A DNA stretch of 64,000 nucleotides from Candidatus Bathyarchaeia archaeon (GTDB taxonomy: Archaea > Thermoproteota > Bathyarchaeia > Bathyarchaeales > Bathycorpusculaceae), in NCBI GenBank assembly GCA_049516875.1, contig JBEKSS010000002.1, forward strand, positions 64,001-128,000, given 5' to 3'. This document shows, one piece after another, positions 1 to 64,000 of the stretch. The notes beneath the pieces were generated by a model. The model did no database searches. It was given only the letters and a program-made list of their open reading frames with translations, and was not told the DNA's origin. The translations under genes were made by a program, and so were the position numbers. Each line of letters starts with the position of its first letter. The first letter of the stretch is position 1.

Positions 1-766
1 TGAGGATTTTCTTAACAATTTCAATGTTGGACGTTTCGTTGCCTGCTGCGATGTTGTAGATTCGGCCTGCCTGTCCCTTGGTTAGGACGAGGTGTACGGC
101 TTCGCAGTGGTCGAGCACGTAAATCCAGTCTCTGATGTTCTTGCCAGTTCCGTACAATGGGATCTTGAGGTTTTTGAGGGCTCTGATTATTGTTTTGGGT
201 ATCAGTTTCTCAGGAAACTGGTAGGGGCCGTAGTTGTTTGTGCACCTTGTTATGGCCGCATTGAGCTTGTAGGTTTTGAAGTATGCGTTGACTAGCATGT
301 CGGCGGCTGCTTTTGATGCGGAGTAGGGGTTTGAGGGTCTGGGAGGATCGTCTTCCGTGAATGGGTCTTCGGCCGTTTCCCCGTAGACTTCGTCTGTCGA
401 AACTTGTACGAATCTTGCCCTTCTGTTGTGTTCTCTTACAGCCTCTAGAAGGGTGAAGGTTCCAAGTGTGTTGTTGTGCAGAAACTCGCTTGGGTCGGTT
501 ATGCTTCTGTCCACGTGGGTTTCAGCTGCGAAGTTTACGATGGCCTCTGCTTCTACTACTAGGCGTTTCATGAGTTTTGGGTTTCGGATGTCGCCCTTTA
601 CGAACCTGTATCGTTTTTCTTTGTCGATGTCTTTAAGGCTCGTTGGGTTGGCGCTTAGGCCTATTTTGTCTACGTTTGTGACTTCTGCGTCTGGATGCGA
701 TCTAATTGTTGAGCGGCAGAAGTTGCTTCCTATGAAACCGAGTCCGCCTGTGACAAGAATTTTCAT
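1..766 (-). CDS. rmlB: dTDP-glucose 4,6-dehydratase (runs off window start)
   Basis: Not in ORF track. Minus strand from ATG at 766 reads MKILVTGGLGFIGSNF...NFAAETHVDRSI...VSTDEVYG...YSASKAA; follows rmlA and rmlC. Confidence 0.93.
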   Translation of the reverse strand, partial: MKILVTGGLGFIGSNFCRSTIRSHPDAEVTNVDKIGLSANPTSLKDIDKEKRYRFVKGDIRNPKLMKRLVVEAEAIVNFAAETHVDRSITDPSEFLHNNTLGTFTLLEAVREHNRRARFVQVSTDEVYGETAEDPFTEDDPPRPSNPYSASKAAADMLVNAYFKTYKLNAAITRCTNNYGPYQFPEKLIPKTIIRALKNLKIPLYGTGKNIRDWIYVLDHCEAVHLVLTKGQAGRIYNIAAGNETSNIEIVKKIL

Positions 767-772
767 GGTGTT

Positions 773-1285
773 TCACTTGTAGGGTGGGAGGTTCCAGTCC
801 CACGGTTTGCCCGTTCTCGGGTCGTCTTTCTTGCCGTTTATGATTTTCGGGACTATTTTCGGGTCGTTCCAGGGTCTCCTTTCTTCGTCCGGGCTTGCGT
901 AGTCATAGAGCTTGGTGGTGAAGTAGACGAGAAGGGCGTTTTCGTTTCCCACGGCTTTGTATCCGTGCCAGTAGTGGCCTGGCATCCTAAGCACTTGCAG
1001 ATCCAGTCCTGTTGAGATTAGTTCGTCGAGTTCTTTTGTCTCTTCATCGTACGCGCATATTTTCAGGGCTCCCTTGAGGACTATGAAGTAGTCGACTTGC
1101 CCACGCTTATGTCGGTGCCAGGCGCGAATTATGCCCGGGTAGGTTGTGGAGAAGTTTGTTTGGACAGGTTGATCCTGACCTAGGAGTTCTTTCCAGTCTT
1201 GTCGCATGATTTCGGTGAAACACCCTCTTTCGTCGCAGGCGCGTTTTAGGGGTTTAGGTGTTATTCCTTTGAGCATGTCTTTCAC
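773..1285 (-). CDS. rmlC: dTDP-4-dehydrorhamnose 3,5-epimerase family
   Basis: DERGCFTE, IRAWHRH and GHYWHGY cupin motifs; between rmlA and rmlB. Confidence 0.88.
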   Translation of the reverse strand: MKDMLKGITPKPLKRACDERGCFTEIMRQDWKELLGQDQPVQTNFSTTYPGIIRAWHRHKRGQVDYFIVLKGALKICAYDEETKELDELISTGLDLQVLRMPGHYWHGYKAVGNENALLVYFTTKLYDYASPDEERRPWNDPKIVPKIINGKKDDPRTGKPWDWNLPPYK

Positions 1286-1286
1286 T

Positions 1287-2363
1287 TCACAGTTCTATGC
1301 ATGTTCTTTCTCCGAGGATGAATTTCTTTCCATGCGGTTTGGATTTGTTGGTGGTCAGTTCTGAGTAGGGACCGATTATGCTGTCTGTCATTCTTTCTTT
1401 CATGTCTATTGTGCAGTTGTCCATTATTATGCTGTTTTCTATTTCGCCTTTTTTGATGGTGCAGTTGTTTCCTATGCTTGTGTAGGGGCCGATGTATACG
1501 TTCGGTTCGATAACGGTGTTTTGCCCTATCACGACTGGGCCTCTGACGAGGGCGCCTTCTTTTATGGTTGAGCCATTGGCTGTGGCGACTCGGCCTTGGA
1601 CGGAGGCGTCGTTTTCGATTTTGCCTTGGGTTTCTGGTTTGAGTTCGTCGAGGACTAGGCGGTTGGCTTCGAGGATGTCTTCGGGCGTGCCGGTGTCTTT
1701 CCACCAGCCTTGGACGATTTGGTAGCCCACGTTGTGGCTGGTTTCGAGTAGTAGTTGGATGGCGTCTGTTATTTCGAGTTCTCCTCTCGCTGATGGTTTG
1801 AGTCTGTTTATCATCTTGAAGATTGCGGGTTTGAAGAAGTAGATGCCGGTCAGAGCGTAGTTGCTTGGTGGTTTCTTGGGTTTTTCTATCAGCTTTGCCA
1901 GTCTTCCTTTTTCATCGATTTTGGCAACTCCAAACCGTTGGGGATTCTTTACTTGGCATAAGAGTATCATCGCGTCGTAGTTTGAGCCTTTGAACTTGCT
2001 GACGAAACTGGTGATTCCGCCTTTCAGTAGGTTGTCTCCGAGGTAGACGATGAAGGGTTGGTCTTTAATGTAGTCTTTGCAGAGGCTTACGGCCTGGGCT
2101 ATTCCCTTCGGTTCGTCCTGTTGGATGTACTGAATATCTACGCCGAATCTTTTCCCGTTGCCGTAGTATTCTTTGACTTTTTCTGGGAATACGTTTCCAA
2201 GGACTATTGCAATTTGGGTTATGCCAGAGGCTTTCAGGTCTTCAAGCACGTACTGTGAGTTGGGTTTGTTTGCGATTGGAATCAGCTGTTTTGGGCCCGT
2301 GTGGGTTAATGGCCTGAGTTTGCTTCCGAAACCGCCGTGAAGAATAACACCTTTCATTCTCAC
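1287..2363 (-). CDS. rmlA: Glucose-1-phosphate thymidylyltransferase, long form
   Basis: GGFGSKLRPLTHTGPKQLIP, EKP, ELEITD, WKDTGT and a C-terminal hexapeptide region. Confidence 0.93.
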   Translation of the reverse strand: MRMKGVILHGGFGSKLRPLTHTGPKQLIPIANKPNSQYVLEDLKASGITQIAIVLGNVFPEKVKEYYGNGKRFGVDIQYIQQDEPKGIAQAVSLCKDYIKDQPFIVYLGDNLLKGGITSFVSKFKGSNYDAMILLCQVKNPQRFGVAKIDEKGRLAKLIEKPKKPPSNYALTGIYFFKPAIFKMINRLKPSARGELEITDAIQLLLETSHNVGYQIVQGWWKDTGTPEDILEANRLVLDELKPETQGKIENDASVQGRVATANGSTIKEGALVRGPVVIGQNTVIEPNVYIGPYTSIGNNCTIKKGEIENSIIMDNCTIDMKERMTDSIIGPYSELTTNKSKPHGKKFILGERTCIEL

Positions 2364-2470
2364 CGTGCTTCCTAGGCTTTCCTGTTATGGGAAAGATTGA
2401 TGCAATTCGTATTTAAACACGACTATCTGCGCGCGGAGTGGTTTGTGATGTGATGGCATTGTGGTGAGAA

Positions 2471-2518
2471 AGCCCTTGCTTTTGAGTACTCAATTCGTGT
2501 TTTTTTTGGGCTCAAAAC
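2471..2518 (+). repeat. ~50-bp oriented element, left copy
   Basis: agcccttgcttTTGAGTACTCAAttcgtgttttttttgggctcaaaac aligns with 58720-58768 and with the reverse complement of 55111-55159. Confidence 0.8.
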
Positions 2519-2679
2519 GGGTGGTTTGTTGAGGTTTTTGTTGTGCGTGTGTGTAGCGCGCGTGCGTTGTTTGGTGGCTTGGGCTTCTGGTTTTTGTAAT
2601 AAAGGTGTGTTTGATGTTCTGGAGTACATGAATCGGCGGTTCTGATGCGTCCCTGCGAAGTTCTGGTGGCAGGCGTGGG

Positions 2680-2883
2680 TCAGGTGTTGTATTCTTCGTT
2701 TTCTAGGAGTATGGTTGTGGTGATTGTTGTGTTTGTTTGTGGGGTAGGTTTGGGTTTTTGGGGTTTGGTTCTGGAGCCTGTCCAATAGAGGGTCCATCCG
2801 ATTAGCCAGAGGAGGGTTGTGACGGGAAGAAGTATCAGTATAACTGCTCTGTTGCGTACGCGTATGTTTCTAGGCAGTTTCAA
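2680..2883 (-). CDS. Small single-TM protein, paralog of 51870-52076
   Basis: RNRAVILILLPVTTLLWLIGWTLYWTG versus RNRTIRLLFLPIAILLWIIGWTMLWAG. Confidence 0.75.
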   Translation of the reverse strand: MKLPRNIRVRNRAVILILLPVTTLLWLIGWTLYWTGSRTKPQKPKPTPQTNTTITTTILLENEEYNT

Positions 2884-3303
2884 GATTATGCCTGAATGGA
2901 ACTTTGCGGGATGTGGAAATAAGTGTTTTTGACATGTAGGTGTATCTTTGCATGTTATGGTGGGTCTGGTTCGGTTTGGCAGGATGGAGTTTAGGTCGGA
3001 AGCAAAGCATTTGCAGCGTTTGGCGGGGGCTGGAATTGAAGCGTTTGTTGCAATTCTCTGGGTTGAAGTTTTCCGGTTGTTTCGTTATGATGCTTTTGGT
3101 GTTGCGTTTGGGTGTGAATGATATTTTTCGTCGTGGAAGATATGGGACATTGTTCTAGAACATTTGCATAGATGTTACATAGAATATCGTTTAAATAGTA
3201 GGTTTTCAATTTGAAGGGTTTAGGAGAAAGAGATCGCGGACGAATGTGTGAACATGGGTGAAAATGTGTTCGGTTCCGCTCCTGTCAGGGAGGGATTGGT
3301 TTA

Positions 3304-3696
3304 GTGGAGTCTAGGAGCCGGGTTGAGCGGGATGTGTTTCGGGGTAGGGTTAAGGAGGAGTGGGGGCTATTGTGGGCGGAGCGGTTTGATGACAGGGTTA
3401 GGGCTGAAGGGGTTTCTGTTCGGGATTATCCGTTAGTTTTTGCGAGTCGCGGACACGTTATTTTTGCGACCAGGAACGCGAAGGCTCTGAGTTTTTCGCA
3501 GATAATGGCGGTTCACGCGTCTCAGGGTCTGGTTTATTCTCCTGATCCTGACGTTGGGGGGTGGGGCAAGTTTGCCCGGACGTACGTGGGCAGGGTTGCT
3601 CACTTGAGGGCCAGAGCCTTCGTTAACGGGCAGTCCACGCGTGAGAAAGATGGGCAGCATCGGAAGAAGGGCGGCAGGGGCTGGCTTCACAAGTAA
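3304..3696 (+). CDS. Hypothetical protein
   Basis: 130-aa ORF preceded by GGAGG and collinear with downstream genes; no family recognised. Confidence 0.65.
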   Translation: MESRSRVERDVFRGRVKEEWGLLWAERFDDRVRAEGVSVRDYPLVFASRGHVIFATRNAKALSFSQIMAVHASQGLVYSPDPDVGGWGKFARTYVGRVAHLRARAFVNGQSTREKDGQHRKKGGRGWLHK

Positions 3697-3774
3697 TGTT
3701 TCATAAGTAGCGCGTGTGTCTTGTCTTAGATAATCTGTTTTCCGCTGTTCTGTTTGTGTTTGGTTGTGTTTTCA

Positions 3775-4128
3775 ATGGGTAAGTACAGGGATGGGCTTAG
3801 GATCATAGCGGATATTCTGCATGCTGCCGGCAGCGGTTCGAAGAAGACTCGGATTATGGGTGTTGCAAACTTGAGTTACAGGCTTTTCGAGAAGTACTTG
3901 GGGAGGACGGTTCAGGTTGGTTTCTTGCGGTTGAACGATGAGGGCTACGAAGTCACAGAGAAAGGTCAGGATTTTCTCGAAAAATACCATGATTTATCTG
4001 GTAGATACTCGAAGTTGGACACCGAGCTTCAGAGCGTCCTGTATGAGAAGGAGATTTTGAAGAGGATGAGTCAGCCTTTGAGGAATGGCAAGCTTAAGGC
4101 GGTGTGTGGGAGGAAACGTCGAAGGTGA
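3775..4128 (+). CDS. Archaeal winged-helix DNA-binding protein (HTH_45-like)
   Basis: MGKYRDGLRIIADIL...KKTRIMGVANLSY...YEVTEKG pattern; ATG at 3775 is the likely start. Confidence 0.82.
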   Translation: MGKYRDGLRIIADILHAAGSGSKKTRIMGVANLSYRLFEKYLGRTVQVGFLRLNDEGYEVTEKGQDFLEKYHDLSGRYSKLDTELQSVLYEKEILKRMSQPLRNGKLKAVCGRKRRR

Positions 4129-4646
4129 AGGGTCTGCTCAGGCAGCGGGCTAAGAGTCTTGCTTGGCTGTTGTTGGTTCTGATTGTTGCGGGCTTGCTCT
4201 CGTACGGGTCGCCGTGTGCCAAGGGAGCTGACGATGCTTCGGGGAGTGTTGGAAACGCGGATGCTGCGGTTCGTCAGGCTTTTAACGCTGCTTTGGATGC
4301 TGAGAGGGCTGGGGCGAACGTTTCCGGTTTGATTGTGAGGCTGAATGAAGCTGGGGCTGTTTTGGTGGAGGCTGAAGTTGCGCTTGGAGACGGGAATTCA
4401 AGCGAGGCTGCTAGCAAGGCTGGCCAGTGTGTTGGAATTGCTGAAAGTGTCAGAAGCGAGGCTGATGCTTTGAAGACGTCGGCCTTGGATGGGGCACAGA
4501 CGGTTTTTTGGATGTATCTCACTTTTTCGGTGGTCGGCATTGCTGTGTTTGTTGCTGTTTTGGCGCTCGTTTGGCGACGGTTCAAGCGCGACCATGTTGA
4601 GAAGACGTTGAGTATGAAGCCTGAGGTGGCGCATAATGAAGCTTGA
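4104..4646 (+). CDS. Membrane-anchored helical protein (signal peptide plus C-terminal TM)
   Basis: Hydrophobic N- and C-terminal segments around an Ala-rich helical core; likely start is GTG 4125, overlapping the upstream stop. Confidence 0.7.
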   Translation: MWEETSKVKGLLRQRAKSLAWLLLVLIVAGLLSYGSPCAKGADDASGSVGNADAAVRQAFNAALDAERAGANVSGLIVRLNEAGAVLVEAEVALGDGNSSEAASKAGQCVGIAESVRSEADALKTSALDGAQTVFWMYLTFSVVGIAVFVAVLALVWRRFKRDHVEKTLSMKPEVAHNEA

Positions 4647-5232
4647 GGACTACAAGCAAGTTTTTGCCGCTGTGGGCTTGGTTGGCGTTTTGCTTTTCGC
4701 TACTCCAGCTTTGGGTTTAGTAGTGCATCTTCCAAGTGGAGAGAAGTTTTCGGAGCTTTATGTTTTAGGCTCAGGGCATATGGCTGAAGACTATCCGTTT
4801 AACGTTAGAGAGAATGAGAGTTACCTGGTTTATCTGGGGGTTGACAATCATTTGAGCAGTTCGGCTTATTATGAAGTCATCGTGAAGTTTGCGAATCAAT
4901 CTGAGTCTTTGCCTGATACAACGGCCGGCGTGCCCAGTTCGTTGCCGGGGCTGTACGAGTACCGTGTGTTTCTACAGGATGGACAGAGTTGGGAGCAGCC
5001 GTTGACTTTTTCGTTTTCCCAGGTGTCAGCTGCGCAAAATCGGTCGGTGGTTGGTGGTTTGCGGGTGAATGGTGTCACGCTTAGCGTGGAGAAGCCTGAG
5101 GTGTGGGACGACGGGAACGGTGGGTATTTTTATGAGGTGTTTATGGAGTTGTGGATTTACAACGTTGCCTCTGATGCATTTCAGTTTCACAACCGTTTCG
5201 TGGGCCTATGGTTGAACGTGACGGCCTCTTAA
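4636..5232 (+). CDS. DUF1616-like protein (C-terminal, extracellular part)
   Basis: TM segment followed by EKFSELYVLG...MAEDYP...VYLGVDNH...LWLNVT. Confidence 0.72.
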   Translation: MKLEDYKQVFAAVGLVGVLLFATPALGLVVHLPSGEKFSELYVLGSGHMAEDYPFNVRENESYLVYLGVDNHLSSSAYYEVIVKFANQSESLPDTTAGVPSSLPGLYEYRVFLQDGQSWEQPLTFSFSQVSAAQNRSVVGGLRVNGVTLSVEKPEVWDDGNGGYFYEVFMELWIYNVASDAFQFHNRFVGLWLNVTAS

Positions 5233-5352
5233 GTCAAGTTTTTAAGGGCGACTGTAAGATACTTATAGAACTTTCTTCCTCTATCACTTAAATGTATGGA
5301 GGACGAAGGTAAATCATACCGTCGCAGATTAGCGGCTTTGGTGGTGCTCTGA

Positions 5353-6045
5353 ATGATGGGAGAAGGCTATCGGAACAGTGTGCTAGCTATTATTGCCGCT
5401 CTCAACGAGGAGGAGGGAGTTGGGCTGACGATAGCGGAGCTCCGGCAGTATTTGGAGAAGCCCTGGGTTCTCGTAGTAGACGGCAAGAGCAGTGACAGAA
5501 CGGTTGAGATTGCGAAGAATCTTGATGTGGACGTGATTTTTCAGGAGGGCAAGGGCAAGGGCGACGCGATAGCATGCGCGATCAGACAGGCTAATGCTGA
5601 TGTTGATTATGTTGCTTTCACGGATGCAGACTACACATACCCAGCTGAGTATGTTCCAAGAATGATTAGGATTTTGGAAGAGAATCCAAAGCTGGGAATG
5701 GTTTGCGGAAACAGGTTCAACTCACATTTTGACTTGAAAGAAATGCACAACATGTTCTATTTTGGAAACAGACTTTTGGCATTCACCCATAACATGCTGA
5801 ACGGCGTGGCCATGCGCGACCCGCTTACCGGCCTGAGAGTGGTGCGATGGAAAATACTGAAGAACTGGACGCCGAAGTCTAAGGGTTTCGACGTTGAGGT
5901 TGAGTTGAACCATCATGTTGAGAGACAAGGTTACGGCATAGTGGAGATTCCGATACCGTATAGGCCTAGGCTTGGAGAAAAAAAACTCAAGCTACAGCAT
6001 GGTGCCACGATTCTGAAAAGAATCTTGCTTGAGACTCTCTACTAG
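5353..6045 (+). CDS. GT2, polyprenol-phosphate glycosyltransferase-like
   Basis: ALNEE, VVDGKSSDRT, GKGDA, DADYTY, DPLTG and FDVEVE motifs. Confidence 0.88.
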   Translation: MMGEGYRNSVLAIIAALNEEEGVGLTIAELRQYLEKPWVLVVDGKSSDRTVEIAKNLDVDVIFQEGKGKGDAIACAIRQANADVDYVAFTDADYTYPAEYVPRMIRILEENPKLGMVCGNRFNSHFDLKEMHNMFYFGNRLLAFTHNMLNGVAMRDPLTGLRVVRWKILKNWTPKSKGFDVEVELNHHVERQGYGIVEIPIPYRPRLGEKKLKLQHGATILKRILLETLY

Positions 6046-7072
6046 TTCGCCTCACAGTTCTGCAACGGCCGCTAATGGAGCTGAAAAAGGGGAAATGGGG
6101 AATTCTTCTCACAAGGTTCTTGTGACAGGTGGGGCTGGCTTCATAGGCAGCCATCTTGTGGATAGGCTGCTCGCTGAAGGGTTTGAAGTTACGGTTCTGG
6201 ATGATTTCTCGAGTGGCAAAATGCAGAATATTTCTCATCACAAGAACGCGAAAGAGTTGCATGTTGTTCACGGCGACGTTAGAGATACAGGATTAGTCAA
6301 GAACGTTGTTGAAGATGTTGATTCGATTTTTCATGAGGCTGCATTGGTGGATGTGGCGTTGTCGGTTGAGGAGCCGTTTTTGTTCAACGACGTTAATGTT
6401 GTTGGTACTCTTAATCTTCTGAGGGTCTGTGCAGATTCGGGCATTAAGCGTTTTGTTTTCGCATCTTCGGCTGCTGTGTATGGCATTTCTGGGCCTGCGA
6501 AGAAAAGGGAGGGTATGCTTCCAAGGCCGATTTCGCCATATGGAGTCACAAAATTGGCATCTGAGAATTATGTTCGAGTCTTCAGCGAACTGTGTGGTTT
6601 GGAGACTGTATGCTTAAGATACTTTAATGTTTATGGTCCCAGACAGGGTGTTGGCTCTAGCTATAGTGGCGTGATAACCGCCTTTTTAAGTCGCTTGCTG
6701 AACAGTCAAGCACCTGTTATTCATGGGGACGGGAGGCAGACTAGAGACTTCGTGAATGTGGATGACGTTGTAGCTGCAAATATGCTTGCATTAAAGAGTA
6801 AGAATGCTGTTGGCGAGGTTTTTAACATTGCGAGCGGCAGGGCAACTACCATTAGTGATTTGGCAAAAGTTATGCAAAGAATCACAGAAAAGGAATGCTT
6901 GAAACCTGTTTATGCTGAGCCACGGCCAGGCGATATTAAACATTGTTGGGCAGACATCACTAAGGCTGAACGCCTTCTCGGTTTCCATCCGAAAGTCAAG
7001 ATTGATGGCGGCTTATTGAAGCTAGTCCGTGGGCATCGCGATGCAAAGTATTCTATGCGGTTATCTGATTGA
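6029..7072 (+). CDS. NAD-dependent sugar epimerase/dehydratase
   Basis: VLVTGGAGFIGSHL, SSAAVYG, YGVTK, RYFNVYGP; true start probably ATG 6095. Confidence 0.92.
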   Translation: MRLSTSSPHSSATAANGAEKGEMGNSSHKVLVTGGAGFIGSHLVDRLLAEGFEVTVLDDFSSGKMQNISHHKNAKELHVVHGDVRDTGLVKNVVEDVDSIFHEAALVDVALSVEEPFLFNDVNVVGTLNLLRVCADSGIKRFVFASSAAVYGISGPAKKREGMLPRPISPYGVTKLASENYVRVFSELCGLETVCLRYFNVYGPRQGVGSSYSGVITAFLSRLLNSQAPVIHGDGRQTRDFVNVDDVVAANMLALKSKNAVGEVFNIASGRATTISDLAKVMQRITEKECLKPVYAEPRPGDIKHCWADITKAERLLGFHPKVKIDGGLLKLVRGHRDAKYSMRLSD

Positions 7073-7185
7073 TACCTGCGGGAAACTGCTTTTCAGCCTT
7101 GAAGGCAGGAATTGTAGTTTTTGTTCTGTAATTCTTAACCACAGTGCGCGTGCGTTGGCAACAGATTGATTGGAGGCGCGAATGA

Positions 7186-8193
7186 TTGGATGACGAAGGC
7201 TTGAAGGTTGCCGTTGTTGGATTGGGCAAGATGGGGCTGCTTCATGCCGGTATTCTGAACACTTTGGAAGGTGTCAAACTTGCTGCGGTGTGTGACAAGA
7301 GTGGTTTGATTCGGAGATTTCTTAGGAAGCTACTTGGCGAAGTTAAAATTGTAGGTGATTTGGAGAAGCTATCTGACTTGGGCCTTGACGTAGTTTATGT
7401 GACCACGCCTATACCTTCTCATTTCCCTGTTACGAGGAGCATTTATTCAAGGCGAATAGCACGGAATGTGTTTGTGGAAAAGACGCTTGCGTCAAGTTAT
7501 GACGAAGCTAAGGGCATGTGTCGCTTGGCTCAAGACTCTGGAGGTGTTAACATGGTTGGTTACATGAAAAGATTTGCGGTTACCTTTAGGAAGGCTAAGG
7601 AGTTGCTGGATCATGGGGATCTAGGAGATGTAACTTCTTTTGATGCATATGGTTACTCATCGGATTTTCTGGGTGTTGAAAGAGATTCAGGGACCTCTGG
7701 ATCTCGAGGAGGGGTTCTTGCAGATCTAGGCTCTCATGTGATCGATTTGGCTCTCTGGTTTTTCGGCGACCTAGAGGTTGATACAGCGAGGCTAGAACCA
7801 ACAAAGAAAGCAGGTCTTGAGGATTCTGTATCCTTCACGGTGAGGAATTCCAAGGATCTAAAGGGTAGCTTTGACATATCGTGGTGCAAGGAGGGTTATC
7901 GCATGCCTGAGTCTGGGATACTTGTGATAGGTTCGGAGGGGATCATTAAAATGGATGATGATAAAGTAGAGTTGATACCTGCTCATGGCAAGCCAATCAG
8001 ATGGCATAAGCATGATCTTGATGACAGTGTGGGTTTCCTGCTAGGAGGGTCGGAATATTTCCGTGAAGATGAATATTTCATTAAATCGGTTTCAAATGGC
8101 AAAATGGCGGAGCCCAGTTTCAGCACGGCTTCAAGAGTTGATTGCATTATCACTCAGGTGAAAACCAAAGCTGACCAGGACGGACAAAGATGA
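7186..8193 (+). CDS. Gfo/Idh/MocA oxidoreductase
   Basis: VVGLGKMG, VEKT and DLGSHVID motifs. Confidence 0.88.
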   Translation: MDDEGLKVAVVGLGKMGLLHAGILNTLEGVKLAAVCDKSGLIRRFLRKLLGEVKIVGDLEKLSDLGLDVVYVTTPIPSHFPVTRSIYSRRIARNVFVEKTLASSYDEAKGMCRLAQDSGGVNMVGYMKRFAVTFRKAKELLDHGDLGDVTSFDAYGYSSDFLGVERDSGTSGSRGGVLADLGSHVIDLALWFFGDLEVDTARLEPTKKAGLEDSVSFTVRNSKDLKGSFDISWCKEGYRMPESGILVIGSEGIIKMDDDKVELIPAHGKPIRWHKHDLDDSVGFLLGGSEYFREDEYFIKSVSNGKMAEPSFSTASRVDCIITQVKTKADQDGQR

Positions 8194-9089
8194 TATTCCT
8201 CGTTGGCGACAACCCGTTTCATGGCATCAGTCATCTTTCACAAGAGCGTGTCAGAGTCAGAGGTGACGCCGCTACTTCTCCAGACTATGCTGCTGGACTA
8301 GTTATGACTTCAGTGGAGAATGGAGCGAACGGCTTCATGTTCTCAGTCAGTGATACAACGCTTTCAATACTGAGAATAATCCGTCAACGAGGAAATGAGC
8401 CTCTGAGCCTTTATGCTCTTGTTCCCTACGCGTATGAATACGTTAGGCTGGCTACTCAGGTTGGAGGAATTTCTGGTCTCGCCAAGAAGCTTGCTGGGCA
8501 GCTAGTGCTTTCCGCGAACTTGAAAGCAGTCGCAATGGGTTTGAAAGGAGTCATAGGGGCAGATTCTGTGGCTCTTTTGAAAGCCTACGTGTCTTATGAA
8601 GTTTCTAGAATAAGGTCGGCAGCAGGCAAATCTGGAAAACTGGAATCAGTGTTGCTGCATGAAATAATAACCGACTTGGCATTAGGTCTCAATCTGAATC
8701 ATCTTTTTGAATCGTACGTGGATTTCATGCTGAAGCTCGGCATAAAACCGGGCTTTGAAACCAGAAACTTTTCTTATTTTGTGAGCAGATTGAAAGAATT
8801 GGGTATTGATTTGCACGATGTTATGATTGCTACACCTTTCAACAAAGTCGGGTTTCAAATGAATCCTTCTAGAAGTGAATGCGAGAAAGTGCTAGCACAA
8901 GTTCCAGAATCCGATGTAATAGCTATGAGCATATTAGCAGCTGGGTACCTCAATCTTCCTGAAGCAATAGAGTATATAGAAGGTTTACCGAACCTAAAGG
9001 GAATTGTTGTAGGTGTGTCAAAGGAACGGCATGCATGTGAAACATTCCGACTCCTCCAGAAGGAATCAGACAATCGCGTTAGGCCGTAG
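8190..9089 (+). CDS. Conserved hypothetical (probable TIM-barrel) protein
   Basis: GDNPFHGISH, TPFNKVGFQMNP, AMSILAAG; translationally coupled to the upstream gene. Confidence 0.65.
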   Translation: MIFLVGDNPFHGISHLSQERVRVRGDAATSPDYAAGLVMTSVENGANGFMFSVSDTTLSILRIIRQRGNEPLSLYALVPYAYEYVRLATQVGGISGLAKKLAGQLVLSANLKAVAMGLKGVIGADSVALLKAYVSYEVSRIRSAAGKSGKLESVLLHEIITDLALGLNLNHLFESYVDFMLKLGIKPGFETRNFSYFVSRLKELGIDLHDVMIATPFNKVGFQMNPSRSECEKVLAQVPESDVIAMSILAAGYLNLPEAIEYIEGLPNLKGIVVGVSKERHACETFRLLQKESDNRVRP

Positions 9090-9101
9090 AAGAAGCGCGT
9101 T

Positions 9102-10316
9102 GTGGGCGAAGTAATGACCGTTCAAAAAAGAAAGAATTCCCAAAAGATATCACCTCTTTGGGTGAGCTTTACAATTTTGGATGTTTTCCTTCATAAAACA
9201 GCTCTTTTAGACATCTTGAGAAAGTTTGCAGAATTCGGACATAAACCTTGTCTCATAGCGGTTCGATCAAGGAATGCGTATCGAAATGAAGATCCACCAG
9301 TGCGCATAATCTCTGTTCCCTTAAGATATGTGCCGCTTGTTTCGCGGGTTATGTTTACTATCATGCTGGTCTTATTTTTACCTCTCTTTATTGTCGTTTC
9401 AAGGCCAGACTTCATCATTTTTGAGCCTGAAATTCATATTCTTGCCTGTTTTCCGGGTCTTTTTGTTTCCAAGTTTAGAAAGGTAAAGGCTGTTTTGGAT
9501 ATTAGAACCGTACCAGTTGAGACTGTGGGATTTCGAGGTTTTCTGCAAAAATTCTGGTTCTCTGTGTCCATTCTTGTAGCTAAGAAATTGTTTGACGGCA
9601 TAACAATTATTACTCCCTCAATGAAGAAAAAAATCTGCAATGACTTCGACTTAAATCCAGACAACGTAGGAGTATGGACATCTGGAGTTTCCGATAGTCT
9701 ATTCAACCCTAAAAATTCCATTCCAGAGAACGCAGAATTGAAAAGAAGGCTGGGATTGACCGGGAAATTTGTTGTTTTCTATCATGGAGTTTTTACTCCT
9801 ACCCGTGGATTGACAGAAACCATTGACGCCATTAAAATATTAATACCCAAATATCCTGACATTGTGTTCTTTCTTCTGGGAGCTGGGCCTTCAGCTTCTA
9901 CGCTGAGCGCCTTGATTCAGAAGGAGGGTCTTCAAGGAAAGGTTATTATCGCCAATCCAGTGGATCACTCGGAAGTTCCGAAGTTTATCGGCATGTGTGA
10001 CGTAGGAATCGTTCCATTGCCTGATCATCCTTATTGGAGGTTTCAGAGCCCACTAAAACTTTTAGAATACTTGGCCATGGAAAAAGTTGTTATTTTGACA
10101 GACATTCCAGCTCATCGGGCCGTAATAGGTGAAGCAAAATGCGGTGTCTATATCTCGTCAGTCAACCAGATGGAAATAGCAAAAGCAATAGAATGTGCTT
10201 ACCTCAACAAGGATTCTCTTAAGGAATGGGGAAAAATCGGTCGGGAAATCGTCAAAAGAGAATATACGTGGGAAAAAGTGGCAGAGAATCTGGAAAATTA
10301 TCTTCTATCGATTTAA
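9102..10316 (+). CDS. GT4 glycosyltransferase
   Basis: FYHG...RGL, SPLKLLEYLAM, YTWEKVA. Confidence 0.9.
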   Translation: MGEVMTVQKRKNSQKISPLWVSFTILDVFLHKTALLDILRKFAEFGHKPCLIAVRSRNAYRNEDPPVRIISVPLRYVPLVSRVMFTIMLVLFLPLFIVVSRPDFIIFEPEIHILACFPGLFVSKFRKVKAVLDIRTVPVETVGFRGFLQKFWFSVSILVAKKLFDGITIITPSMKKKICNDFDLNPDNVGVWTSGVSDSLFNPKNSIPENAELKRRLGLTGKFVVFYHGVFTPTRGLTETIDAIKILIPKYPDIVFFLLGAGPSASTLSALIQKEGLQGKVIIANPVDHSEVPKFIGMCDVGIVPLPDHPYWRFQSPLKLLEYLAMEKVVILTDIPAHRAVIGEAKCGVYISSVNQMEIAKAIECAYLNKDSLKEWGKIGREIVKREYTWEKVAENLENYLLSI

Positions 10317-10507
10317 GAACTGCGCGCCCTAATAGAAGCAATTTCTGCCACAAAGGCTTACGATCGCGCGCGCTCAGAATCATGAAACAAATGGCCTCAA
10401 CGAAAGTAAGGCGAGCTACTGCGCGCGCTAGGATAGCCTCAAAGGTGGCAGTATATATGTGATTATATCATCTTGGGTCATTCCGTCAATCGATTAGTGT
10501 TCTTAGG

Positions 10508-11698
10508 GTGGTATATTTGACTGGAGATGTTAGGAAAACTAGAAAACCTAGAATTGCGGTCATTGGTTCGCGTGGGATTCCAGCAACTTACGGCGGGTTT
10601 GAGACCATAGCTCAAGAGCTAAGTTCGGGATTAGTCAAGAAAGGATTTGAGGTATATGTAAGCTGCGAATCAAAAGGGTTCAAGATCAAGCCTTACGGGA
10701 ATTATCAGGGTGTAAGGCTTGTTTATTTCCCGGTAGTCAACAGTTTGCGAAGTCTTTCAGAAGTGTTCGTATATGATTCATTGTCGGTTTTGTGGACAAC
10801 GCTACGGGTCGATATCATATACATGTTAGGCTATTCCAGTGTTCTAACTTTAATTTTCCCAAAGCTTTTGGGGAGGGTAGTGCTGGTTAATGTTGATGGC
10901 TTGGAGGCTGCAAGACCAAAATTTAATCCATTGCTACGGTTCTTTTATCGCTCTTTTGAGAAATTCGTGACGAAGATAGCCGGGCATATAATTGTAGATT
11001 CCAAGACTATGGGTTTTTATTATCGGCGAAACTATGGAGTGGCACCTATTTATATCCCAAATGGTGGTGGATGCACACTCACTATTAAACCTCTTGATTC
11101 TACGATATTGAAAGCTTATGGCCTTGAAAAAAGGAAGTATTATTTGTTTATTGCAAGACTCACGCCTGATAATAGTATTGACTTGATAATTGATGCATTC
11201 AAGAGGACTAATTCACGAAAGAAATTAATCGTTGTTGGCCCCCTTGTAAAAAACAGTTTCGTCAAAAGATTATTGGCAAACAGAGACGAAAGGGTAGTTT
11301 TTCTTGGAGGCATATATGAGCCCAGACTCCAAAGAACGCTACGTTACAACTGCTACGCTTATATACATGGTCACCAAATGGGCGGTACAAGTGTCTCGTT
11401 GGTTGAAGCAATGAGTTGCAGCAATACTATTCTGGCTTTGGATACTTACAGCAATAGGGAAGTTGCCGAAACTTCAGCAATATACTTCAAAAAGGATGCT
11501 GAAGATTTAAAAGAGAAAATTGAAGCTTTGGAAGAAACCCAGTCCTGCGTTCAAGTTAATGAGACTGCGTATCTTCTTTACCAAAAGAAGTATTCATTGG
11601 ACAACACGGTGGGTAAATTTATTGATGTAATTGAAAATATCGCAGAAGCAAAGAGTCTGGCTCACAAGTATTGTCCATTGGCTTCCAACTTTCGCTAA
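10508..11698 (+). CDS. GT4 with DUF1972 N-terminus (rhamnosyltransferase-like)
   Basis: IGSRGIPATYGGFET, NVDGLE, HGHQMGGTSVSLVEAM. Confidence 0.88.
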   Translation: MVYLTGDVRKTRKPRIAVIGSRGIPATYGGFETIAQELSSGLVKKGFEVYVSCESKGFKIKPYGNYQGVRLVYFPVVNSLRSLSEVFVYDSLSVLWTTLRVDIIYMLGYSSVLTLIFPKLLGRVVLVNVDGLEAARPKFNPLLRFFYRSFEKFVTKIAGHIIVDSKTMGFYYRRNYGVAPIYIPNGGGCTLTIKPLDSTILKAYGLEKRKYYLFIARLTPDNSIDLIIDAFKRTNSRKKLIVVGPLVKNSFVKRLLANRDERVVFLGGIYEPRLQRTLRYNCYAYIHGHQMGGTSVSLVEAMSCSNTILALDTYSNREVAETSAIYFKKDAEDLKEKIEALEETQSCVQVNETAYLLYQKKYSLDNTVGKFIDVIENIAEAKSLAHKYCPLASNFR

Positions 11699-11751
11699 AG
11701 AAGTTAATACTGTGTTTATGGAAGATGATGTAACCTAGGCGGAGACAAAAA

Positions 11752-12627
11752 ATGAAGATACTTGTAACAGGAGCAGCAGGAATGCTCGGCAGTGCTCTAT
11801 GTCCCACGCTAACGCGAAGAGGACACACTGTGTTCTCGACGGATTTAGCCCCAGATGAAGGAATTGAATACTTGGACGTTAGAGATTATAAGCAAATAGA
11901 AACGTCCGTCAGGAAGGTTAAGCCCGATATGGTTATGCATCTAGCAGCTGAGACAGATGTGGATAAGTGTGAACTTGAACCTGATCATGCATTTCTGACA
12001 AATACTATAGGCACTCAGAATGTAGCTCTAGTGTGTCAAAAACGGGGCATTGTGATGGTTTACATTAGTACTATAGGTGTCTTTTATGGGGATAAGCCTG
12101 AACCCTACACGGAGTTTGATAACCCCAATCCGATTAATGTTTATGGTCGAAGTAAGCTTGAAGGCGAGAAGATTGTTCAGAGTCTATTGGAAAGGTACTA
12201 CATAGTTCGAGCGGGTTGGATGGTTGGTGGCGGTCCTGAAAAGGATAAGAAATTTATCGGTAAAATTATGAAACGAATGAATGAAACAACTGTACTGAAG
12301 GCTGTCAATGATAAAATAGGAAGCCCCACATATACTGTTGACTTTTCCAGCTGCTTGGCCGATCTTGTTGAAACCGGATATTATGGCCTTTATCACTGTA
12401 CTAACAAAGGTTATGGTTCAAGATTTGATGTCGCCCAAAAAATTGTCGATTTCTTGGGAAGATCTGGTGTGACCGTTGAGCCTGTTGGTTCTGCGCATTT
12501 TCCTTTGCCTGCAGCACGGGCAAGATCAGAAATGTCCAGAAACTATAAGCTTGAACTGCTCGGCAAGGATACGATGAGGAATTGGGAAGACGCTCTCAAA
12601 GAATACATAAATTCGTGTTGGAAATAA
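11752..12627 (+). CDS. rmlD: dTDP-4-dehydrorhamnose reductase
   Basis: GAAGMLG, AAETDVDKCE, YGRSKLEGE, GSPTY. Confidence 0.9.
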   Translation: MKILVTGAAGMLGSALCPTLTRRGHTVFSTDLAPDEGIEYLDVRDYKQIETSVRKVKPDMVMHLAAETDVDKCELEPDHAFLTNTIGTQNVALVCQKRGIVMVYISTIGVFYGDKPEPYTEFDNPNPINVYGRSKLEGEKIVQSLLERYYIVRAGWMVGGGPEKDKKFIGKIMKRMNETTVLKAVNDKIGSPTYTVDFSSCLADLVETGYYGLYHCTNKGYGSRFDVAQKIVDFLGRSGVTVEPVGSAHFPLPAARARSEMSRNYKLELLGKDTMRNWEDALKEYINSCWK

Positions 12628-12779
12628 GCTTGCGTTCAATTGAAGTTCTGCTGAGTTTTCCTTTTTCCATCTTTTCATTTCTTTCCTTCTTCCAGCTTAA
12701 GCTTAGATGTAAGTCCTAGTTCGACCATCAAAAAGAGTTACCTACGCTAAATCAAGCGGCACTTATCGGGACTTACGCC

Positions 12780-14024
12780 TTGTTCCCTATCATAATCCTT
12801 GATGATTTTCAAAAAAGCACCAAGATGTATGTTATGGAAGTAGTACTATTAAATCATGACTATCCTCCGTTTATTTTCGGCGGAGTTGGGACTTTTGTGC
12901 ATGAACTGGCAAAGGGTCTTTCGCGCAATGGTGTAAAGGTTCATGTGATAACTGGATATAATGAAGACATTAGTTCAATGGGCAGTTTTGGGTTCCAGCG
13001 AAGTACAGAAGATGATATAGACGTTCTGAGATTCTCCTATCCGAATATTCCTCCTAGACACACGGTTTTTCAAGTGTGGAACATAAAGAAAATACTGAAA
13101 GTCATCCGAGATCTTGATGTAGACGTCATCCATGGTCAATGCAGCGCCACTTATCCAGCACTACCTCTTCTAAGAAGAGAGGCACCAGTCCTTGTCACTT
13201 TTCATACGAGTCCGATGATGCAGAAAATAGCGAGTACGCAATCGATTTTTCGTGGAGGAAGCTTTAGGGATTTCTGGACAAATTTGGTCGGTTATCACGC
13301 ATATCATTTTGCATTTCTCAAAGAGCTTCAAGGCTCAGATGCAGCAGTTACTGTTTCAAGAGCTCTAAAATCTGAGATTTTAGCAGAAATGGGCGAAAAA
13401 TATGCGGACAAAATACAGTACATACACAATGGTGTTGACCTTCAATCTCTTGACAAAGAATATGAAGAGGCTGAAACAGGGGCCACAGAATCTGAAAAAA
13501 CAATACTCTTTGCGGGTCGTCTATTCTGGCTAAAAGGCGCGTTGAGCATTATTGAAATGGCTTACTTACTGCAAAAGAACAAGACAAAATTCAAGATAAT
13601 TGTCCACGGAACCGGCCCGCTTTTCAATAAAATGCGGGAATACATAAGTTCACTAGGGTTGAGAAATATAGACCTTAAGGGCTTTGCCACAAAGCCACAA
13701 CTCATGAATAGCATGAAACAATGCGCATTTGTCGCAATTCCAAGCATGTATGAAGCGTGTCCAATGATACTTCTTGAGAGTATGTGTTTGGGGAAGATTC
13801 CTCTAATGCTAAAACTCCCGTTCTCCTCCGAACTTACTGAGGACGGAAAATATGGAATACTTGGCGACGGAGTAAAAAGTCTGACAGATCGGCTAATAAC
13901 ACTGGAGAATACTCATTCCCTGAGCCAATTAAGTAACAAAATTCGAATATTTGCTAGGAATCTCTACAACATGGACAAGGTAACCCAAAAATATATCGCG
14001 ATGTATCGCGATATATTTTCATAA
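12780..14024 (+). CDS. GT4 glycosyltransferase
   Basis: DYPPFIFGGVG, HNGVD, FAGRL, PSMYEACPMILLESM; true start probably near 12826-12835. Confidence 0.9.
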   Translation: MFPIIILDDFQKSTKMYVMEVVLLNHDYPPFIFGGVGTFVHELAKGLSRNGVKVHVITGYNEDISSMGSFGFQRSTEDDIDVLRFSYPNIPPRHTVFQVWNIKKILKVIRDLDVDVIHGQCSATYPALPLLRREAPVLVTFHTSPMMQKIASTQSIFRGGSFRDFWTNLVGYHAYHFAFLKELQGSDAAVTVSRALKSEILAEMGEKYADKIQYIHNGVDLQSLDKEYEEAETGATESEKTILFAGRLFWLKGALSIIEMAYLLQKNKTKFKIIVHGTGPLFNKMREYISSLGLRNIDLKGFATKPQLMNSMKQCAFVAIPSMYEACPMILLESMCLGKIPLMLKLPFSSELTEDGKYGILGDGVKSLTDRLITLENTHSLSQLSNKIRIFARNLYNMDKVTQKYIAMYRDIFS

Positions 14025-14168
14025 TGGGTTCAAGTGAACAATTGGCGCGCACCGGCTTATTGCTAAATCGATCGATCTTTGTGTCAACCAGTTTGTCCAG
14101 AATTCAAGAAACGGAATTGAAACCATTCTTGACCATTTTTTACCCTTTTCGGAACAGCCATGCGCCCC

Positions 14169-14223
14169 ATGGGCATGGTTAAATATTCTCTCCCAGTTAA
14201 CAATGGGCATGTTTAAATATTCT
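14169..14223 (+). promoter_or_regulatory. Tandemly duplicated TATA-like promoter
   Basis: atgggcatg(g/t)TTAAATAttct occurs twice (14169-14189 and 14203-14223), ~40-80 bp upstream of ATG 14261. Confidence 0.5.
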
Positions 14224-14260
14224 TCTCGATTTCTTATGGATTGGGAGAAGGTTAGGCTAT

Positions 14261-15625
14261 ATGCGGATTCACACAGCGTGCTTGTCCCGTGTTTTTCTAG
14301 TTCTCTTGCTTCTTTCTCTGCTTGAGGTAGGGTTCAAGGTTTCTGTGGCTTTTGCAGCCGAAGTAGGTTCTGGTCCACGTCTTCCTGACCTTAACGGTGA
14401 TGGCGTTGTTGATATGCGTGATATAGCTATAGCTATACGCGCTTGTGGTTCCCAGGCGGGGGATCCTAATTGGAACAGTGCAGCTGACCTTAATTATGAT
14501 GGCGTGGTGAATATGGACGATGTTGCCGCCATAGTAAAAGATTTTGCGAAGAAGTGCAGAACGTATGACTTTAACGATATGTCGGACTGGATTGTGAGTG
14601 GTGGAAACTGGAGTGTACAGAATGGTACTCTTGAGGGATCCAGCAGCTATGACGGTTTGATTTACGTTGGGGACGCTGCGTGGAAAGATTCCGCGTTCAC
14701 TGCGAGGCTGAAGTTTGCAGGGGACAGCGAGTATACGGAGGCCGCTGTTGCGTTTTTAGCGCGCGCGCGTGACCCGAACAATTTCTATTATGCGGGACTC
14801 GGCTGCTGGGGTCATAGAGTCTCGATTTCAACTAGGGTAGGTGGTGTCTGGCGGGAGTTGGCGTTCAGCGGTGACGTAGCAGACGTTGAGAAAGATGTTT
14901 GGTACGTTTTAGCGGTAAAAGTTTCTGGTGGTGCGATTATGCTGTACTTGGACGGCTCCTTGGAATTGTCGGTGAATGATTCGACTTTTGTATCAGGCTC
15001 TGTTGGGATAAGCATCTGGGATTCACATGTGATCGTCGACTATGTGACTGCCATCGGGACAATCGATCGATCGAATGCAAATTTGGCCGTTATTCCGGAC
15101 GATTGGTATTATACGCAATATCCAAACATCCATTTAGACTATGACGTTGTACGTACGCCAGGAGATCCAAGCATCCGCCTTGAACCTCATACCGCGAATG
15201 ACACGAATAGCGCCCGAGAGGTTGATGGCAAATGGTATGACATTAAGCCTGGCGATCACGTTGTTGCTAAATGCTGGATGAGAGTCTTAACAGGGCCTTC
15301 AACCTATGGTTATCCCTATTGCGGAGCGCGAATCGGAATAGACTTCTATGGAGGTTCACCATACCGACTTTTAGACGCAGCCCAATTCTGGAGTGACTAT
15401 TATGGTGGTGATTTCAGTAAAGGATATGTGCAGGATTCTAATGGAGGTGCTTGGCAACAGAGGATGATCGACATTGTCGTTCCTGCAACTGTAGGCGACT
15501 CTGCTGGCAATCCTCAAGTGCCCACTCAATTTGTTTTGTGGCTGCAAGGTGCGCCTTGGATTGTAGATTCAACCTCCACTTCAGTTTGGTTCGCCGACGC
15601 TGAACTGTACATTAATCCAACATGA
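14261..15625 (+). CDS. Secreted protein: dockerin, LamG/DUF1080-like beta-sandwich and C-terminal domain shared with 17208-17954
   Basis: Signal peptide; DLNGDGVVDMRD...DLNYDGVVNMDD; C-terminal block near-identical to the paralog. Confidence 0.8.
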   Translation: MRIHTACLSRVFLVLLLLSLLEVGFKVSVAFAAEVGSGPRLPDLNGDGVVDMRDIAIAIRACGSQAGDPNWNSAADLNYDGVVNMDDVAAIVKDFAKKCRTYDFNDMSDWIVSGGNWSVQNGTLEGSSSYDGLIYVGDAAWKDSAFTARLKFAGDSEYTEAAVAFLARARDPNNFYYAGLGCWGHRVSISTRVGGVWRELAFSGDVADVEKDVWYVLAVKVSGGAIMLYLDGSLELSVNDSTFVSGSVGISIWDSHVIVDYVTAIGTIDRSNANLAVIPDDWYYTQYPNIHLDYDVVRTPGDPSIRLEPHTANDTNSAREVDGKWYDIKPGDHVVAKCWMRVLTGPSTYGYPYCGARIGIDFYGGSPYRLLDAAQFWSDYYGGDFSKGYVQDSNGGAWQQRMIDIVVPATVGDSAGNPQVPTQFVLWLQGAPWIVDSTSTSVWFADAELYINPT

Positions 15626-15772
15626 GGTGTAGGTATAAGTAACCGAAAAGTTCATACGTAGACGGTTTCGTTTCATCCTGTCTTTGGCTATCCAAATGGT
15701 GGTCTAAGTCAACCTTTCGCTGGTCCATGTATTAGCGCGCGCGCTTAGCGAATAACGATCGATCTTCATGGA

Positions 15773-16564
15773 TTGGTGGAGAATAATATGGATGACGATA
15801 CTTACTTACCTACAAGACGCGAATTAGAAGATTATTATGAGGTAAAAGAGGTTGATCGAAGACTTTCGTATTTCCTTGTCACCTCTTCTTCGATAACGTG
15901 TGACGTTGGCGGAAGTATAGGAATTGATGCTTTGCCCCTGGCAAGGCTCGGGTCTCTGTGCATTTGCGTAGACATTAACAAGGGTCATGTCAAAGCAGGG
16001 AAAACTCTGTCCAAGAAAAAAGTTTTCATGAACAAGCTGGAGTTCGTCGTAGCTAGCGCGACTCATTTACCCTTCAAAGATTCTTCACTTGATCTGGTTA
16101 CTTGTTTTTCTGTTCTGGATCATCTCCCAAGTAAAGAGGATGCCTGTTTGGCAGTAAATGAGTTTTCAAGAGTGGTTAGGGATTTCAAGTACGTCGTTGT
16201 CACAGTTCCGAATAGACTTTTTCTCATAGGAACTGTATTCATGAGATTGAAACAGCTTCTCGACTCTGATGCTTACTTTGAGCAAAGATTCACTCCGCAA
16301 GAAATGCAGAAAATGATGGTTATGTCGGGGCTTACGCCACTAGCTCTGGATTCAAAATACCCAACCAGCGCGCGCGGGGTTTTGAAAGAAAGCAATTTGC
16401 CAAGGATCATGAGTAAAATTCCACCGAAAATATTCGATCCTGTGCTTCTGATAGCAGAGAGTGTGTCCCGAAAACTGGAGAAAAGAATTTGGTTAAGGCT
16501 ATTTGGCGCAAGGTTTGGATACCTGTCTCAAAAAAGAGTTGATAACTATGATCGATCGATTTAA
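15773..16564 (+). CDS. Class I SAM-dependent methyltransferase
   Basis: CDVGGSIG, ASATHLPFKDSSLDLV, SVLDHL, VTVPN. Confidence 0.85.
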   Translation: MVENNMDDDTYLPTRRELEDYYEVKEVDRRLSYFLVTSSSITCDVGGSIGIDALPLARLGSLCICVDINKGHVKAGKTLSKKKVFMNKLEFVVASATHLPFKDSSLDLVTCFSVLDHLPSKEDACLAVNEFSRVVRDFKYVVVTVPNRLFLIGTVFMRLKQLLDSDAYFEQRFTPQEMQKMMVMSGLTPLALDSKYPTSARGVLKESNLPRIMSKIPPKIFDPVLLIAESVSRKLEKRIWLRLFGARFGYLSQKRVDNYDRSI

Positions 16565-16599
16565 CCATTTTGGCACGCAGTTGGAATTCCCACCCTGGG

Positions 16600-16668
16600 G
16601 ATCCCAGCGCGCGCAGCCGACCTTAATTGTGATGACGTGGTGAATGTTTGCGATGCTGTCATCCTACT
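16600..16668 (+). pseudogene. Dockerin repeat fragment
   Basis: Reads DPSARAADLNCDDVVNVCDAVIL; DNA resembles 14462-14522. Confidence 0.6.
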
Positions 16669-16747
16669 CAGAGATCGATCGGTCAGACGAAGGAGCAGAT
16701 TCCAAGAGAAAAGGATAAATAACTACCTCACATAGGCGCGCTATCGC

Positions 16748-16865
16748 TCGCTCTTTTGAGAAATTGATAAAGAAAATAGCTGATTATATAATTGTAGATT
16801 CAAAGACTATGGATTTCTATTATCGGCGAGACTATTGGGTGGCACCAATCTATATCCCAAATGGT
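16748..16865 (+). pseudogene. Internal fragment of a DUF1972-GT4 paralog
   Basis: Diverged copy of 10948-11065 (RSFEKLIKKIADYIIVDSKTMDFYYRRDYWVAPIYIPNG). Confidence 0.85.
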
Positions 16866-16890
16866 AGCGCGATCGATCGATCGCATACAG

Positions 16891-17014
16891 TCTGGAAAAT
16901 TATCTTCTATCGATTAGCGAACTGAGGAAGAAATAGAAGCAGTTCTTATCACAAGGGGTTACGACTTCGTTTTCCAGAATCATCAAACAAATGATCTTCA
17001 ATGAAAGCAAGGCG
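16891..17014 (+). pseudogene. Copy of GT4 3' end plus downstream intergenic DNA
   Basis: tctggaaaattatcttctatcgatt...aatagaagca...cagaatcat.aaacaaatg matches 10289-10413. Confidence 0.8.
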
Positions 17015-17207
17015 CGTTAGAAAAATGAAATTGTTGAGTCTTGTAACGTGGTTATCGAGATTGAACTGATGCAAAGTCCATTATTTCAAATAGGAGTCGA
17101 TACTGTGTTTATGTTGAACACTTCGACAGAATCATTTATATCAAGAGTTCCGATATCTGAAACAGAAAGAACTTCAGAAAATTGCATTGCGTGCGGATGT
17201 GTAACTA

Positions 17208-17954
17208 GTGGGAAAGAAAGAATGTCTTGCGTTTCTTTTTTGCCTGATACTATGTTATTCTCTTTTCCAAAATATCGTGAGGGCACAGAGTTCATCACAT
17301 TTCAATATATCCTCTCAAGGAAGCATCAATTACACGCCTTCAAATGTAAACTTGGCTGTGATTCCTTATGACCCGAGCTTGCCATATGACAACGGTTGGG
17401 GTGACTATAAAGGGAACATAGTCTGGATGAGTGGAAAACCACAGCTTTGTTTCCTAGACAACAATATTGTTCGAACGGCTGGCAAACCAAGTATACGCCT
17501 TGAGCCAAATTTCAACGGTTGTCCGAATTCTGCACGAGAATGCGATGGCGCATGGTTTTCCATTAAGCCAGGAGACCACATTGTTGCTAAATGCTGGATG
17601 AGAGTCTTAACTGGACCATCAACCTATGGTTATCCTTACTGCGGAGCGCGAATCGGAATAGATTTCGACGGTTATGACGGTGACGGCAAATACGTCATTT
17701 TAGATGCAGCCCAATTCTGGAGTGACTATTATGGTGGTGATTTCAGTAAAGGCTACGTGCAGGATTCTAATGGCGGCGCTTGGCAACAGAGGATAATAGA
17801 CATTGTCGTTCCTGCAACTGTAGGCGACACTCTAAATCGTCCGTGTGTACCTGATACGATGGTTCTGTGGGTACAAGGAGCACCCTGGATTATCAACCCT
17901 ACTGCCAGCAATGTATGGTTTGCTGACGCTGAGTTGTATATTAATCCTGTTTAA
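17208..17954 (+). CDS. Secreted beta-sandwich protein (possibly carbohydrate-binding)
   Basis: Signal peptide; KPGDH.VAKCWMRVLTGPSTYGYPYCGARIGIDF and WFADAELYINP shared with 14261-15625. Confidence 0.75.
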   Translation: MGKKECLAFLFCLILCYSLFQNIVRAQSSSHFNISSQGSINYTPSNVNLAVIPYDPSLPYDNGWGDYKGNIVWMSGKPQLCFLDNNIVRTAGKPSIRLEPNFNGCPNSARECDGAWFSIKPGDHIVAKCWMRVLTGPSTYGYPYCGARIGIDFDGYDGDGKYVILDAAQFWSDYYGGDFSKGYVQDSNGGAWQQRIIDIVVPATVGDTLNRPCVPDTMVLWVQGAPWIINPTASNVWFADAELYINPV

Positions 17955-17959
17955 GTAAC

Positions 17960-19681
17960 ATGCAAAATGGAAGCGCTCTCTGTCACCTACAAGAATATGC
18001 TGTGGGAAAAATCAGGAGTTCTTTGGGGAGTTATCGATTTTTTATTAAGACTATATCTGATAAGGTGAAAAACTTGGAAAGGAGTAAACTAGCACTTTTG
18101 CCATTTTTCGTTGGCTTAGCACTTTTATCTTACTCATGGTACACAAGCTATCCACTATCGATTGAATTCCCTGGCGATTTTGTTTTCAATCATATGTCAA
18201 TTTTTTATTGGCTCAGTCTTCCATTGGTATTAGGTTCTCTTTACGTATTAGGCGTATTTTCGAAAAGTCGTTCTTTGAAATGTGCTGTATCCGTGGCAAT
18301 CATTGTAGCCATTTATTCATTATCCTTCTTCTACTACTCAATGCCTACCGTCGATTCACAGTTTTTTAGGGGACTAACGGAGTATTTCATAAAAACGGGT
18401 AACTTGGACGCTTCTCAACCTGGTCACTTCTATTTTCAATGGCCATCTTATTTCTTTTTAGCTGACATTGTAACCTCTGTAAGCGGGTTAGAACTGATTT
18501 ATTTCGAATTTTTGTTTTATGCAATAATTGGCGTTTTGCTGACTGCAACATTGTATGTTTATGCTTCAAGACTCTTCAAAGATGGAGCTTTGTTGGGGGT
18601 AATTTCTTTTTTTATTTCAATGTATTATTTCTTGAATTTTCAAAGCTGTCCTTTTTCATTTGCTCTTGCGCTCACTTTCGTCTTGTTTATGTTGGAAACA
18701 CGAAAAAAGAGTGCCCCTTTGATTGTGTCGATGCTTGCAATATTTTTCTGCGTTTCATTGACCCACTATTTTGTCGCTATATTTTTTGTTCTTTATCTAA
18801 TTTTCCGGAGTCTCATAAACAGAAGCAAACAATACGCAACGCTCTCCTTGCTGGCATTAACCGTTTACCTAGTGACTCAAACCACGCTTGCTTCATGGAA
18901 CTGGATACAACTTACCATTGGAGAGTTGTTAACTTTGTCTCCAGAGTATGGATCAATCTCTCAAGCAACGTTGAATACTCCGGTTTCAATGCCGATTGAC
19001 GTAATAGCCCAGACAGTATCGAGGACCGTGACAATTGCGGTTGTTTTGGTGTGCATCATTGGTTGCGCTTTTATGTTGAAAAGGCGAAAGTTGAGGGCCA
19101 TTGATTGGGCCATTTTTCTTTCTAGCTTAGCTTATTTGGCTTTCGGTGCTGTTTTCCACACTCTGGGCTTAAGGGCTATCCAAGTGCTTTTCATTCCTGT
19201 CTCTTTGGGAGCTGCGTGTTTATTCGAAACCAGATTCAGATCGTATTTAAAAGGTCTATTTTTGGTTTTATTGATCCTTTTTGTTTTTGTGCCCATTCAC
19301 AACTCGTACAATTCCTTTTCTGGTAGTTTTGTCCCTTTCCAAACGAAAGAAGCTTCTAACGCTGAACACTTCCTTATGGATCACTATGACTGGACGAACC
19401 CAAGCCTAATACTTGCCCACTCTCCTGTAGGAGTATATTTGCTATCAAGTTTGGACGCAAAACAGATTAAAGCAGCATTTGAAGACGAGTTTTCGCACCT
19501 TTTTCCTAGGCTAAAAGAATATGACTGCATACTTTACACGGTGGGTCTTGGCAACAACTTCTTAGGGTATAATTACACAACAGAAGGGATTGCTTACGAA
19601 GAGAAGCTAAATGTTGTGTACAATAATGGTTTCTCCCAGATAGCAATAAAAGGTTCGCACTTTGCATCGGTGACCCCATGA
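17960..19681 (+). CDS. Polytopic membrane protein (GT-C/polymerase-like)
   Basis: More than 10 TM segments, YFQWPSYF loop, C-terminal VVYNNG motif. Confidence 0.65.
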   Translation: MQNGSALCHLQEYAVGKIRSSLGSYRFFIKTISDKVKNLERSKLALLPFFVGLALLSYSWYTSYPLSIEFPGDFVFNHMSIFYWLSLPLVLGSLYVLGVFSKSRSLKCAVSVAIIVAIYSLSFFYYSMPTVDSQFFRGLTEYFIKTGNLDASQPGHFYFQWPSYFFLADIVTSVSGLELIYFEFLFYAIIGVLLTATLYVYASRLFKDGALLGVISFFISMYYFLNFQSCPFSFALALTFVLFMLETRKKSAPLIVSMLAIFFCVSLTHYFVAIFFVLYLIFRSLINRSKQYATLSLLALTVYLVTQTTLASWNWIQLTIGELLTLSPEYGSISQATLNTPVSMPIDVIAQTVSRTVTIAVVLVCIIGCAFMLKRRKLRAIDWAIFLSSLAYLAFGAVFHTLGLRAIQVLFIPVSLGAACLFETRFRSYLKGLFLVLLILFVFVPIHNSYNSFSGSFVPFQTKEASNAEHFLMDHYDWTNPSLILAHSPVGVYLLSSLDAKQIKAAFEDEFSHLFPRLKEYDCILYTVGLGNNFLGYNYTTEGIAYEEKLNVVYNNGFSQIAIKGSHFASVTP

Positions 19682-20022
19682 TTGCAAGTTTTGCCACAAT
19701 GATTCATGGGCCGCAAATGTATTACAACTTCGTTAGACCACACCAGGTCTTAGATGAAAAACCCCGCGATTGTGGGCTGCTTTCCCCGTCCCAGCAATCC
19801 TCTTTTTGTCACCAAGTGATTACATAATAGTTACAAAAATGACGTTTTGCTCGTTTTGTTCAAGTTAATTAACGAATTTTATACAGATCGATCGAAGTAA
19901 GATGTGCCCAATTGAAGTTCTGCTAGTCTCCTTTTAAGTGTATATGTCGGGAGAAGATTCCTGTAATAATGAGAAGTGTGAAGAGCTGGATACAATTCAT
20001 TTCAGATTGAGTTCTAAATGAG

Positions 20023-21051
20023 GTGTTGAAGTTGTCTCGATTTGATGTTTCCGTTATTGTGGTCAACTACAATTGCCATAATACGCTGAAAGATTGCATC
20101 AAAAGCATTCTCCTTTCCGAAGCAGTTGGAGAATTACTATTAGTCGATAATGCTTCTACTGACAAAAGTATGGATCTGATAGAGGAATACATTGCTGATG
20201 TACGTTTAAAGATTATCCGCTTAAACCGAAATATTGGTTTAGCCAAGGCAAGAAATCTGGCAGCTGCTAAAACAAGCAGTGATTACCTTGCCTTCACTGA
20301 TGCCGATACCATAGTTGACCCGGAATGGTTGCAGGAGCCATGTTTCCTTCTTGAGACGCACAAAGAGATCGGGGCAGTTCAGTGCGAGATCTTGAGCTGG
20401 AAGCATTTACACAAGATTACATTTGGGGAAGAGAGGTCGAGGGGGATCGACTGGAAGACTATGCCCGAAGAAATGCTCAATTCTTCTCGTCGAATCCTAT
20501 TTCCAAACGGTGTGGCTTTCATAATTAGGCGAGATGTATGGGATCTTGTGAAAGGTTTTGACGCTGCCCTTTTTGTAGGAAATGATGATGTAGATTTGGG
20601 AATCAGGCTTTGGCTGAGTGGTTATGAGGTAATATGTAGCTCTGAAGGAATAGTCTACCATGATGGTGGACACCTTAGACGTCGCAAAGATATTGCCCCG
20701 ATTTTTAAGTTCCACGGATACAAAAACATGCTCATTATTTGGACTAAGGATTTGCAGGCAGGGACGCTGGTGAAACAAGTGCTACCATTTTCATTACTTT
20801 ATCCGTTGGTGACTTTTTTGGATGCAGGGGTTTGGGGTGTCACGGGGCTGATTTCTTTCTTAGAAAGCTTACCCTCAATCCTAGTCAGGCGACATGACGT
20901 TCAACAGCTTAGAAAAATATCGGACAATAAGATAATACCGATGATGCATCGCGCGGGGACGTTGCCCATACAGCTCTTTACGAATGATTTTCGAATATTC
21001 TATAAGTATATTCTTCGAAGAATTAAAGCTATGGTAGCGCGCGCTAGATAG
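20023..21051 (+). CDS. GT2 glycosyltransferase
   Basis: VIVVNYN, VDNASTD, FTDAD, DDVDLG. Confidence 0.9.
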   Translation: MLKLSRFDVSVIVVNYNCHNTLKDCIKSILLSEAVGELLLVDNASTDKSMDLIEEYIADVRLKIIRLNRNIGLAKARNLAAAKTSSDYLAFTDADTIVDPEWLQEPCFLLETHKEIGAVQCEILSWKHLHKITFGEERSRGIDWKTMPEEMLNSSRRILFPNGVAFIIRRDVWDLVKGFDAALFVGNDDVDLGIRLWLSGYEVICSSEGIVYHDGGHLRRRKDIAPIFKFHGYKNMLIIWTKDLQAGTLVKQVLPFSLLYPLVTFLDAGVWGVTGLISFLESLPSILVRRHDVQQLRKISDNKIIPMMHRAGTLPIQLFTNDFRIFYKYILRRIKAMVARAR

Positions 21052-21082
21052 GATGTCCTGAACAAAAAAGAGCGTAGATTAT

Positions 21083-22504
21083 ATGATTCTCATTGTTGCT
21101 ACAATCTCTTTTGTATTTTCATTCATTGTCCTATTCTTGATCATGAGGTACCTAGCAAAAGGCAAATTGTGTACGGGGGATACTTTTTTCCATTTGCTCA
21201 TAATCGAGTCCATAAGAAAGCACCGATGGAAATATCCTTCATCGCTAGAGAATGTCGTTTTTGACTTGGATATTAAACCCTACAATTACCTAGCATATCC
21301 CCCCCTTCTTCACTATATCGTCGCGCTTCTTCCTAGAAGATTCCACATCGCGGCGGCTAAGATGCTCAATCTCGTCATACTTTCATTTGTGAGTAGTCTG
21401 GCTTCTATTTTTGTGTATACCATCACGTCAAGTTTTCCTCTTGCAGTAGTTTCAGCTTTTATCACGACTTTCAACCTGTCAACCTTTGAGAACACTGTCA
21501 TGTTTACACCCAGACCCCTTGGACTGCTCTTTTACTCCCTTCTTGTGTACGTTACGCTTCTTTTTCCGTCAGGTCTCCTTTCAACTCTCGCGATCACGAT
21601 TCTAGTCATGTTGGTAAACCTCTCTCACAAATTCGCAACTCAAGCGATGATCTTTGGTCTTCTGCCCTATGTCTTCATTTTTAGTAGGTTCGACTTATTT
21701 CTCTCAATCGCTCTAGGGTTCTTATTATCTATACTGGTGAGCAAAGGGTTCTATCTCAAAATTCTAAGAGAGCACTACAACTGGCTCTACTTCTATATTG
21801 GCGTTTTTCGTGGCGCGCGCGCGCGTGGCATACCTAACAGATCCATCCATAAGTTGGGTGCAGTGCTGAGCAGAAATTTATGGTATCTATTGATCGTAGT
21901 ATTAATGGCGGTTTATTCCATCTCAAAAAATGGAAGTCTATTCAGCAACGATTTGACTGCAAAAGCATCTTTTTGGGCTTTCATGCCTGTCATTACAGCC
22001 CTAATTATGTCCACTCCTGCGTTGTCATTTCTGGGAGAAGGATACAGGTATGTTCAATACGGTGTAGTTCCAGTTGGAATTGTGAGTTCACTTCTATTCG
22101 AAAGTTCGAATCTTTACATCTGGCTCGCTTTTTTTGCGTGTTTCTTTATGACTTTTCTGGAATTGTACATATATAAGAGACGTCTTCACGAGTCAAGACT
22201 TCTAGTCAATCCTAGCGATACTTCGGCGTACAGCTGTTTGGGAAACCACGAATCAGGCAACGTGCTCGTTTTTCCTCGTATTCGAACTCTAGAAGTCAAC
22301 TATTTAGCGAAGTTGCAGGTTGTCCATCTTGTGCGGCCTCGGCCAGGGACCGATCAGGAAACAGCGTACAAGTATGGGGTCAAACATGTCTTGATATTCA
22401 AGGGAGAGGACAAAGCATTGGCAAAGCTGAAGAATGCCTTCGATATGAGCAGAATTCTGACTTCTCCCTTTTTTGAATTGTACGAAGTGGTACCAAGAAG
22501 CTAG
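21083..22504 (+). CDS. Polytopic membrane protein (GT-C-like)
   Basis: DTFFH, YPPLLH, FTPRPLG, SHKF and GEGYRY with many TMs. Confidence 0.65.
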   Translation: MILIVATISFVFSFIVLFLIMRYLAKGKLCTGDTFFHLLIIESIRKHRWKYPSSLENVVFDLDIKPYNYLAYPPLLHYIVALLPRRFHIAAAKMLNLVILSFVSSLASIFVYTITSSFPLAVVSAFITTFNLSTFENTVMFTPRPLGLLFYSLLVYVTLLFPSGLLSTLAITILVMLVNLSHKFATQAMIFGLLPYVFIFSRFDLFLSIALGFLLSILVSKGFYLKILREHYNWLYFYIGVFRGARARGIPNRSIHKLGAVLSRNLWYLLIVVLMAVYSISKNGSLFSNDLTAKASFWAFMPVITALIMSTPALSFLGEGYRYVQYGVVPVGIVSSLLFESSNLYIWLAFFACFFMTFLELYIYKRRLHESRLLVNPSDTSAYSCLGNHESGNVLVFPRIRTLEVNYLAKLQVVHLVRPRPGTDQETAYKYGVKHVLIFKGEDKALAKLKNAFDMSRILTSPFFELYEVVPRS

Positions 22505-22766
22505 TCTAGCATTGAATGAAACACAGTGTACGCGCGCTGATGATGCGTAATGAACATCGAGTTGAAGTTACTGAACCGCGAAAAGCATGCAATACCAGGT
22601 GGAACACCAAAATACTTGAAACGAAAGATAGTGGTCTTGGTCATCGCTGTCTAAAGACGCACCTATTTGATAGATTTTTCAAGAAATATCAGGCTGTTTG
22701 GAGGCTCGGTTTCTGTTGACAAAAAGTACAAAAAAGCCCTTATAACGAAAAAATCGTTGAACAATC

Positions 22767-23804
22767 ATGATTGCGGAGAGAGCGGGCTTCATGAAGAACA
22801 CTGGGAACGTCATGAGTGGCAAACCTCGCGTGAGTATCGGTTTGCCAGTGTTCAACGGTGAGAAATACCTCAAAGAAGCATTGGACTCTATTCTGGCTCA
22901 GACATATTCAGATTTCGAGTTAGTGATCTCTGATAATGCATCCACTGACCGAACTGAACAGATTTGCCGAGAGTACGCGGCCAAAGACAGACGAATCTGC
23001 TATTATCATAACGAAAAGAATATTGGGGCTCCTAAGAATTTTAACCGCGTCTTTGAGTTGTCCTCGGGTGAATATTTCAAATGGATCGCATATGATGATG
23101 TATACGCTCCGGAGTTTTTACAGAAGTGTGTAGCTGTACTTGACAAGGACCCATCCGCCGTCTTGTGTCACTCTAAGACCAGCCGCATCGATGAAAATGG
23201 CACCTTGGTAGGAAACTACGATCACAGGACGCTGAGGAGAATTAGTTCGTGGAAGCCGCATGAACGTTTTGGCGACTTGATCAGCATACGCAATCCATGT
23301 TGGGCGGTTTTCGGGGTGGTACGTGCGAGTTCATTTAAAAAGACGCCGCTTCATGGAAGTTACATTGGAGCAGACAGAAATCTGTTGGCAGAAATTGGTC
23401 TTATGGGTCGAATAATTGAAATTCCAGAACACCTGTTTTTCAGACGAGATCACCCCGAAGCTTATACTAGAAAGTTTTGCGAAAACAAGTTCGCAATAAG
23501 TGTAGATAATTACGCCGAACAATTGGCTTGGTGGTCAAAAGACGATTGGACTAACTTCCCCAACTGGAAGGACTGCGCTGAATTTTTCAGGTCTGTAAAC
23601 CGTGTCCCACTTAAGTGGTCTGAGCGACTGGCATGCTACAACCAAATATTCAGATGGTTTATCAAGGAAGGCTGGTTTTTTATGGGGGGCGACATAGAAA
23701 ATCTATTATTGCGCCGTTCACGCCTTGGACGCAAGTTGATTCCATTCGTCAAGTTGAACCTGAGGCACACAGTTATTCCAATCATCAAAAAATTCAGACG
23801 GTAA
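22767..23804 (+). CDS. GT2 glycosyltransferase
   Basis: PRVSIGLPVFNGEKYL, ISDNASTD, YFKW.AYDD; start probably near 22812. Confidence 0.9.
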   Translation: MIAERAGFMKNTGNVMSGKPRVSIGLPVFNGEKYLKEALDSILAQTYSDFELVISDNASTDRTEQICREYAAKDRRICYYHNEKNIGAPKNFNRVFELSSGEYFKWIAYDDVYAPEFLQKCVAVLDKDPSAVLCHSKTSRIDENGTLVGNYDHRTLRRISSWKPHERFGDLISIRNPCWAVFGVVRASSFKKTPLHGSYIGADRNLLAEIGLMGRIIEIPEHLFFRRDHPEAYTRKFCENKFAISVDNYAEQLAWWSKDDWTNFPNWKDCAEFFRSVNRVPLKWSERLACYNQIFRWFIKEGWFFMGGDIENLLLRRSRLGRKLIPFVKLNLRHTVIPIIKKFRR

Positions 23805-23943
23805 AATGGAAGTACCATTCTCGCTGAAGCTTTGAGCACCTGATCGATCGCGCTCTAACTATTGGCAAACCACAAGGAAAAATAGGAGCCGCCTCATCTA
23901 ACTACATCACAATAAGACGGAATACGAAAGGAAGGTAAAGGGT

Positions 23944-24993
23944 ATGCGTGTTTTAGTTACGGGTCATAGAGGATACATAGGTTCGATTATGGTGCCTATG
24001 CTTGAAGGGGCCGGGTACGAAGTTGTGGGGCTTGATAATGACCTTTTCGACGGGTGCATATTTGGTGATCCGTCGATTGCTGGAGACATCCCTGCCATTC
24101 CATACGTGAAAAAAGATATCCGTGACATTGAACGATCAGACTTACAAAACTGTGATGCTGTCGTCCATCTGGCTGCGCTGTCAAACGACCCACTTGGCTA
24201 TTTCAACCCGCAAATAACGGATGAAATCAATCATAAGGCTTCGGTTAAGTTGGCCAAGCTGGCTAAGAAGGCCGGAGTCCGACGCTATATCTTCTCATCG
24301 ACGTGCAGTGTCTACGGTGCCTCCACAGCTGACACTGTGAATGAGGAATCCAAACCGCGACCCATCACACCGTATGCCGTTTCAAAGATACGTTCGGAAA
24401 AAGATATCTCCAAGCTGGCGGACTCGAGTTTCAGTCCAACCTTCTTACGCTCTGCAACAGCCTATGGCGTATCTCCTCTACTTCGGTTCGATCTGGTTCT
24501 CAACAATCTGGTTGCTTGGGCTCACACTACTGGAACTGTATTGTTAAAGAGTGACGGCATGGCGTGGCGTCCAATCGTACACATTGAGGACATATCGCGA
24601 GCTTTTGTGGCTGTCCTAGATGCATCTCACGACTTGATTCACAACGAGATTTTCAATGTGGGCATCAACGAGGAGAACTATCGGGTGCGGGAACTTGCTG
24701 AGATTGTGAAAGACACGGTTCCCGATTCACGGATTGAGTATGCAAAGGATGCTGAACCAGACAAACGTTCTTATCGGGTCAACTTTAACAAGATTTCCCA
24801 GACACTGCCCGAGTTCAAGCCTCAATGGAACGCGCGTCGAGGAGCCAAGCAGCTTTACGAGGTCTACAAGAAGGTTGGTTTCACTTTGGAGGAGTTTGAA
24901 GGACCTAGGTATAGACGCATTTCGCATATTGAGGAAGGCATTAAGACGGACCGTTTGGACAAAACGCTGCGTAGAAGAAATGTCAAGATATAA
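23944..24993 (+). CDS. NAD-dependent epimerase/dehydratase
   Basis: VTGHRGYIG, HLAALSNDP, YAVSK, RFDLVLNNL. Confidence 0.9.
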   Translation: MRVLVTGHRGYIGSIMVPMLEGAGYEVVGLDNDLFDGCIFGDPSIAGDIPAIPYVKKDIRDIERSDLQNCDAVVHLAALSNDPLGYFNPQITDEINHKASVKLAKLAKKAGVRRYIFSSTCSVYGASTADTVNEESKPRPITPYAVSKIRSEKDISKLADSSFSPTFLRSATAYGVSPLLRFDLVLNNLVAWAHTTGTVLLKSDGMAWRPIVHIEDISRAFVAVLDASHDLIHNEIFNVGINEENYRVRELAEIVKDTVPDSRIEYAKDAEPDKRSYRVNFNKISQTLPEFKPQWNARRGAKQLYEVYKKVGFTLEEFEGPRYRRISHIEEGIKTDRLDKTLRRRNVKI

Positions 24994-25066
24994 ATAGCGC
25001 AGGCCAAGCGTTCCATTGTAGAAAATCTATTCTCTGAGGGCGCGCAAACTGGCGGAGCATTCTAAT

Positions 25067-26299
25067 ATGACTGAGGCAATGGGAAATGAACAATCAGGTA
25101 TTCATTGTTCATTATGTGGTTCGTCGGGATTGTGGGTTTTCTATGAAGTGACGGATGTTCCTGCGAGCTGCAATCTCCTATGGAGAAGCAAGGATGAAGC
25201 CATCAACTGTCCCAAAGGGAACATCAAACTAGCGTTCTGTCCGTTTTGTACCTTTGTGACAAACATTGCAGTGGAGCCAGAGAAAAACCAATACGGTCAT
25301 CGCTATGACGACTCCCTGTTTTACTCCCCTCACTTTCAAGATTTCGCGAGAAAACTGGCGATCAACCTGATCCAACGTTACGATCTGCATAACAAGAGCA
25401 TTATTGAAATAGGAGGCGGGAAGGTTGACTTTCTCTCCTTGCTGATCGAATTGGGGAACAACCATGGACTAAGGTTTGATCCTTTCTTAATGAAGGTTGA
25501 AGACAAAAGTCGAGAGTCAGTCGAATCAATTCCAAGCTTCTATCCACAGCTAGATAGGAGTAACAAAGCCGATTTTGTTTTCTCCTACTGCGAACTTGAG
25601 CACATGAATTATCCCAAAAACTTCCTGAGTAATTTGCGAAAAATATTCGGTTGCAGTTCAAAGACTCATGTTTTCTTTGCAGTACCAAATGCACTGAAGG
25701 CCTTTGAGGAAGGAGATTTCACGAACATTATCTACGAGCATGTTTCATATTTCACCATCCCCTCCTTGTTTCATCTTTTTTCTTCCTGCGGATTTAACAT
25801 CTCCGAGGTTACGGAGTCCAAAAATGGAGTCTTCGACTCAATTTACATTGATGCCACCCCCAAGACCCGAATGAAGTCAAGCTTCAAGCCGCATTTAAAA
25901 CCGGAAGCAGGCGAAATCAAAGACGGCATCACCTCATTTGCTGCCAAGTCGACCAACACGATCGAAAAATACAGCAGCAGACTCAAGCAGTTACTTAACA
26001 AAGGAAAACGAGTAGTCATATGGGGAGCCGGTTCAAGAGGCGTTACTTTATTGAATATCCTCAAGGATCCACGGATAGAATATGCTGTAGACATAAATCC
26101 CCGCAAGCAAGGTAAGTATGTGCCAGGAACAGGACAAAAAATTGTGGAACCGAAATTCTTGCTCACGCACCAGCCAGACTACATAATTTTAGCAAATGCA
26201 GCGTATGAAAATGAGATCAGGCATATCATAAGCAATCTTGAAATAAAGACCGAATTCATTCAGATCCAACATTCAGGATTAACTAATTGCTATTCCTAA
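25067..26299 (+). CDS. NDP-sugar C-methyltransferase family
   Basis: N-terminal CxxC...CxxC, YEHVSYF, WGAGSRG, VDINPRKQG. Confidence 0.85.
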   Translation: MTEAMGNEQSGIHCSLCGSSGLWVFYEVTDVPASCNLLWRSKDEAINCPKGNIKLAFCPFCTFVTNIAVEPEKNQYGHRYDDSLFYSPHFQDFARKLAINLIQRYDLHNKSIIEIGGGKVDFLSLLIELGNNHGLRFDPFLMKVEDKSRESVESIPSFYPQLDRSNKADFVFSYCELEHMNYPKNFLSNLRKIFGCSSKTHVFFAVPNALKAFEEGDFTNIIYEHVSYFTIPSLFHLFSSCGFNISEVTESKNGVFDSIYIDATPKTRMKSSFKPHLKPEAGEIKDGITSFAAKSTNTIEKYSSRLKQLLNKGKRVVIWGAGSRGVTLLNILKDPRIEYAVDINPRKQGKYVPGTGQKIVEPKFLLTHQPDYIILANAAYENEIRHIISNLEIKTEFIQIQHSGLTNCYS

Positions 26300-26450
26300 G
26301 AAGAGACGAAAAAAGCGACTGCAATTAGCGTTAGTCATCCGAAAGAATCCGAATTACCGAACTGTCGACCCAGACGCCCTTGACCGATTTCAACGCAAAT
26401 GGTTAAATTCTTGTCCAAACCTCAAACCTAGTTGACGCGGAGACACTGTT

Positions 26451-27512
26451 TTGAATCGATACTCAAGTCTGAGTGAGTCACAGTGGGTCGATCGATCGAT
26501 CGATCGTCGTGAATTTGGGTGGACAGGAGTCAAGGTCTCCGATATCGGCATGGGGACGTATTATGGCCACTCGTACGAAATCATGGCGCCACTCTTCCGT
26601 CTCCAAGGAGGGTGGGATAAAAAGATAGCCGCTTTAAAGGAGGGTTTGAGTCTCCTCCGTCAGCAAGGAGGGTGGCATAAGAAGATAGCCGCTTTGAACA
26701 AGGCTTTGACTCTCCTCCGTCAGCAAGGAAGTATGAGTGAGAAGATAGAGGCTTTGAAGAAGGGTTTGGAGCTTGGGATAAACCTCATAGACACTGCAGA
26801 AATTTATCAAACAGAGGATATAGTCGCAGAGGCGATCAAAGGCCACGAGAGGGGTGATTTATTCATTGCGACGAAGGTTCCTGGGAATAATCTCAGATAT
26901 GACGATGTTTTGAAGGCTGCTGAAAATAGTCTGAATAGGCTTGAGTGCTCTTACATCGATCTCTATCAGATTCATTGGCCGAACTCGAGAGTTCCTATTG
27001 AGGAGACTATGAAGGCGATGGAGAAGCTCGTGGACGATGGGAAGGTCAGATACCTAGGCGTGAGCAACTTCTCCTTAGAACAGATGAGGAGGGCCGAGGA
27101 AGCCCTCTCGAAGAACAAGCTTGCCTCCAACCAAGTTGAATACAATTTAATGGTTAGAGGAATAGAGAAGGATCTCCTCCCCTATTGTGAGCAGAAGGGT
27201 ATCGTTATCTTGCCCTACAGGCCAATCGCCCAAGGTACCCTAGCCAATCCCAACGAGAGACTCAAGGCAGTTATGGACGAGATTTCGCAGAAACACGGCG
27301 GCAAAACTCCGGCGCAGATAGCCCTCAACTGGTTGATGACCAAGAGCAACGTGATCTTTCCGATCCCGAGGGCTTCCAGACCGGAGCGAGTAATCGAGAA
27401 CGTCGGCTCAGTAGGCTGGAGCCTTGGCATTGAAGACATGAGAAAGCTAGAGGAGTGTGCGCATCTATCGATGCAAGTAGCACAAAACAGAAAAAAAGGG
27501 AATCACCGGTGA
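26451..27512 (+). CDS. Aldo/keto reductase with internal 20-aa triplication
   Basis: IGMGT, IDTAEIY, IATK, DLYQIHWP, GVSNF, QVEYN. Confidence 0.9.
   Translation: MNRYSSLSESQWVDRSIDRREFGWTGVKVSDIGMGTYYGHSYEIMAPLFRLQGGWDKKIAALKEGLSLLRQQGGWHKKIAALNKALTLLRQQGSMSEKIEALKKGLELGINLIDTAEIYQTEDIVAEAIKGHERGDLFIATKVPGNNLRYDDVLKAAENSLNRLECSYIDLYQIHWPNSRVPIEETMKAMEKLVDDGKVRYLGVSNFSLEQMRRAEEALSKNKLASNQVEYNLMVRGIEKDLLPYCEQKGIVILPYRPIAQGTLANPNERLKAVMDEISQKHGGKTPAQIALNWLMTKSNVIFPIPRASRPERVIENVGSVGWSLGIEDMRKLEECAHLSMQVAQNRKKGNHR
26592..26771 (+). repeat. 3 x 60-bp imperfect tandem repeat
   Basis: ctc(t/c)tccgtc..caagga...aagatag..gcttt at 26592, 26652 and 26712. Confidence 0.85.
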
Positions 27513-27527
27513 TGTCTCCACTGGAGT

Positions 27528-28472
27528 GTGGTTCAAATCATTCATTTAGCGCGTTTAAGTCTGAACTGGCGCATGCCAGGTGATCCTATGATGGATCCTG
27601 AACCAATTGACGTTATCATGTGCACTTGGAATAGCAATAAGCTGCATTTCCGAAAATGCCTACTGTCTATTAAAAGAGAGGTTGACGTTCACCACTTTAT
27701 CGTCATCGACAGATATTCATCGGACGGAACCTTAAGAGTCGTACGAAGCGTGTTTCCAGATGCAAAGGTTTTTCAAACCACTGCCAACCTAGCTACGGCA
27801 CAAAGGATTGGCATAAAATACGCCGATACAACATATCTTGTTCTCATCGACGACGACATAGAGGTTTCTGTGGGGTGGTTCAGAAAGATGATTTCCTTCA
27901 TCAAAGGCGGAAAACAAGTCGCGGCTGTGCAAGGTTTCACGAGGTATTATCCAAGCTACATGGACAAGCCACGCCTGCTTGATCTTGGTCGTCGAAAAGG
28001 ACAAGTCAAGGAAATCACAGATGGTGCGTGGACGCACGACGCTGTTCTCATGGCAGAAGCGGTGAAAGATTTCAATCCTAGGCAGATAACTCATTCGCGG
28101 GGAGATTTCCTAATGGTACAACACGTTATCAAAAAAGGGTACAAGTGGTTCGAGATGAATCAGGTTCAAGCAACCCACTACAGAGGTTCTGACAGAGGTT
28201 TCTTGGGCGATCTTCACAAGAATTTTCTGAAGGAAAAGTGGAATGGAGCTAATGATAGATTCGTTCGCATGCATTCCTCTTCATGCAGTCGAGCAATTGC
28301 CCCCCTTCTACTGAACTTCCTCAAAACCACTCTATACTTTTCGAAAATATCGATTGCCACATCAGATCCAAGAATATCGTTACTCTACCTTTCGGGACAT
28401 TTCGGATACTTGAAGGGGTTTCTCTCCGCGAACGATAACATCGTGCCATACGAACTTCACACGCCAAGCTAG
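27528..28472 (+). CDS. GT2 glycosyltransferase
   Basis: IDVIMCTWNS, IDRYSSDGT, IDDD; start probably near 27588. Confidence 0.85.
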   Translation: MVQIIHLARLSLNWRMPGDPMMDPEPIDVIMCTWNSNKLHFRKCLLSIKREVDVHHFIVIDRYSSDGTLRVVRSVFPDAKVFQTTANLATAQRIGIKYADTTYLVLIDDDIEVSVGWFRKMISFIKGGKQVAAVQGFTRYYPSYMDKPRLLDLGRRKGQVKEITDGAWTHDAVLMAEAVKDFNPRQITHSRGDFLMVQHVIKKGYKWFEMNQVQATHYRGSDRGFLGDLHKNFLKEKWNGANDRFVRMHSSSCSRAIAPLLLNFLKTTLYFSKISIATSDPRISLLYLSGHFGYLKGFLSANDNIVPYELHTPS

Positions 28473-28700
28473 CACGATGGTATGGGAAGTGTTAAAGGTG
28501 GTGGGCGCTCAGGCCATGTTATGATCGAGATCGATCGATCATCGATCTGACGTTTTGAGAAAAAGATATACTCCCTGATGCGCTAAGGTGATTAAGGATG
28601 CTTAAAGTGAATGAACTGACCAGTTTCAGCGAGTTTGGGAATCAAAAAGATGTTTGGAACAAAACTCAAATTGCTTTAGGCTCGAGAAGAGGCGAATTTT

Positions 28701-29735
28701 TTGTCTGGATACGCTGTTGTTGAAAACCCGTCGGCTGAATTATGGAATTCCTTCTTGAAGATGTTTCCTGAAATGAATTTTGAACAGTGTTTTGAGTATG
28801 GCGAAATATCAAAAATGGCATATCCACGAACAAAAGTTGCTAGACTATCCATCACGTACAACGGAGAACCGGTCGGAATAGTTCAAGGAACATATTCGAG
28901 CTATTTCGGCTTCGGTATGACATTGAGAGTAATGCGGGGTCCAATCGTAAACACAGGAACAAAGGAGAATTTTCGGCTAGTTGGGAGTCTTCTGAAAGAA
29001 CTCGAAGACTATAGCAAGAGAAGACGGATAATACACGCACAAATATCGGTTCCTGACTCTTGGCAACTCCAGGAAGTATTCCGCAAAATGAGCTACACGT
29101 CAGCTGATGAAACTAATGAGTACGTTGTGAACCTTCAAGAAGGAATGCAAAAGCTTTGGAAAAGCATTGACCATAATAAGAGGAGAAACATAAAAAAGGC
29201 CGTGAAAGAAGGAGTGGAAATCGTTCAATCACGCAGCCACGAAGATCTAAAAGCCTTCTACTCAATGGTCGAAGCCTCGGTAGAAAGGAGAGGGTACTCA
29301 CCATACCCTCGCTCATGGTTTGAGGCAATATGGAAAATATACAAGCCTGAGTTATCAAAGGTCTTTTTAGCATACTGGAAAGGGAAAAGCGTTTCAGGAG
29401 TCTTCATCGTAGTCCGGGGAAAAACCGTTTACGCATTGGGTGCTGGCTCACTCACCAAAGGATGGGAAGTTAGACCTAACGATATAATGCACTGGAAGGT
29501 CATGGAATGGGCCTACGAAAATGGTTATTCAAAGTATCATATGGGATTGGTTGATGAACCTCCTCCAACCGAAGAATCTTGTGCTTGGGGGATTTGGAGA
29601 TGGAAAAGAGAGTGGAACGGGAGCCTAATAAGAATCCAAAAATTTGACAAGATTCTCCTACCAAAATACAAGCTCATACTTCAAGCTGAAAAATTCGCTG
29701 TACGTGGTTATAAGGGCATCAGACGATTAAAATAG
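28701..29735 (+). CDS. FemAB/FemX-like GNAT-fold transferase
   Basis: RGP, KRRNIKKA.KEGVEI, PNDIMHWKVMEWA.ENG, GIWRWK. Confidence 0.8.
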   Translation: MSGYAVVENPSAELWNSFLKMFPEMNFEQCFEYGEISKMAYPRTKVARLSITYNGEPVGIVQGTYSSYFGFGMTLRVMRGPIVNTGTKENFRLVGSLLKELEDYSKRRRIIHAQISVPDSWQLQEVFRKMSYTSADETNEYVVNLQEGMQKLWKSIDHNKRRNIKKAVKEGVEIVQSRSHEDLKAFYSMVEASVERRGYSPYPRSWFEAIWKIYKPELSKVFLAYWKGKSVSGVFIVVRGKTVYALGAGSLTKGWEVRPNDIMHWKVMEWAYENGYSKYHMGLVDEPPPTEESCAWGIWRWKREWNGSLIRIQKFDKILLPKYKLILQAEKFAVRGYKGIRRLK

Positions 29736-29828
29736 TCAATTCACACGCGCTTCCAATTGGTTAACCAAATCAGCATTGCTAGTGAAAAGTCCAACGATGT
29801 TTGGTATCAAAAGGTCTGAGCGCGCGCG

Positions 29829-30045
29829 TGTTCCAAATGTTCAGATGTTCGTATACTGTTCGTATGTAAATGAATGGAAACAGAGCAAAGTTCGCTTTCG
29901 TTTTGTATCTATTGCGAAAAAAGCTTCCGAATGTCAAAGGTGGAAAAAACATCGTTATAAGATTTAGCGGAAAAAGAATTCTCCAAATCAAGAAATGTTT
30001 GTCTCCAGATTTTTTGTATAGCAAGACCCTATTTCTCATGCTCAT
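29829..30045 (-). pseudogene. C-terminal fragment of a GT2 paralog of 38089-39006
   Basis: RVLLYKKSGDKHFLIWRILFPLNL..FFPPLTF versus RVLLFKKHGERKFMLWRILFPSSL..VFPPLTF; truncated at GCGCGCGCG 29820-29828. Confidence 0.85.
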
Positions 30046-30119
30046 TTCTTTCTTTCCTTTTTCTCTATTTCGTTGACGATAGTGCCCTAGAGGAGCTTTC
30101 CACAAGTATTATCTTCGGA

Positions 30120-31787
30120 ATGCAACCAATTGGGCTTAGGAGAACGGACTTGGTCAGAAGAACCGTTTCTGGGATAACGCTCACGTTATTGTTAACCAGC
30201 GTCCTAGCGTTGACGTTTATCATTCAACCGGTGGGGGCGAGTGATACTATTTACATACGGGCTGACGGATACATAGACCCACCAACTGCACGAATCTCGA
30301 CGCTTGACAACGTCACTTATACATTCACTGGCAACATCAATGATTCTGTTGTGGTGGAGAGAGACAACCTGGTGATTGATGGAGCAGGATACACGCTTCA
30401 GGCAAGTGGAGGCGGCATTGGGATAGACGTTTCGGGTAGGAACAACGTGACAATTAAAAACACAACCATCCAAGGACTCTACTCTGGCATCTATCTCGAT
30501 AAGTCTTCTAACAACAACAGTATAGCTGGAAACAACATAACAAGCAACATCTTTGGCATCTGGTTCGATTCTTCTTCAATCAACAGCGTAAGCGGGAACA
30601 ACATAACAAGCAACGACGTTGGCATCTGGTTCAATTCTTCTTCAATCAACAGCGTAAGCGGGAACAACATAACAAGCAACGACGTTGGCATCTGGTTCAA
30701 TTCTTCTTCAAACAACAGCGTAAGCGGAAACATGTTTTTCAATGACGGTTTGGTTGTTTGGGATTCTCATGATAATGTTGTGGAGGATAATTTGGTGAAT
30801 GGTAGAACCCTCGTGTATCTTGAGGGTGTTTCAGACTACGCTGTTGGCGACGCTGGACAAGTTATACTCGTGAACTGCAACCACATAAAAGTGGAAAACC
30901 TCAACCTGTCCAAAGCAACCATGGGCGTACAACTGTGGAGAACGAGCTACACGACAATAGTTGGAAACGACATAACAGGCAACAGCAACGTTGGCATCAG
31001 GTTCGATTCTTCTTCAATCAACAGCGTAAGCGGGAACAACATAACAAGCAACGACGTTGGCATCTGGTTCAATTCTTCTTCAAACAACAGCATAAGTGGG
31101 AACAACATAACAGAAAACAGCATTGGCATCGCTTTCGATTCTTCTTCAAACGACAGCGTTTACCATAACGACTTTGTTAATAACACACTTCAAGTCTACA
31201 GCAGTCTGTCTATGAATGTTTGGGATGATGGTTATTCTTCTGGCGGCAACTACTGGAGTGACTATGCTGGAATAGACTTGCACAATGGTGTCTATCAGAA
31301 TGAAACAGGTTCTGACTGGATTGGCGATTCGCCTTACATCATAAATCAGAACAACACCGACAGATATCCGTTGATGCATCCTTTTGCTCTGGAAATGCAG
31401 AAATACGAAGTAGCGTTCAGAGATCTTTTAGACCGATATGATGAGATGTATTCAGAACTTGTGGCTTTGAACTCAACTTGCAGAAGCCTCCAAGAATCGA
31501 TTAGCAATTTAACAATAACCTGTGACCTGACACGTGCCAATCTCCAGGGGCATATCAACTCACTGAACAGTACATGCGTCGGTTTGAGTCAGTCACTTAC
31601 AGACCTACAAGGACAATTGAACGGCCTGAACTCAACAATACAAGCATCCATCAATGGATTACAAGAGAAATACAACTCACTGAGCAATCAAGTCAACAAT
31701 CTCCTGAACCTTGTGTATGTCCTCGTAGGTCTGTCAGTCGTTCTCATAATAGTGACGATCTATATTGCAACAAGAAACCGAAGATGA
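30120..31787 (+). CDS. NosD/parallel beta-helix surface protein with coiled coil and C-terminal TM
   Basis: TIYIRADG, NSVSGNNITSN repeats, GGNYWSDY, DRYPLM. Confidence 0.85.
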   Translation: MQPIGLRRTDLVRRTVSGITLTLLLTSVLALTFIIQPVGASDTIYIRADGYIDPPTARISTLDNVTYTFTGNINDSVVVERDNLVIDGAGYTLQASGGGIGIDVSGRNNVTIKNTTIQGLYSGIYLDKSSNNNSIAGNNITSNIFGIWFDSSSINSVSGNNITSNDVGIWFNSSSINSVSGNNITSNDVGIWFNSSSNNSVSGNMFFNDGLVVWDSHDNVVEDNLVNGRTLVYLEGVSDYAVGDAGQVILVNCNHIKVENLNLSKATMGVQLWRTSYTTIVGNDITGNSNVGIRFDSSSINSVSGNNITSNDVGIWFNSSSNNSISGNNITENSIGIAFDSSSNDSVYHNDFVNNTLQVYSSLSMNVWDDGYSSGGNYWSDYAGIDLHNGVYQNETGSDWIGDSPYIINQNNTDRYPLMHPFALEMQKYEVAFRDLLDRYDEMYSELVALNSTCRSLQESISNLTITCDLTRANLQGHINSLNSTCVGLSQSLTDLQGQLNGLNSTIQASINGLQEKYNSLSNQVNNLLNLVYVLVGLSVVLIIVTIYIATRNRR

Positions 31788-31845
31788 TACCTCAGACAGA
31801 AATGGAAACTAGCAAAGAACCTGGTAAGAAGCGCGCGCTGTTTTA

Positions 31846-32595
31846 GTGAAGAAGATGGTAAGACGAAAGATTGAATCACTGAAAGCAATTCTGGTCGCCA
31901 CATCACTGAAAGCAATTCTGGTCGCCACATTTGAAGAAGCAGTATTCTTGTGTACAAAAGCCAGAAGAGCAGGAGTCAGAAGAGCAGGAGTCAGAAAAGC
32001 CGACTCATTGCGCTCTTTCAGCGCCGTTGCAGTCGACTACGACTCAAAGTATGAACAGTACACAAAGGATACACATCCCATTGTCCTAGCTGAACTTGAA
32101 AAAATGTCATTCAGCTCCGTTTTGGATGTGAGCTGCGGCACTGGAACCATATTGTCTAGGATTTCAGCCAATGTTAAAAAGACTGGACTTGACATCTCTC
32201 CTAAGATGATATATATGGCTAAACAAAAACTTGGCGACAGCGCCGATTTGGTTGTCGGCGACTCAGAGATGCTACCTTATGCCAACGGTTCATTTGATAT
32301 GGTAACTTGCATTCTCGCTTTTCATCATTTCGAGCGGCCTGAAATCGTTGTGAAGGAGATGCATCGCGTGCTCAAAAAGGGTGGCAGTGTCATACTGTGC
32401 GACATATACGAGCCGATTTTCTGGCGTCGCTTGCGTGCAAATATCTTTTTGCGGGCGTTCAGCGATAGTGGTGACTTACGTTTTTATTCGGAGAGAGAAA
32501 TCAAATGGCTATTGAATAGAGTCGGCTTCCGATCCACCGTTTGGAAAAAGGCAGGGAAACGATTCACAGCGACAGGTGTTCGAAATTGGGCTTAA
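31846..32595 (+). CDS. Class I SAM methyltransferase (UbiE-like)
   Basis: VLDVSCGTG, LDISPKM, GDSEMLPY..SFD, EMHRVLKKGG. Confidence 0.85.
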   Translation: MKKMVRRKIESLKAILVATSLKAILVATFEEAVFLCTKARRAGVRRAGVRKADSLRSFSAVAVDYDSKYEQYTKDTHPIVLAELEKMSFSSVLDVSCGTGTILSRISANVKKTGLDISPKMIYMAKQKLGDSADLVVGDSEMLPYANGSFDMVTCILAFHHFERPEIVVKEMHRVLKKGGSVILCDIYEPIFWRRLRANIFLRAFSDSGDLRFYSEREIKWLLNRVGFRSTVWKKAGKRFTATGVRNWA

Positions 32596-32982
32596 CGCCG
32601 TTAGTTGCGCGCGCGCGGATCTGTCCAGATTATAGTGGCGAAAGCCACGCCTTTGTAGCCGTAGCTGTCCATAATAGAAAGCGCGCGCTCATTTGAACGT
32701 TGCACGTCGCTGTCATCGAAGGTTAATATAACATAGCCTTGAGAACCTTTTACTCTGACGGTGTTCAAGATAGGCGATCGATCGAGAAGTGAGTTCGATA
32801 TAAGTCTTCAACTTTGTCCTGAGCTTTGAGTCTTTGGCAAAGTCTCTGACACCAAAATGGGCAGTTTCTGCTATTATCAGTTGCTCGTTATTGGTGCCAA
32901 GAGGGTCTCCTTTTTCACCCCAGAGAACAGGTGTTGCTTTTCGATCGATCGCTCTCTGACATAATCTGAAACTGTGATTGTT

Positions 32983-33243
32983 TCATCTGTACTTCACCTT
33001 GAACATCAGGATACTGAACGCCTGAACAAAAACCAGAAAATTCGTGATTGTAACAGGTAAGTCCTTGATCAAAATCCCGTAAACAAACCACAGAAAAACA
33101 GCAACACAAAAAATCGAAAACATTCCTAAAGAAATGTCTTTCGTGGATTTCGTCTTCCAAGTCTTCATCAACTGAGGAAAAAAAGCAACAACTGTAATTG
33201 CCCCTGCCACCAAACCAACTATACTTATCAAATCCATCTTCAC
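32983..33243 (-). CDS. SemiSWEET (PQ-loop) sugar transporter
   Basis: 86 aa, three TMs, FFPQLMKTWKTKSTKDIS, LWFVYG, TN. Confidence 0.9.
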   Translation of the reverse strand: MKMDLISIVGLVAGAITVVAFFPQLMKTWKTKSTKDISLGMFSIFCVAVFLWFVYGILIKDLPVTITNFLVFVQAFSILMFKVKYR

Positions 33244-33376
33244 ACCACTCTTAGCGTTACCTGTCTCATTATATTTTTACTTTGGCCTATATTTAGTTCT
33301 GCTACAGGGTTCTTGCCTCGCGCTAATAGCGCGCGCTAACGCATCAGCATGGAACAGTATAAGAATAAGCGCACCT

Positions 33377-33625
33377 GTGCAAACGGAGATTTCAATTTTC
33401 ACCTATTCCTCCTCTAGCCTCGTCGGGTTTGAAGTTGAGATCAACGGATCCCTCACCGACTTTGAGGGGGAAGGAATATCTAACGCGGACATCGTCGTTT
33501 CATACAGCTTGCCAGACATCTCGGAATGGATCCCCTTCATTTTCACGACGACAGACTTTCAAGGTGACTACTATTCTCAGTGGATCCCACCATCAACAGG
33601 GGACTTCACACTCAAAGCAGAATGG
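33377..33625 (+). pseudogene. Ig-like domain fragment of a surface protein
   Basis: VEINGSLTD..GEGI...TTTDFQGDYYSQWIPPSTGDFTLKAEW; no signal peptide; flanked by GC tracts at 33329 and 33626-33653. Confidence 0.6.
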
Positions 33626-33739
33626 GCGTGCGCTATACAACAGTATGGCGCGCTTACCGTGCTACCGTACTACCGTAAGAACCTATTACCATGAGTAAGT
33701 GACTATGAATATGAATAGTGTAAGGAAGGACAATTTGAG

Positions 33740-34837
33740 ATGTTTCCATCAGTTTCTGTAGTTATTCTGAACTATAATGGCAGAGGAATTTTGGGCGAAC
33801 AATTGCTGTCTCGCTTCATATCTTCAGTGCTCTGCAGTAACTATCCCACTTTTGAAGTTCTTTTTTTTGACAATGGATCTACCGATGGCAGTGTCGAGTT
33901 CGTTAGAAAAAAATTTCGAGATAACTCTAGATTGAAAATTATCGTGAATCCCAAGAATGATGGTTATGCCCTAGGCAATAACTTGGCGGTAGGACATGCG
34001 CATGGCAAATACTTTGCTTTGTTAAACAATGACGCTGAAGTAGACAAGAACTGGATACTCGAGTTGGTAAAAATGTTGGAAAGTGACGCATCAATTGGAA
34101 TTGCACAAAGCAAGATTTTCTTTTTTGATCAAACTCATATCCAATCGGCAGGTAATCTACTAGACATGTCCTTGTCAGCCTACATAATCGGTCACAATGA
34201 GGAAGACAAAGGACAGTACGACAGAGTATGCGAAATAACTTTTGCCAGTGGAGCAGCGCTAATGATACGACGATCTTTGATTGACGAAATTGGCCTGTTT
34301 GACTCGAGCTACTTCTTTTATCATGACGATGCGGACTTAAGCTGGCGAGCTAGGCTAGCTGGATTTAAGATTGTATCGGTTCCCTCTTCAATTGTCTACC
34401 ATAAAGGTCAAGCTACCAGTTCAGCTACTTTCAAAAAGGGACAAGAGCGTCTTTTTGCCTTTTGTTGTCGTTTTGGTCTACTTGTAAAAAATTTGGAATT
34501 AAAGAATTTTCCAAAATTTTTGACTCTTATGTCTTTAATCTTTGGAATGGAGTGGTCGGGCCTAATTAATCAGGGTGATGCCGCAACTCCAAGACGATTT
34601 TTGGTTTGGGCAATAAGGAATTTTAGACATAATTGGGAACAGCGGATGTTGGTTCAAACGCGAATCAGAAAAGTCAGCGACGATACAGTGCTTAAGTCTT
34701 TCTTAAATTCCTCTCTTGTTGTACTCAGAATAACGCTGTGTCTTGATAAGCTTGTGGGTGGCCGAGCCGCCAAAGACTTCAACAAGATAGCGAATCGAAT
34801 AACTGATAATTACTACAGAAAACACCTGCGGAATTAG
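33740..34837 (+). CDS. GT2 glycosyltransferase
   Basis: VVILNYNG, DNGSTDGS, LLNND, DDADLSWR. Confidence 0.9.
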   Translation: MFPSVSVVILNYNGRGILGEQLLSRFISSVLCSNYPTFEVLFFDNGSTDGSVEFVRKKFRDNSRLKIIVNPKNDGYALGNNLAVGHAHGKYFALLNNDAEVDKNWILELVKMLESDASIGIAQSKIFFFDQTHIQSAGNLLDMSLSAYIIGHNEEDKGQYDRVCEITFASGAALMIRRSLIDEIGLFDSSYFFYHDDADLSWRARLAGFKIVSVPSSIVYHKGQATSSATFKKGQERLFAFCCRFGLLVKNLELKNFPKFLTLMSLIFGMEWSGLINQGDAATPRRFLVWAIRNFRHNWEQRMLVQTRIRKVSDDTVLKSFLNSSLVVLRITLCLDKLVGGRAAKDFNKIANRITDNYYRKHLRN

Positions 34838-35001
34838 CGCAAATGGTCTTTTCAGATAGATGCTGCTCACGCCATTTTATGAGACCTGTTATTTTTCTTA
34901 AACGTCAAGCGCGGAGCTCGCGCTCTTTACAGACACAGCAAATTCAGTATAGAAATCGTTGGATATTGGAACTAACATTTGGGCATTTCTGCTATTAATA
35001 T

Positions 35002-35304
35002 GCGCGCTGGCTTGTCCCTAAAATGGTTAAAAATGGTGTTTATTCTTCTTTTGCCTATTGGAGCTTAATTTGGGCTTGTTTGACGGGTAATCTTGACCGC
35101 GTTGAAAGATAACAAATCACGGGGTTCCATCAAAGCCGGATGGAAGCAGAGTTTTCCCATAAGCCGTTGAGGCTACATTTAGCCCGTCTGGAAAGTCAAG
35201 GCACACAGGAGGACTAAAAACACATATATGCCTCAAAATTGCCCCTAAACCCGAAAACAGGAATATTGACCATTTTACACCAATTTCGGGACAAGGCAGC
35301 GCGC
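35002..35304. mobile_element. MITE-like 303-bp element with 44-bp imperfect terminal inverted repeats
   Basis: 35002-35045 versus reverse complement of 35261-35304: 36/44 identical; no transposase inside. Confidence 0.65.
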
Positions 35305-35393
35305 TTCGACTTACGCGTCGGAATAGCCCAAGGACACAATCAAGGGATGGGTGCCATCGATCGTTCGACCATCCCAAATCAAACTATGAGGAA

Positions 35394-36773
35394 GTGTGGA
35401 ATCTGAAAATTCTTGAAGTTGTTCATGGCTTTCCTCCACGAAATGTAGCAGGAGTAGAGGTCCTGACACACAATCTGTCTAAGGAACTGGCCAAAAGGCA
35501 TGAGATCCATGTACTATACCCGATATATCTGAAGGGCGCAAGTAAGTGTTACATCAATTCATTCAAAGATAAAGAAGAGAAAATCGAAATTCACGAGCTA
35601 ACAATTGAAGAAAACATCTGGGATTATGCAAAAAGATTGCTCAGATTTGATCTGATTGACCTGTCGCATAAAAACAACAGAATTCGAAAGAAGTTTGAAG
35701 AATGTCTGGAAGAGATCCAACCAGATATCGTCCATTTTCAGCACTTAAAAGGCTTATCAATTGATCTTCCGCTTGTGGCTAAAAAACACTGCAGAGTAGT
35801 TCTAAGCTTAGCCGATTACTGGCCGATATGTCCAACAACACATTTTCTCAATTCTGACGGAGAGATTTGCAACAACCCGTCCCCGAAGAATTGCGGGAAA
35901 TGCCTCTCCACAATTTGGTGCAATCTTGTTAGCGCGCGACGCTTAATTAATCATCGCATCCTGAAGAAGACATATGAATCATATGGAGTCAACATAGCGC
36001 GCGCGCTAATCGCAAATAGGACAACTTGCCTAAAACAATCTGTAAAGTGCGCTGACAAACTACTTGTAGTGTCAGAAACCATAATTAGGAAATTCACCGA
36101 GAACGGATTTATTAACAACAGCGATCTCAAGGACGGCAAAGTTGCTCTCATACATCATGGAGTAGATACTCATAGTCTGAGCGAAGTGAGAAAAAACCCC
36201 TCGGACAACACGAGATTTGGTTATGTCGGTACTTTTGGGGAACGCAAAGGGTTGCATGTTTTGATTGAGGCTTTCAATAAATTAGGAGACGTAAGCGCTG
36301 AATTGAAGATATATGGTAGCAACATACTTGATCCATCCGGTAGATATCATGGATGCCTGATCAAAAAAAGCAAGAATAACCCAAAAATAAAATTCATGGG
36401 TCCATTCTATGACGTTAAAGACCCATATTCTAACGTTGACGTTTTGGTTGTCCCTTCTGTGACTTACGAAGGATATGGATCAGTCGTTCAAGAGGCTTTT
36501 GCGGCAAAGACTCCTGTAATTGCTTCCGACATAGGGGCCCTGAATGAATCTGTTGAGCATATGAAAAATGGATTGCTGTTTGAGGTAGGTAACTCGGATG
36601 ATTTAGCCAGAAAAATGCGTATGGTTGTTGAGAATCCTATTTTGTTGCGTCAACTTGCAAGAAGTGTTCCCTTTGTCAAATCCGTAGAACAGAATGCAAA
36701 GGAAATTGAAGAAGTTTATGAAGAAGTAATACACGGCAGAGGGAGAAGCGTGCGCTTTACGCCATTATTCTAA
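35394..36773 (+). CDS. GT4 glycosyltransferase
   Basis: HGFPPRNVAGVE, PDIVHFQH, KGLHVLIEAF, EAFAAKTPVIASDIG. Confidence 0.9.
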   Translation: MWNLKILEVVHGFPPRNVAGVEVLTHNLSKELAKRHEIHVLYPIYLKGASKCYINSFKDKEEKIEIHELTIEENIWDYAKRLLRFDLIDLSHKNNRIRKKFEECLEEIQPDIVHFQHLKGLSIDLPLVAKKHCRVVLSLADYWPICPTTHFLNSDGEICNNPSPKNCGKCLSTIWCNLVSARRLINHRILKKTYESYGVNIARALIANRTTCLKQSVKCADKLLVVSETIIRKFTENGFINNSDLKDGKVALIHHGVDTHSLSEVRKNPSDNTRFGYVGTFGERKGLHVLIEAFNKLGDVSAELKIYGSNILDPSGRYHGCLIKKSKNNPKIKFMGPFYDVKDPYSNVDVLVVPSVTYEGYGSVVQEAFAAKTPVIASDIGALNESVEHMKNGLLFEVGNSDDLARKMRMVVENPILLRQLARSVPFVKSVEQNAKEIEEVYEEVIHGRGRSVRFTPLF

Positions 36774-37124
36774 ATTCAGACAAAAAATAGATTCTAATAG
36801 TTTAGCTGGCGCGCCAAGTTCCGAAGCCAGTAGATTGGCTGCAATCATTATTCGATATTCATAACCGTTTTAACATTGGCGTGCGCTCGTTATTGACAAG
36901 TCTAGCTGCTTATATCATTTACGAATGGTGAATAAAGTGTGCGCTGTATGGATCAAGGTTGACGTAGCCTACTATGGATTAGCACTCACATTTGTGGGAA
37001 TCTTTATTAATGTTAAGAAGTCTGGAATAGTCTGGCAACTTGGAGAACCGTTCAGAGTGAACATCATGAAAAACAGGCTTAATACTAAGCTTGACAGGCA
37101 ATCAGTGTGGAAGGGTGTGAATGA

Positions 37125-38024
37125 TTGAGGATTCTAGTTACTGGTGCAGCTGGTTTCATTGGCAAACACTTGGTACGGAGGTTAATGGTCGACAGGCATG
37201 AAGTAATCGCATTTGACAGAAGGAGCTGTAGCTTAGGTACCCAGTCCGTTCAAGGAGATGTGGCCTCATTTGACTTCAGCAATATTCTAGAGGATGTTGA
37301 TGTAGTGTTTCACCTTGCCAGTCTTCTAGGCACTGCTGAGCTATTTCACAAAATCATTGAAGCAGAAAGGGTAAACGTTATTGGAACACTGAATTTGCTT
37401 GAAGCCATGCGAAAAAAAGATGTTGACACTATTGTATTTACTTCAAAACCGAATTTCTGGAAGGACAACGTGTACACAATTACAAAGGAAACGTGTGAAC
37501 GTTATCTGACGATGTACAGAAATGTCTACGGGTTCAACGCGGTCTTAGCAAGACCATTCAACGTTTACGGACCAGAAGAGTATCTAAGCGAATACAGAAA
37601 GGCAATACCTTACTTCGTCACAGCCGCCTTGAAAAATGAGACTATCGAAATTTTCGGCAATGGCGAACAAACTATGGATGCTATTTATGTTGATGATGCG
37701 ATTGAAGCTTTGGTCCGCTGTTCCATAGTACGTCCTAAAGAAGTCGTTGAGATAGGCAATGGCAAACCAGTAAAAGTGAAGTATTTGGCAGAAAAGACAA
37801 TCGACCTTTCGAATAGCAAATCCAAGTTGCTCTATATTCCCATGCGGAGAGGGGAGGCCGACGCCAAGGATGTCCATTCTAACGGCAATATTGAGCGATT
37901 AATTGGTTTCCTCCCCAAGATAAGGTTAGAGGATGGTCTCAAGAGAACCATAGACTGGTATTCAAAGCACCTCCAAGAATTCGACAATATTTACAAGTTC
38001 AAGGAAGAAGACTTTCAAACATGA
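37125..38024 (+). CDS. NAD-dependent epimerase/dehydratase
   Basis: VTGAAGFIG, YTITK, RPFNVYGP. Confidence 0.9.
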   Translation: MRILVTGAAGFIGKHLVRRLMVDRHEVIAFDRRSCSLGTQSVQGDVASFDFSNILEDVDVVFHLASLLGTAELFHKIIEAERVNVIGTLNLLEAMRKKDVDTIVFTSKPNFWKDNVYTITKETCERYLTMYRNVYGFNAVLARPFNVYGPEEYLSEYRKAIPYFVTAALKNETIEIFGNGEQTMDAIYVDDAIEALVRCSIVRPKEVVEIGNGKPVKVKYLAEKTIDLSNSKSKLLYIPMRRGEADAKDVHSNGNIERLIGFLPKIRLEDGLKRTIDWYSKHLQEFDNIYKFKEEDFQT

Positions 38025-38088
38025 AAGACACCCGCTTTCTTGAGCGCTTGTAATGCAACGCACTTTTCCTAGTTCGATCCGTCTTTTC

Positions 38089-39006
38089 CTAGATTAGGAA
38101 AACCCTTTCCATTGCACTGGTTTTCCACAATTGCAGGCGTTCGAGAACGACATGAACATAGGTGTAGGGTAATAATCGGAAATCGTCTGCAGTCCTGAAT
38201 CTTTTGAGGAATAGGTTAGCGAAGGTCAAAGGGGGAAAAACCGCTTTTGCTAGGCTTGAGGGGAAAAGTATCCGCCACAGCATAAATTTCCTTTCTCCAT
38301 GCTTCTTGAAGAGTAAGACTCTCTTCGCGATATTTGGGGCTGATTTGATGAGCATTGCCGGCGTTATAGTAACTCGGGGATGGTAAACGACCATATTTGT
38401 GTTGAAACCTATTTTGCCGTGTTCCATGACTCTCAAACCGAGGTCTCTGTCCGCGAGAGGACCCATCCTTTCGTCGAAACCTCCAACAGCTAAGACCACG
38501 TTCTTTGTGAAGGCCTCGTTGCCAGTCATGAATTGTCCTCCGGATCTGTTTTCCATGACGTGGTCCGAGAAGGTTGGCTCATAATCCTCGGACACGTACG
38601 TGATTTTTCCTTCCACCCCGATGCAGTCTTTGTGTTCCAAATATCTGAGACCTTCTTCTATCCAGTTCGGGGATACGGTGCAGTCGGCGTCAGTGAAGAA
38701 AATGTATTTTCCTTTCGCATATTCTAGGCCCTTGTTTCTGCTTTTGGCGATTTTGAGCCATTCTTTGTTTCTAATGTATCTTATTCGTTTGTCGTTGAAT
38801 TTCATGATTATGTTTGCGGTGTTGTCACTGCTCATGTCGTCGACCAAGACGATCTCAAAGTTCTGGAATGTCTGATTCAATAGTGAACCAAGGCAGTTTC
38901 CAATGTACTTTTCGGTATTTCTTGCGCACATTACGACACTGACATGTGGGTTCATCAGCGAAGCTCCAATAGCCGCCGGACGTGCCGTCAAACTTGGTTT
39001 ACTCAA
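38089..39006 (-). CDS. GT2 glycosyltransferase
   Basis: VSVVMCARN, VDDMSSD, FTDAD, GGFDE. Confidence 0.9.
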   Translation of the reverse strand: MSKPSLTARPAAIGASLMNPHVSVVMCARNTEKYIGNCLGSLLNQTFQNFEIVLVDDMSSDNTANIIMKFNDKRIRYIRNKEWLKIAKSRNKGLEYAKGKYIFFTDADCTVSPNWIEEGLRYLEHKDCIGVEGKITYVSEDYEPTFSDHVMENRSGGQFMTGNEAFTKNVVLAVGGFDERMGPLADRDLGLRVMEHGKIGFNTNMVVYHPRVTITPAMLIKSAPNIAKRVLLFKKHGERKFMLWRILFPSSLAKAVFPPLTFANLFLKRFRTADDFRLLPYTYVHVVLERLQLWKTSAMERVFLI

Positions 39007-39187
39007 TGGTTTCTATTCATCTATATATATCTATATACACGTCCAACCTCTTGGACTTGCAGATGCATCCTTTAATCGGACATTCAAATGACTTTGCGCG
39101 GTCAGCTCCGTTCTTCTCCTCTTCCGTCTCCGGTTGACAGAATCAAAGCCCTACGGACCTTTTTGAAGATTTCGGTAAGATCTAGTC

Positions 39188-39392
39188 TTATTCCATGACG
39201 TTGCATGCAGCCGATCCATCCATCTGTATGGCTTGAGCGTCGATCCAAACGGCACTAATGGCAACGATTTCGCGATTATAAATGAAGCTCAACAGATCAA
39301 GTTGATGTGAACCAAGATCGTCCAATGGGTCAACAGCGCCATGGATTGGCGACCAAGCCTGTATGTCGGTTATCATAACAAGCTGAGCTATT
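39188..39392 (-). pseudogene. Internal fragment of a Gfo/Idh/MocA oxidoreductase
   Basis: DPLDDLGSHQLDLLSFI motif without a Rossmann N-terminus; begins at GATCGATC 39393. Confidence 0.6.
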
Positions 39393-39556
39393 GATCGATC
39401 CTCGGAGACTTGCAGGAAAGGTGAAGCAATCGATCGCTCTTCTCCTAATCCTTGGACACTTTTGAATTAGCCTATGTATAAGCACTACAGGAACAGTATG
39501 TGGCTGAACACTTCCTCTCGTACTACGCATCATGCATTGTTGGTGGAGGGACGAAG

Positions 39557-40942
39557 TCAGAAGAAATCGGAGATCCGCGCGCACGCCGTTGAAGCCAGTG
39601 AAACAAACTCCGCGAAAAGCTCTGTGAGGTCACCTCTCTTTAGCGCGCGCAAGCGCTGTCGCATGTTTGATTGGCGCAGAATCTTCTCGAGTCTTTTCCT
39701 GTCGAAATATGGTGTGGCAACTTCGCATATGCCTCCTTCGTCCATATTTTTATACCAACCTTTTCGAATGATTTGTTCGTACAAGGGACTTGTTGGGTAA
39801 CCAACGTATATGTTTATCCACACCGTTGCATCGAAGGCATCAACTAGTTTAGCTCGCAACTCCAATGTTCTTTTCATCTCTTCTATGGTTTCTCCCGGTA
39901 TCCCAATCATCAAAGAAGCTCCCGTGTGGATACCAACTTGTTTGCAAAGCTTGAAAGCCTCCATAGATTGGCTAATTGTTATGCCCTTGTCTATCAGAGC
40001 AAGAACTCTGTTACACGCACTTTCAACGCCAAACCAGACACGTTCGCAACCAGCCTTCTTCATTGCAGTCAATAATTCATAGTCCACCAGATCGACTCTT
40101 GCCTCGCAAATCCAGGACAGATCCATTCTTTCTTCTCTCATCAAACGACAAAGATTCAGCACTCTTTTCCTGTTTACTGTGAAATTGTCCTCTCTAAAGT
40201 AGACTCCCCTTGTTTTGTAATTATCAATCAGAAAGCTCATATCTGAAACTATCCTCTCAGGACTAAAAGACCTGTAGGTTCTTCCCCAAACTGCTTGATT
40301 GCTGCAGAACCTGCAGTGAAATGGGCATCCTCTGGAGGTGTTAACGGCGTCGAGCGGATAAATGTCCACAAGATGATCTTTCCTCGGATATTTTTCCATA
40401 GGAAGAAGGTGCCATGCCGGAGGGGGTATGTCGTCCATGTTCCTTATCAAAGCTCGTGGAGGATTACAAGTGATACCAGCGTTTTTCTTGTAGCAGATTC
40501 CTTGGACTTCATTCAGGTTTCCATTCTTCTCAAGACACTTGATCAGTTCGACTATAGAATGCTCTCCTTCTCCTTGCACAACTATGTCCGCCTTCGTCCC
40601 AGACAAGGTTTCATAAGGTCTTAATGTCGGGTGAGGACCGCCCATTATTATTGGAACTTGGAAGACTTCCTTCAAGACGCTTGCCATTTTCTTGGCTTCA
40701 GAATAGACCGCAGATGTGCAACCTATGCCAATAACCTCAGGAGAGAATCTTCCTACCTTACCGACCAGCTCTTCTAGTTGAATCCGAAAAAGATTGTTGT
40801 CAAAGATCTTGACTTCATGACCAGCGTTCTCCAAAGCAGATGCAACAAATCCCAAGCCCAGCGGTGGCATTGCCCGGTCCTGCGCGCCAAGGGCAATCCT
40901 TCTTGATGGGGGTGGGGGCGGACTAATGAGAAGGGCTTTCAC
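39557..40942 (-). CDS. Cobalamin-dependent (class B) radical SAM protein
   Basis: PPLGL, GGPHPT, TSRGCPFHCRFC, FGVES, GIPGET. Confidence 0.92.
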   Translation of the reverse strand: MKALLISPPPPPSRRIALGAQDRAMPPLGLGFVASALENAGHEVKIFDNNLFRIQLEELVGKVGRFSPEVIGIGCTSAVYSEAKKMASVLKEVFQVPIIMGGPHPTLRPYETLSGTKADIVVQGEGEHSIVELIKCLEKNGNLNEVQGICYKKNAGITCNPPRALIRNMDDIPPPAWHLLPMEKYPRKDHLVDIYPLDAVNTSRGCPFHCRFCSNQAVWGRTYRSFSPERIVSDMSFLIDNYKTRGVYFREDNFTVNRKRVLNLCRLMREERMDLSWICEARVDLVDYELLTAMKKAGCERVWFGVESACNRVLALIDKGITISQSMEAFKLCKQVGIHTGASLMIGIPGETIEEMKRTLELRAKLVDAFDATVWINIYVGYPTSPLYEQIIRKGWYKNMDEGGICEVATPYFDRKRLEKILRQSNMRQRLRALKRGDLTELFAEFVSLASTACARISDFF

Positions 40943-41433
40943 CTGTTTCAGTCACCAGATTTTTCCCGTTTATCTCTTCATCCTTCATATTTTACACTTG
41001 CAAGCATTTATGCATTATCTGCGGCGCGGGCGCCTCGCATTTTGGCGGGTTTGGGAACCTCTAACAAAGCGCAGATTGTAGGGGCGAGATCAATGATATG
41101 AGCATGTGCTTGTGCGCGCGCTAGCAACTAAACATCTAGGGAAATACTTGACACATATAATCGGCAAAGATTCTCGAACAGAAGCATCAACCCAAACGCA
41201 CAAAAGGGAGATCTTGTCCGGGAAACGTCCACAAAAGGCCAGCAATACCCCTTCTCGACTGTCTTGAGTGACAATAGCTTTCTTGACAGGTCTTTCTCCT
41301 TTTTGTTCGCTACCTTCCTCTTTTTCTGCAGTTACCAATAACTCATTCTTTGCTTCTAGAAACTCTGCAAACCTAGTACACGCTTTGTAATCGATCGATC
41401 GCTCTTTTTTCATACCGAAAAACACGTATGCTC

Positions 41434-42471
41434 TTAGATCGGAGAGGAAAATGATTTGACAACTTGATGCGTGTCGAGTGACTTTTCAATGCTCTCTAGG
41501 AGATTGATTGCCTTTCTCCCATCTTCAGGCCGCACAGGCGGAGGAACATCTTTCTTCATGCTTCTCAAATATTCGCTAATCAGATAGTAATGCCCAGCAA
41601 AATAGCCAAGCTTACCGCCAGCGCTTCTTAGTGCGATAGGTCGCGACGGCAAGTGATGCAGAATCCTTTTGACATCAGAATAGAGAGAGGCTCTCGCCAT
41701 TTCTTCAAGAGAAGGATTGCTATCTCCATCTATGAGATACCTTTTTCCGCCTGAAGTTTCGGCTTCGAAGATTGCTTCAGCATGCTTAGCAATAAATGAC
41801 ACTTCTATCAGGCCATAGGCTTGATTAGAGCTTTTCAAAAGCACGGCAAAATTATTGTAGACTTGAGTATTCACTTTGCTTCCAACTGCGTAGACTTCAG
41901 ATATGCCTTTCAAGAAGTGCAACTGTAAATATGCCATATGAACGCCTGCCTCCCAAAGAACACCCTTTTCTTCAGGCGATAAATTCCACTTGGGTGCTGT
42001 TACTAGGGTGGGGTTCTCCTTGAGCGAAGTTCGACAATAGACGATGTGACGACCTCCAGAATCAATGATGGACCTGGCTTGTCGAATAGCTGGGAAGAAA
42101 ATCTGGTTGTGGCAAACACAAAGCTTGACTCCCTGCCTTTTTGTTACAAGTATCATTCTGTCACATTCCTCGACGCTGAGTGCCATAGGTTTTTCAACCA
42201 ATATATTGTGCCCAGACTTAGCCGCATCAACCACTATCGACGCATGGGTTGATGTAGGTGTACAAATATCAACCAGATCAAGGTCCTTAATCTCCAGAAG
42301 ATCCACATATTCCGAGAAGAATCTGTTCACTCCAAATCTCCCTGCAGCGGCTTTGGCCTTGGTCAGATTTATGTCCGCAACGGCAACTACTTTTGCATCT
42401 TTTATATTCTGGTAAACCCGCAAGTGATTCTGCGCTACTCCACCACAACCTATAAGACCTACATTCATCAA
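41434..42471 (-). CDS. Gfo/Idh/MocA oxidoreductase
   Basis: GLIGCG, ICTPTSTH, VEKPMA. Confidence 0.9.
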   Translation of the reverse strand: MMNVGLIGCGGVAQNHLRVYQNIKDAKVVAVADINLTKAKAAAGRFGVNRFFSEYVDLLEIKDLDLVDICTPTSTHASIVVDAAKSGHNILVEKPMALSVEECDRMILVTKRQGVKLCVCHNQIFFPAIRQARSIIDSGGRHIVYCRTSLKENPTLVTAPKWNLSPEEKGVLWEAGVHMAYLQLHFLKGISEVYAVGSKVNTQVYNNFAVLLKSSNQAYGLIEVSFIAKHAEAIFEAETSGGKRYLIDGDSNPSLEEMARASLYSDVKRILHHLPSRPIALRSAGGKLGYFAGHYYLISEYLRSMKKDVPPPVRPEDGRKAINLLESIEKSLDTHQVVKSFSSPI

Positions 42472-42653
42472 GACACCACTTTCATAATTTCCACCATAGA
42501 CTCGCGCGAGCTTATGCAGACCTATTATGCGGCGAATTACGTATAAGAGAGTTTGGGAATGGATCGATCATATTATCTGCGACGTAGAACGGTGACGTAG
42601 GCGATCGATCGTTCGGTTTTGTTTCGATAAGGGAAGCGCGCGCTTTTGTTTCG

Positions 42654-43095
42654 TTAGGGTCTAAGGGCGGTCATTAGTTTTTCGATGATGTCTAGTACGA
42701 AGTTCGTCAAGCATCGAAGTGGGCCGAGGAGGGTCATGGTTTCTCGTATGGTGTCGACGTCGCTTCGGGTGATCGCTCCTGTGAGGATGATAGCGATGAG
42801 GAAGAGGAAGAGGAACACGATTGCGCCAGCGACGAGTGCGATCAAGTTGCTGAAGGCTAGTTGGGTGATGAGAGCATAGGTGATTGCCGAGGCTGTGCGA
42901 CCTGATCGATCGATCGCGCGATAGGAGTATTTTGGCGGAGGACTCCCAGTCTACGGTTACGTCGTATTGTCTTTTTAGCCAGCGTAGTGCGACTATGAGG
43001 CTAGGGATGCCGGCTGTAAGCGTGGTGACAATTAAGCCGAGGATACCGAATCTGGAGATGAAAACGATGCTTAAGGGGAAGCCGATGCCGAACGT
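42654..43095 (-). pseudogene. 3' fragment of a flippase paralog, frameshifted by a GATC/CG tract
   Basis: FGILGLIVTTLTAGIPSL...SSAKILLS / TASAITY...GAITRSDVDTIR aligns to the C-terminus of 52175-53803. Confidence 0.85.
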
Positions 43096-43200
43096 GATCG
43101 ATCGATGTTACGTGCAACCAAGACAAAAAAGACGGCGTTGAAGGGGACGAATGGCAAGCGCCTCTCCCGTCAGGCTTTCCGTTTGCAAATCCGTCGATCG

Positions 43201-43430
43201 ATCCTGCTCCTCTAGCTCACTCCTACCAAGTACATGAACCTCGAACTGTTGAACGCGACCGCGTCTTCAAACCTTGAAAACATAGAGTCCTCTCTAGCAA
43301 TGAAACATCTAGCAAAGGCATCTACCTACCGCCAAAACGCCTCAAAGACTACGAGTCTGGCCTGGTTTTCATCCCACGGAAGGCAGGCGACCCCCTACCC
43401 GGGCCCGAAGAAACCGACTTAGAAAAACTG
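43201..43430 (+). pseudogene. Internal fragment of a paralog of 49066-49890
   Basis: ILLL*LTPTKY..ELL / KGIYLPPKRLKD...PLPGPEE versus VLLYIKPERY..TLL..DATYLPPKYFTD...SLPTPEQ; contains a stop and a frameshift. Confidence 0.75.
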
Positions 43431-43973
43431 CGATCGATCGATCTTTTACAGAAGTCTATTAAGTCCAAGAAACGCTTTCTTAAATCTTCCATAAAACTCG
43501 AAAAACACGCACTATGAAATGATCAACCAATTCTCATCAAGAACGGCAGTACTGGTAGCAAGCGCGTAGAACCAGGTTGTATGCTTGGGCTTTCCGTTAC
43601 CGCAGTGCATGCTATGACCTCCTAGAACTACCGCGCTTATCGGGAATAGAAAGCTTTGACCAGTCTTTTGACTTCTTCGATTTTCTCTATATCGGCAATC
43701 GCGCGTTCTATTTACGGGTGTGGGGGAAGAGAACCCCGGAGATCGATCGATTCAGAAGTCTGCAATGGTTTGGCAACTTAGAACGCGCAACCCAGAGCTG
43801 CGAGCGAGAGTTGAGCGAGCATTGCTATCAAACGCAGTTACCGTATGCTTTTTGTGATATGTAGTCCATTGGACAAATATCTGCCTTGCGTTTTGGTCAG
43901 GGACACGCGTCTCACCATATTCTTGTCTAGTGTGAGGATGGCAAGTCAATGAACGACTTATCATAGATGTCTG

Positions 43974-44675
43974 TTAGAAGACGATTTTGCGACAGTGAAA
44001 GGCTTCAGCGTACTTGCTTGGTGAATTGGATTCTACGCCTCGAATTCTCAGTATCGATCTAAAGGTCTCTTCAGTGAACCAGTGTTTTTTCTTCTGGGTC
44101 TTGAAGATGCTAGAGATGAGGCTTATTTTCATTTGAACGAGTGGCTCGTCGAGGTGAACGTAGAAGTTTGGGATTCCCAGGTCTCCGTCGTATTTTGGGA
44201 CTTCATACTCGAGGATGAAATGGTCCCTAAACGTGTTCCAAGTCAGATCGGAGATCAAGCGATGATCTTGATGAGCATCGTTGCTGTAGTGAGTTAATAC
44301 CATATCGGGAGAGAATTCCTTCTTTAGCTTCTCAAAGTAGTCCTTGATGTGCGCGCCAACAAATGGGAAATAGGATTCTCTGAACTGTTGGATGTCTATC
44401 TTCTTCAACTTGACGTCTTTCAGAAAAGCGTTTGCGCCTTCCCATGCCTCTTTGCCTCGTCTTGCGTTCCCACTGAGTACAGACCAGTAGAACTGAACGT
44501 CGCCCCGCTCTACTAGTCTCAGGATGGTGCCTCCACACCCGATTTCTATGTCGTCTGGATGCGAGCCCAAACATAAGACGTTTAATCTTGGAGATTTCTC
44601 AGGGAATTTGAGTTTAAGCATTCCAGATTGCCCCACGGTAATTTCTAACTGTTCGTATTTTTCCACACCTCCCAA
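43974..44675 (-). CDS. PIG-L/LmbE family deacetylase
   Basis: SHPDDIEIGCGG, HQDH, YEVPKYDGD. Confidence 0.9.
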   Translation of the reverse strand: MGGVEKYEQLEITVGQSGMLKLKFPEKSPRLNVLCLGSHPDDIEIGCGGTILRLVERGDVQFYWSVLSGNARRGKEAWEGANAFLKDVKLKKIDIQQFRESYFPFVGAHIKDYFEKLKKEFSPDMVLTHYSNDAHQDHRLISDLTWNTFRDHFILEYEVPKYDGDLGIPNFYVHLDEPLVQMKISLISSIFKTQKKKHWFTEETFRSILRIRGVESNSPSKYAEAFHCRKIVF

Positions 44676-45430
44676 GGCGCTTTACGTCCGGAGGCCAGTT
44701 CATCCAGCCGCTGCTTATCCTTGTATGTATCTAGGTTTGCCCAGAATCCATCATACTCGTATGCAACTAGTTCACTTCTCTTGATTAATCGTTGAAAAGG
44801 CTCGTCTACCAGATCTTCCCCCTCATTAATGTAATCAAATATCTCGTTCTTGAAAACGAAGAATCCTCCGTTAATTATCATGCCGGATTGACTTGCGTGG
44901 CGAATACTTTTGACACGACCGTCAGTGCCTGTTGAAACAACATGGAACGTGCCGAAGGTTTTCACAGCAAGAAAACAGCCTATCTTTCTGCGTTTGATAA
45001 AGAAATCAATCAACTTAGGAAGGTACAAATCAGTGACAGCGTCACTGTAATTGGCCAAAAACGCTTCTTCCCCTTCTAAGTATTTCTGAACTGCCTTCAA
45101 TCTCTGTCCAACATTTGAGTGCAAGCCTGTCTCAACGAAGGTGATTCTCCAATCTTCAATGTCACTCTTGAGCAGTTGCCGTTCTTTGCCTCCGTTCGAG
45201 AGAATGAAATCGTTCGAGAGGCATTCGTCGTAGTTCAAGAAGAATCTCTTGATCTGTTCCCCTTTGTAGCCAAGGCAGAGGACGAAGTCCTTATGTCCAA
45301 AGTGGGCATAATATTTCATGAGATGCCATAAGACGGGTTTTTCTCCGATGGTGACCATGGGTTTCGGAACGTTCTCAGTGCTGGGATAGAGTCTCAATCC
45401 CAAGCCGCCGCAAACCAAGACAACTTTCAT
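44645..45430 (-). CDS. rfbF: Glucose-1-phosphate cytidylyltransferase
   Basis: GGLGLRL..PKPM, LGYKG, INGGFF, GFWANLDT, APWEVW. Confidence 0.88.
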   Translation of the reverse strand: MKVVLVCGGLGLRLYPSTENVPKPMVTIGEKPVLWHLMKYYAHFGHKDFVLCLGYKGEQIKRFFLNYDECLSNDFILSNGGKERQLLKSDIEDWRITFVETGLHSNVGQRLKAVQKYLEGEEAFLANYSDAVTDLYLPKLIDFFIKRRKIGCFLAVKTFGTFHVVSTGTDGRVKSIRHASQSGMIINGGFFVFKNEIFDYINEGEDLVDEPFQRLIKRSELVAYEYDGFWANLDTYKDKQRLDELASGRKAPWEVWKNTNS

Positions 45431-45449
45431 TCATTTCCCTCTCTTTGTT

Positions 45450-46727
45450 CTAGGTAACATTGCAAGTTTCGCTGCAGTTCGCATCGTAAATCTTCACCTC
45501 TGGTATCGGTACAATGAATCTGCCACCCCACTGACCTATATATGACATCTGTTTCATTATTTCATCTTTCAGGTTCCAAGGTAGAATCAGCACGTAATCA
45601 GGCTTGGTTTCTTTTATCCTATCAGGATGGAAGATAGGGATGTGAGTTCCTGGCAGAAACTTTCCTTGCTTGTAATGGTTTCTATCAACAGTGTAGTCGA
45701 GGAAGTCCGATCGGACGCCACAGTAATTGAGAAGAGTATTACCCTTGCCTGGAGCACCGTATCCGACGATTGATTTCTTTTTTCGCTTGAGACTGATTAA
45801 CGAGCCTAAGAGATCTCTCTTTGTTTCTTTGACCTTTTCGGTGAACGAGAAGTATTTTTCAAGGTCCGTGAAACCCTCCGTGTTTTCTCTAGCTCTCAAC
45901 TCATCCACATGGCGAGTTACACGCTTGGATCTGTCCTCGCTGTGTCGAGCATAGATCCTTAGAGAGCCACCATGAGTAGGCAGTTCGTCGACGTCAAAAA
46001 TAGTTAAGCCGTGTGCGGCAAACACTCTTTCAGCGGTGAGGAAGGAGAAATATGAGAAATGCTCATGATAGATTGTGTCAAATTGGTTTCCATCCATTAA
46101 TTTCATCAGATGTGGGAACTCCATGGTGATGGTGCCCTTCGGTTTGAGTAGGATCTTCATGCTTTTCACGAATCCGTTGAGGTCGGGTACCTGAGCCAAT
46201 ACATTGTTTCCAATTAATAGATTGGCATGTTTTTTCTTCGCCGCTAGTTCATTAGCAGTCTTCAAGCCGAAGAATTTGACAGTAGTTGGTATTCCGTTTC
46301 TGATAGCTGCCGCCGCAACATTAGCCGCTGGCTCTACACCCAGGACTGGTATGCCTTTTCGAGCGAAGTATTGAAGAAGATAGCCATCGTTGCTGCCTAT
46401 TTCCACTACTTGACTTTTTCTATCTAACCCAAGTCTGTCAATAATCATTTCAGCATAGTTCTTGGCATGGTTCAGCCATGTTTCAGAGTATGACGAGAAG
46501 TATGCATATTCGGTGAAGATTCTTTCAGGAGACACGTACTCTTCCAGTTGAACCAAGAAACAGTTCTTGCAAACATGGGCATGCAGCGGATAGAAGGGCT
46601 CCATCTGGTTCAATTGATCTGGGCCCAAATAGCTTTCACAGAGAGGTTGCATTCCCAGGTCGACAAACGTATGTTGCAGTTCTGATCCACAGAATCTGCA
46701 TCGAGGCAACTCAGTTTTCTTGCTCAT
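45450..46727 (-). CDS. NDP-sugar C-methyltransferase
   Basis: CRFC, DLGMQP, EIGSNDG, DTIYHEH, HGGSLR, YGAPGKGNT. Confidence 0.9.
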   Translation of the reverse strand: MSKKTELPRCRFCGSELQHTFVDLGMQPLCESYLGPDQLNQMEPFYPLHAHVCKNCFLVQLEEYVSPERIFTEYAYFSSYSETWLNHAKNYAEMIIDRLGLDRKSQVVEIGSNDGYLLQYFARKGIPVLGVEPAANVAAAAIRNGIPTTVKFFGLKTANELAAKKKHANLLIGNNVLAQVPDLNGFVKSMKILLKPKGTITMEFPHLMKLMDGNQFDTIYHEHFSYFSFLTAERVFAAHGLTIFDVDELPTHGGSLRIYARHSEDRSKRVTRHVDELRARENTEGFTDLEKYFSFTEKVKETKRDLLGSLISLKRKKKSIVGYGAPGKGNTLLNYCGVRSDFLDYTVDRNHYKQGKFLPGTHIPIFHPDRIKETKPDYVLILPWNLKDEIMKQMSYIGQWGGRFIVPIPEVKIYDANCSETCNVT

Positions 46728-46958
46728 TCATTTTCCTCAAGGTGTCAATCGATTAATTCCTTGAGATTGATCGACGTTACTGAAGCTAAATAGTTTTTGC
46801 CACATTGCTTAATCGCTCGAATTCAGACACCAAATCAGCGCGCACTGCTTCCAGCGCGCGCGCAAATCAGACTAGAGGAATTCTATAGAAGGGTCATCCA
46901 GTCTGATTTATAAAGACGATACCGCAAAGATCCTTATACAAAGTAGCAGGGTGGAACT

Positions 46959-48788
46959 GTGAAGAAAATTATTCGAGGTCTTGCCATAGCGATTATTTTT
47001 TGTGCTATGCTGACTACAGCATATGGATCGAATGTGTATGGTTTTTCGCAAAAAATCAGCCTATCTAATTCTTCAACGTCTTCGTTCCCACAAAACGGGA
47101 TGGTGAGCATAGCTTTTGACGATAGCTTACAAAGCCAGTACGACTATGCTTTGCCTCTGCTAAAAGCGAAAGGAATGCACGCGACATTCTATGTTATCTC
47201 GGATCGTGTTGGTAAAAGTGGTTACTTGACTGTTTCAGAACTGCAGGATTTGCAAAGCAACGGAAATGAAATAGGTAGCCACAGCAAAACCCATCCAGGT
47301 TTCACGGGAATTTCAGACGCACAGATTCAACAAGAATGTTCGGTTTCAAAGCAAGTCTTACAATCGTATGGCTTGACAATCAACAATTTTGCCTATCCAT
47401 ATGGTGACTGCAACACACACACCGACTCCATAGTCAGCCAATACTACAGGTCGGCAAGATCAGCCTATGATTACCCTTACATCATGCAACTTCCGACAAC
47501 ACAGTTCAGATTGTTGGCAACAGCTGGAAACATACAGACCTATATTACAGAGCTTCAAGGATACGTTAACAATGTGATAGCATCTAAAGGATGGGCAATA
47601 ATAGTGTTCCACGATGTCGTTCCGAGTGCTGGTGACTGGCAGACAAGCACGCAAGTTTTTAGCCAATTCTTGGACTACTTGGAAGCCAATGGTGTGGAAG
47701 TATTGACTGTGAACCAGGCCCTAGACATGGGTTCGCGTGATGTCGACATAACTAGTGTAGTGCCCTCCGCTGTACAAGCCGTCCCCGGAACAATCATCGA
47801 CATAAACGTCACTGCGAGAAATGAAGGGGCAATGACGGAGACTTTCAACATTACCACGTATTATGATAACAACGAGATTGGCACTCAAACTGTCACCGAC
47901 TTGGCTTCCGGAGCAAACAGAACCATCACCTTTGGCTGGAATACTAATGCTGTGCCATTTGGTGACTATACGATCAAGGCAATAGCAAGCACGGTTCCCG
48001 AAGAGGTAGACACAGCGGACAACACATACGTCGGCGGCACAGTAACAATATTCGGACCACCAATAGCCAGCTTCACTTACTACCCATCAAACCCTTACAT
48101 CAATCAACCCGTTCTGTTTAATGCATCATCATCCACACCGGATGGCGGAACCATCACAAATTGCCTGTGGGACTTCGGTGATGGCAATATTACATCAGCG
48201 GCCAGCACCATAACGTCTCACGTATATACCTTGGGCGGAACTTACAACGTTGCGCTAACAGTGACCAACACTGAAGGCCTAAATGGGTCGGCATCCGAAC
48301 TGGTGACAGCAGAAGTCATGGTAGCGGACATCTTTTCTGTAGCATCCAACTCAACCGTTTCTGATCTGTCATTCAATTCGACAAGCTTGGAGCTAGGCTT
48401 CACCGTGGCTGGCCCCTCAGGCACGACAGGACTCACAAGAGTGACAATCGCAAAAACTTTCGTGGCAAATGTCACAAATCTCAAAGTGTTCTTGGACGAA
48501 AAACCGTGGCAGTATTCAGTCACCGAAACAGGGGATTCATGGGTGGTATCCTTTACATACACGCACAGCACTCATTACATAATGCTAGCTTTGAATCCTT
48601 CTCGCTTACGTGGCGATGTGAACAATGATGGACAGGTCAACATGCTGGACGTGAGCATGGTAGTCGCAGCTTTTGGTTCGAAGCCCACAGATACAAGATG
48701 GAATTCTGCAGCAGACTTGGACAACAATGGAATAATAAACATCAGGGACATAGCCATAGTAGTTAGAGAATTCGGAAACACAGTCTAG
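46959..48788 (+). CDS. Secreted polysaccharide deacetylase with CARDB, PKD and dockerin domains
   Basis: FDD, HSKTH, FAYPYG; WDFGDG; GDVNNDGQVNMLD...DLDNNGIINIRD. Confidence 0.87.
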   Translation: MKKIIRGLAIAIIFCAMLTTAYGSNVYGFSQKISLSNSSTSSFPQNGMVSIAFDDSLQSQYDYALPLLKAKGMHATFYVISDRVGKSGYLTVSELQDLQSNGNEIGSHSKTHPGFTGISDAQIQQECSVSKQVLQSYGLTINNFAYPYGDCNTHTDSIVSQYYRSARSAYDYPYIMQLPTTQFRLLATAGNIQTYITELQGYVNNVIASKGWAIIVFHDVVPSAGDWQTSTQVFSQFLDYLEANGVEVLTVNQALDMGSRDVDITSVVPSAVQAVPGTIIDINVTARNEGAMTETFNITTYYDNNEIGTQTVTDLASGANRTITFGWNTNAVPFGDYTIKAIASTVPEEVDTADNTYVGGTVTIFGPPIASFTYYPSNPYINQPVLFNASSSTPDGGTITNCLWDFGDGNITSAASTITSHVYTLGGTYNVALTVTNTEGLNGSASELVTAEVMVADIFSVASNSTVSDLSFNSTSLELGFTVAGPSGTTGLTRVTIAKTFVANVTNLKVFLDEKPWQYSVTETGDSWVVSFTYTHSTHYIMLALNPSRLRGDVNNDGQVNMLDVSMVVAAFGSKPTDTRWNSAADLDNNGIINIRDIAIVVREFGNTV

Positions 48789-48850
48789 AATCCTACCTTG
48801 GAATCTTATTCCGAGAAAATTCTGAACGTGCGCGCTAAACGAGCGCGCGC

Positions 48851-48955
48851 CCTGAAAAACCCAGGCAACCTAGCCCTCGCCCTGAAAGCCTTAACCATGA
48901 CAGTCGCAATGATAGCACTATACTTTCAAGACCTGAGAATAATCTTCACCGACGC
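48851..48955 (+). pseudogene. Possible N-terminal fragment of an exosortase/archaeosortase-like membrane protein
   Basis: LALKALTMTVAMIALYFQDLRIIFTDA resembles, from recall, such N-termini; ends at CGCGCGC 48953. Confidence 0.4.
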
Positions 48956-49065
48956 GCGCCACGTTTGGAAAACCAGGATGACCGGCAAAAGTCGAGAACA
49001 CAAGCGTCTGAGCGTGTGGAAGCAGATAATAACCCGTAGCTCAAAGTAGAAAAGAGGAGTCCAAA

Positions 49066-49890
49066 GTGCGCGTAGGAATAAACCTAGTAAGCTCAGCAAG
49101 TGTGACAATGCTTCTGCTGGGCACGATATCCCTAGTAGCTTCAATAGGCTATAATTCATCCATACTTGCTTTCATAGGCCTAGGCCTAGTCTTCTGGGGA
49201 GCAGTTCTCCTCTACATCAAACCCGAACGATACGCGAAAAAAACCCTCTTGGAAGCCGCATTGTCACCTTCTCTCACAACATTAAACCAGATGATCCTGG
49301 AACTCGGCTACAAAGGAGACGCCACATACCTCCCCCCAAAATACTTCACAGATCCAGAGACCACCCGGATGTGCGTGTCAAAATACAAGTATACAAGCCT
49401 TCCAACGCCAGAACAAATCCAACCATACGAGGACCAACCCTTAGCCCAAACCGCGCAAGGCCTGCTGCTCACACCGCCCGGGTTTGAGCTGTCAAAACTG
49501 CTGGAAAAGTCACTCGGAAAGAGCTTCATCAAAACAGACCTCGAAAGCCTCCAGCAGAGCCTCCCAAAAATCTTCATCGAAGACTTGGAAATCGCCGAAA
49601 ACCTGGAACTGCAAGCAGACACTTTCAACAAAAAAGAAGGCGTAACTGCATATGTCACTCAGGTGAGGAACACCACGGTCCACGCAACAATAACCAAACC
49701 GATCATTAGAAACAAACTCGAAGAGGCTGAACAAACCTCGCAGATAACCAGCTCAATCTTCTTCCCGCTCTGCAGCGCCATCGCCATAGCCATAACCAAG
49801 GCAACAGGCAAACCAGTAAGAATAACAGACACTATGAGCTCCGAGGACGGCAATGTTATAGAGGCCAGCTTCGAAATCGTGGAGGAATAG
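49066..49890 (+). CDS. Conserved archaeal membrane protein
   Basis: Two N-terminal TMs, YLPPK, TPPG, PLCSAIA. Confidence 0.75.
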   Translation: MRVGINLVSSASVTMLLLGTISLVASIGYNSSILAFIGLGLVFWGAVLLYIKPERYAKKTLLEAALSPSLTTLNQMILELGYKGDATYLPPKYFTDPETTRMCVSKYKYTSLPTPEQIQPYEDQPLAQTAQGLLLTPPGFELSKLLEKSLGKSFIKTDLESLQQSLPKIFIEDLEIAENLELQADTFNKKEGVTAYVTQVRNTTVHATITKPIIRNKLEEAEQTSQITSSIFFPLCSAIAIAITKATGKPVRITDTMSSEDGNVIEASFEIVEE

Positions 49891-49894
49891 CGCA

Positions 49895-50107
49895 ATGGAT
49901 TTTCCCATGTCATTCTGGGACATGAGCCTGTGGCTAGCCATCACAGCCATAATCCTACTCGTAACATCAGAACTCATCTCATCGTACTACGGAAAAACAA
50001 ACCCCCCCATCAACGAAAACAGACTACGAAATGTAGCACTAGCCGTCTCAACACTCTTCCTCGCAACAGTGGCTGTAAGAATAGTCACCATCATAATCAG
50101 CCCGTAA
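49895..50107 (+). CDS. Small two-TM protein
   Basis: SLWLAITAIILLVTSELIS...RLRNVAL; collinear with neighbours. Confidence 0.7.
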   Translation: MDFPMSFWDMSLWLAITAIILLVTSELISSYYGKTNPPINENRLRNVALAVSTLFLATVAVRIVTIIISP

Positions 50108-50329
50108 CGCGGAAAGAAACACGAAGACCAACGCGCTTGCAACCCACATTCTATACAGCGACAAACATGAAGGCACGTCTGGATTCCATGCAGACACAGA
50201 ATTCTGCGGCCGCACGTGCCTCCGGTGGAAACGCTGTTTCTTACAACAACGAAACAACGTTAACATAGAAGCATAAACCCTAAAACCTACAATAAACCTA
50301 ACAAGCCAACAGCCAAGGAGCCAACACAT

Positions 50330-50989
50330 TTGCCCAAAAAACCCGCCGAAGACGAACTGGACCAACAGATAATCCGCACCGTTGAAACGGAAAAACCAGA
50401 AACCATCCAACATCTAATCGACCAAGTACAGGCACTGTCATCAAAACCCAAACAGGAAATATTGGACCGAATACTGCAACTACAGCAAACAGAAAGAATC
50501 CACCTCAAACCAGCCCAAACAGCAACCCCGGAAAAGCTCACCAGCTACCTGCGCTCAAACCAAGCCCTCTGGTACTGGATCACCATGGCACTCACGATAG
50601 CCACAGCCATAGTCGTGTTCACTGTCCCCGAAGACGCCTTCCCACTAGTGTACCTAAGATACGTCCTAGGCACAGCGTTCGTCCTGTGGCTGCCAGGCTA
50701 CGCCTTCACAAAAGCCCTCTTCCCACAAAACCTTCCATTCGCCAAAGCCCTAGCACGCTCATCCGACACGTCTGAAAAAGAGTTGGACGCCATTGAACGC
50801 ATAGCCCTGAGCGTGGGCATGAGCATTGCACTCGTCCCCATCGTCGGCTTGCTCCTAAACTACACACCGTGGGGCATTCGTTTAACACCCATAGTCCTAA
50901 GCCTGCTCGCGTTGACCACAATCTTCGCCACAGCCGGAATCATAAGGGAACATCAAACCAGAGCCCCCCAAAAACGCAAGCCCAAATAG
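50330..50989 (+). CDS. DUF1616-like protein (N-terminal membrane part)
   Basis: RYVLG..FVLWLPGY..ALFP, ERIALSVGMSIA, LLNYTPWGI. Confidence 0.8.
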   Translation: MPKKPAEDELDQQIIRTVETEKPETIQHLIDQVQALSSKPKQEILDRILQLQQTERIHLKPAQTATPEKLTSYLRSNQALWYWITMALTIATAIVVFTVPEDAFPLVYLRYVLGTAFVLWLPGYAFTKALFPQNLPFAKALARSSDTSEKELDAIERIALSVGMSIALVPIVGLLLNYTPWGIRLTPIVLSLLALTTIFATAGIIREHQTRAPQKRKPK

Positions 50990-51169
50990 GCGCGCGCTAC
51001 TGAAACCAAAACAGTCAAGGTCGAGCAAACTCCGTCAAAACTCGACAACACGAAACCATCGACAAGAAATAAAAAAAGGACAGATGCCATCCCTTTTGAC
51101 AGCATAATCCCAAAACAGTCAGGGTCGACTGGTTTCCGATCGCACGGGTATCGCTGGTGCCCTGTAGAA

Positions 51170-51628
51170 CTATTGTGTTGCTGTGATGGTTATGTCGAAG
51201 CTGAAGGTTGTGATGCCGGTGATGCTTGATGAAACCGTAAGGCTCAGCACGGCCTGGACAGATGCGCCCACTGCAAGCACGTAACCAGCCCTGTTCCAAG
51301 TCAGCGTGAAGTAGCTTGAAGCCGAACTTGGGTTCCAGTTGCCCGCACTTATGCTTAACGTGACTGGCACGTTGCCCTCGTTCTTCAGGTAAATCGTCGC
51401 CGTTGACGTCCCGCCGGCATTCAATGTTCCCCAACTGACGCTCGATAGCGCGGATGTACATCCGCTGTCTGAGTACACGCCCAGCTGCACCGATGGCGGC
51501 GTGACGACTGCGATGTTGCCCGTGTTCGAGACTGTGCGAGTCGCAACTAATGAGCCCACCGCGCTAGTGACTAGGGCCATAACCGCTAATACTAGGACCG
51601 TTCCCATGGTTGCTTTTTGCATAGCCAT
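51170..51628 (-). CDS. Small secreted Ser/Thr-rich beta-sandwich protein
   Basis: Signal peptide, VSNTGNI, SWGTL, YLKNEGN, FSFDITI. Confidence 0.75.
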   Translation of the reverse strand: MAMQKATMGTVLVLAVMALVTSAVGSLVATRTVSNTGNIAVVTPPSVQLGVYSDSGCTSALSSVSWGTLNAGGTSTATIYLKNEGNVPVTLSISAGNWNPSSASSYFTLTWNRAGYVLAVGASVQAVLSLTVSSSITGITTFSFDITITATQ

Positions 51629-51869
51629 AATCTTTCACTAAGACAAACAGGGTAATCTGAAGTCTTAATAAACATTATTGTCCACACAAACAACACAAAT
51701 ACACATCACAAAACATACACACAACCAAAAACATGCAAAAACAACCCCAAAAACCACAATAATGTACAACACACCACAAAACACATCCCAACTACTTATC
51801 CCAACTTCATAAAAGCTTTAACTAAGCATAACACGAGTCAACCGTCCGACCTCCAAAAAAAGGCCGTAC

Positions 51870-52076
51870 GTGGTCAACTCTATGCGCAACAGAACAATCA
51901 GGCTACTGTTCCTGCCAATCGCAATACTCCTCTGGATAATCGGATGGACCATGCTCTGGGCAGGCACCCGCAAAGAGCAAAAAACTCAACAAACCCAAGC
52001 CGAAACCGCCGCAGAAAACGAGTCCATAACCATAATACCTATGATATCTGAAGAACAAGAACAATGCGAAGCCTAA
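51870..52076 (+). CDS. Small single-TM protein, paralog of 2680-2883
   Basis: LLWIIGWTMLWAG motif and acidic tail. Confidence 0.75.
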   Translation: MVNSMRNRTIRLLFLPIAILLWIIGWTMLWAGTRKEQKTQQTQAETAAENESITIIPMISEEQEQCEA

Positions 52077-52174
52077 CCGGCGCGCGTTCGATCGATCACA
52101 CAAACAGCTAAATCACAAAAACCGTTAAATATGTTCTAACCCTCTTGAGCAAAGCCTGAAAGGATGGAAAGACC

Positions 52175-53803
52175 ATGGAAAAAGCGCTGGAGATGGGCAA
52201 GACCTCAGCCACTGGAAGCTTCCAGCTGCTCATAGGCGTAGCCTCATCCACCATAATAATGGCCGTCGGAACAATAATCCTGACGAGGCTCTTGGGGAAC
52301 GGCAATTACGGCTTGTACGTTTTGGCTATGGCTCCCAGCGTCACGATAAACCTTTTTCGAGACTGGGGAGTCAACAGCGCCATGACCAAGTACGTGGCCA
52401 GGCTTCGAGCCGAAAACAAGGAACTGGAAACCTGCGACGTGGTCGCCGCCGGGATGGCCTTCGAAGTTGCTACCGGCGTGGCCCTGTCCTTCCTGTCCTT
52501 CGTTCTGGCAGGATTCTTCGCATCAATCCTCAAGAGACCCGAGATTTACCCGTTCATATCAATCATGTCCCTCACGATACTCTCAGGTTCACTGCTAGCG
52601 GCCGCGCAATCCTGCTTCATCGGCTACGAAAGAATGAACCTAAACAGCTTCACAGTAATCTGTCAAGCCATCGTCAAAACCGCTGTTGGCCCCGTCTTGG
52701 TTCTCCTCGGATACGGAATCCTCGGCGCCACGCTCGGCTTAACTCTGTCCTTCGTCGCGGCAGGAGTAATCGGAGTCGCCACACTCTACCTCATCCTTTA
52801 CAGGCCCCTCAGCAAACGCAGAAAAGCCAAGCGCAGCATTGTCGAAACCCTGAAACCAATGCTAAGATACGGCGTACCGCTCAACATATCCGGCATCCTG
52901 CTAGGCCTGCTAGGCCAGCTCTACACTCTGTTGATGGGCATCTACATCCCCAACACAGCCGCAGGAAACGGATTGATAGGCAACTACGGCGTTGCGGTTA
53001 ACTTCACCGTGCTTCTAACGTTCTTCACCCTCCCAATCGGAACCGTCCTGTTTCCCGCTTTTGCGAAGCTCGACTCGCAGAACGAGCATGAACTACTCAA
53101 GACAGTCTTCGCATCCTCCGTCAAATACACCGCGATACTCCTCATACCCGCAACGATGGCCGTGATGGCCCTTTCAACCCCGATAGTCAACACGCTGTTC
53201 GGCGAAGCATACGCCTACGCACCCTTCTTCCTAACCCTGATAGTCATCACCACCCTGTTCGCAGCCGTGGGCAGCCTCACCCTGAGCAGCTTCCTGACAG
53301 GCCTCGGCGAAACAAAAGTGCTGATGAAACAAGCCGTCCTCACGCTGCTCATCGGCCTGCCCCTAGCATTCCTGCTCATCCCGCCGTTCGGAATACTGGG
53401 GAACATAATCGGAAGCTCTATAGCGGGAATTCCAAGCATGATATGGGGCCTCTACTGGGTGTGGAAACACTACCAAGCCAAAGCCGAACTCCGCTCATCC
53501 GCAAAAATCTCCACAGCCTCAGCCCTCGCCGCCATCGCATCCTTCCTGACCACTACACTTCTGCACACAGCCGCATGGATACAGCTCATCATCGGCCTCG
53601 CCGTCTTCCTAATCATCTACGTACTCGGAGCCCCCCTCATCGGCGCAATATACCAATCCGACATCGACGCCCTACGACACATGTTCTCAAGCCTGGGCAT
53701 CGTCTCAAAAATAATCAACATCCCACTAAAAGCAGCAGAGAAAGCCGCACAGACCAGAGCACGCCACAGGACGCCGGAAGAACCAGAACAACGCGAAGCC
53801 TAG
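52175..53803 (+). CDS. Oligosaccharide flippase (Wzx/MOP family)
   Basis: About 14 TMs, RLLG..NYG, VLFPAFAKL. Confidence 0.88.
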   Translation: MEKALEMGKTSATGSFQLLIGVASSTIIMAVGTIILTRLLGNGNYGLYVLAMAPSVTINLFRDWGVNSAMTKYVARLRAENKELETCDVVAAGMAFEVATGVALSFLSFVLAGFFASILKRPEIYPFISIMSLTILSGSLLAAAQSCFIGYERMNLNSFTVICQAIVKTAVGPVLVLLGYGILGATLGLTLSFVAAGVIGVATLYLILYRPLSKRRKAKRSIVETLKPMLRYGVPLNISGILLGLLGQLYTLLMGIYIPNTAAGNGLIGNYGVAVNFTVLLTFFTLPIGTVLFPAFAKLDSQNEHELLKTVFASSVKYTAILLIPATMAVMALSTPIVNTLFGEAYAYAPFFLTLIVITTLFAAVGSLTLSSFLTGLGETKVLMKQAVLTLLIGLPLAFLLIPPFGILGNIIGSSIAGIPSMIWGLYWVWKHYQAKAELRSSAKISTASALAAIASFLTTTLLHTAAWIQLIIGLAVFLIIYVLGAPLIGAIYQSDIDALRHMFSSLGIVSKIINIPLKAAEKAAQTRARHRTPEEPEQREA

Positions 53804-53857
53804 CTCATAGCCTTAGCGAACCAGTCCATCCTATCGTCAGCCTTTCAGCCCGAACAT

Positions 53858-55117
53858 TTGAAAAAGGGCGGCCGCCGACAGCCAAGGGACAGTATGAAAC
53901 GTTTTTCCCGATTCTTCCAACAACCCGCCTTCCACAACTATGACTGCAGAGACGCTTTAAACGACCCAACCAGATCAGCGGAACACGCCTCCTGGACAAA
54001 TCCTAAATACTATCCTCACTCACAAACCTTCTCAGAACACCACCGTATCAGCCAGAATGCGAGATGCAACAAAGTGATTGAACGCATAATACTTGTCACG
54101 GGTGGAGCCGGCTTCATAGGCAGCCATTTGACCCAAGAGCTGCTAAACCAGGGACACAAAGTAACCATACTCGACAACTTCTCAAACGGAAAAATGAAGA
54201 ACATTCAACACTCGCTGGGCAACCCTTCCCTAGCCATAGTCAAAGAAGACCTAAAAAGACCGAAGAAACTGAGGCAAATCATAAACGCCTCGGACACAAT
54301 CTTCCATCTGGCCGCAAACCCCGAGGTAAAATTGGGCGAAACCGACCCTAAAACGCATTTTGAAGAAAACATCCTCGCAACCTTCAACCTGCTCGAGACC
54401 ATGAGAAAAAGTGGAAAACCAAAAACCCTCGTCTTCACCTCAACATCCACCGTGTACGGAGAAGCCACACAGGTTCCAACAAGAGAAGACTACGCTCCGC
54501 TCATACCCATCTCAACCTACGGCGCCTCAAAACTCGCCTGCGAAGCCCTCATCACAAGCTACGCCCACACGTTCAACCATCGAGCCCTCATCCTGCGCCT
54601 CGCCAACATCATCGGCCCAAGATCAAACCACGGAATCATAGTCGACTTCATCAAAAAAATCAAGGCCAACCCCACAGAACTCACGATACTCGGCGACGGA
54701 AACCAAAAAAAATCCTACATGTACATAACAGACTGCACAAGCGCAATCATCCACCTGACCGAAACCTTCTCCAAAAGCACCCAAAAAACCGACATCTTCA
54801 ACCTGGGCTCCAACGACAAGATAACCGTCACACAAATCGCAAAAACCCTCGCACAACTGATGAACACACCCAACATAGAATACAAGTTCACCGGCGGAGT
54901 CGACGGCGGAAGAGGATGGAAAGGCGACGTCAAAACCATGCAACTATCCATAGACAAACTAGCCAAAACCGGATGGAAACCAAACTACACAAGCAAACAA
55001 GCCGTAAAACTGGCCGCAAAAGCCCTAATCCAAGAAAACACCACACCTCAACAAACCCACGCAAACAGGCCAAACACCAAGAAACAACCAAACCCACAAC
55101 CCCGCACAGCGTTTTGA
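53858..55117 (+). CDS. UDP-glucose 4-epimerase-like
   Basis: VTGGAGFIG, HLAANPEV, YGASK, GRGWKGDV; true start near 54074; stop codon lies inside the repeat element. Confidence 0.9.
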   Translation: MKKGGRRQPRDSMKRFSRFFQQPAFHNYDCRDALNDPTRSAEHASWTNPKYYPHSQTFSEHHRISQNARCNKVIERIILVTGGAGFIGSHLTQELLNQGHKVTILDNFSNGKMKNIQHSLGNPSLAIVKEDLKRPKKLRQIINASDTIFHLAANPEVKLGETDPKTHFEENILATFNLLETMRKSGKPKTLVFTSTSTVYGEATQVPTREDYAPLIPISTYGASKLACEALITSYAHTFNHRALILRLANIIGPRSNHGIIVDFIKKIKANPTELTILGDGNQKKSYMYITDCTSAIIHLTETFSKSTQKTDIFNLGSNDKITVTQIAKTLAQLMNTPNIEYKFTGGVDGGRGWKGDVKTMQLSIDKLAKTGWKPNYTSKQAVKLAAKALIQENTTPQQTHANRPNTKKQPNPQPRTAF

Positions 55118-55160
55118 CACTCAGAAGAATCACGGATTGAGCACTCAAACACAAGGGCTC
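55111..55160 (-). repeat. ~50-bp oriented element, right (inverted) copy
   Basis: Reverse complement is 47/50 identical to 58719-58768. Confidence 0.92.
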
Positions 55161-55253
55161 AAAACCCAGCATACGAGGCGCGCCGTCCGAAACCTAAATG
55201 AAGGCACAGCCTCATTACGTCTGGTATTTTAGCGGAAAACGGAGGATAACAAG

Positions 55254-55910
55254 ATGTTCGCCGTTGGGCACATGGCCTTTGGCTACCTCTCAAGCAAGGC
55301 TTCATCAAGCACGCTCAAAACAAAACTCAACATTCCCATAGTGCTAACCCTGTCAATCCTTCCCGACAGCGACATCCTAGCCCGCGAAATCTTCCCGTCC
55401 CTTCAGCACCGAGGCCCAACACACTCAATCATCACCGCCCTCATCGTTTTCGCGCCCTTCTTCCTCATCTACCGCAAACAGGCAATACCCTACTTCATCG
55501 CCCTAGTCCAACACGGCCTCGTAGGCGACTACATCGCAGGAGGCCGCGTTCAACTCTTGTGGCCCATCACAAACATGTACTTCGGCACAAGCCTAAACAT
55601 TATGAGCCTCACAAACCAAACCCTAGAATGGACGATGTTCCTGGCCGCAACAGTACTCATGCTCAAAATGAAAGACTACAAACCGTTCTTCAAACCCCAA
55701 ACCTCAAACCTACTCCTCATCATCCCAACCCTCACAGTACTGCTGCCAACACTCCTCAGCACCCCCATGGACGTACCACCCATGCTGATACCCCCACACA
55801 TATTCTACCTAATCATCTTCGCAGCAGCCATACTCATCGAGCTGCTCTTCGTAATCTCCCGAACCCTAAAACCCGCGGCTCGCAGCGCATCAAAAGAAGG
55901 AATTGACTAG
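55254..55910 (+). CDS. Membrane metal-dependent hydrolase (YdjM-like)
   Basis: GH, LPDSD, HRGPTHS, H...D motifs. Confidence 0.82.
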   Translation: MFAVGHMAFGYLSSKASSSTLKTKLNIPIVLTLSILPDSDILAREIFPSLQHRGPTHSIITALIVFAPFFLIYRKQAIPYFIALVQHGLVGDYIAGGRVQLLWPITNMYFGTSLNIMSLTNQTLEWTMFLAATVLMLKMKDYKPFFKPQTSNLLLIIPTLTVLLPTLLSTPMDVPPMLIPPHIFYLIIFAAAILIELLFVISRTLKPAARSASKEGID

Positions 55911-57070
55911 CCAGGAGGCGCAGGCCTCGTCCCCAAAACCAGTGACAGCAGCAGCGTTTGATTCCCCCTGGCTATAGTCAGTATCACGGTTTCTTTTGGC
56001 ACTGTGTTCGCTTCAACCCAGCTTTTCATCTCATCTCCGCTTATGGTACGTGTCCCGTTGATGCCGATGATTACATCGTTGACCTGCACGGGCATGGGCG
56101 TTCCGTTGGCGGCAGTTGCGCTAGCAGCTGGGCCATTCTGTACCACAGCGCCGATTAGCCAGCCGTACGTCACGCTGGTGTGCAAATTCTGAGCCGTGTC
56201 GTAATCCATGTCTGTTCCTTGGACGCCCAAGTACGAGTGCGCGTTATAGCTGCTGAATTCAACCAGATCGTATATCTCTTTCTGTATAGTGTTTGAGGGC
56301 ACGGCAAAGCCCAAGCCCTGTGAGTTTTCAACTATCGCCGTGGTTATTCCCACGACGCTGCCATTCCAGTTCAGTAATGGGCCGCCAGAGTTCCCCGGGT
56401 TTATGGGTGTGCTTGTCTGTATTATGTTCGCTATAGCGAACCCTCCAGCAAGATCTTCAGTGATCGTCCTTCCTAACGCACTAACTATTCCCGTGGTCAT
56501 TGAACCGGTCAAGCCGTAAGGGTTGCCTATGGCTACAACAGGGTTGCCGACCTTCAACGATGACGAGTCGACGATTTCAAGCGGTTTGAACTCGCTCTCA
56601 GAAGCACCAGTCACGGAGAGAACGGCCAGGTCTGAGTACGGGTCTGTTCCTTTCACCGTTGCAGCGTACCCGTTTCCATCTGAAAAAGTCACGCTCACTC
56701 CTGTCGCCCCGTGGACAACATGGTTGTTCGTTACCACGATCAACGATCCCGTGAAGTTATAGATGAAGCCTGACCCTTGAACGGTTCCGTTGCTCGTTTT
56801 TCCGCTTATCAGGACGACTGAATCCTTCACCTTGTCGAATATTTCCGTAAAGGCTGTCGTACCGTTCTGGTACACTGTGCCGTTTTGAATGTAGATGTTT
56901 TGGTTTCCTGAAATGCCTGAAACCTTGCCTTCAAGGTTGGAAATGTCATCATTAAGCGTGCCAATCTGCTTATAGAACACGTAAGCAGTTACAATTCCTC
57001 CAAGAATCAACCCGGCCACGAACATCAGGATTAAGATTGAGGAAGAATGCTCTCTTTGGTGTTCAACCAT
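55907..57070 (-). CDS. HtrA/DegP-like serine protease with PDZ domain
   Basis: GSGF, TNNHVV, DLAV, INPGNSGGPL; N-terminal TM. Confidence 0.92.
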   Translation of the reverse strand: MVEHQREHSSSILILMFVAGLILGGIVTAYVFYKQIGTLNDDISNLEGKVSGISGNQNIYIQNGTVYQNGTTAFTEIFDKVKDSVVLISGKTSNGTVQGSGFIYNFTGSLIVVTNNHVVHGATGVSVTFSDGNGYAATVKGTDPYSDLAVLSVTGASESEFKPLEIVDSSSLKVGNPVVAIGNPYGLTGSMTTGIVSALGRTITEDLAGGFAIANIIQTSTPINPGNSGGPLLNWNGSVVGITTAIVENSQGLGFAVPSNTIQKEIYDLVEFSSYNAHSYLGVQGTDMDYDTAQNLHTSVTYGWLIGAVVQNGPAASATAANGTPMPVQVNDVIIGINGTRTISGDEMKSWVEANTVPKETVILTIARGNQTLLLSLVLGTRPAPPG

Positions 57071-57168
57071 CCTGCTTGCCTTCTTCGTAAAATGATTAGG
57101 TGTGTCTCTTAAGAGTTTCCGGCGTATCCAGATTTTGCTAACACGCGTGGATTTTTCAAGCTGTAAAG

Positions 57169-58176
57169 CTATTTTCTTCGGTCAATCAGATCCAGTGCTT
57201 CCGGTCCAGTACCTATGAGGCCGACTGGAACCTGTGTGCGTGCTTCAACTTTTTCCAGGAACTCTTTTGCTTCTTTCGGTAGCTGCTTGTAGGTTCTTAC
57301 GCCTCTGCATTCAGGGAATACACAGTCAAGTTTTGTCACTGCAAGCTGCGTTGCACCGTTGATCACTGCGGCCTTTCTGGCGAGCTCAAAGTTGAACGGA
57401 GCAGAACGTCTGTCTCGGCCTGTTCCAGCGGCAGTTTCGAACCATCCGCGGTTAATAGCTTCGTCTTTCGGTATCTCTCCAGGCAAAGGACCTGTACCTA
57501 CACGCGTGATGAAGGATTTGAAGACCAGCGTGACCTGATCGATTCTGGTGGGCCCTACACCCGCTTCAGAGCATATCGCCGCCGCGCTTGTATCCCTGCC
57601 GGTCACGTAGGGGTAGGTTCCATGATAGAGCGAAAGTAACAGGCCCTGAGTTCCCTCCAGCAACACTTTTTTGCCGGTATCTAAAGCTTGATTTGTCTCC
57701 ATCGCAACGTCCGTAAGATAAGGTTTGAGTTCTGGGATGTCTTTGGCGAGTTTCGCGGTTCTGCGCACGCGCTCTTCGATTGCTGGGCCTACGCCCCAGC
57801 CTGTGGTGCCCAGTCCTTTGAGATGTTCGCTAGCCTTGTCTTGAGCTGAATGTTTTTCTTCGATTATTGAAGCCTGGCTGTCTACGCGTATACGGTTCTT
57901 AACATCTGTTTCCTCGACTTCCTTAAGGAACTGTGCAACGTGAACGTTAGCGCCGGCAGCGATGAGCAGACGGCACTTTCTGCTTACGAAGCAGCCGGGA
58001 ACCATGTGCAATGCGTAACGCTTGCCTTCAAACCAAATCGTGTGAGCAGCATTTACCGAGCCTGTTCTCACGCAGAAATCCGGTTTGTCGTTGAGGGCAA
58101 GGTACGAGATTATCTTCCCCTTGCCCTCGTCCCCCCAAAATCCTCCGGCTACAACTGTGCATGGCATTGTTTTCAC
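57169..58176 (-). CDS. purA: Adenylosuccinate synthetase (short archaeal form)
   Basis: WGDEGKGK, EGTQG, GTYPYVT, TRVG.GP, TKLD. Confidence 0.96.
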   Translation of the reverse strand: MKTMPCTVVAGGFWGDEGKGKIISYLALNDKPDFCVRTGSVNAAHTIWFEGKRYALHMVPGCFVSRKCRLLIAAGANVHVAQFLKEVEETDVKNRIRVDSQASIIEEKHSAQDKASEHLKGLGTTGWGVGPAIEERVRRTAKLAKDIPELKPYLTDVAMETNQALDTGKKVLLEGTQGLLLSLYHGTYPYVTGRDTSAAAICSEAGVGPTRIDQVTLVFKSFITRVGTGPLPGEIPKDEAINRGWFETAAGTGRDRRSAPFNFELARKAAVINGATQLAVTKLDCVFPECRGVRTYKQLPKEAKEFLEKVEARTQVPVGLIGTGPEALDLIDRRK

Positions 58177-58245
58177 CGATCAGAGAATTTGCTTGGTTTT
58201 ATTTAAGAGTGTTTGCCGGTTTAATGTCAAAGGCATGCGGGCGAC

Positions 58246-58650
58246 TCAGACGCGTGCGTTCAGTTTTCGTGTCTCGCTGTCTATTTTTTGCAGGAGTCTT
58301 GTGAGCTTTTCTGCTTTGGATTCGATTTCTTTTTTAGAAACAGTTCCAGCTAGCGGACAGAGGTCATCCACGATTACTCCTTCTTCTTCACTGTAGATGA
58401 TGGGGTAGATCCGACATCCCAGCGGCCTACGATTGTAAGCCCTGCAACGATGTTTCGCGGTTTGGTAGAAAACGCAGTATCCTCGGCTGTTCCGTAATTG
58501 AGCAAAGCCTTGCCTGTTGAAGCGGACGAACTTTTCTCTGTTGTATCCTGCCTTTTCTAAGAGCCTAATGTCAGCCTTCGAGAGCAGCATCTCAGTTTTC
58601 TCGCAGCATATGCCACAGTGTGAGCAGCGCATGAGCACATGCAGATGCAA
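58246..58650 (-). CDS. YkgJ family cysteine-cluster protein
   Basis: CSHCGICC, CVF, C.AY..RPLGCRIYP. Confidence 0.85.
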   Translation of the reverse strand: MHLHVLMRCSHCGICCEKTEMLLSKADIRLLEKAGYNREKFVRFNRQGFAQLRNSRGYCVFYQTAKHRCRAYNRRPLGCRIYPIIYSEEEGVIVDDLCPLAGTVSKKEIESKAEKLTRLLQKIDSETRKLNARV

Positions 58651-58705
58651 ACCTTTCTAATTTGGCTTTTCGGTGGCGCACGTTGATCGAGAAGAGTTGG
58701 GCGTT

Positions 58706-58913
58706 CATGTTGGCGTGTGAGCCCTTGTGTTTGAGTGCTCAATCCGTGATTTCTTTGAGTGTCAAAACATTGTTGAAGCATGTTGGTTCAGTGCTTTTTT
58801 TACTCAATTCTGCGGGGTTTTTGAGTGTCAAAAGTTTTGGGTGTTGGGTTTCTCATGTTGGAGTTGGCGTTCTTGTGTTTGAGTGCTCAATCCGTGATTT
58901 TTTTGAGTGTCAA
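58706..58913 (+). repeat. Three tandem ~74-bp units of the oriented element
   Basis: Units start with catgttgg at 58706, 58779 and 58854; each ends in ttgagtgtcaa; the middle unit is degenerate. Confidence 0.85.
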
Positions 58914-59035
58914 TCTGTTAACTGGTGCTCTCTCTTTTTTTGTGCAATCGTTCTTGTTGTGTCGGCTACCGTGGCTGGTTTTTGTGGTTTGGCGGTGTCT
59001 GGGATTATTCTTCTTTTTCTGGTTTCTGGGCTTGG

Positions 59036-59272
59036 TTATCCGCCTTTAATCAGGTTTAGGTTCAGCAGTTCTGCCCATGCAATGGTTTTCAAGGGTACCT
59101 TTAACGTGTTTCTGTTTCCGCAAGGGACGCAGGTGACGAACCTTTGTCTTTTGAACTCGTCTTTCTGAATCTCTCCTAACTGGACGTTTACGATTACGGA
59201 GCCATCTTTTAGGTGAAGGTTGACGTTCTTTCCGAGGAAGGATCGTGCAGAATTCATGCCGAAACTTTCCAT
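59036..59272 (-). CDS. Small hypothetical (Sm/LSm-like beta) protein
   Basis: FLGKNVNLHLKDGSVIVNV; start probably at MESF. Confidence 0.55.
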   Translation of the reverse strand: MESFGMNSARSFLGKNVNLHLKDGSVIVNVQLGEIQKDEFKRQRFVTCVPCGNRNTLKVPLKTIAWAELLNLNLIKGG

Positions 59273-59583
59273 GTTTTCACCACTCCACATCCTTTTCGGC
59301 GAGTCTGCTCCAGCATCGCCTGCAGATTGGCAGCTTCTCTCCTCTGAACTGGATGTAGACTTCAATGTCATGGTTCTTACATTCTGCGTGCCAAGGGTTC
59401 TTGCAGCTTTCCATGAGAGCACCCCATCAACATTCAGTGACGTGTCGTTTTTGCTTTTAAGCTTCGCCTTCGAACGACACTAGCCTAGGGCGGAGAGAGA
59501 CGAGTTAAAGTGAAAGTCTTTTATGCATTTCGCGGTGAAAGCATGGTGGTTAGCGCATGCGACTTGGAGGGGCTGATTAGTGT

Positions 59584-60015
59584 ATGGGTCTGTTTAATCC
59601 GAACGCTGTCTTTCTTTCAGACGTCAACCTGCTACTTCAATTGGCAATTCTCGTTCTCCTTGTTCTGGGCTTCTCGTTCAAGCGCAGGGGCGTTTATCTG
59701 AAGCATGGCGCAACGATGGGGATTGCTGTTGCATTGCACACGTTCACCATCTTTGCCATTATGGTGCCCTCATTATTGGCGCTGACGGGCTCTTTCGAAA
59801 ACCTGCTTGCTGAGTTGGTGATCTTTTCACACGCAGTCCTCGGAAGTCTGGTGGAATTGCTCGGGCTATACCTCGTCGTAGCATGGGTGTCACATCACCA
59901 GGAAGTCAAAGTCTGCCTCGGAAACAAGAAATTCATGAAGCCCACGATGATCTTGTGGTTGTTAGAGTTGGCACTCGGCATCATTGTCTACATCCTGCTC
60001 TACGTACCGATTTAG
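59584..60015 (+). CDS. DUF420-like membrane protein
   Basis: Four TMs with His residues (KHG..M, SHAVLG). Confidence 0.65.
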   Translation: MGLFNPNAVFLSDVNLLLQLAILVLLVLGFSFKRRGVYLKHGATMGIAVALHTFTIFAIMVPSLLALTGSFENLLAELVIFSHAVLGSLVELLGLYLVVAWVSHHQEVKVCLGNKKFMKPTMILWLLELALGIIVYILLYVPI

Positions 60016-60238
60016 CGACACGAGTCTAAACAGGAAAGCGAGTGTGGAAACGGACACTTTTCATTTTCCCCGAGGCTGGACTGGGCTCTCGCATAAGGTT
60101 CCCAGGAAGGAGGGAATAGGGTATTTTGCGCACCGCGCGAGTTCTTCCGTCTGCTTGAGTTGCTGACATCAATCATATCTTGACAGTCTTTGCTTTTTGA
60201 AAGCAGGCGAGGATTAGGAACCAGACATGCTTTTTTCA

Positions 60239-60781
60239 TCAGATTTGCACTATTTCAGGGGTTATTCTTTCTTTGGTCACTCTTAACAAAGCTACGGTGG
60301 GTTTGGCTAAGAATGGCGGCGCAGGAGCTGTTGGGCTTCCAGGATTTATGAACAAGATATTTCGTTCCCATTTTATGTTCGAACTGTGCGTGTGTCCATA
60401 AACGAGCACGTCGAAACAGTTTGTCTTAGCGATTTCACGCATTTTTCCAATGCCAAACAAGGTTCCTGGGTTATGAGTCACGCCGATTTTCCAATCGAAA
60501 ACTTTGAAGGAGTCCAGTTTCGGCAGTTTGCCTCGGATTTCAGGTCCGTCCATGTTTCCCTGGACAACCAAAACAGGGGCAAGCTGTTCCAGCTCCTCTA
60601 TGACGGACAACTGCACCAAGTCGCCTGCGTGCACGATGAAATCCACGTTGTCAAAAACCTTGAAAACTCTTTCAGGGATTTTCTTGGCGCGATTAGGAAC
60701 ATGCGTGTCAGAGATTAAGCCAACGGTTTTTGCTGAGCTTTCGTACAGCTTGGCGAATGCCTGTGTTTCTTGGCTGGTCAT
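60239..60781 (-). CDS. YfcE/Vps29-like metallophosphoesterase
   Basis: SDTH, HAGD, GNMD, GHTH, NPGS. Confidence 0.92.
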   Translation of the reverse strand: MTSQETQAFAKLYESSAKTVGLISDTHVPNRAKKIPERVFKVFDNVDFIVHAGDLVQLSVIEELEQLAPVLVVQGNMDGPEIRGKLPKLDSFKVFDWKIGVTHNPGTLFGIGKMREIAKTNCFDVLVYGHTHSSNIKWERNILFINPGSPTAPAPPFLAKPTVALLRVTKERITPEIVQI

Positions 60782-61007
60782 TTCGGAGCATCCTTTGTAA
60801 AAATCCTTAACGTCATCCTAGAATAAGAGTTTTGACTGAACAGTCATCGCAAGCATAGATTCAGGGGACATGAGACTTCTCTGATTGCTTTGGAACGCCT
60901 TTAAACGGCTTACCGTTCGAAACAGCCGTATTAACTGCACTTGCAAGTGAAGTTATAAATATCTCTTGGATGATTGTTCTATTGATCATTCTGATGGAGG
61001 TTTTGGT

Positions 61008-61292
61008 TTGCCCGCGGCTGAGGTTGGAAGAATCTGTGTGAAACTGTTAGGTCGTGAAGCTGGAAGAAAATGTGTTGTAGTCGATGTGGCGGACAAGAGT
61101 TTTGTGTTAATCACCGGTCCGAAGGAAGTGACAGGTGTGAGGAGGCGCAGGGCGAACATCAATCACATTGAACCTTTGCAAGACAGCATAGAAATTAAGC
61201 GCGGAGCATCTGACGAGGAAGTAACAGAGGCACTCAAATCTGCCGGCAAACTGGAAGCGATGGCTCAAGCGGTCAAACCAGCCCTGGACTAA
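61008..61292 (+). CDS. rpl14e: 50S ribosomal protein L14e
   Basis: [22 protein letters not shown]...[12 protein letters not shown]; TTG start after GGAGG. Confidence 0.93.
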
Positions 61293-61405
61293 GACTGCAA
61301 CGCAAGTAGCACAACCGTTGCAGAAATGGTTCATCTACCTTTCTGTTGCGTGTTTGACCGGGGCTCAGAGTCTCTCATTCATGAGTGTAGCCCTGTGCCA
61401 GGTAA

Positions 61406-61741
61406 TCAGAAAAGCTTAAGCTTCTGTCTTATGGAGTGTCTATATGATTCATTCTCCGGCATTCCTGCTGTCTTGTACCGCGCAAATCCTGTGTAAGCGA
61501 TCCTGGTTTCACTTTGTTCACAAGGGTGCAGCACGAACGTAACATTGCAACGCTCGTTCTCGCAAAAATACTTGCTTTCGCCTTCTCGTTCCTTCCGCAA
61601 GGGTTTTCCACATTCAGGACAGTTGACCACACCAAACCCTCTAACGAAAAACTCACGGAAGCGATTAAAGGCATTATTCCAAAACTGGAAATATGTTACG
61701 AAGGCGCGTGGAGACGCTTGTTTGTCGTATGTTTCCTTCAC
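61406..61741 (-). CDS. Small zinc-ribbon protein
   Basis: CPECG...YFCENERC; true start uncertain (about 61630). Confidence 0.5.
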   Translation of the reverse strand: MKETYDKQASPRAFVTYFQFWNNAFNRFREFFVRGFGVVNCPECGKPLRKEREGESKYFCENERCNVTFVLHPCEQSETRIAYTGFARYKTAGMPENESYRHSIRQKLKLF

Positions 61742-61950
61742 TTTGTCATGTTTCCTGCGTTATTGTATCTCTCTGTAATGCATAGACGCTGGAGAATTAG
61801 GTATACTCTGAAGCAGGTTTTCTTGGCACAAGCGAAAGATGGCATAATGCTGTTCAGAAAACCCAAAAGGTTCTGTGACATAAACGCAAGAATGAGTGTT
61901 TAAACTCTTATACTTGATACTTTCTACTCTATGGGAAGTGATGTGTTGTC

Positions 61951-62984
61951 ATGCCTAGAACTGCTGCTCCGTGGGAAACTGAACGCAGACTGTTGGTGAA
62001 GGCTGAAGACAAGACGGATCCAAGCTTTGGATGCAAACCTGAGGACAGATCGGCTGAGGATTACTTGAAGTACGGAGTAATCAATCTGGACAAACCTTCA
62101 GGACCGTCGAGTCACGAAGTAGCCGCTTGGGTCAAACGTATTCTCAAGCTTCAACAGGTTGGTCACGGCGGGACTCTAGAGGCTTAGGAAATAGCCAGAG
62201 AAATCCCAAAGTAACCGGCGTTCTGCCAGTCACGCTAGAGGAGGCTACCAGAGTCGTTCAGGCACTGCTTCACAGCGGGAAAGAATACGTGTGCGTGATG
62301 AAGCTTCACGGAGAAGTGGGATCCGAACAAGTCAAAAAGGTTCTTGGCGAATTTGAAGATATGATTTATCAGCGTCCGCCTCTGCGAGCGTCGGTCAAGC
62401 GCCAACTGCGGACGCGACGGATTTACTACTTGGATTTTCTTGAAATGGAAGGTCGGAACGTTCTTTTCAAGGTCGGATGTGAAGGGGGAACTTACATTCG
62501 GAAACTGTGTTTCGACGTTGGGGAGGTTCTGGGGTGCGGAGCGCACATGCAAGAACTGCGAAGAACGAGAGCTGGGCCTTTTGTTGAAGATAACAGCGTG
62601 ATCTTGCATGATGCAGCATACTGGTTCATGAAGTGGCAGGAGAAGAAAGACGAGAAATTGCTGAAACAATTCGTTCAGCCAATGGAAAATGCTCTTGCTC
62701 TCGTTCCGAAAATCTACATAAGAGACTCTGCAGTGGACGCTGTTTGCCACGGCGCCAGTCTCACGGCACCTGGCGTTCTATCCCTTGAAACAGGAATACG
62801 CAGCGACTTAATGATTGCCGTTTTATCCCTAAAAGGCGAGGCGGTTGCCTTGGCCAAAGCCATGGCCAATTCAGAAGAAACTCTTAACATGGAACACGGA
62901 GTCGTCGCCAAGACAATGCGAGTGCTCATGCCCCGGGGCACATACCCTAAGGGCTGGAAGAGCAGCGGCGAAAAGAATGGCTAA
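61951..62984 (+). CDS. cbf5: H/ACA pseudouridine synthase Cbf5, split by a 23-nt intron
   Basis: LDKPSGPSSHEV, GHGGTL-D-PKVTG after splicing, GGTYIRKLC, PUA domain. Confidence 0.95.
62180..62202 (+). other. Bulge-helix-bulge mRNA intron in the catalytic Asp codon
   Basis: GGGA/TCCC, CTCT/AGAG and GGCT/AGCC helices with AGA and AAA bulges; removal restores G|AT. Confidence 0.93.
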
Positions 62985-63594
62985 AGAAGCCAAAAACATG
63001 GAACACTACTTTGCCGCGCATCCAAAATCAAGGCCACGATACGGCCTGATCCGTGCTTACCTTCGAGGAAGGCCTTTCGAGTTTCTGACAGCCTCAGGGG
63101 TGTTTTCAAAACAGCGGGTCGATTTGGGCACTCGACTGCTGATTGAATCCATGCTGTTGCCTAAGAAAGGTTGCGCCTTGGATATGGGTTGCGGGTATGG
63201 CGTCGTTGGAATTGCAGTGGCAGCATTTAACCCCCGTCTGTACGTGATTTTGGTTGACGTGAACGCGCGTGCGGTTTGGCTTGCAAGACAGAATGTTGAG
63301 AAGAACCTCGTCAACAACGCAGAAGTCAGGCGCGGTTGCCTCTATGCACCCGTAGAGGACTTGATTTTCGATTGTGTGCTCTCAAATCCGCCGGTAAGCG
63401 CGGGTCTTGAAACCGTCAAAGCGATTATAGTTGAAGCGCCCAGACATATGACCTGCAGAGGCGTTTTCCAAATGGTTGTAAAATCCAAGGTTGGAGGCAA
63501 GAGGTTGCGCGCTATTTTCGAGGAAGCTTTCGGAAATGTTGAGGTTTTGGCGAGAGAAAGCGGCTATCGCGTGCTAATGTCTAGGAGACAATAG
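62977..63594 (+). CDS. RsmC/MJ0882-like class I methyltransferase
   Basis: MEHYF, GVFSK..VDLGT.LL, LDMGCGYG, SNPP. Confidence 0.88.
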   Translation: MAKEAKNMEHYFAAHPKSRPRYGLIRAYLRGRPFEFLTASGVFSKQRVDLGTRLLIESMLLPKKGCALDMGCGYGVVGIAVAAFNPRLYVILVDVNARAVWLARQNVEKNLVNNAEVRRGCLYAPVEDLIFDCVLSNPPVSAGLETVKAIIVEAPRHMTCRGVFQMVVKSKVGGKRLRAIFEEAFGNVEVLARESGYRVLMSRRQ

Positions 63595-63682
63595 TTCGAA
63601 GTGCTAACTCATCTAATGTACAGGCTGGTGCTGGAAAACCTATAATAAACTACTGTGCTTGAATATGAGTTGTTGCATTTGC

Positions 63683-63795
63683 GCCGGGGTATCCTAGCCA
63701 GGTAGGGAGCAAGCCTGGAGACGTTTCCAGATGAAGCGCCTAACAGCTTGTGGCCTCTCGGGGCCGCGTGGGTTCAAATCCCACCCCTGGCGCCA
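63683..63795 (+). tRNA. tRNA-Ser(GGA) with 24-nt intron at 37/38 (63721-63744)
   Basis: Acceptor GCCGGGG/CCCTGGC-G-CCA, anticodon stem CAAGC/GCTTG, long variable arm, GGTTCAAATCC. Confidence 0.9.
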
Positions 63796-63828
63796 TCGCA
63801 CTTGACCAGAGTGACTTGGGGAAGGTTC

Positions 63829-64000
63829 ATGTCGTTTCATGAAAAATCTTGCGGAGCCGTCGTCTTCAAACGAAATGGAGAAGTCGAATACCTTCTCTTA
63901 CACTACGAGGCGGGCCACTGGGACTACGTGAAAGGGCAGGTTGAACAGGATGAGAGCGAAAAGGACACGGTTACCCGGGAACTCAAAGAGGAAACAGGCA
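63829..64000 (+). CDS. Nudix hydrolase (Ap4A hydrolase-like), runs off window end
   Basis: EKSCGAVVF...GHWDYVKG...E.....RELKEETG Nudix box. Confidence 0.88.
   Translation, partial: MSFHEKSCGAVVFKRNGEVEYLLLHYEAGHWDYVKGQVEQDESEKDTVTRELKEETG

Follow-up and report, generated by a model that had tools for sequence, protein, structure and literature searches.

Strand asymmetry of kilobase scale follows the orientation of an intergenic repeat in a Bathyarchaeia genome

Introduction

Strand asymmetry in prokaryotic chromosomes is normally read as a replichore-scale or a gene-strand signal. The 64,000-nt stretch analysed here (the window), from a metagenome-assembled genome of a Bathyarchaeia species (G000), holds domains a few kb long in which one strand is strongly enriched in G and T, with copies of a short oriented repeat close by, and raises the question of what sets the sign of the skew. 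The initial annotation proposed that a directional process starting at the repeat imposes asymmetric mutation that fades with distance, and that the skew follows the repeat and not transcription. Keto skew, (G+T-A-C)/n, was calculated in 1-kb windows across the genome, and k3 denotes keto skew at third codon positions. Genes were called with a crude in-house caller.

Skew domains in the window

Keto skew per kb ranged from +0.26 to +0.33 at 1-5 kb and from -0.22 to -0.35 at 49-56 kb of the window, and was weak in the island centre, as first described. The standard deviation of the 1-kb values across the genome is 0.092, and |0.2| is exceeded in 90 of 2418 windows. Within the window it is third codon positions that carry most of the skew, and the genes concerned are verified by Pfam and lie on both strands. 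The features concerned are:

1..5232, plus strand G/T-rich: left skew domain, keto skew +0.18 to +0.55 per 250 nt
2-2363, minus strand: rmlB-like, rmlC and rmlA genes of the left domain (Pfam), sense third-position skew -0.45 to -0.63
3304-5232, plus strand: further genes of the left domain, sense third-position skew +0.44 to +0.58
48800..55910, plus strand A/C-rich: right skew domain, sense k3 -0.45 to -0.62
51700..51799, A/C-rich: extreme non-coding patch upstream of the flippase gene, GC skew -0.89, AT skew +0.63
55907..59422, minus strand: htrA-purA-CxxC-o128 block, plus-strand third-position skew positive in G000

The plus strand was confirmed to be G/T-rich over about 1-5.2 kb in both gene orientations, with negative sense skew in the minus-strand rml genes and positive sense skew in the plus-strand genes (+0.44 to +0.46 for the HTH_45 and DUF1616 genes). 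It was likewise found to be A/C-rich over about 48.8-55.9 kb, where the plus-strand genes are o274, the N-terminal part of a DUF1616 gene, the flippase, the epimerase and YdjM. The short patches singled out earlier are indeed extreme, with a GC skew of +0.62 and an AT skew of -0.70 at 2520-2619, +0.52 and -0.56 at 3020-3119, and an AT skew of -0.77 at 58950-59049, beside the patch at 51700-51799 listed above. The skew also shapes proteins, the low-complexity tail of the epimerase (...TTPQQTHANRPNTKKQPNPQP...) being present as described.

The repeat and its G/T-rich tails

The element is a species-specific intergenic repeat of about 60 nt, with a 12-bp palindrome (TTGAGTACTCAA) and T-tracts. 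A unit starts with ATGTTGG and ends with GTCAAAAC, shows by eye no obvious inverted termini such as mark a MITE (cut-and-paste miniature transposon), and has shorter TTGAG..CTCAA motifs besides the perfect palindrome. The core matched 71 times in G000; two of these fall in coding DNA, probably by chance, and were dropped, so that 69 copies at 51 loci remain. Those in the window are:

2440..2530 (also placed at 2456-2516), plus strand: element copy with core TTGAGTACTCAATTCGTG, flanking modules and T-tracts
55114-55193, minus strand: element copy between the epimerase gene and ydjM
58705-58790 and 58834-58913, plus strand: two tandem element copies with cores at 58731 and 58879

With up to two mismatches, the element 22-mer was detected in 3 of 41 genomes (67 matches in G000, one in the sister species G002 and three in G004). 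The exact 22-mer had no match in the genome contig collection or in the viral contig collection. No Rfam family reached the gathering threshold in the window, and over 58600-59100 there was no match even at E<=5. The 226-nt element array folded no better as RNA than shuffled sequences on either strand (z -0.36 and -0.52, RNA energy parameters). Metagenome contigs from four peat and wetland runs break at the elements over 46000-64000, and contigs of a divergent strain end at the same element positions. Inversion at the elements was considered and rejected: the joints between opposite strands reach only 63-75 nt into the repeat and are therefore read as repeat mis-placement.

On its 3' side each element can be followed by a tail, 50-270 nt of almost pure G/T sequence. 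Three such tails are found in the window:

2517..2790, plus strand: G/T-rich tract following the element copy at 2440..2530
55040..55113, minus strand: G/T-rich tail of the minus-oriented element, A/C-rich as read on the plus strand
58914..59035, plus strand: G/T-rich tail of the tandem copies, non-coding, 3' of o128

The tail is part of the inserted DNA and the source of the most extreme patches, and it lengthens reading frames that run into it. The epimerase owes its low-complexity C-terminal end to the tail at 55040..55113; the G004 orthologue lacks this stretch and ends in ...AEAN. At the tandem-copy site the spacer is 133 nt in G002 and 386 nt in G000, and empty sites, with neither element nor tail, were found in both G004 and G002. 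The view that the extreme patches downstream of the element are mutated ancestral DNA was thus overturned, as these are inserted low-complexity tails missing at the empty sites of relatives. The minus-strand ORF 2423-2797 is evenly skewed at the three codon positions (k1 -0.49, k2 -0.46, k3 -0.54) and has no Pfam match, and the tract at 2517..2790 is probably non-coding. Nine of 20 extreme G/T tracts lay within 400 nt of an element, all nine agreeing with it in sign and eight of the nine being downstream.

Orientation of the repeat and skew across the genome

In the profile oriented by the element, keto skew was +0.24 at 0 to +500 (positive for 94% of 71 copies) and +0.15 at -500 to 0, and random sites gave 0.00 +/- 0.10. 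With the element and tail masked, the skew of the 1-kb flanks of the 51 loci agreed with element orientation at 41 upstream (p 1.5e-5) and 43 downstream (p 6.9e-7), and at 37 on both sides. The rare copies in relatives obey the same rule (1 of 1 in G002, 3-4 of 4 in G004). Synonymous sites of genes on either strand are shifted toward G+T on the strand that has the T-rich sequence of the element, over roughly 2 kb on its upstream side and as far as about 5 kb on its downstream side. As had been proposed, the sign of the skew tracks the orientation of the element throughout the genome, and the skew fades within about 2-5 kb. A process starting at the element was not supported in that simple form, since the two sides of the field are of about equal strength.

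Non-element intergenic DNA within 1.5 kb of elements had a skew of +0.084, below the third-position shift; a mutation bias that is purely neutral would not be expected to give this. The closeness of a copy to the consensus was unrelated to flank skew (rho -0.18, p 0.21); copies nearer the consensus did not have weaker flanks, and there was no sign of build-up with copy age. Where neighbouring loci lie less than 10 kb apart, 17 are arranged (-,+), two (+,+), one (-,-) and none (+,-), the neighbours of opposite orientation being (-,+) in 17 of 17 cases.

Gene strand and transcription

Genes on the element strand within 1 kb had sense k3 values of +0.08 (n=18) and +0.145 (n=34), and genes on the other strand -0.27 (n=35) and -0.385 (n=26), against a background of -0.07. 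The shift toward the element strand was alike in both classes (+0.19 and +0.25). Among Pfam-confirmed genes only (104 of 131 scanned), the values were +0.122 on the element strand (n=46, 78% positive) and -0.278 on the other (n=58). Gene strand relative to the element was near random, with 52 the same and 61 opposite. Opposite-strand neighbours share plus-strand k3 across the genome, with r=0.30 for 233 convergent and r=0.35 for 202 divergent pairs and a permutation maximum of 0.17. Neither near elements nor among these opposite-strand neighbours genome-wide did the sign follow the transcribed strand of each gene.

A separate sense-strand preference for A/C at third positions is superimposed on this, and is strongest in highly expressed genes. 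Of 1432 called genes, 93 had a sense k3 below -0.35 and 15 above +0.35; S6e, eIF2-gamma and EF-1alpha are strongly A/C3-rich. The claim that the skew follows the element and not transcription therefore stands for genes near elements, which share plus-strand sign in both orientations, but needs to be qualified by this weaker sense-strand component. The T5-T8 tracts, found in every unit on the G/T strand, place at least five T on a non-template strand as in oligo-T terminators, and a terminator function is putative from this feature of the sequence. As a terminator of adjacent genes the element was rejected, since neighbours of pair members point outward in only 10 of 17 cases on the left and 8 of 17 on the right. 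A look for RNA data sets containing window positions 1-8000 yielded none.

Comparison with related genomes

In 1.55 Mb examined of the sister species G002, one diverged element copy was found. Local skew in G002 is as large as in G000 (1-kb sd 0.090, 3.0% of windows above |0.2|), so the element is not needed for skew domains. For 802 G000-G002 orthologue pairs placed in the element frame, k3 within 1 kb was 0.222 in G000 and 0.113 in G002 (difference 0.109 +/- 0.025), the difference beyond 10 kb from elements being 0.007 +/- 0.006. Orthologues in G002 far from element positions had an element-frame k3 of about -0.02. The residual of G000 given G002 dropped with element distance (0.152, 0.097, 0.059, 0.046, 0.009). 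Conditioned on the skew of G000, G002 was only 0.039 +/- 0.016 under the regression prediction, so much of the difference could reflect the choice of loci by a feature of G000. About half of the element-flank skew is already present in the sister species orthologues, so the element partly follows a pre-existing polarity; the remainder arose in the G000 lineage.

The htrA-purA-CxxC-o128 block is an example of the latter. On the plus strand, third positions of the block have a negative or near-zero skew in G002, G004 and G003, and the sign flipped in the G000 lineage beside copies that the relatives lack. Polarised changes on the strand of the element ran 227 from A/C to G/T against 64 in reverse. 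C>T and A>G are the most numerous changes, and transversions (C>G, A>T) show as much asymmetry as transitions do. Deamination of single-stranded DNA is therefore not singled out, and a composition bias fits as well as any single lesion since all substitution types are asymmetric. Deamination driven by heat is unlikely given the peat and wetland metagenomes from which the organism comes. The changes in the purA block support the proposed asymmetry, but about half of the skew is already found in the sister species.

Discussion

The skew is a property of the DNA strand rather than of genes, centred on copies of the repeat, and has two layers: the inserted tails, and the shift of synonymous sites around the element. 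The reading to which we tentatively give most weight, at a little under even likelihood, explains the second layer by a strand polarity which the element obeys and marks. Polarity at the level of DNA, whether synthesis direction or single-strand exposure, is favoured as the cause. The chromosome would have a local strand polarity, most likely a prevailing direction of DNA synthesis or recurrent single-strandedness of one strand, which would bias substitutions toward G/T on one strand as in the G+T excess of leading strands. The element may obey this polarity by insertion or retention in one orientation, and may also mark or strengthen it. The invariable (-,+) arrangement has the polarity expected of a point where DNA synthesis departs in both directions.

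The main competitor, a distinct though lesser possibility, is that the element is a passive marker. The skew would have an older cause, and the element would insert or survive in one orientation, e.g. by targeting of one exposed or G/T-rich strand, adding its own tail only. The skew already present in G002 orthologues (0.113 against about -0.02 far away), the equal skew variance of G002 with a single diverged copy found, the small regression-controlled excess (-0.039 +/- 0.016), the lack of relation to copy age and an unrelated G002 repeat family with a weak link between orientation and skew all fit this. However, upward and downward skew jumps are about equally common in G002 (8 and 6, skewness about 0), so passive orientation should yield (-,+) and (+,-) pairs alike, and G000 has 17 and none. 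The sign change of the purA block is also specific to a place that gained plus-oriented copies, and no Y1 (IS200/IS605-type) transposase for strand-specific insertion is found in this 97% complete genome.

A bias linked to transcription or translation, by which sense wobble sites of expressed genes become A/C-rich and T-tracts are tolerated only in antisense, so giving rise to the correlation, is improbable and as sole cause largely refuted. The excess of A/C3-rich genes speaks for it, as do S6e, eIF2-gamma and EF-1alpha and the many element neighbours that are housekeeping genes and likely well expressed. Against it stand the positive sense skew of the 46 Pfam-confirmed genes on the element strand, the near-random gene strand, the common plus-strand skew of divergent and convergent neighbours, and the gain of sense G/T by same-strand genes in G000 (0.149, against 0.024 in G002). 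Integration at the island borders of foreign or mobile DNA that brought its own skew, for example a replicon of rolling-circle or single-stranded type, is very improbable. In its favour, A/C3 values are most extreme in three tyrosine-integrase genes outside the window (-0.84, -0.65 and -0.62), and a distance of 3.7 kb separates one of these from a gene on the opposite strand with the same plus-strand sign. For the window flanks this reading is contradicted, as orthologues of rml, epimerase, ydjM and the purA block occur in three or four congeners, largely in the same order, and element neighbours are core housekeeping genes. Hardly any weight is left for a replichore-scale skew from Cdc6-linked origins, which has nothing in its favour for the window beyond the existence of two Cdc6 genes (at about 99 kb of contig C3 and about 7.6 kb of C2, at least 56 kb from the window domains). 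Keto skew, per 10 kb and cumulative, showed no replichore trend on contigs C1, C2 and C3, where a single switch of sign at origin and at terminus would be expected; the domains instead extend over a few kb, with alternating sign. That neither replichore nor gene strand explains the skew agrees with the initial annotation.

Several known systems resemble parts of this picture. Replication leaves a leading-strand G+T excess in bacteria, and N-domains with upward jumps at replication origins in human. The present case is similar in the excess of G+T over A+C, in its independence of gene strand and in the switch from minus to plus at (-,+) pairs as at an origin, but it spans 2-10 kb where the known cases span replichores or hundreds of kb, lacks a replichore signal, and is centred on an oriented repeat around which it fades within a few kb, an origin role here being putative. 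IS200/IS605 and RAYT/REP elements show an orientation bias relative to replication direction, and share with this element a short palindrome-bearing repeat and an orientation tied to DNA strand polarity rather than to genes. In contrast to them, the palindrome here is a perfect 12-mer with no loop, and G000 lacks a Y1 transposase: PF01797 (Y1 HUH transposase) had no match in G000, while control genomes were matched. A TnpB-like zinc ribbon gave one partial match each in G000, G002 and G004 and so is not specific to G000. To our knowledge, neither IS200/IS605 nor REP families have been reported in kb-scale skew fields.

Transcription-associated asymmetry and R-loop-prone regions of GC skew are known from CpG-island promoters, terminators and immunoglobulin switch regions. 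A local excess of G (and T) at kb scale beside a T-rich, terminator-like sequence is common to these and the present case, but here the sign ignores gene strand, and the sense strand of highly expressed genes is rich in A/C, contrary to the asymmetry that transcription usually leaves. In the heavy strand of vertebrate mitochondria skew is proportional to the time spent single-stranded. The enrichment of one strand in G+T by distance and the dominance of C>T and A>G in the counts are similar, but the field here is two-sided, occurs at many chromosomal sites and includes asymmetric transversions. In those parts of the literature that were accessible, no account of repeat-centred local skew in archaea was found.

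It should be noted that extreme local composition of this kind could pass for foreign DNA. Long ORFs also arise by chance on both strands of skewed DNA, as with the Pfam-less ORF 2423-2797, so coding needs a homology check. Synonymous sites here reach 0.4-0.8 in domains of a few kb that ignore gene direction and match an oriented repeat with strict (-,+) pairing, and both codon usage and the tails of proteins are affected by the skew. A bolder and rather unlikely reading is that the (-,+) pairs bracket sites where synthesis starts outward, or that the element is a programmed site of single-stranded DNA that raises strand-specific mutation near core genes. As starts of synthesis, the pairs would represent at least 17 local initiation zones, beside or instead of the Cdc6-linked origins, and the skew at synonymous sites would preserve fork polarity as a fossil map. 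If synthesis direction or single-strandedness is indeed the cause, sequence alone would map these processes in an uncultured archaeal lineage whose replication start sites are otherwise hinted at only by two Cdc6/Orc1 genes.

Strand skew in the window

The adenylosuccinate synthetase encoded in the window has Bathyarchaeia MAGs as its nearest relatives, and DNA of the window was found in peat and wetland metagenomes. Keto skew, (G+T-A-C)/n, in 1-kb windows over the whole genome (G000; 2.43 Mb, 20 contigs, the window being C2:64001–128000) has a standard deviation of 0.092 and exceeds |0.2| in 90 of 2418 windows. It is +0.26 to +0.33 per kb in a left domain (1–5 kb) and -0.22 to -0.35 per kb in a right domain (49–56 kb), and the island of 43 kb between them has lower GC, glycosylation genes and a keto skew of about 0. 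This agrees with the initial annotation, which had described weak skew in the island centre; the extreme skew it ascribed to individual patches was borne out by measured composition, and the low-complexity epimerase tail is present as quoted.

The skew lies mainly at third codon positions (k3). In sense, k3 is -0.45 to -0.63 in the rml genes, +0.44 to +0.58 in the plus-strand ORFs at 3304–5232 (with the Pfam-confirmed HTH_45 gene at +0.44 and DUF1616 gene at +0.46) and -0.48 to -0.62 in the flippase, epimerase and YdjM genes of the right domain. Skew had been claimed regardless of gene direction, and in the left domain the Pfam-confirmed genes of the minus strand (rmlB-like, rmlC and rmlA) and of the plus strand (HTH_45 and DUF1616) do share the plus-strand sign.

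Several other features were observed. Two DUF1616 genes of opposite skew each cover only part of the family model, with profile positions 154–273 matched at 4636–5232 (gene 4104–5232) and positions 5–123 at 50330–50989. An inverted homology of 84 nt (71%) between 2773–2856, upstream of the rml operon, and 51885–51968, upstream of the flippase, may be a trace of rearrangement. Within the island, a (GATC)n-type motif, GATCGATCGATCGA, occurs in both orientations at intergenic sites 15061, 26490, 32772, 41391 and 43741, and a repeat with a 66-nt period has six copies at 30479–31250, inside a 555-aa ORF (30120–31787). A fusion of a polysaccharide deacetylase with CARDB, PKD and dockerin domains is encoded at 46959–48788, on the island-facing edge of the right domain.

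The oriented repeat element

The element is an intergenic repeat whose strand is taken as that carrying the T-tracts. Its copies in the window are:

2456–2516, plus strand, element copy
55114–55193, minus strand, element copy
58705–58790, plus strand, element copy
58834–58913, plus strand, element copy

The unit is about 60 nt with the consensus ...ATGTTGGGTTTTGAGCCCTTGTGT-TTGAGTACTCAA-TCCGTGATTTCTTTGAGTGTCAAAAC, and contains a perfect 12-bp palindrome, several T5–T8 tracts on one strand and optional extra modules. A genome search with an 18-nt core (at most 3 mismatches) gave 71 matches; two inside coding DNA and without flanking modules were left out, giving 69 copies at 51 loci. Tandem copies are frequent, spaced by 148 nt or about 85–93 nt. 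Copies differ from the consensus at 2–24 of 66 positions and are therefore not all recent. No Rfam family matches the element, and it folds no better than shuffled sequences. An exact 22-mer had no match in the genome and viral collections searched; with 2 mismatches it had 67 matches in G000, one in the sister species (G002), three in the congener G004 and none in the other 38 genomes searched.

Skew around the elements

When read in the orientation of the element, keto skew is +0.24 at 0 to +500 (positive for 94% of the 71 copies), +0.15 at -500 to 0 and +0.12 at -1000 to -500, against 0.00 +/- 0.10 at random control sites. The proposed fading with distance was recovered, values falling to about +0.03–0.05 by 1.5–5 kb downstream. 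With 100 nt upstream and 350 nt downstream of the element masked and the next 1 kb scored, the sign agreed at 41 of 51 loci upstream (p 1.5e-5), 43 of 51 downstream (p 6.9e-7) and 37 of 51 on both sides, so that the claimed link between skew sign and element orientation holds genome-wide. The rare copies in other species likewise have surrounding skew of the predicted sign (1/1 in G002; 3–4 of 4 in G004). Intergenic DNA outside the element has a skew of only +0.084 within 1.5 kb, and copy divergence showed no positive correlation with flank skew.

All genome-wide gene statistics are to be read in light of a crude gene set, 2235 genes from a simple amino-acid-composition caller that recovered the Pfam-verified window genes. 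The mean sense k3 of 1432 longer genes is -0.077 (sd 0.177); 93 of them fall below -0.35 and 15 exceed +0.35. Sense strands therefore generally favour A/C, strongly so in S6e, eIF2-gamma and EF-1alpha. This bias, linked to transcription or translation, is genuine but constitutes a separate layer. Genes within 1 kb of an element have mean sense k3 of +0.08 (n=18) and +0.145 (n=34) on its strand, and -0.27 (n=35) and -0.385 (n=26) on the opposite strand. The same was seen among Pfam-matched genes (104 of 131 scanned, all outside the window), at +0.122 on the element strand (n=46, 78% positive) and -0.278 on the other (n=58). The shift toward the element strand is similar for both gene classes at codon positions 1 (+0.05 in both), 2 (+0.02, +0.05) and 3 (+0.19, +0.25). 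Computed independently of the element, plus-strand k3 is correlated between opposite-strand neighbours (r=0.30, 233 convergent pairs; r=0.35, 202 divergent pairs; largest of 2000 permutations, 0.17). No replichore skew was seen on the three contigs examined; two Cdc6 genes lie on C3 at about 99 kb and C2 at about 7.6 kb. The skew is a property of the DNA strand, centred on the element and independent of replichore and gene strand.

Nowhere in the genome are third positions more A/C-rich than in three tyrosine-integrase genes (C11:3858–9341, C10:8603–9610 and C14:33898–34758; k3 -0.84, -0.65 and -0.62), which have no element copies nearby. An opposite-strand gene, C11:8388–9341 (k3 +0.77), has the same plus-strand sign as the nearby integrase gene. 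These loci probably represent mobile elements that have integrated and are skewed along a whole strand.

Paired elements

Adjacent loci less than 10 kb apart follow a strict rule, 17 being (-,+), two (+,+), one (-,-) and none (+,-) (sign test p 1.5e-5). Spacing is 1.7–7.9 kb. Across every pair plus-strand k3 passes from negative to positive regardless of gene orientation, the same polarity as at a bacterial origin. The genes in or beside pairs are ordinary housekeeping genes (among them NrdD, PyrB/PyrI, adenylate kinase, ThyX, PurA, RPA-like, PCNA, PriL, XPF-like, EF-1alpha, TBP, TFB, FttA and SOD) and, from a reading of the gene lists, have no consistent outward orientation (10/17 outward on the left, 8/17 on the right). 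Upward jumps of skew outnumber downward ones in G000 (16 and 12 at a threshold of 0.3; skewness +0.26 to +0.31) but not in G002 (8 and 6; skewness about 0).

Comparison with related genomes

The most extreme patches beside the element had been attributed to mutation. In G004 the epimerase ends in ...AEAN and the ydjM leader follows after about 25 nt of spacer; in G000 an A/C tract of about 75 nt and the element are inserted here and the epimerase frame continues into the insert. Likewise, the CxxC–o128 spacer is 133 nt in G002 and 386 nt in G000. Given these empty sites in G004 and G002, the most extreme patches are therefore inserted tails. Of 20 extreme tracts (at least 88% G+T in 60 nt), nine are no more than 400 nt from an element; the sign agrees in 9/9, and 8/9 are downstream. 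The skew has two components, an inserted tail and substitution. In G002 the epimerase–ydjM spacer, which holds the element in G000, carries an insert of ~800 bp with a minus-strand ORF (L099:10130–10948), flanked by a direct repeat, CTGAGGCC, noted by eye; this spacer seems to be a hot spot for insertions.

The skew of the rml, epimerase and ydjM genes is common to G002 and the congeners G003 and G004, and the G/T-sense genes of the window are positive in G002 too, but weaker. In the htrA-purA-CxxC-o128 block (55907–59422, minus strand), which adjoins plus-oriented element copies, sense k3 is -0.10 to -0.38 in G000, +0.38 to +0.10 in G002, +0.23 to +0.12 in G004 and about 0 in G003; the plus-strand sign has therefore changed in G000. 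Third positions were polarised where G002 and G004 agree, and G000 differs at 341 of 820, with 227 A/C-to-G/T changes vs 64 in reverse (112 vs 37 where G003 also agrees).

Plus-strand third-position changes in the purA block (rates per ancestral base)
C>T, 108 changes, rate 0.341; complement G>A, 39 changes, rate 0.205
A>G, 68 changes, rate 0.370; complement T>C, 17 changes, rate 0.132
C>G, 32 changes, rate 0.101; complement G>C, rate 0.021
A>T, 19 changes, rate 0.103; complement T>A, rate 0.031

Every change toward G/T exceeds its complement. Transitions are most numerous, transversions are at least equally asymmetric, and unpolarised four-fold sites between G002 and G000 show an excess of A>G, C>G and T>G near elements (9160 sites vs 49659 far sites); deamination is therefore not singled out by the spectrum.

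Over the 1.55 Mb of G002 compared, in which a single diverged element copy was found, skew variance equals that of G000 (sd 0.090; 3.0% of windows above |0.2|), and k3 is correlated across 802 orthologue pairs (r=0.747). Genes within 1 kb of an element have an element-frame k3 of 0.222 in G000 and 0.113 in G002, a difference of 0.109 +/- 0.025, compared with 0.007 +/- 0.006 beyond 10 kb. Part of the skew is older than the element; about half pre-dates it, or at least occurs in its absence. The remainder is lineage-specific, but some of it may reflect the choice of loci by a feature of G000. Over a far-gene regression on G002, the G000 excess is 0.152 (0–0.5 kb), then 0.097, 0.059, 0.046 and 0.009 (6–10 kb); in the reverse regression G002 is only 0.039 +/- 0.016 below the value predicted from G000. 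A process starting at the element had been proposed, but the excess is two-sided, though it extends further downstream.

Element spacers are enriched at synteny breaks, their flanks being adjacent in G002 for 13/19 vs 528/587 other spacers (p=0.011). Gene order differs on G002 contig C1 (stretches L097–L099, compared with window 1–2434, 3156–5294 and 50533 onward): the rml operon lies directly beside the DUF1616/epimerase flank, and 3156–5294 has its homologue ~37 kb away on the far side of the G002 island; in G000 the rml operon is at the opposite end of the island, with element copy 2456–2516 at the junction. The partial G002 genome has an unrelated repeat of 120–270 nt (about 24 matches, motif ATTACATCTGACATTACAA, e.g., C1:128781–129050), with no match in G000 and an orientation weakly related to flank skew.

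Origin of the skew

Substitutions are suspected to be biased by a local polarity of the DNA strands. This polarity would most plausibly be the direction in which DNA is mainly synthesised or the repeated exposure of one strand in single-stranded form, and the element would both conform to it and mark or strengthen it. Were the element the main cause, writing the skew, G002 would not be expected to be equally skewed, and the weak regression-controlled excess also argues against this. That it is a purely passive marker, reading the skew, is possible, but the strict 17:0 pairing argues against this, as does the change of sign in the purA block.

The closest known phenomena are leading-strand G+T excess with origin-associated skew jumps, strand-specific orientation of single-strand transposons and REP elements, R-loop-prone GC-skew regions and the mitochondrial heavy-strand gradient. 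To our knowledge, none of these joins kb-scale two-sided skew fields to an oriented chromosomal repeat, and a literature search covering listings and abstract openings gave no account of such fields. The element-centred skew is a form of strand compositional asymmetry.

Follow-up and report, generated by a model that had tools for sequence, protein, structure and literature searches.

The glycan island and its tracts

The stretch of DNA analysed here (the window, 64,000 nt) belongs to a Bathyarchaeia archaeon from peat, represented by a MAG of 2.43 Mb that is 97% complete. It contains an island of surface-glycan genes identified by Pfam scans, comprising GT2 and GT4 glycosyltransferases, sugar epimerases/dehydratases, methyltransferases, a B12 radical-SAM enzyme, a flippase and dockerin/PKD proteins. 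Between 8 and 48 kb, 2-kb bins have a GC content of 39-47%, against 47% for the genome.

Two kinds of tract of at least 8 nt were identified, GATC-periodic tracts (24) and (GC)n tracts (20), both confined to 10.3-52.1 kb (first start 10365, last end 52097). The flanks at 1-2400 and 55.2-64 kb have none, as an earlier sequence-only reading had stated. The 22 GATC tracts listed in that reading were all recovered to within 1 nt, including the one of 19 nt, and so were its 20 (GC)n tracts, including one of 13 nt at 21813-21825. Two GATC 8-mers absent from its list were added (35356 and 39429), the first of which may be a chance occurrence. All features are collected in the table. The stretch adjoining the tract at 16673 looks dockerin-like by eye only and gave no Pfam hit.

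Features of the window, with positions counted from its first letter
Feature	Position	Strand	Context
Dispersed repeat copy (~65 nt)	2471..2527		near left island edge
Surface-glycan gene island	9102..55117		Pfam scans
20 (GC)n tracts, 8-13 nt	10365..50997		members of a genome-wide family of 416; starts 10365, 10421, 14759, 15735, 16368, 16607, 21037, 21813, 29820, 31831, 32607, 32681, 33329, 35997, 39643, 41114, 42636, 46854, 48843, 50990
GATC tract, 11 nt	14067..14077		43 nt past stop of GT4 gene 12780-14024
GATC tract, 13 nt	15062..15074		in frame within ORF 14261-15625, at domain-fusion point
GATC tract, 9 nt	15756..15764		intergenic, 12 nt after (GC)5 tract 15735-15744
GATC tract, 11 nt	16550..16560		last codons of methyltransferase ORF 15773-16564; stop 4 nt on
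GATC tract, 9 nt	16673..16681		within patchwork spacer 16565-17207
Two GT4-derived pieces joined out of order	16748..17014	+	across tract 16870-16883
GATC tract, 14 nt	16870..16883		exact join of two non-contiguous paralogue pieces
GATC tract, 10 nt	19886..19895		intergenic
GATC tract, 9 nt	23842..23850		32 nt past end of homology with related island L083
GATC tract, 19 nt (4.75 units), longest	26488..26506		5' region of aldo/keto reductase ORF, upstream of Pfam domain
GATC tract, 12 nt	28529..28540		degenerate GATC-like flanks (TRF: 28529-28547)
GT2 gene 3' fragment	29815..30054	-	residues 223-302 of paralogue 38089-39006
GATC tract, 11 nt	32775..32785		~25 nt upstream of polysaccharide deacetylase 5' gene fragment
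GATC tract, 11 nt	32941..32951		in ORF-poor stretch 32596-33739
8-nt tract ATCGATCG, one full GATC unit	35356..35363		19 nt from end of a dispersed-repeat copy
GATC tract, 8 nt	39393..39400		in spacer 39007-39556
8-nt tract, one full GATC unit	39429..39436		13 nt from gene-like fragment
GATC tract, 12 nt	41390..41401		33 nt downstream of stop of oxidoreductase gene 41434-42471 (-)
GATCGATC	42562..42569		upstream of oxidoreductase gene; conserved in strain contig L092 (96% identity), where it lies 11 nt within the homology boundary
GATC tract, 10 nt	42602..42611		in patchwork 42472-43973
(GC)4 tract	42636..42643		~20 nt after flippase-remnant stop; homology with G003 orthologue ends here
Flippase gene 3' remnant (second flippase)	42657..43095	-	residues 389-523 of paralogue 52175-53803
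GATC tract, 13 nt	42904..42916		part of 16-nt insertion in flippase remnant
GATC tract, 11 nt	43096..43106		5' truncation point of flippase remnant
GATC tract, 10 nt	43194..43203		left border of captured gene fragment
Captured gene fragment	43204..43436	+	GATC tracts on both sides (43194, 43431)
GATC tract, 13 nt	43431..43443		right border of captured gene fragment
GATC tract, 11 nt	43741..43751		in patchwork 42472-43973
GATC tract, 10 nt	52088..52097		upstream of intact flippase gene 52175-53803
Dispersed repeat copy (~65 nt, as at 2471..2527)	55106..55174		right island edge

Distribution in the genome and the genus

The window represents 2.6% of the genome and holds 24 of its 68 (GATC)n tracts (binomial P 6e-21). 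The density of GATCGATC is 23x the whole-genome value, and non-coding (GATC)n tracts reach 1.75 per kb against 0.041 per kb elsewhere (43x). Counts in the rest of the genome are at chance level, and at least two full units are present in 22 of the 24 window tracts compared with 17 of the other 44. For (GC)n the figures are 20 of 416 tracts, only 1.8x genome density (P 0.008), with up to 10 tracts in 10-kb bins elsewhere and a maximum of 6 in the window. Of the local enrichment that had been claimed for both kinds, only that of (GATC)n is borne out. The tracts are two separate phenomena superimposed: (GATC)n is island-specific and (GC)n characterises the genome and the genus as a whole.

The octamer GCGCGCGC is the most frequent of the genome, is abundant in all five genomes of the genus and usually occurs as tA-GCGCGCGC-Ta. 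Of the (GC)n tracts 79% are intergenic, and most measure exactly 8 nt and have A...T flanks. They resemble the cyanobacterial HIP1 in nearly fixed length, genome-wide spread and palindromic structure, being themselves mostly intergenic. GCGCGCGC is thus a genus-wide iterated palindrome, a property of the genome rather than of the island. Since the family is genome- and genus-wide and nearly fixed in length, the proposal that (GC)n marks gene shuffling falls by the standard that the sequence-only reading had set for itself, under which equal density across the genome would speak against it.

Of 329 (GC)4 tracts, 55 are at most 30 nt from a gene 3' end, compared with 217 of 2000 random intergenic positions, which is a preference; gene starts are shunned (18 of 329 vs 218 of 2000). 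In one pair of paralogous spacers (GC)n is replaced by other bases of similar length (11 vs 10 nt) between conserved flanks, and in two comparisons homology with an orthologue stops exactly at a (GC)4 tract. BLAST block ends were located at most 5 nt from 15 of 180 (GC)n tracts genome-wide, where locally shifted positions gave 3.9 +/- 1.8. This test is biased by the fact that a lineage-specific tract is a cluster of mismatches and tends to halt BLAST extension. (GC)n tends toward positions just 3' of genes and ends of homology.

This preference for gene ends, together with the palindromic and mostly intergenic nature of the tracts, would suit binding sites for a dimeric regulator or nucleoid protein controlling the glycan operons. 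Such a function is decidedly improbable given lengths that range from 8 to 19 nt, the packing of seven GATC tracts in 1.5 kb of gene debris, their location at fragment borders and within a pseudogene, and the lack of conserved flanks among the window GATC tracts compared.

Tracts in independent data and at junctions

Contig L082 from another metagenome assembly covers 13,173 nt with 2 SNPs and no gaps, and its 13 tracts are unchanged. A second one, L081 (2,358 nt), is identical and includes 6 tracts. In sequencing runs not flagged as source, 95-97% of the words sampled from a 10-kb stretch were present. The tracts are real DNA, stable across independent assemblies. Hi-C with ^GATC enzymes leaves the octamer GATCGATC as its ligation signature, and fragments bounded by it look like ligation concatemers, so that an origin as proximity-ligation or assembly chimeras was considered. 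It is extremely improbable, because the tracts recur unchanged in the two contigs and several runs, only 3 of the 24 are exactly GATCGATC while others extend up to 19 nt, the flanking fragments share 41-86% identity with other loci and are never exact copies, and AATTAATT and mixed junction words were searched for and none found.

The same comparison bears on phase variation, in which tetranucleotide slippage during replication would toggle the glycan genes. In its favour are the surface glycans that the locus produces, the position of the 19-nt tract in the 5' region of a gene, and the frameshift of one tract, which, read by eye, could be corrected by loss of one unit. Nevertheless contingency loci are a very improbable explanation: only 4 of the 24 tracts are in ORFs, they are short (2 to 4.75 units), the 13 on L082 do not differ in length from those of the MAG, and slippage accounts for neither the junctions nor the insertion described below.

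Seven of the 24 GATC tracts are at most 6 nt from a demonstrable junction or insertion; for 13 no homologue of the flanks was available that could show a junction or its absence. Clusters of homology boundaries within 5 nt of a tract number 5 of 77, with 0.8 expected (P 0.0016). Comparison with paralogues and orthologues bears out the earlier statement that tracts sit at gene-fragment borders and a domain fusion, and adds an insertion. In the out-of-order GT4 join the left piece (16748-16865) matches 10948-11065 with 85.6% nt identity and the right piece (16883-17014) matches 10281-10413 with 75%. In ORF 14261-15625, the C-terminal domain is homologous to two paralogues from a point 0-6 nt after the tract onwards. 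A copy of sequence shared with contig C7 begins 4 nt after tract 14067. The captured fragment is similar (50-57% aa identity) to residues 48-126 of the 255-aa product of C3:165792-166556, and the one beside tract 39429 to residues 122-164 of a contig C5 protein of 208 aa. The GT2 fragment abuts a (GC)n tract (29820-29828) on its gene-end side; no tract lies close to its truncated side.

The flippase remnant is 74-80% identical in nt to an intact gene of 541 aa in the congener G003. It is frameshifted by a 16-nt insertion, consisting of one GCGC unit and three GATC units, that is absent from the otherwise collinear G003 orthologue. At both testable tract positions this orthologue has no GATC, so the tracts did not arise by simply duplicating a site already there, provided that the true parent was like G003.

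Origin of the GATC tracts

In each of the related islands L083 and L084 there is just one GATC tract. The genome G021 contains 26 matches to GATCGATCGA scattered intergenically among non-glycan genes, and a distant family has up to 22 copies of CTAGCTAGCTAG, another doubled 4-nt palindrome. In congener G004 two 13-nt GATC tracts flank a two-gene segment of 2.2 kb next to a NACHT-domain gene, and synteny between G004 and G000 ends 30-85 nt before the first of them.

Import of the island, or parts of it, from a Bathyarchaeia lineage with native intergenic (GATC)n would agree with the tracts of G021, L083 and L084 and with a GC content under the genome mean. This is improbable because the island outside its tracts is about as poor in GATC as its host (52 of the 230 sites in the window fall inside tracts; Markov O/E of the host 0.64), the host-type (GC)4 is present in it at 1.8x genome density, and there are tracts within broken gene copies whose closest relatives are of the same genus. 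Furthermore, a search of 300 genomes of the class revealed no close donor of the radical-SAM gene (best match 43% identity).

A further alternative reverses the order of events. (GC)4 and (GATC)n would be lineage-specific iterated palindromes that substitution, biased repair or slippage produced in dispensable DNA and that later became preferred crossover points: self-complementary microhomologies would guide illegitimate or microhomology-mediated recombination, and the tracts would give rise to the junctions, not the reverse. The spread and nearly fixed length of (GC)4, its replacement between paralogous spacers, the ends of homology at (GC)n and the doubled palindromes of other lineages are in its favour. 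It is rather unlikely all the same, since the 16-nt insertion in a collinear gene is not a crossover product, the block-end test carries the bias mentioned, and GATC tracts at chance level outside the island leave no pool of pre-existing tracts to recombine with.

The explanation we tentatively prefer, at somewhat less than even probability, is that the (GATC)n tracts are scars of non-homologous breakage and re-joining in a hypervariable glycan island. The events leaving them would be deletions and truncations, one domain fusion, small pure insertions, and joins in which stray gene fragments were captured. Breaks with GATC 5' overhangs would be filled in and then blunt-joined, and repeated cycles of cutting and repair would add GATC units. 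The end-joining genes that had been suggested for searching are present as a full operon on contig C9, with Ku, LigD Prim-Pol and ligase+phosphoesterase genes adjacent. In mycobacterial NHEJ, templated fill-in takes place at restriction-made 5' overhangs (PMC4176160). NHEJ inserts foreign fragments into genomic breaks (PMC6379672). The G004 segment flanked by two GATC tracts, in a congener with Ku, also speaks for scars.

GATC is avoided genome-wide, with the same O/E in G003, in line with the restriction expected by the sequence-only reading. The GATC or GCGC restriction enzyme it proposed was not found in the genome: the 97% complete MAG has no gene of the DpnII/MboI, MutH/Sau3AI, D12 Dam or C5-methylase families, and only one beta-class N4/N6 methylase, of unassigned specificity, was seen. 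The missing GATC enzyme is counted against scars, as are the relatives with a DpnII-family gene (G020 and G026), which have none of these tracts. Also counted against them are G021, where Ku was not found despite its dispersed GATC tracts, the congeners G002 and G004, where Ku is present and tracts are few, and the islands L083 and L092, where homology ends 11-32 nt from the tracts; synteny breaks had been predicted at tracts, and are near them, mostly not exactly at them. Left-hand partial-unit extras of 0/1/2/3 nt number 10/5/4/5 in the 24 tracts. Plain fill-in predicts about 75% with zero and 10 of 24 were seen, so partial units are too common for the simple fill-in of GATC ends that had been put forward.

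The shuffling by cutting, fill-in and re-joining that had been proposed thus stands in part, as scars at junctions; a dedicated system is unproven against scars of repair. Cutting would most plausibly occur during restriction of unmethylated incoming DNA by a putative nuclease. Restriction of incoming DNA would account for the lack of any tract excess elsewhere on the chromosome, its other gene-poor regions included, despite the avoidance of GATC in the genus.

Distribution of the tracts in the window and in the genome

The window contains 24 GATC-periodic tracts of 8-19 nt and 20 GC-alternating tracts, (GC)n, of 8-13 nt, the first starting at 10365 and the last ending at 52097. The sequence-only reading had taken both types as junction marks of a cut, fill-in and re-join shuffling of the glycan island; its 22 GATC tracts (within 1 nt) and 20 (GC)n tracts were all recovered, and two unlisted GATC 8-mers were identified at 35356 and 39429. 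The whole genome has 68 GATC and 416 (GC)n tracts of at least 8 nt. The window, being 2.6% of the genome, holds 24 of the 68 (P 6e-21) and 20 of the 416, the latter at 1.8 times the genome density (P 0.008). The proposed enrichment in the island therefore holds for (GATC)n and fails for (GC)n, which is genome- and genus-wide.

The density of GATCGATC in the window is 23 times that of the whole genome and is approached by no other doubled 4-nt palindrome (AATTAATT, for example, does not occur in the window). In non-coding DNA the GATC tracts reach 1.75 per kb in the window versus 0.041 per kb elsewhere. Two full GATC units are present in 22 of the 24 tracts inside the window versus 17 of the 44 outside and, since the phases of these 44 are also uniform, the background is at chance level.

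The source genome (G000) is a MAG of 2.43 Mb in 20 contigs, with 47% GC and 97% completeness, in which no SSU rRNA gene was found; its PurA, on whose relatives the taxonomic placement depends, shares 83% identity with PurA of Candidatus Bathyarchaeia MAGs, and the sequence is present in peat and wetland metagenome runs. The stretch from about 9 to 55 kb of the window is a surface-glycan island, in which Pfam identified GT2 and GT4 glycosyltransferases, sugar epimerases and methyltransferases; a B12 radical-SAM enzyme, a flippase and dockerin/PKD proteins are also encoded. It is followed by housekeeping genes for an HtrA-like protease, PurA and Cbf5, and the GC content is 39-47% in 2-kb bins from 8 to 48 kb. 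When 8 kb of the island were compared with four congeners, a single match of 450 nt appeared, in one of them, and the donor search in 300 genomes of the class gave a best match of 43% identity for the radical-SAM gene. No Rfam families or tRNA genes were found in the window. A recombinase or integrase, typical of site-specific cassette systems such as the integron and the shufflon, was looked for as well, but no recombinase, integrase or transposase family was found among 50 window ORFs (Pfam) or 7 window ORFs (NCBIfam, five of them without a Pfam family).

Several other repeats were identified. A dispersed repeat of about 65 nt lies near both island edges (2471-2527 and 55106-55174) and twice in one spacer at 58.7-58.9 kb (58705-58768 and 58855-58913); BLAST places dozens of matches to it on 12 or more contigs, and it has no Rfam match. 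Three tandem copies (3.0, with 82% matches) of a 60-nt unit make up 26592-26768, in the 5' part of an aldo/keto reductase ORF, beginning about 85 nt past the 19-nt GATC tract. The 66-nt tandem repeats at 30504-31159 lie within a NosD/beta-helix ORF (30120-31787), have relatives on contigs C6, C10, C11 and C14, and are coding repeats of beta-helix proteins. A 304-nt element at 35002-35305 is 90% identical to C15:17602-17904, and shorter copies of its first 50-160 nt are found on C1, C3, C6, C7, C9 and C14. A small PQ-loop/MtN3 (SemiSWEET-like) ORF occupies 32986-33276 (minus strand) amid apparent gene debris.

In Hi-C and other proximity-ligation protocols, fill-in and blunt ligation of ^GATC ends yields GATCGATC, so the chemistry of an artefactual junction would be identical to that of a natural one. 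The GATC tracts are however natural, occur in ordinary shotgun assemblies and are mostly not exactly 8 nt long. Two contigs from other metagenome assemblies cover parts of the window: L082 (13,173 nt, two SNPs at 44507 and 44548 and no gaps relative to the MAG) with 13 GATC tracts, and L081 (2,358 nt, identical to the MAG) with six, and since these independent assemblies carry those tracts with unchanged lengths, the assembly or Hi-C artefact that the sequence-only reading had named as a refuting outcome is very unlikely. When 31-mers were sampled from a 10-kb stretch with 11 tracts, 95-99% of them were present in four runs, of which two carry no flag as possible source. The fragments beside the tracts share 41-86% identity with other loci and are never identical copies, which also argues against proximity-ligation chimeras.

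Surface-glycan genes of Haemophilus and Neisseria carry simple-sequence contingency loci with tetranucleotide repeats. The island resembles them in the concentration of tetranucleotide repeats in a surface-glycan locus and in one tract that causes a frameshift, and differs in that its GATC tracts are mostly intergenic, are very short and mark rearrangement junctions. Only 4 of the 24 lie in ORFs of at least 100 aa and seven are in one stretch of gene debris; as far as assemblies tell, lengths do not vary, since none of the 13 tracts within L082 differs in length from its counterpart in the MAG.

Joins at the GATC tracts

The GATC tracts are a real, local and unusual junction mark. Seven of the 24 are no more than 6 nt away from a junction or insertion and four further ones (35356, 39429, 32775 and 42562) at 11-25 nt; 13 of the 17 tracts beyond 6 nt have no available flank homologue. 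The features concerned are collected in the table.

Features at junctions in the window, and the end-joining operon
Feature	Position	Relation	Basis
GATC tract	14067	repeat copy starts 4 nt later	
GATC tract	15062-15074	in frame within ORF 14261-15625	paralogue comparison
GATC tract	16870-16883	joins 16748-16865 to 16883-17014	paralogue comparison
(GC)4	42636-42643	homology of the flippase remnant to G003 ends here	
GATC tract	42904-42916	within a 16-nt pure insertion relative to G003 (one GCGC and three GATC units)	
GATC tract	43096-43106	homology of the flippase remnant to G003 begins inside the last 2 nt	
GATC tracts	43194-43203 and 43431-43443	flank a fragment corresponding to residues 48-126 of a 255-aa protein on C3	
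NHEJ operon (L161)	G000:C9:90981-94517		

A change of order is seen at tract 16870-16883. The piece on its left is 85.6% identical to 10948-11065, within a GT4 gene. The one on its right has 75% identity to 10281-10413, where the neighbouring GT4 gene ends and its spacer follows, so that the two pieces stand in reversed order relative to the source. Tract 15062-15074 marks a domain fusion, because the homology of the C-terminal domain to two paralogues begins 0-6 nt past it. Three entries of the table surround or interrupt what is left of a second flippase gene, a 3' remnant equivalent to residues 389-523 of the intact paralogue. The congener G003 retains an intact 541-aa gene with 74-80% nucleotide identity to the remnant, and by eye the reading frame of the remnant is regained if one GATC unit is removed.

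In an automatic list of 77 homology-boundary clusters, five are separated from a tract by at most 5 nt (0.8 expected, P 0.0016) and eight by at most 20 nt (2.0 expected, P 0.001). Three cases count against exact coincidence: a GT2 fragment with its truncated end at 30054 has no tract near; homology to a related island (L083) stops 32 nt before tract 23842; and in a close-strain contig (L092, 96% identity) the GATCGATC at 42562 sits 11 nt inside a conserved block. The earlier interpretation is thus supported in part: tracts sit at junctions in the seven closest cases, and against the related islands homology ends 11-32 nt away.

In L092 the debris between the PIG-L-family and oxidoreductase genes is replaced by one ORF (L092:647-1840), weakly similar (26-28%) to two GT2 genes of the window and with an N-terminal part that looks Lrp-like by eye only. 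A dockerin-like appearance of 16565-16732 was not confirmed by Pfam.

The (GC)n tracts as a word of the genus

The (GC)n tracts are a property of the genome and the genus, comparable to the cyanobacterial HIP1 with another word and located mostly between genes. With 447 overlapping occurrences, GCGCGCGC outnumbers every other octamer of the genome (the HIP1 word GCGATCGC occurs 16 times). All five genomes of the genus contain it 168-646 times, roughly double the figure for the CGCGCGCG control, and it does not exceed 30 copies in 13 of 14 genomes from the rest of the family. Lengths are nearly fixed (240 of the 416 tracts are of 8 nt, 112 of 9, 56 of 10 and 8 longer), with A before the tract in 245 and T after it in 233. 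ORFs of at least 100 aa cover 81% of the genome and include 87 of the 416 tracts, 79% of the copies being intergenic. Among the 329 tracts without full inclusion in an ORF, 55 have a gene 3' end no more than 30 nt away (versus 217 of 2000 random intergenic positions) and gene starts are avoided (18 of 329 versus 218 of 2000). Density rises as coding density falls (Spearman -0.45, 241 bins) and reaches 10 tracts per 10-kb bin elsewhere in the genome, above every bin of the window. A gene-poor stretch of the congener G004 (L179, G004:C35:1-10000) has 14 (GC)n tracts in 10 kb and few long ORFs.

Like HIP1, (GC)4 is a palindromic octamer that is the commonest 8-mer, is common to related genomes, and has near-fixed length and semi-conserved flanks. 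It differs in the word itself, the archaeal host, the intergenic location and the fact that no C5 methylase was found in G000. The GATC tracts are not HIP-like: they are local, vary in length and are no commoner than chance in the rest of the genome.

The (GC)n at 10365-10373 is swapped for other bases in a paralogous copy of its spacer (11 versus 10 nt) with conserved flanks, which suggests that these tracts arise or vanish by substitution. Homology between orthologues stops exactly at (GC)4 in two cases, the 3' end of the oxidoreductase gene in L083, with 76 nt derived from another gene starting 6 nt past the tract, and the spacer that follows the flippase remnant, in the comparison with G003. 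When 800 kb of G003 were compared, BLAST blocks ended within 5 nt of 15 of 180 (GC)n tracts versus 3.9 +/- 1.8 at locally shifted positions (400 shuffles, maximum 10), a result which is only suggestive because a lineage-specific tract is itself a mismatch cluster and tends to stop extension.

The literature search for an archaeal iterated palindrome, or for GCGCGCGC as an intergenic palindrome, found nothing on such a word. The (GC)n half of the earlier claim is thus ordinary for this genome, and is in itself an undescribed archaeal HIP-like word; the part that stands is (GATC)n as a local mark at joins. As an archaeal counterpart of HIP1, intergenic and genus-wide, GCGCGCGC offers a second, independent system for the origin of iterated palindromes.

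Possible origin of the GATC tracts

The end-joining genes whose search had been proposed are present on contig C9, as a complete NHEJ operon formed by a LigD primase-polymerase (Prim-Pol), Ku and an ATP ligase with a LigD_N phosphoesterase domain. The Ku match (E 1.7e-40) is flanked by the Prim-Pol gene and the ligase-phosphoesterase gene. Ku was found in 4 of 31 genomes (G000 and its relatives G002, G004 and G010), and complete NHEJ is described as rare in archaea in a passage of bioRxiv 10.1101/2023.09.30.560322. Passages of two other papers describe templated insertions by mycobacterial NHEJ at restriction-made 5' overhangs (PMC4176160) and the capture of heterologous DNA into genomic breaks by NHEJ in Sinorhizobium meliloti (PMC6379672). 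The present case resembles these Ku-LigD systems in that all four predicted activities are in one operon, and in having junctions without homology, with small insertions and captured gene fragments. It differs in that the filler is always the same palindromic unit, in up to 4.75 copies. A further difference bears on the duplication of an overhang from a pre-existing cut site: GATC is present in the G003 orthologue, which at 74-80% identity is not necessarily the parent, at neither of the two testable tract positions. The literature search for GATCGATC together with end joining found nothing relevant.

The GATC restriction-modification enzymes that had also been proposed as a check did not appear. 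The DpnII/MboI, MutH/Sau3AI and D12 Dam families (PF04556, PF02976 and PF02086) and the C5 methylase family gave no match in G000, the control genomes being matched, an absence that is not proof given the diversity of restriction enzymes. PF01555 gave seven matches in G000. Two of these (on C13 and at C7:10981) are THUMP/UPF0020-type methyltransferases, a type that acts on RNA, and the one on C8 is a beta-class N4/N6 DNA methylase; among solved structures, N4-cytosine methylases and DpnA are closest to it. Its 377-aa neighbour has no relative in PDB, Pfam or NCBIfam and is therefore not callable as a nuclease.

GATC itself is depleted to the same Markov O/E, 0.64, in G000 (window excluded) and in the 800 kb of G003, as would be expected from site avoidance under a Type II system acting on incoming DNA. 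Tracts hold 52 of the 230 GATC sites of the window, so that outside them the island has about as little GATC as the host. The likeness to a Type II system ends there: the GATC-specific enzyme families were not detected in G000, and GATC tracts are absent from the two relatives that do have a DpnII-family gene.

The survey of relatives gave an uneven distribution. GATCGATCGA occurs 36 times (both strands) in G000 and 0-8 times in the four congeners. G021, from another family, has 26 copies, which occupy intergenic sites scattered among unrelated genes and gather in spacers poor in ORFs (loci L168-L177); neither GCGCGCGC nor Ku was found in G021. The Ku-bearing congener G004 has two tracts of 13 nt, one at each side of a 2.2-kb segment that contains a DUF6602 gene and an unknown gene and lies next to a NACHT-domain gene. 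Synteny between G004 and G000 ends 30-85 nt before the first tract and not at it. (GATC)3 is present in 31 of 301 class genomes, with the maximum of seven in G000. The backwards control CTAGCTAGCTAG is absent from most class genomes (0-1 copies) and occurs 3-22 times in five (G089, G107, G135, G142 and G147; four from family f31 and one from f27), which indicates that different lineages carry different doubled 4-nt palindromes; CTAGCTAGCTAG looks like a third lineage-specific one.

Any explanation of the GATC tracts has to cover their restriction to one island, their location at joins, one pure insertion and the single repeated palindromic unit, and also the lack of a tract excess elsewhere though the genome has other gene-poor regions. 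End joining would produce the joins, the captured fragments and the insertion; fill-in of GATC 5' overhangs would supply the repeat unit, and repeated cycles more than two units. If only unmethylated incoming DNA were cut, a supposed step with a supposed nuclease, the rest of the chromosome would remain free of scars. The simple fill-in version is weakened by the absence of GATC from the orthologue at both positions, by the G021 tracts without detected Ku and by the many partial units: those on the left side measure 0, 1, 2 and 3 nt in 10, 5, 4 and 5 tracts, versus about 75% at zero expected from plain fill-in, although end nibbling would blur this pattern and makes the test a weak one.

The main rival holds that palindromic tracts arise first and then act as microhomology for illegitimate recombination. 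This order of events fits (GC)4 well. The fit is poorer for the GATC tracts, of which there is no pool outside the island to recombine with. The fullest version of the cut and fill-in reading, considered rather unlikely, is that the archaeon naturally 'DNA-shuffles' incoming glycan clusters. An unrecognised GATC-specific nuclease would cut unmethylated DNA, and Ku-LigD would fill in the ends and re-join the pieces in new orders, which would give rise to domain fusions, remnants of genes and altered cassette orders. With every round a further GATC unit would stay behind as a countable scar, and the genus-wide GCGCGCGC would be the older, saturated product of a like process at GCGC sites.

Hypervariable glycan islands are present in most free-living prokaryotes, and their rebuilding in the absence of homology is poorly understood, especially in uncultured archaea. 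The joins of this island carry a readable mark, so that breakpoints, their order and perhaps their number are directly countable in metagenomes, and this ties the breakpoints of a glycan island to an end-joining operon that few relatives possess.

What the first reader, a model, noticed from the sequence alone, without database searches (positions are those of the whole stretch)
2471..55160. Inverted ~50-bp elements bracket ~52.7 kb of the glycan locus
Seen: AGCCCTTG..tTTGAGT(A/G)CTCAAT.CGTG.TTT.TTTG.G..TCAAAAC at 2471-2518 (+) and 55111-55160 (-), facing inward. Each has a 12-bp (near-)palindrome, and a related TTGAGTGTCAA site ~24 bp downstream (degenerate in the left copy). The zone rich in GATC/GC tracts matches the bracketed interval, with the outermost GCGCGC at 2429 and 55178 just outside the elements. 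No transposase or recombinase is encoded in the window. Inference: oriented binding or loading sites for a trans-acting protein (transfer or replication origin-like, or recombination sites) that define a variable, exchangeable locus. Caveat: rmlABC lie just outside the left copy.
Basis: partly seen in the sequence, partly recalled or inferred. Interest (0 to 1): 0.85.

Follow-up and report, generated by a model that had tools for sequence, protein, structure and literature searches.

The report
Dispersed archaeal repeat that flips segments
The two short elements are real, but they are 2 of about 74 copies of a repeat scattered between genes across this Bathyarchaeia genome; inverted copies flank short gene blocks that have repeatedly flipped, so the repeat marks genome rearrangement rather than the edges of the sugar-coat locus.

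Summary
In detail: near-identical ~65-75-bp elements lie at 2455-2520 (+) and 55105-55175 (-). The bracket is not special. Two more copies lie at 58703-58919, and a profile finds 74 copies genome-wide; 70 of 74 are intergenic. The element is not folded, not coding and matches no Rfam family. It is confined to this genus: 74 copies here, 18, 12, 3 and 1 in four congeners, and none credible in 60 other genera.

Congeners have empty sites at 55.1 kb and 58.7 kb, so copies have inserted. Neighbouring opposite-strand copies always form '<- ->' pairs 1.6-7.8 kb apart (17 of 17).

Five of 12 '<- ->' segments are inverted in at least one congener. Three are inverted in 90-97%-identical metagenome contigs, with the crossover inside the elements. 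Element orientation also tracks strong local G+T strand bias; cause and effect are unresolved.

Best reading: a lineage-restricted mobile repeat, loosely REPIN- or MITE-like, that serves as an inversion crossover site for an unidentified protein. It does not delimit the glycan island, although its left edge abuts the left copy. The scan's earlier notes on this genome did not cover this repeat.

The parts
2455..2520 (+). Left element copy (single unit; second TTGAG..TCAA site degenerate)
   Evidence: nhmmer 48.5 bits; sequence. It lies 20 nt right of the point where homology with G002 ends.
2521..2680 (+). G+T-rich tail downstream of the left copy
   Evidence: Sequence. Family-wide, tails are 0.70 G+T in the first 120 nt.
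55105..55175 (-). Right element copy (single unit)
   Evidence: nhmmer 66.7 bits; sequence. Absent from the orthologous spacer of G004, which is 39 bp long.
55027..55104 (-). G+T-rich tail of the right copy (C+A-rich on +); it supplies the last ~30 codons of the epimerase ORF 53858-55117
   Evidence: In the alignment with G004, G002 and G003 their epimerases stop about 80 nt earlier.
55176..58702 (.). Segment between a '<- ->' pair (YdjM-like, HtrA-like, PurA and CxxCxxCC genes); same orientation here as in congeners
   Evidence: Pfam. Collinear HSPs in G002, G003 and G004. One of the 17 divergent pairs.
58703..58779 (+). Element unit A of a three-unit tandem array
   Evidence: nhmmer 76.9 bits. 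The whole array 58679-58916 is missing at a clean empty site in G002, G003 and G004.
58780..58851 (+). Partial middle unit B (CATGTTGG..ACTCAATTC..TTTTTGAGTGTCAAAAG)
   Evidence: Read from the sequence and from the register of other arrays. Start-to-start spacing of about 148 nt between the outer units recurs in 13 arrays (139-157 nt).
58852..58919 (+). Element unit C (terminal unit)
   Evidence: nhmmer 60.5 bits.
58920..59035 (+). G+T-rich stretch downstream of the array; it aligns to congeners with one-sided changes
   Evidence: Of 48 sites where three congeners agree, G000 has 8 C>T, 3 A>G, 0 G>A and 0 T>C.

Best explanation
The two elements belong to a genus-restricted family of short intergenic repeats. 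The unit is about 65-75 bp, with consensus ..CATGTTGG-N8-GAGNCCTTGTGTTTGAGTACTCAATCCGTGATTTCTTTGAGTGTCAAAAC... One to three units stand in tandem, followed by a variable G+T-rich tail.

Shown:
- The family has 74 copies, almost all intergenic.
- Copies have been inserted at new sites since the split from congeners.
- Other copies sit at orthologous sites in related species. They stay close to one master sequence in this genome and in an ~85%-identical relative, but are decayed in two other congeners.
- Neighbouring opposite-strand copies form '<- ->' pairs 1.6-7.8 kb apart.
- The enclosed segments have inverted repeatedly, with crossovers inside the elements.
- Element orientation agrees with the locally G+T-rich strand.

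Inferred:
- The invariant core with its dyad (TTGAG-TA-CTCAA plus a second TTGAG-N-CTCAA) is the binding site of a trans-acting recombinase or transposase encoded elsewhere.
- '<- ->' pairs arise either by local copy-and-paste with inversion, as in intramolecular replicative transposition, or by oriented insertion followed by recombination.
- The glycan locus merely lies between two such pairs. The element may have taken part in the rearrangement at the island's left edge only.
For: Family size and placement:
- 74 nhmmer hits and 74 covariance-model hits.
- 70 of 74 overlap no predicted gene, although 78% of the genome lies in predicted genes.

Not RNA and not coding:
- Consensus fold -0.62 kcal/mol with 0 compensatory pairs.
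- DNA fold z = -0.91.
- No Rfam match.

Restriction to the genus:
- 18, 12, 3 and 1 matches in the four congeners.
- One weak match in 60 other genera of the family.
- The exact 22-mer occurs in only 2 other species representatives of 185,579, and in 0 viral contigs.

Insertion:
- Clean empty sites in G002, G003 and G004 at 58679-58916, and in G004 at 55.03-55.21 kb.
- About 1 kb extra around the copy at C1:250.3k.
- Sites occupied only in the ~85% relative.

Persistence and decay:
- Copies of the ~85% relative project onto G000 copies at 13 pairings. Identity over full length is 76% in the element against 55% and 50% in the 150-nt flanks.
- G004 and G002 copies score 12-52 bits against 55-82 here, and are orthologous to each other.

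Pair geometry:
- 17 adjacent divergent pairs, all 1.6-7.8 kb apart.
- 9 adjacent convergent pairs, all 16.7-134.8 kb apart.

Inversions:
- 5 of 12 segments are inverted against congeners.
- The orientation pattern conflicts with relatedness at two loci.
- The opposite orientation is seen in 90-97%-identical contigs at three loci, with HSPs overlapping inside the elements.
- At the EF-1alpha locus G004 has one decayed copy, while G000 has two inverted copies and the flipped segment. That is the product expected of replicative intramolecular transposition (mechanism as described for IS6/IS26 in PMC7986276, passages read).

Other points:
- The inverted arrays share only 21-51 nt of exact identity. 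This argues against assembly artefact and makes plain homologous recombination a poor fit.
- Neighbours are unrelated housekeeping genes, so the family is not a regulon.
Against: - No transposase partner was found. There is no Y1/HUH transposase and no serine recombinase. No multi-copy protein family looks like a transposase; the two largest families are TBP and Alba paralogues.
- The single TnpB-like gene shares no more 11-mers with the elements than control windows do: 45 against a median of 38.
- About 8-10 tyrosine-recombinase hits exist, but none lies next to an element pair that I examined.
- No terminal inverted repeats are present, and no target-site duplication could be read at the three junction sets examined.
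- Retention of near-master sequence at old orthologous sites could equally mean host-level purifying selection, which would favour a host function over a selfish element.
- All genomes are metagenome assemblies (G000 has 5.4% contamination), so some orientation differences could be assembly choices.
- No within-sample read evidence for both orientations was obtained; contigs simply break at the elements.
- My gene calls come from a crude home-made caller.
Confidence: 0.65

Rival explanations
1. Host architectural or regulatory element. The repeat is a selected cis-site, for example a one-way transcription terminator or insulator, or the binding site of a chromatin or domain-organising protein. 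It would be spread and kept by selection. Inversions would be a side effect of recombination between repeats.
For: - The core is nearly invariant across 68 aligned copies.
- It is kept at orthologous sites in an ~85%-identical relative while the flanks diverge.
- The forward strand carries 1.9 runs of T5 or longer per element plus tail, against 0.2 A-runs. From general knowledge, oligo-T runs are the archaeal intrinsic termination signal.
- 37 of 72 copies follow a co-oriented gene, often within 5-300 nt.
- The genome has five TBP and five Alba paralogues, which hints at an unusual chromatin and transcription toolkit.
Against: - 35 of 72 copies have a divergent gene upstream, so they cannot terminate it.
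- Copies decayed in G004 and G002 while the neighbouring housekeeping genes stayed.
- New insertions occur at non-homologous sites.
- No RNA data are available.
- The element contains no TATA-like box of the kind seen at native promoters nearby (read by eye).
Confidence: 0.18
2. Single-strand-linked element. The repeat marks, or itself creates, places where one DNA strand is exposed, such as R-loop or strand-displacement initiation zones. It would insert strand-specifically there, or drive one-sided C>T and A>G change around itself. The strand bias would then be the primary phenomenon.
For: - G+T fraction on the element strand peaks at the element: 0.63 just downstream, and above 0.53 from -1.5 to +1 kb.
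- The effect is independent of gene direction. Coding third-position G+T is 0.55-0.57 in co-oriented genes against 0.35-0.38 in anti-oriented genes within 2 kb (p about 1e-8).
- Among genes with extreme third-position bias that lie within 5 kb of an element, 32 of 33 low-G+T genes are anti-oriented and 25 of 27 high-G+T genes are co-oriented.
- Around the two G000-specific insertions in the window, the G000 branch changed toward the predicted strand bias. The counts toward G+T: toward C+A (transitions plus strand-informative transversions) are 14:38 left of the '-' copy (11:28 for transitions alone) and 202:86 and 47:13 around the '+' array. The G003 branch gives 40:14, 109:106 and 15:21 (one search agrees).
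- Some bacterial elements are known to target the lagging-strand template (PMC6006769; only the start of the abstract was seen).
Against: - At C1:241-253k the bias is shared by all four species. The G000 branch is neutral or even reversed next to intact copies: 68:19 the wrong way at 241.4-242.9k, and 40:43, 31:28 and 46:46 around the new '+' copy.
- 72 of 108 extreme-bias domains have no element.
- The reciprocal test at sites occupied only in the relative is weak: 1393 against 1183 over the 11 rows I kept. It is not polarised.
- The element has no hairpin of the kind used by known single-strand transposons, and there is no HUH enzyme.
- Transversions are biased as well (43:19), which simple deamination does not explain.
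Confidence: 0.12
3. Locus-specific boundary of the glycan island. The two inward-facing copies would be the ends at which the 52.7-kb locus is exchanged, transferred or replicated.
For: - The left copy starts 20 nt from the point where homology with G002 stops, and G002 lacks window ~2.45-50.5 kb.
- GATCGATC tracts are almost confined to the island.
Against: - The family has 74 copies genome-wide.
- The right edge of the G002 gap, at about 50.5 kb, has no copy; the right copy lies 4.6 kb further out.
- The right copy is a G000-lineage insertion in a spacer that is otherwise conserved.
- All nine '-> <-' intervals are long and hold ordinary genes.
- There is no relaxase, Orc1/Cdc6 or recombinase in the window. 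The only related hit is a sub-threshold TrbC/VirB2 match of 20.6 bits against a cut-off of 27.9.
Confidence: 0.03
4. Family of small structured RNA genes or small-protein genes.
For: - An ATG opens many units.
- G+T-rich tails give long open frames, for example 58662-59168, 168 aa.
Against: - No conserved fold and no covariation; the fold is no better than shuffles.
- No Rfam match even at E<=1.
- The long frame has no Pfam hit. T-run length differences shift the frame between copies.
- A-poor sequence is stop-poor by composition alone.
Confidence: 0.02

Closest known systems
REP/REPIN populations with their single-copy RAYT transposase (bacteria)
   Same: Both are short, extragenic, many copies per genome and restricted to a lineage. 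Both are inherited at orthologous sites and held near a master sequence in some lineages while decaying in sister lineages. The preprint describes exactly this decay when the RAYT is lost (10.1101/2021.07.10.451892, passages read).
   Different: REPINs are inverted doublets of a hairpin-forming palindrome. Here the units are direct tandem repeats with no stable fold. No Y1/RAYT gene is present. [quoted passage not shown] Membership is not claimed.
MITEs of prokaryotes (for example Correia/NEMIS and enterobacterial RU/ERIC-type small mobile sequences)
   Same: Both are small, non-coding, intergenic, amplified in one lineage and show insertion polymorphism between relatives. Both may carry T-runs or protein sites that affect neighbours. 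I saw only listings of the review PMC10969869 and of PMC2229807; the properties are recalled.
   Different: I found no terminal inverted repeats, no readable target duplication and no related autonomous IS. Each insertion carries a variable G+T-rich tail, which I do not know from MITEs.
Intramolecular replicative transposition of IS6/IS26-type elements
   Same: It produces an inverted segment bounded by two copies of the element in opposite orientation, without flanking direct repeats (PMC7986276, passages read). That is the structure of the EF-1alpha locus relative to G004 and of the 17 pairs.
   Different: IS26 is an 820-bp element that encodes its own DDE transposase. Here the element is 70-220 bp and no transposase is known. 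Only the 'heads-inward' geometry occurs (17 against 0), which the symmetric IS26 mechanism does not predict.
Integrase-driven chromosome inversions in Thermococcales (Int-pTN3)
   Same: It is an archaeal case in which inversions between short repeated sequences are too frequent for ordinary homologous recombination. A mobile-element tyrosine recombinase catalyses them on segments as short as 104 bp (PMC5495485, abstract read). G000 has about 8-10 tyrosine-recombinase hits.
   Different: Those inversions are large and use any repeated sequence, such as tRNA fragments. Here they are 1.6-7.8 kb and use one dedicated repeat with only 21-51 nt of exact identity. No pTN3-like integrase has been tied to the elements.
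Site-specific invertible segments (Hin/Gin/Cin, Fim-type switches)
   Same: Both have inverted sites with a dyad core that flank a segment found in both orientations.
   Different: Known switches are one or a few per genome, sit beside their recombinase and flip a promoter or gene end. Here there are 17 pairs around housekeeping genes, with no adjacent recombinase and no serine recombinase at all.

Membership tests
MITE | Short, non-coding, multi-copy, intergenic | tested here: met
   74 copies of 65-75 bp units; 70 of 74 are intergenic; no fold and no family hit.
MITE | Terminal inverted repeats | tested here: not met
   The alignment of 68 copies shows a 5' CATGTTGG end and a 3' ..TCAAAAC-NTTGTTG end with no complementarity beyond CATG. 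Folding is no better than shuffles.
MITE | Target-site duplication | tested here: inconclusive
   Filled against empty junctions at 55.1 kb, 58.7 kb and the EF-1alpha locus show no readable duplication, but the flanks are diverged.
MITE | Parent IS with the same ends in the genome or in relatives | tested here: not met
   No multi-copy transposase-like family was found. The metagenome loci were not searched for one.
REP/REPIN-RAYT | Hairpin-forming palindromic unit, usually as an inverted doublet | tested here: not met
   Only a 12-bp dyad with no loop is present; units are direct tandems; consensus fold is -0.62 kcal/mol.
REP/REPIN-RAYT | Single-copy Y1 (HUH) transposase in the genome | tested here: not met
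   PF01797 gives 0 matches in G000 (97.5% complete), while the control genomes respond.
REP/REPIN-RAYT | Vertical persistence with decay in lineages that lost the enzyme | tested here: inconclusive
   The pattern fits: near-master copies here and in the ~85% relative, decayed copies in G004 and G002. No enzyme is known whose loss could be checked.
IS200/IS605-derived elements (PATE) | Subterminal hairpins recognised by TnpA, and strand-specific insertion | tested here: not met
   No hairpins and no TnpA. Orientation does follow strand bias, which resembles strand-specific insertion but does not show it.
Site-specific inversion system | Inverted recombination sites bounding a segment found in both orientations | tested here: met
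   5 of 12 segments are inverted against congeners. Three are inverted in 90-97%-identical contigs with the crossover inside the elements.
Site-specific inversion system | Cognate recombinase that acts on the sites | not testable with these tools
   No serine recombinase. There are 8-10 tyrosine-recombinase hits elsewhere, none linked to the elements.
Archaeal replication origin (ORB elements) | Clustered around an AT-rich unwinding region beside orc1/cdc6 | not tested
No Orc1/Cdc6 domain appears among the window ORFs. Segments between pairs are ordinary genes.
Transfer origin (oriT) | Nearby relaxase or mating-pore genes | tested here: not met
   None is present in the window; there is only a sub-threshold TrbC/VirB2 hit.

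The most novel reading that the evidence does not exclude
This is a persistent, vertically inherited 'replicator population' of the REPIN kind, which a 2022 preprint says has not been detected in archaea. It would be run by a non-HUH enzyme that both copies the element to nearby upstream sites and flips the enclosed gene blocks. Its activity, or the single-stranded state it depends on, would leave a kilobase-scale one-sided (C>T, A>G) mutation footprint on neighbouring housekeeping genes.
Probability: 0.22. Interest if true: 0.78.

Novelty: new variant of a known kind. Interest (0 to 1): 0.6.

Why it matters
Bathyarchaeia are abundant and uncultured, and almost nothing is known about how their genomes rearrange. 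In my four literature searches no listed paper described a dispersed repeat family in this group. In one search none of the 15 listed papers even contained the word Bathyarchaeia. This is weak evidence that nothing is in print.

A repeat that (i) inserts, (ii) persists at orthologous sites, (iii) bounds recurrently flipping blocks of core genes such as EF-1alpha, and (iv) is aligned with strong local strand bias offers three things:
- a concrete handle for finding a new archaeal recombination enzyme;
- a way of dating rearrangements in metagenome-assembled genomes;
- a test of whether mobile DNA can shape mutation spectra of neighbouring genes.

It also warns annotators. The repeat breaks assemblies, extends ORFs with A-poor tails (the epimerase) and creates long false ORFs (58662-59168).

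Tried and rejected
- Structured RNA: no Rfam hit at gathering score over the window or at E<=1 over 58600-59100. There is no consensus fold and no tRNA or tmRNA in the window.
- IS200/IS605 link: no TnpA. A single TnpB-like gene is present in G000, G004 and G002 but not in G001 or G003. Its 5-kb neighbourhood shares 45 11-mers with the elements against a control median of 38, so there is no link.
- Multi-copy genes as candidate transposases: the largest near-identical families are TBP and Alba paralogues.
- Shared gene family near the elements: one family of 8 beta-helix/CARDB surface proteins appeared. It looks like ordinary paralogy and was not pursued.
- Regulon idea: the 100 neighbouring proteins scanned have unrelated housekeeping functions.
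- Expression: no RNA holder was listed, so nothing can be said about transcription.
- Population polymorphism from four metagenome runs: contigs end at the elements, depth rises about 25-fold there, and no empty-site joint was seen. This is uninformative, because contigs cannot show rare forms.
- GCGCG as target motif: it occurs within 80 nt upstream of 17 of 53 first units against 8.9% background. It often follows stop codons, so I treat it as a by-product of lying near gene ends.
- Covariation between the variable base of GAGNCC and the variable base of the second site: checked by eye on alignment A1, none seen.
- Viral source: 0 matches in viral contigs.
- Skew as a pure codon-usage effect: rejected, because both extremes occur and follow element orientation, not gene orientation.
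- Skew caused solely by the element: not sustained, because the C1:241-253k locus contradicts it.

Full report
**What is at the coordinates.** The left element reads AGCCCTTGCTTTTGAGTACTCAATTCGTGTTTTTTTTGGGCTCAAAAC on the + strand from 2471. The right element reads AGCCCTTGTGTTTGAGTGCTCAATCCGTGATTCTTCTGAGTGTCAAAAC on the - strand from 55160. The 12-bp palindrome with up to one mismatch occurs at four places in the window: 2482, 55137, 58731 and 58879. That is 8 strand-matches against 0.93 expected, and none of 100 shuffles reaches 8. The repeat finder groups 2456-2516, 58705-58765 and 58853-58913 as one direct family. It pairs 55079-55172 with 58707-58800 as inverted arms. The window therefore holds four full copies, not two. 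The intergenic stretch 58651-59035 carries a three-unit tandem array.

**It is a genome-wide family.** The window is G000:C2:64001-128000 in a 2.43-Mb, 20-contig assembly. Earlier notes of this scan call the organism a Bathyarchaeia archaeon. The only two other species representatives that hold the exact 22-mer are titled Bathyarchaeia/Bathyarchaeota MAGs.

- A profile built from 49 exact-core copies finds 74 matches at E<=1e-3.
- A sequence-only covariance model built from 68 aligned copies again finds 74.
- With a crude codon-usage gene caller of my own, 70 of 74 copies overlap no predicted gene. Yet 78% of the genome lies inside predicted genes.
- The aligned core CCTTGTGTTTGAGTRCTCAATYCGTGATTTYTTTGAG..TCAAA is nearly invariant.
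- Units start with CATGTTGG and occur singly or as tandems. Among adjacent same-strand hits, 21 have start-to-start spacings of 76-157 nt.

**What it is not.**
- Rfam gives nothing at gathering score, nor at E<=1 on the array.
- RNAalifold gives -0.62 kcal/mol, four pairs and no compensatory change.
- The 226-nt array folded as DNA has z = -0.91, and 42 of 200 shuffles fold as well.
- The 100 proteins encoded within 700 nt of a copy are unrelated housekeeping functions. They include EF-1alpha, PCNA, RPA, both replicative polymerases, aCPSF1, HisRS, SAHH, SHMT, SOD and adenylate kinase. This is not a regulon.
- No window ORF hits a transposase or recombinase family.

**Distribution.** The strict 18-mer with up to 1 mismatch gives 62 matches in G000. 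It gives 1 and 2 in two congeners and 0 in the other 38 relatives. The covariance model gives 18 (G004), 12 (G002), 3 (G001, 77% complete) and 1 (G003) at E<=0.05. It gives a single weak match (E = 3e-4) in 60 genomes of other genera of the family. The 22-mer is absent from viral contigs. Of the 80 stretches with DNA:
- 15 are >=98% identical to G000;
- 29 are 95-98% identical;
- 33 are below 95%;
- 3 are unmatched.

The group at 83-89% identity is what I call the ~85% relative.

**Copies insert.** Synteny around 54-60 kb is conserved in G002, G003 and G004. At 58.7 kb all three read ..CTAATTTGGCTTTT|CCGTAACAA.., while G000 has about 240 extra bases, the whole array, at that point. At 55.1 kb G004 has a 39-bp spacer where G000 has about 190 bp. 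G002 and G003 have a different small gene there.

The inserted DNA includes a variable G+T-rich tail beyond the conserved unit. On the + strand this tail supplies the C+A-rich last ~30 codons of the epimerase ORF. About 1 kb is extra around the + copy at C1:250.3k. The ~85% relative has copies where G000 has none, for example at the equivalents of C1:473.4k and C8:90.4k.

**Copies also persist, and elsewhere decay.** G004 has a decayed copy upstream of EF-1alpha exactly where G000 has a near-consensus copy (16 bits). It has another downstream of RPA (inside the region mapped). It also has a decayed pair around the C6 segment. The G004 and G002 copies are heterogeneous and pairwise orthologous.

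In the ~85% relative, 13 copy pairings project within about 0-100 nt of G000 copies in the same orientation. Over full length these are 76% identical to them, against 55% and 50% for the 150-nt flanks. A master sequence kept in two lineages and lost in a third is the behaviour described for REPIN populations with and without their RAYT (10.1101/2021.07.10.451892, passages read). That preprint also says REPINs have not been found in archaea. I do not claim membership, because the units are not hairpins and no Y1 transposase is present.

**Pair geometry.** I sorted hits along each contig. Adjacent opposite-strand neighbours are of two kinds:
- 17 are '- then +', all 1,603-7,843 bp apart;
- 9 are '+ then -', all 16,695-134,750 bp apart.

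If the order were random, 17 of 17 short pairs of one kind has probability 2^-17 (my arithmetic). The glycan locus simply lies between the pair at C2:56.4-58.8k and the pair at window 55.2-58.7k.

**Inversions.** I compared 12 of the 17 enclosed segments with the congeners by the strands of BLAST pieces.

Five are inverted relative to a flank on the same contig in at least one congener:
- C9:47.8-49.4k, carrying EF-1alpha, in G004 and G002;
- C6:86.9-90.0k, in G004, G002 and G003;
- C3:172.0-174.0k, in G002 and G003 but not G004;
- C1:377.1-380.5k, in all four;
- C1:56.1-59.8k, in G001 and G003 but not G002.

Seven are not inverted:
- the window segment;
- C1:244-250k;
- C2:56.4-58.8k, where the left flank is collinear and the right flank ambiguous;
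- C2:240-246k;
- C14:40-45k;
- C3:213-218k;
- C7:197-202k.

Five segments were not examined. At two loci the orientation pattern cuts across relatedness, which implies repeated flips: G002 and G004 are each other's closest relatives yet differ at the C3 locus.

Independent assemblies agree. Among 11 metagenome loci laid against G000:
- contigs 90-97% identical carry the opposite orientation at the EF-1alpha segment (L126), at C1:55.96-62.8k (L140 with L141) and at C1:377-380.5k (L129 with L130), and in each case the two alignment pieces overlap by about 60-75 nt inside the element;
- five loci are collinear (L135, L122, L182, L183, L141);
- two loci of the ~85% relative are rearranged at elements (L160, L163).

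The inverted arrays share only 21-51 nt of perfect identity. Assembler confusion is therefore unlikely, and ordinary homologous recombination would be working at its lower limit.

**The EF-1alpha locus in detail.** G004 reads rc(R)-spacer-EF1a-[one decayed copy]-B. G000 reads rc(B)-[copy, reversed]-spacer-EF1a-[copy]-R. That is the product of intramolecular replicative transposition, or of insertion of a second inverted copy followed by recombination. The review of IS6/IS26 describes the former outcome, including the absence of flanking direct repeats (PMC7986276, passages read). A tyrosine recombinase that inverts archaeal chromosomes between repeats as short as 104 bp is known from Thermococcales (PMC5495485, abstract read). 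G000 has no serine recombinase and about 8-10 tyrosine-recombinase hits. None has been tied to the elements.

**Strand bias: the association is strong.**
- On the element's strand the G+T fraction is 0.63 in the 500 nt downstream. It stays above 0.53 from -1.5 kb to +1 kb (64 of 68 strong copies used).
- The first 120 nt after terminal units are 0.70 G+T (53 units).
- The effect is not codon usage. Genes within 2 kb that are co-oriented with the nearest copy have third-position G+T of 0.55-0.57; anti-oriented genes have 0.35-0.38. This holds on both sides of the copy (Mann-Whitney p = 2e-8 and 1e-7). The genome mean is 0.46.
- Of 65 genes below 0.30, 33 lie within 5 kb of a copy, and 32 of those are anti-oriented. 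Of 60 genes above 0.62, 27 lie within 5 kb, and 25 are co-oriented. The background share within 5 kb is 17%.
- 55 of 74 copies lie within 1 kb of a concordant extreme-bias domain. Such domains cover 9.5% of the genome, but 72 of the 108 domains have no copy.

**Strand bias: cause is unresolved.**

For a footprint that follows insertion:
- Around the two G000-specific insertions, substitutions polarised on a three-branch tree changed on the G000 branch toward C+A on + left of the '-' copy, 38 against 14.
- They changed toward G+T on + around the '+' array, 202:86 at 55.9-58.65 kb and 47:13 at 58.9-59.4 kb. These totals count transitions plus A>T, C>G and their reverses.
- The G003 branch gives 14:40, 109:106 and 15:21 (one search repeats this gene by gene, with decay out to 61.3 kb).
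- Within the family, changes from consensus are 1.7-1.8 times more often C>T and A>G than G>A and T>C per site. These events are not independent.

Against:
- At C1:241-253k the bias is shared by all four species.
- There the G000 branch runs the wrong way just downstream of an intact copy (68:19). It is flat around a newly inserted one (40:43, 32:32, 31:28, 46:46).
- At sites occupied only in the relative, the occupied genome is only slightly richer in G+T on the element strand: 1393 against 1183. This sums the 11 syntenic rows I kept. I dropped L169, L119, L184, the duplicate L175 and the non-syntenic rows. The test is unpolarised.

I therefore treat oriented insertion or retention as the safer reading, and a mutational footprint as open.

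**The glycan island.** In G002, rmlABC (window 1-2434, 85% identical) is followed after 1.7 kb by the DUF1616 gene that matches window 50532 onward. The spacer holds a beta-helix protein gene. Window ~2.45-50.5 kb is therefore absent. Homology stops at the GCGCGC at 2429-2434, 20 nt before the left copy. No relic of the element is found in the G002 spacer even at E<=100. The left copy thus abuts a rearrangement breakpoint, as copies do elsewhere. The right breakpoint has none.

**Limits.**
- All genomes are metagenome assemblies.
- Gene calls are my own and crude.
- Only 12 of 17 segments and a handful of junctions were examined.
- No RNA data and no read-level data on orientation were available.
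- The partner protein is unknown.
- Supplements of the cited papers were not opened.

Noticed in passing
window 14070-52090: (GATC)n tracts are almost private to the glycan island. All 28 GATCGATC occurrences in the window lie here, out of 46 in the whole 2.43-Mb genome. Most sit between glycosyltransferase, methyltransferase and related genes, and nine of them lie in the 1.5-kb gap 42.5-43.8 kb. They may mark cassette junctions.
   Followed up: partly
window ~2450-50500: The whole glycan gene island is missing from congener G002. There rmlABC lies 1.7 kb from the DUF1616 gene, with one beta-helix protein gene between them.
   Followed up: partly
G000 genome-wide, e.g. C11:3251-10750, C14:33251-35250, C10:8251-11500, C14:3501-5250: There are 108 domains of extreme strand bias (G+T fraction >0.59 or <0.41 in 1-kb windows, 231.5 kb in all). 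72 of them have no element, and several coincide with tyrosine-recombinase genes, so they may be integrated elements.
   Followed up: no
G000 C14:41151-41723, C1:367309-367878 and three more; C7:200101-200397, C1:368131-368418 and three more: There are five TBP paralogues and five Alba paralogues at 70% identity or more. They are the two largest near-identical protein families in the genome.
   Followed up: no
G000 C2:51423-53143 (L031:4423-6143), just downstream of the copy at C2:53.4k: A 1.7-kb stretch is 96% identical to G004:C17:19844-21563, while neighbouring blocks are 80-87% identical. This suggests recent exchange between the two lineages.
   Followed up: no
window 2680-2883 (-) and 51870-52076 (+): A pair of paralogous 67-68-aa hydrophobic ORFs lies in inverted orientation near the two ends of the island. 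This accounts for the inverted repeat I3 of 84 nt at 71%.
   Followed up: partly
window 53858-55117 and 58662-59168: A-poor tails of the repeat alter ORFs. The epimerase gains about 30 C-terminal codons absent from congeners. A 168-aa ORF with no Pfam hit runs through the array and its tail and is probably spurious.
   Followed up: partly
G000 C2:56360-56420 (upstream of the copy C2_56359-): Read by eye, the 3' end of a tRNA gene with an encoded CCA lies directly beside an element copy. I did not run ARAGORN there.
   Followed up: no
window 4636-5232 and 50330-50989: Two partial DUF1616 ORFs match the C-terminal and N-terminal halves of the family. They lie at opposite ends of the island and have opposite third-position bias, 0.73 against 0.22.
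   Followed up: no
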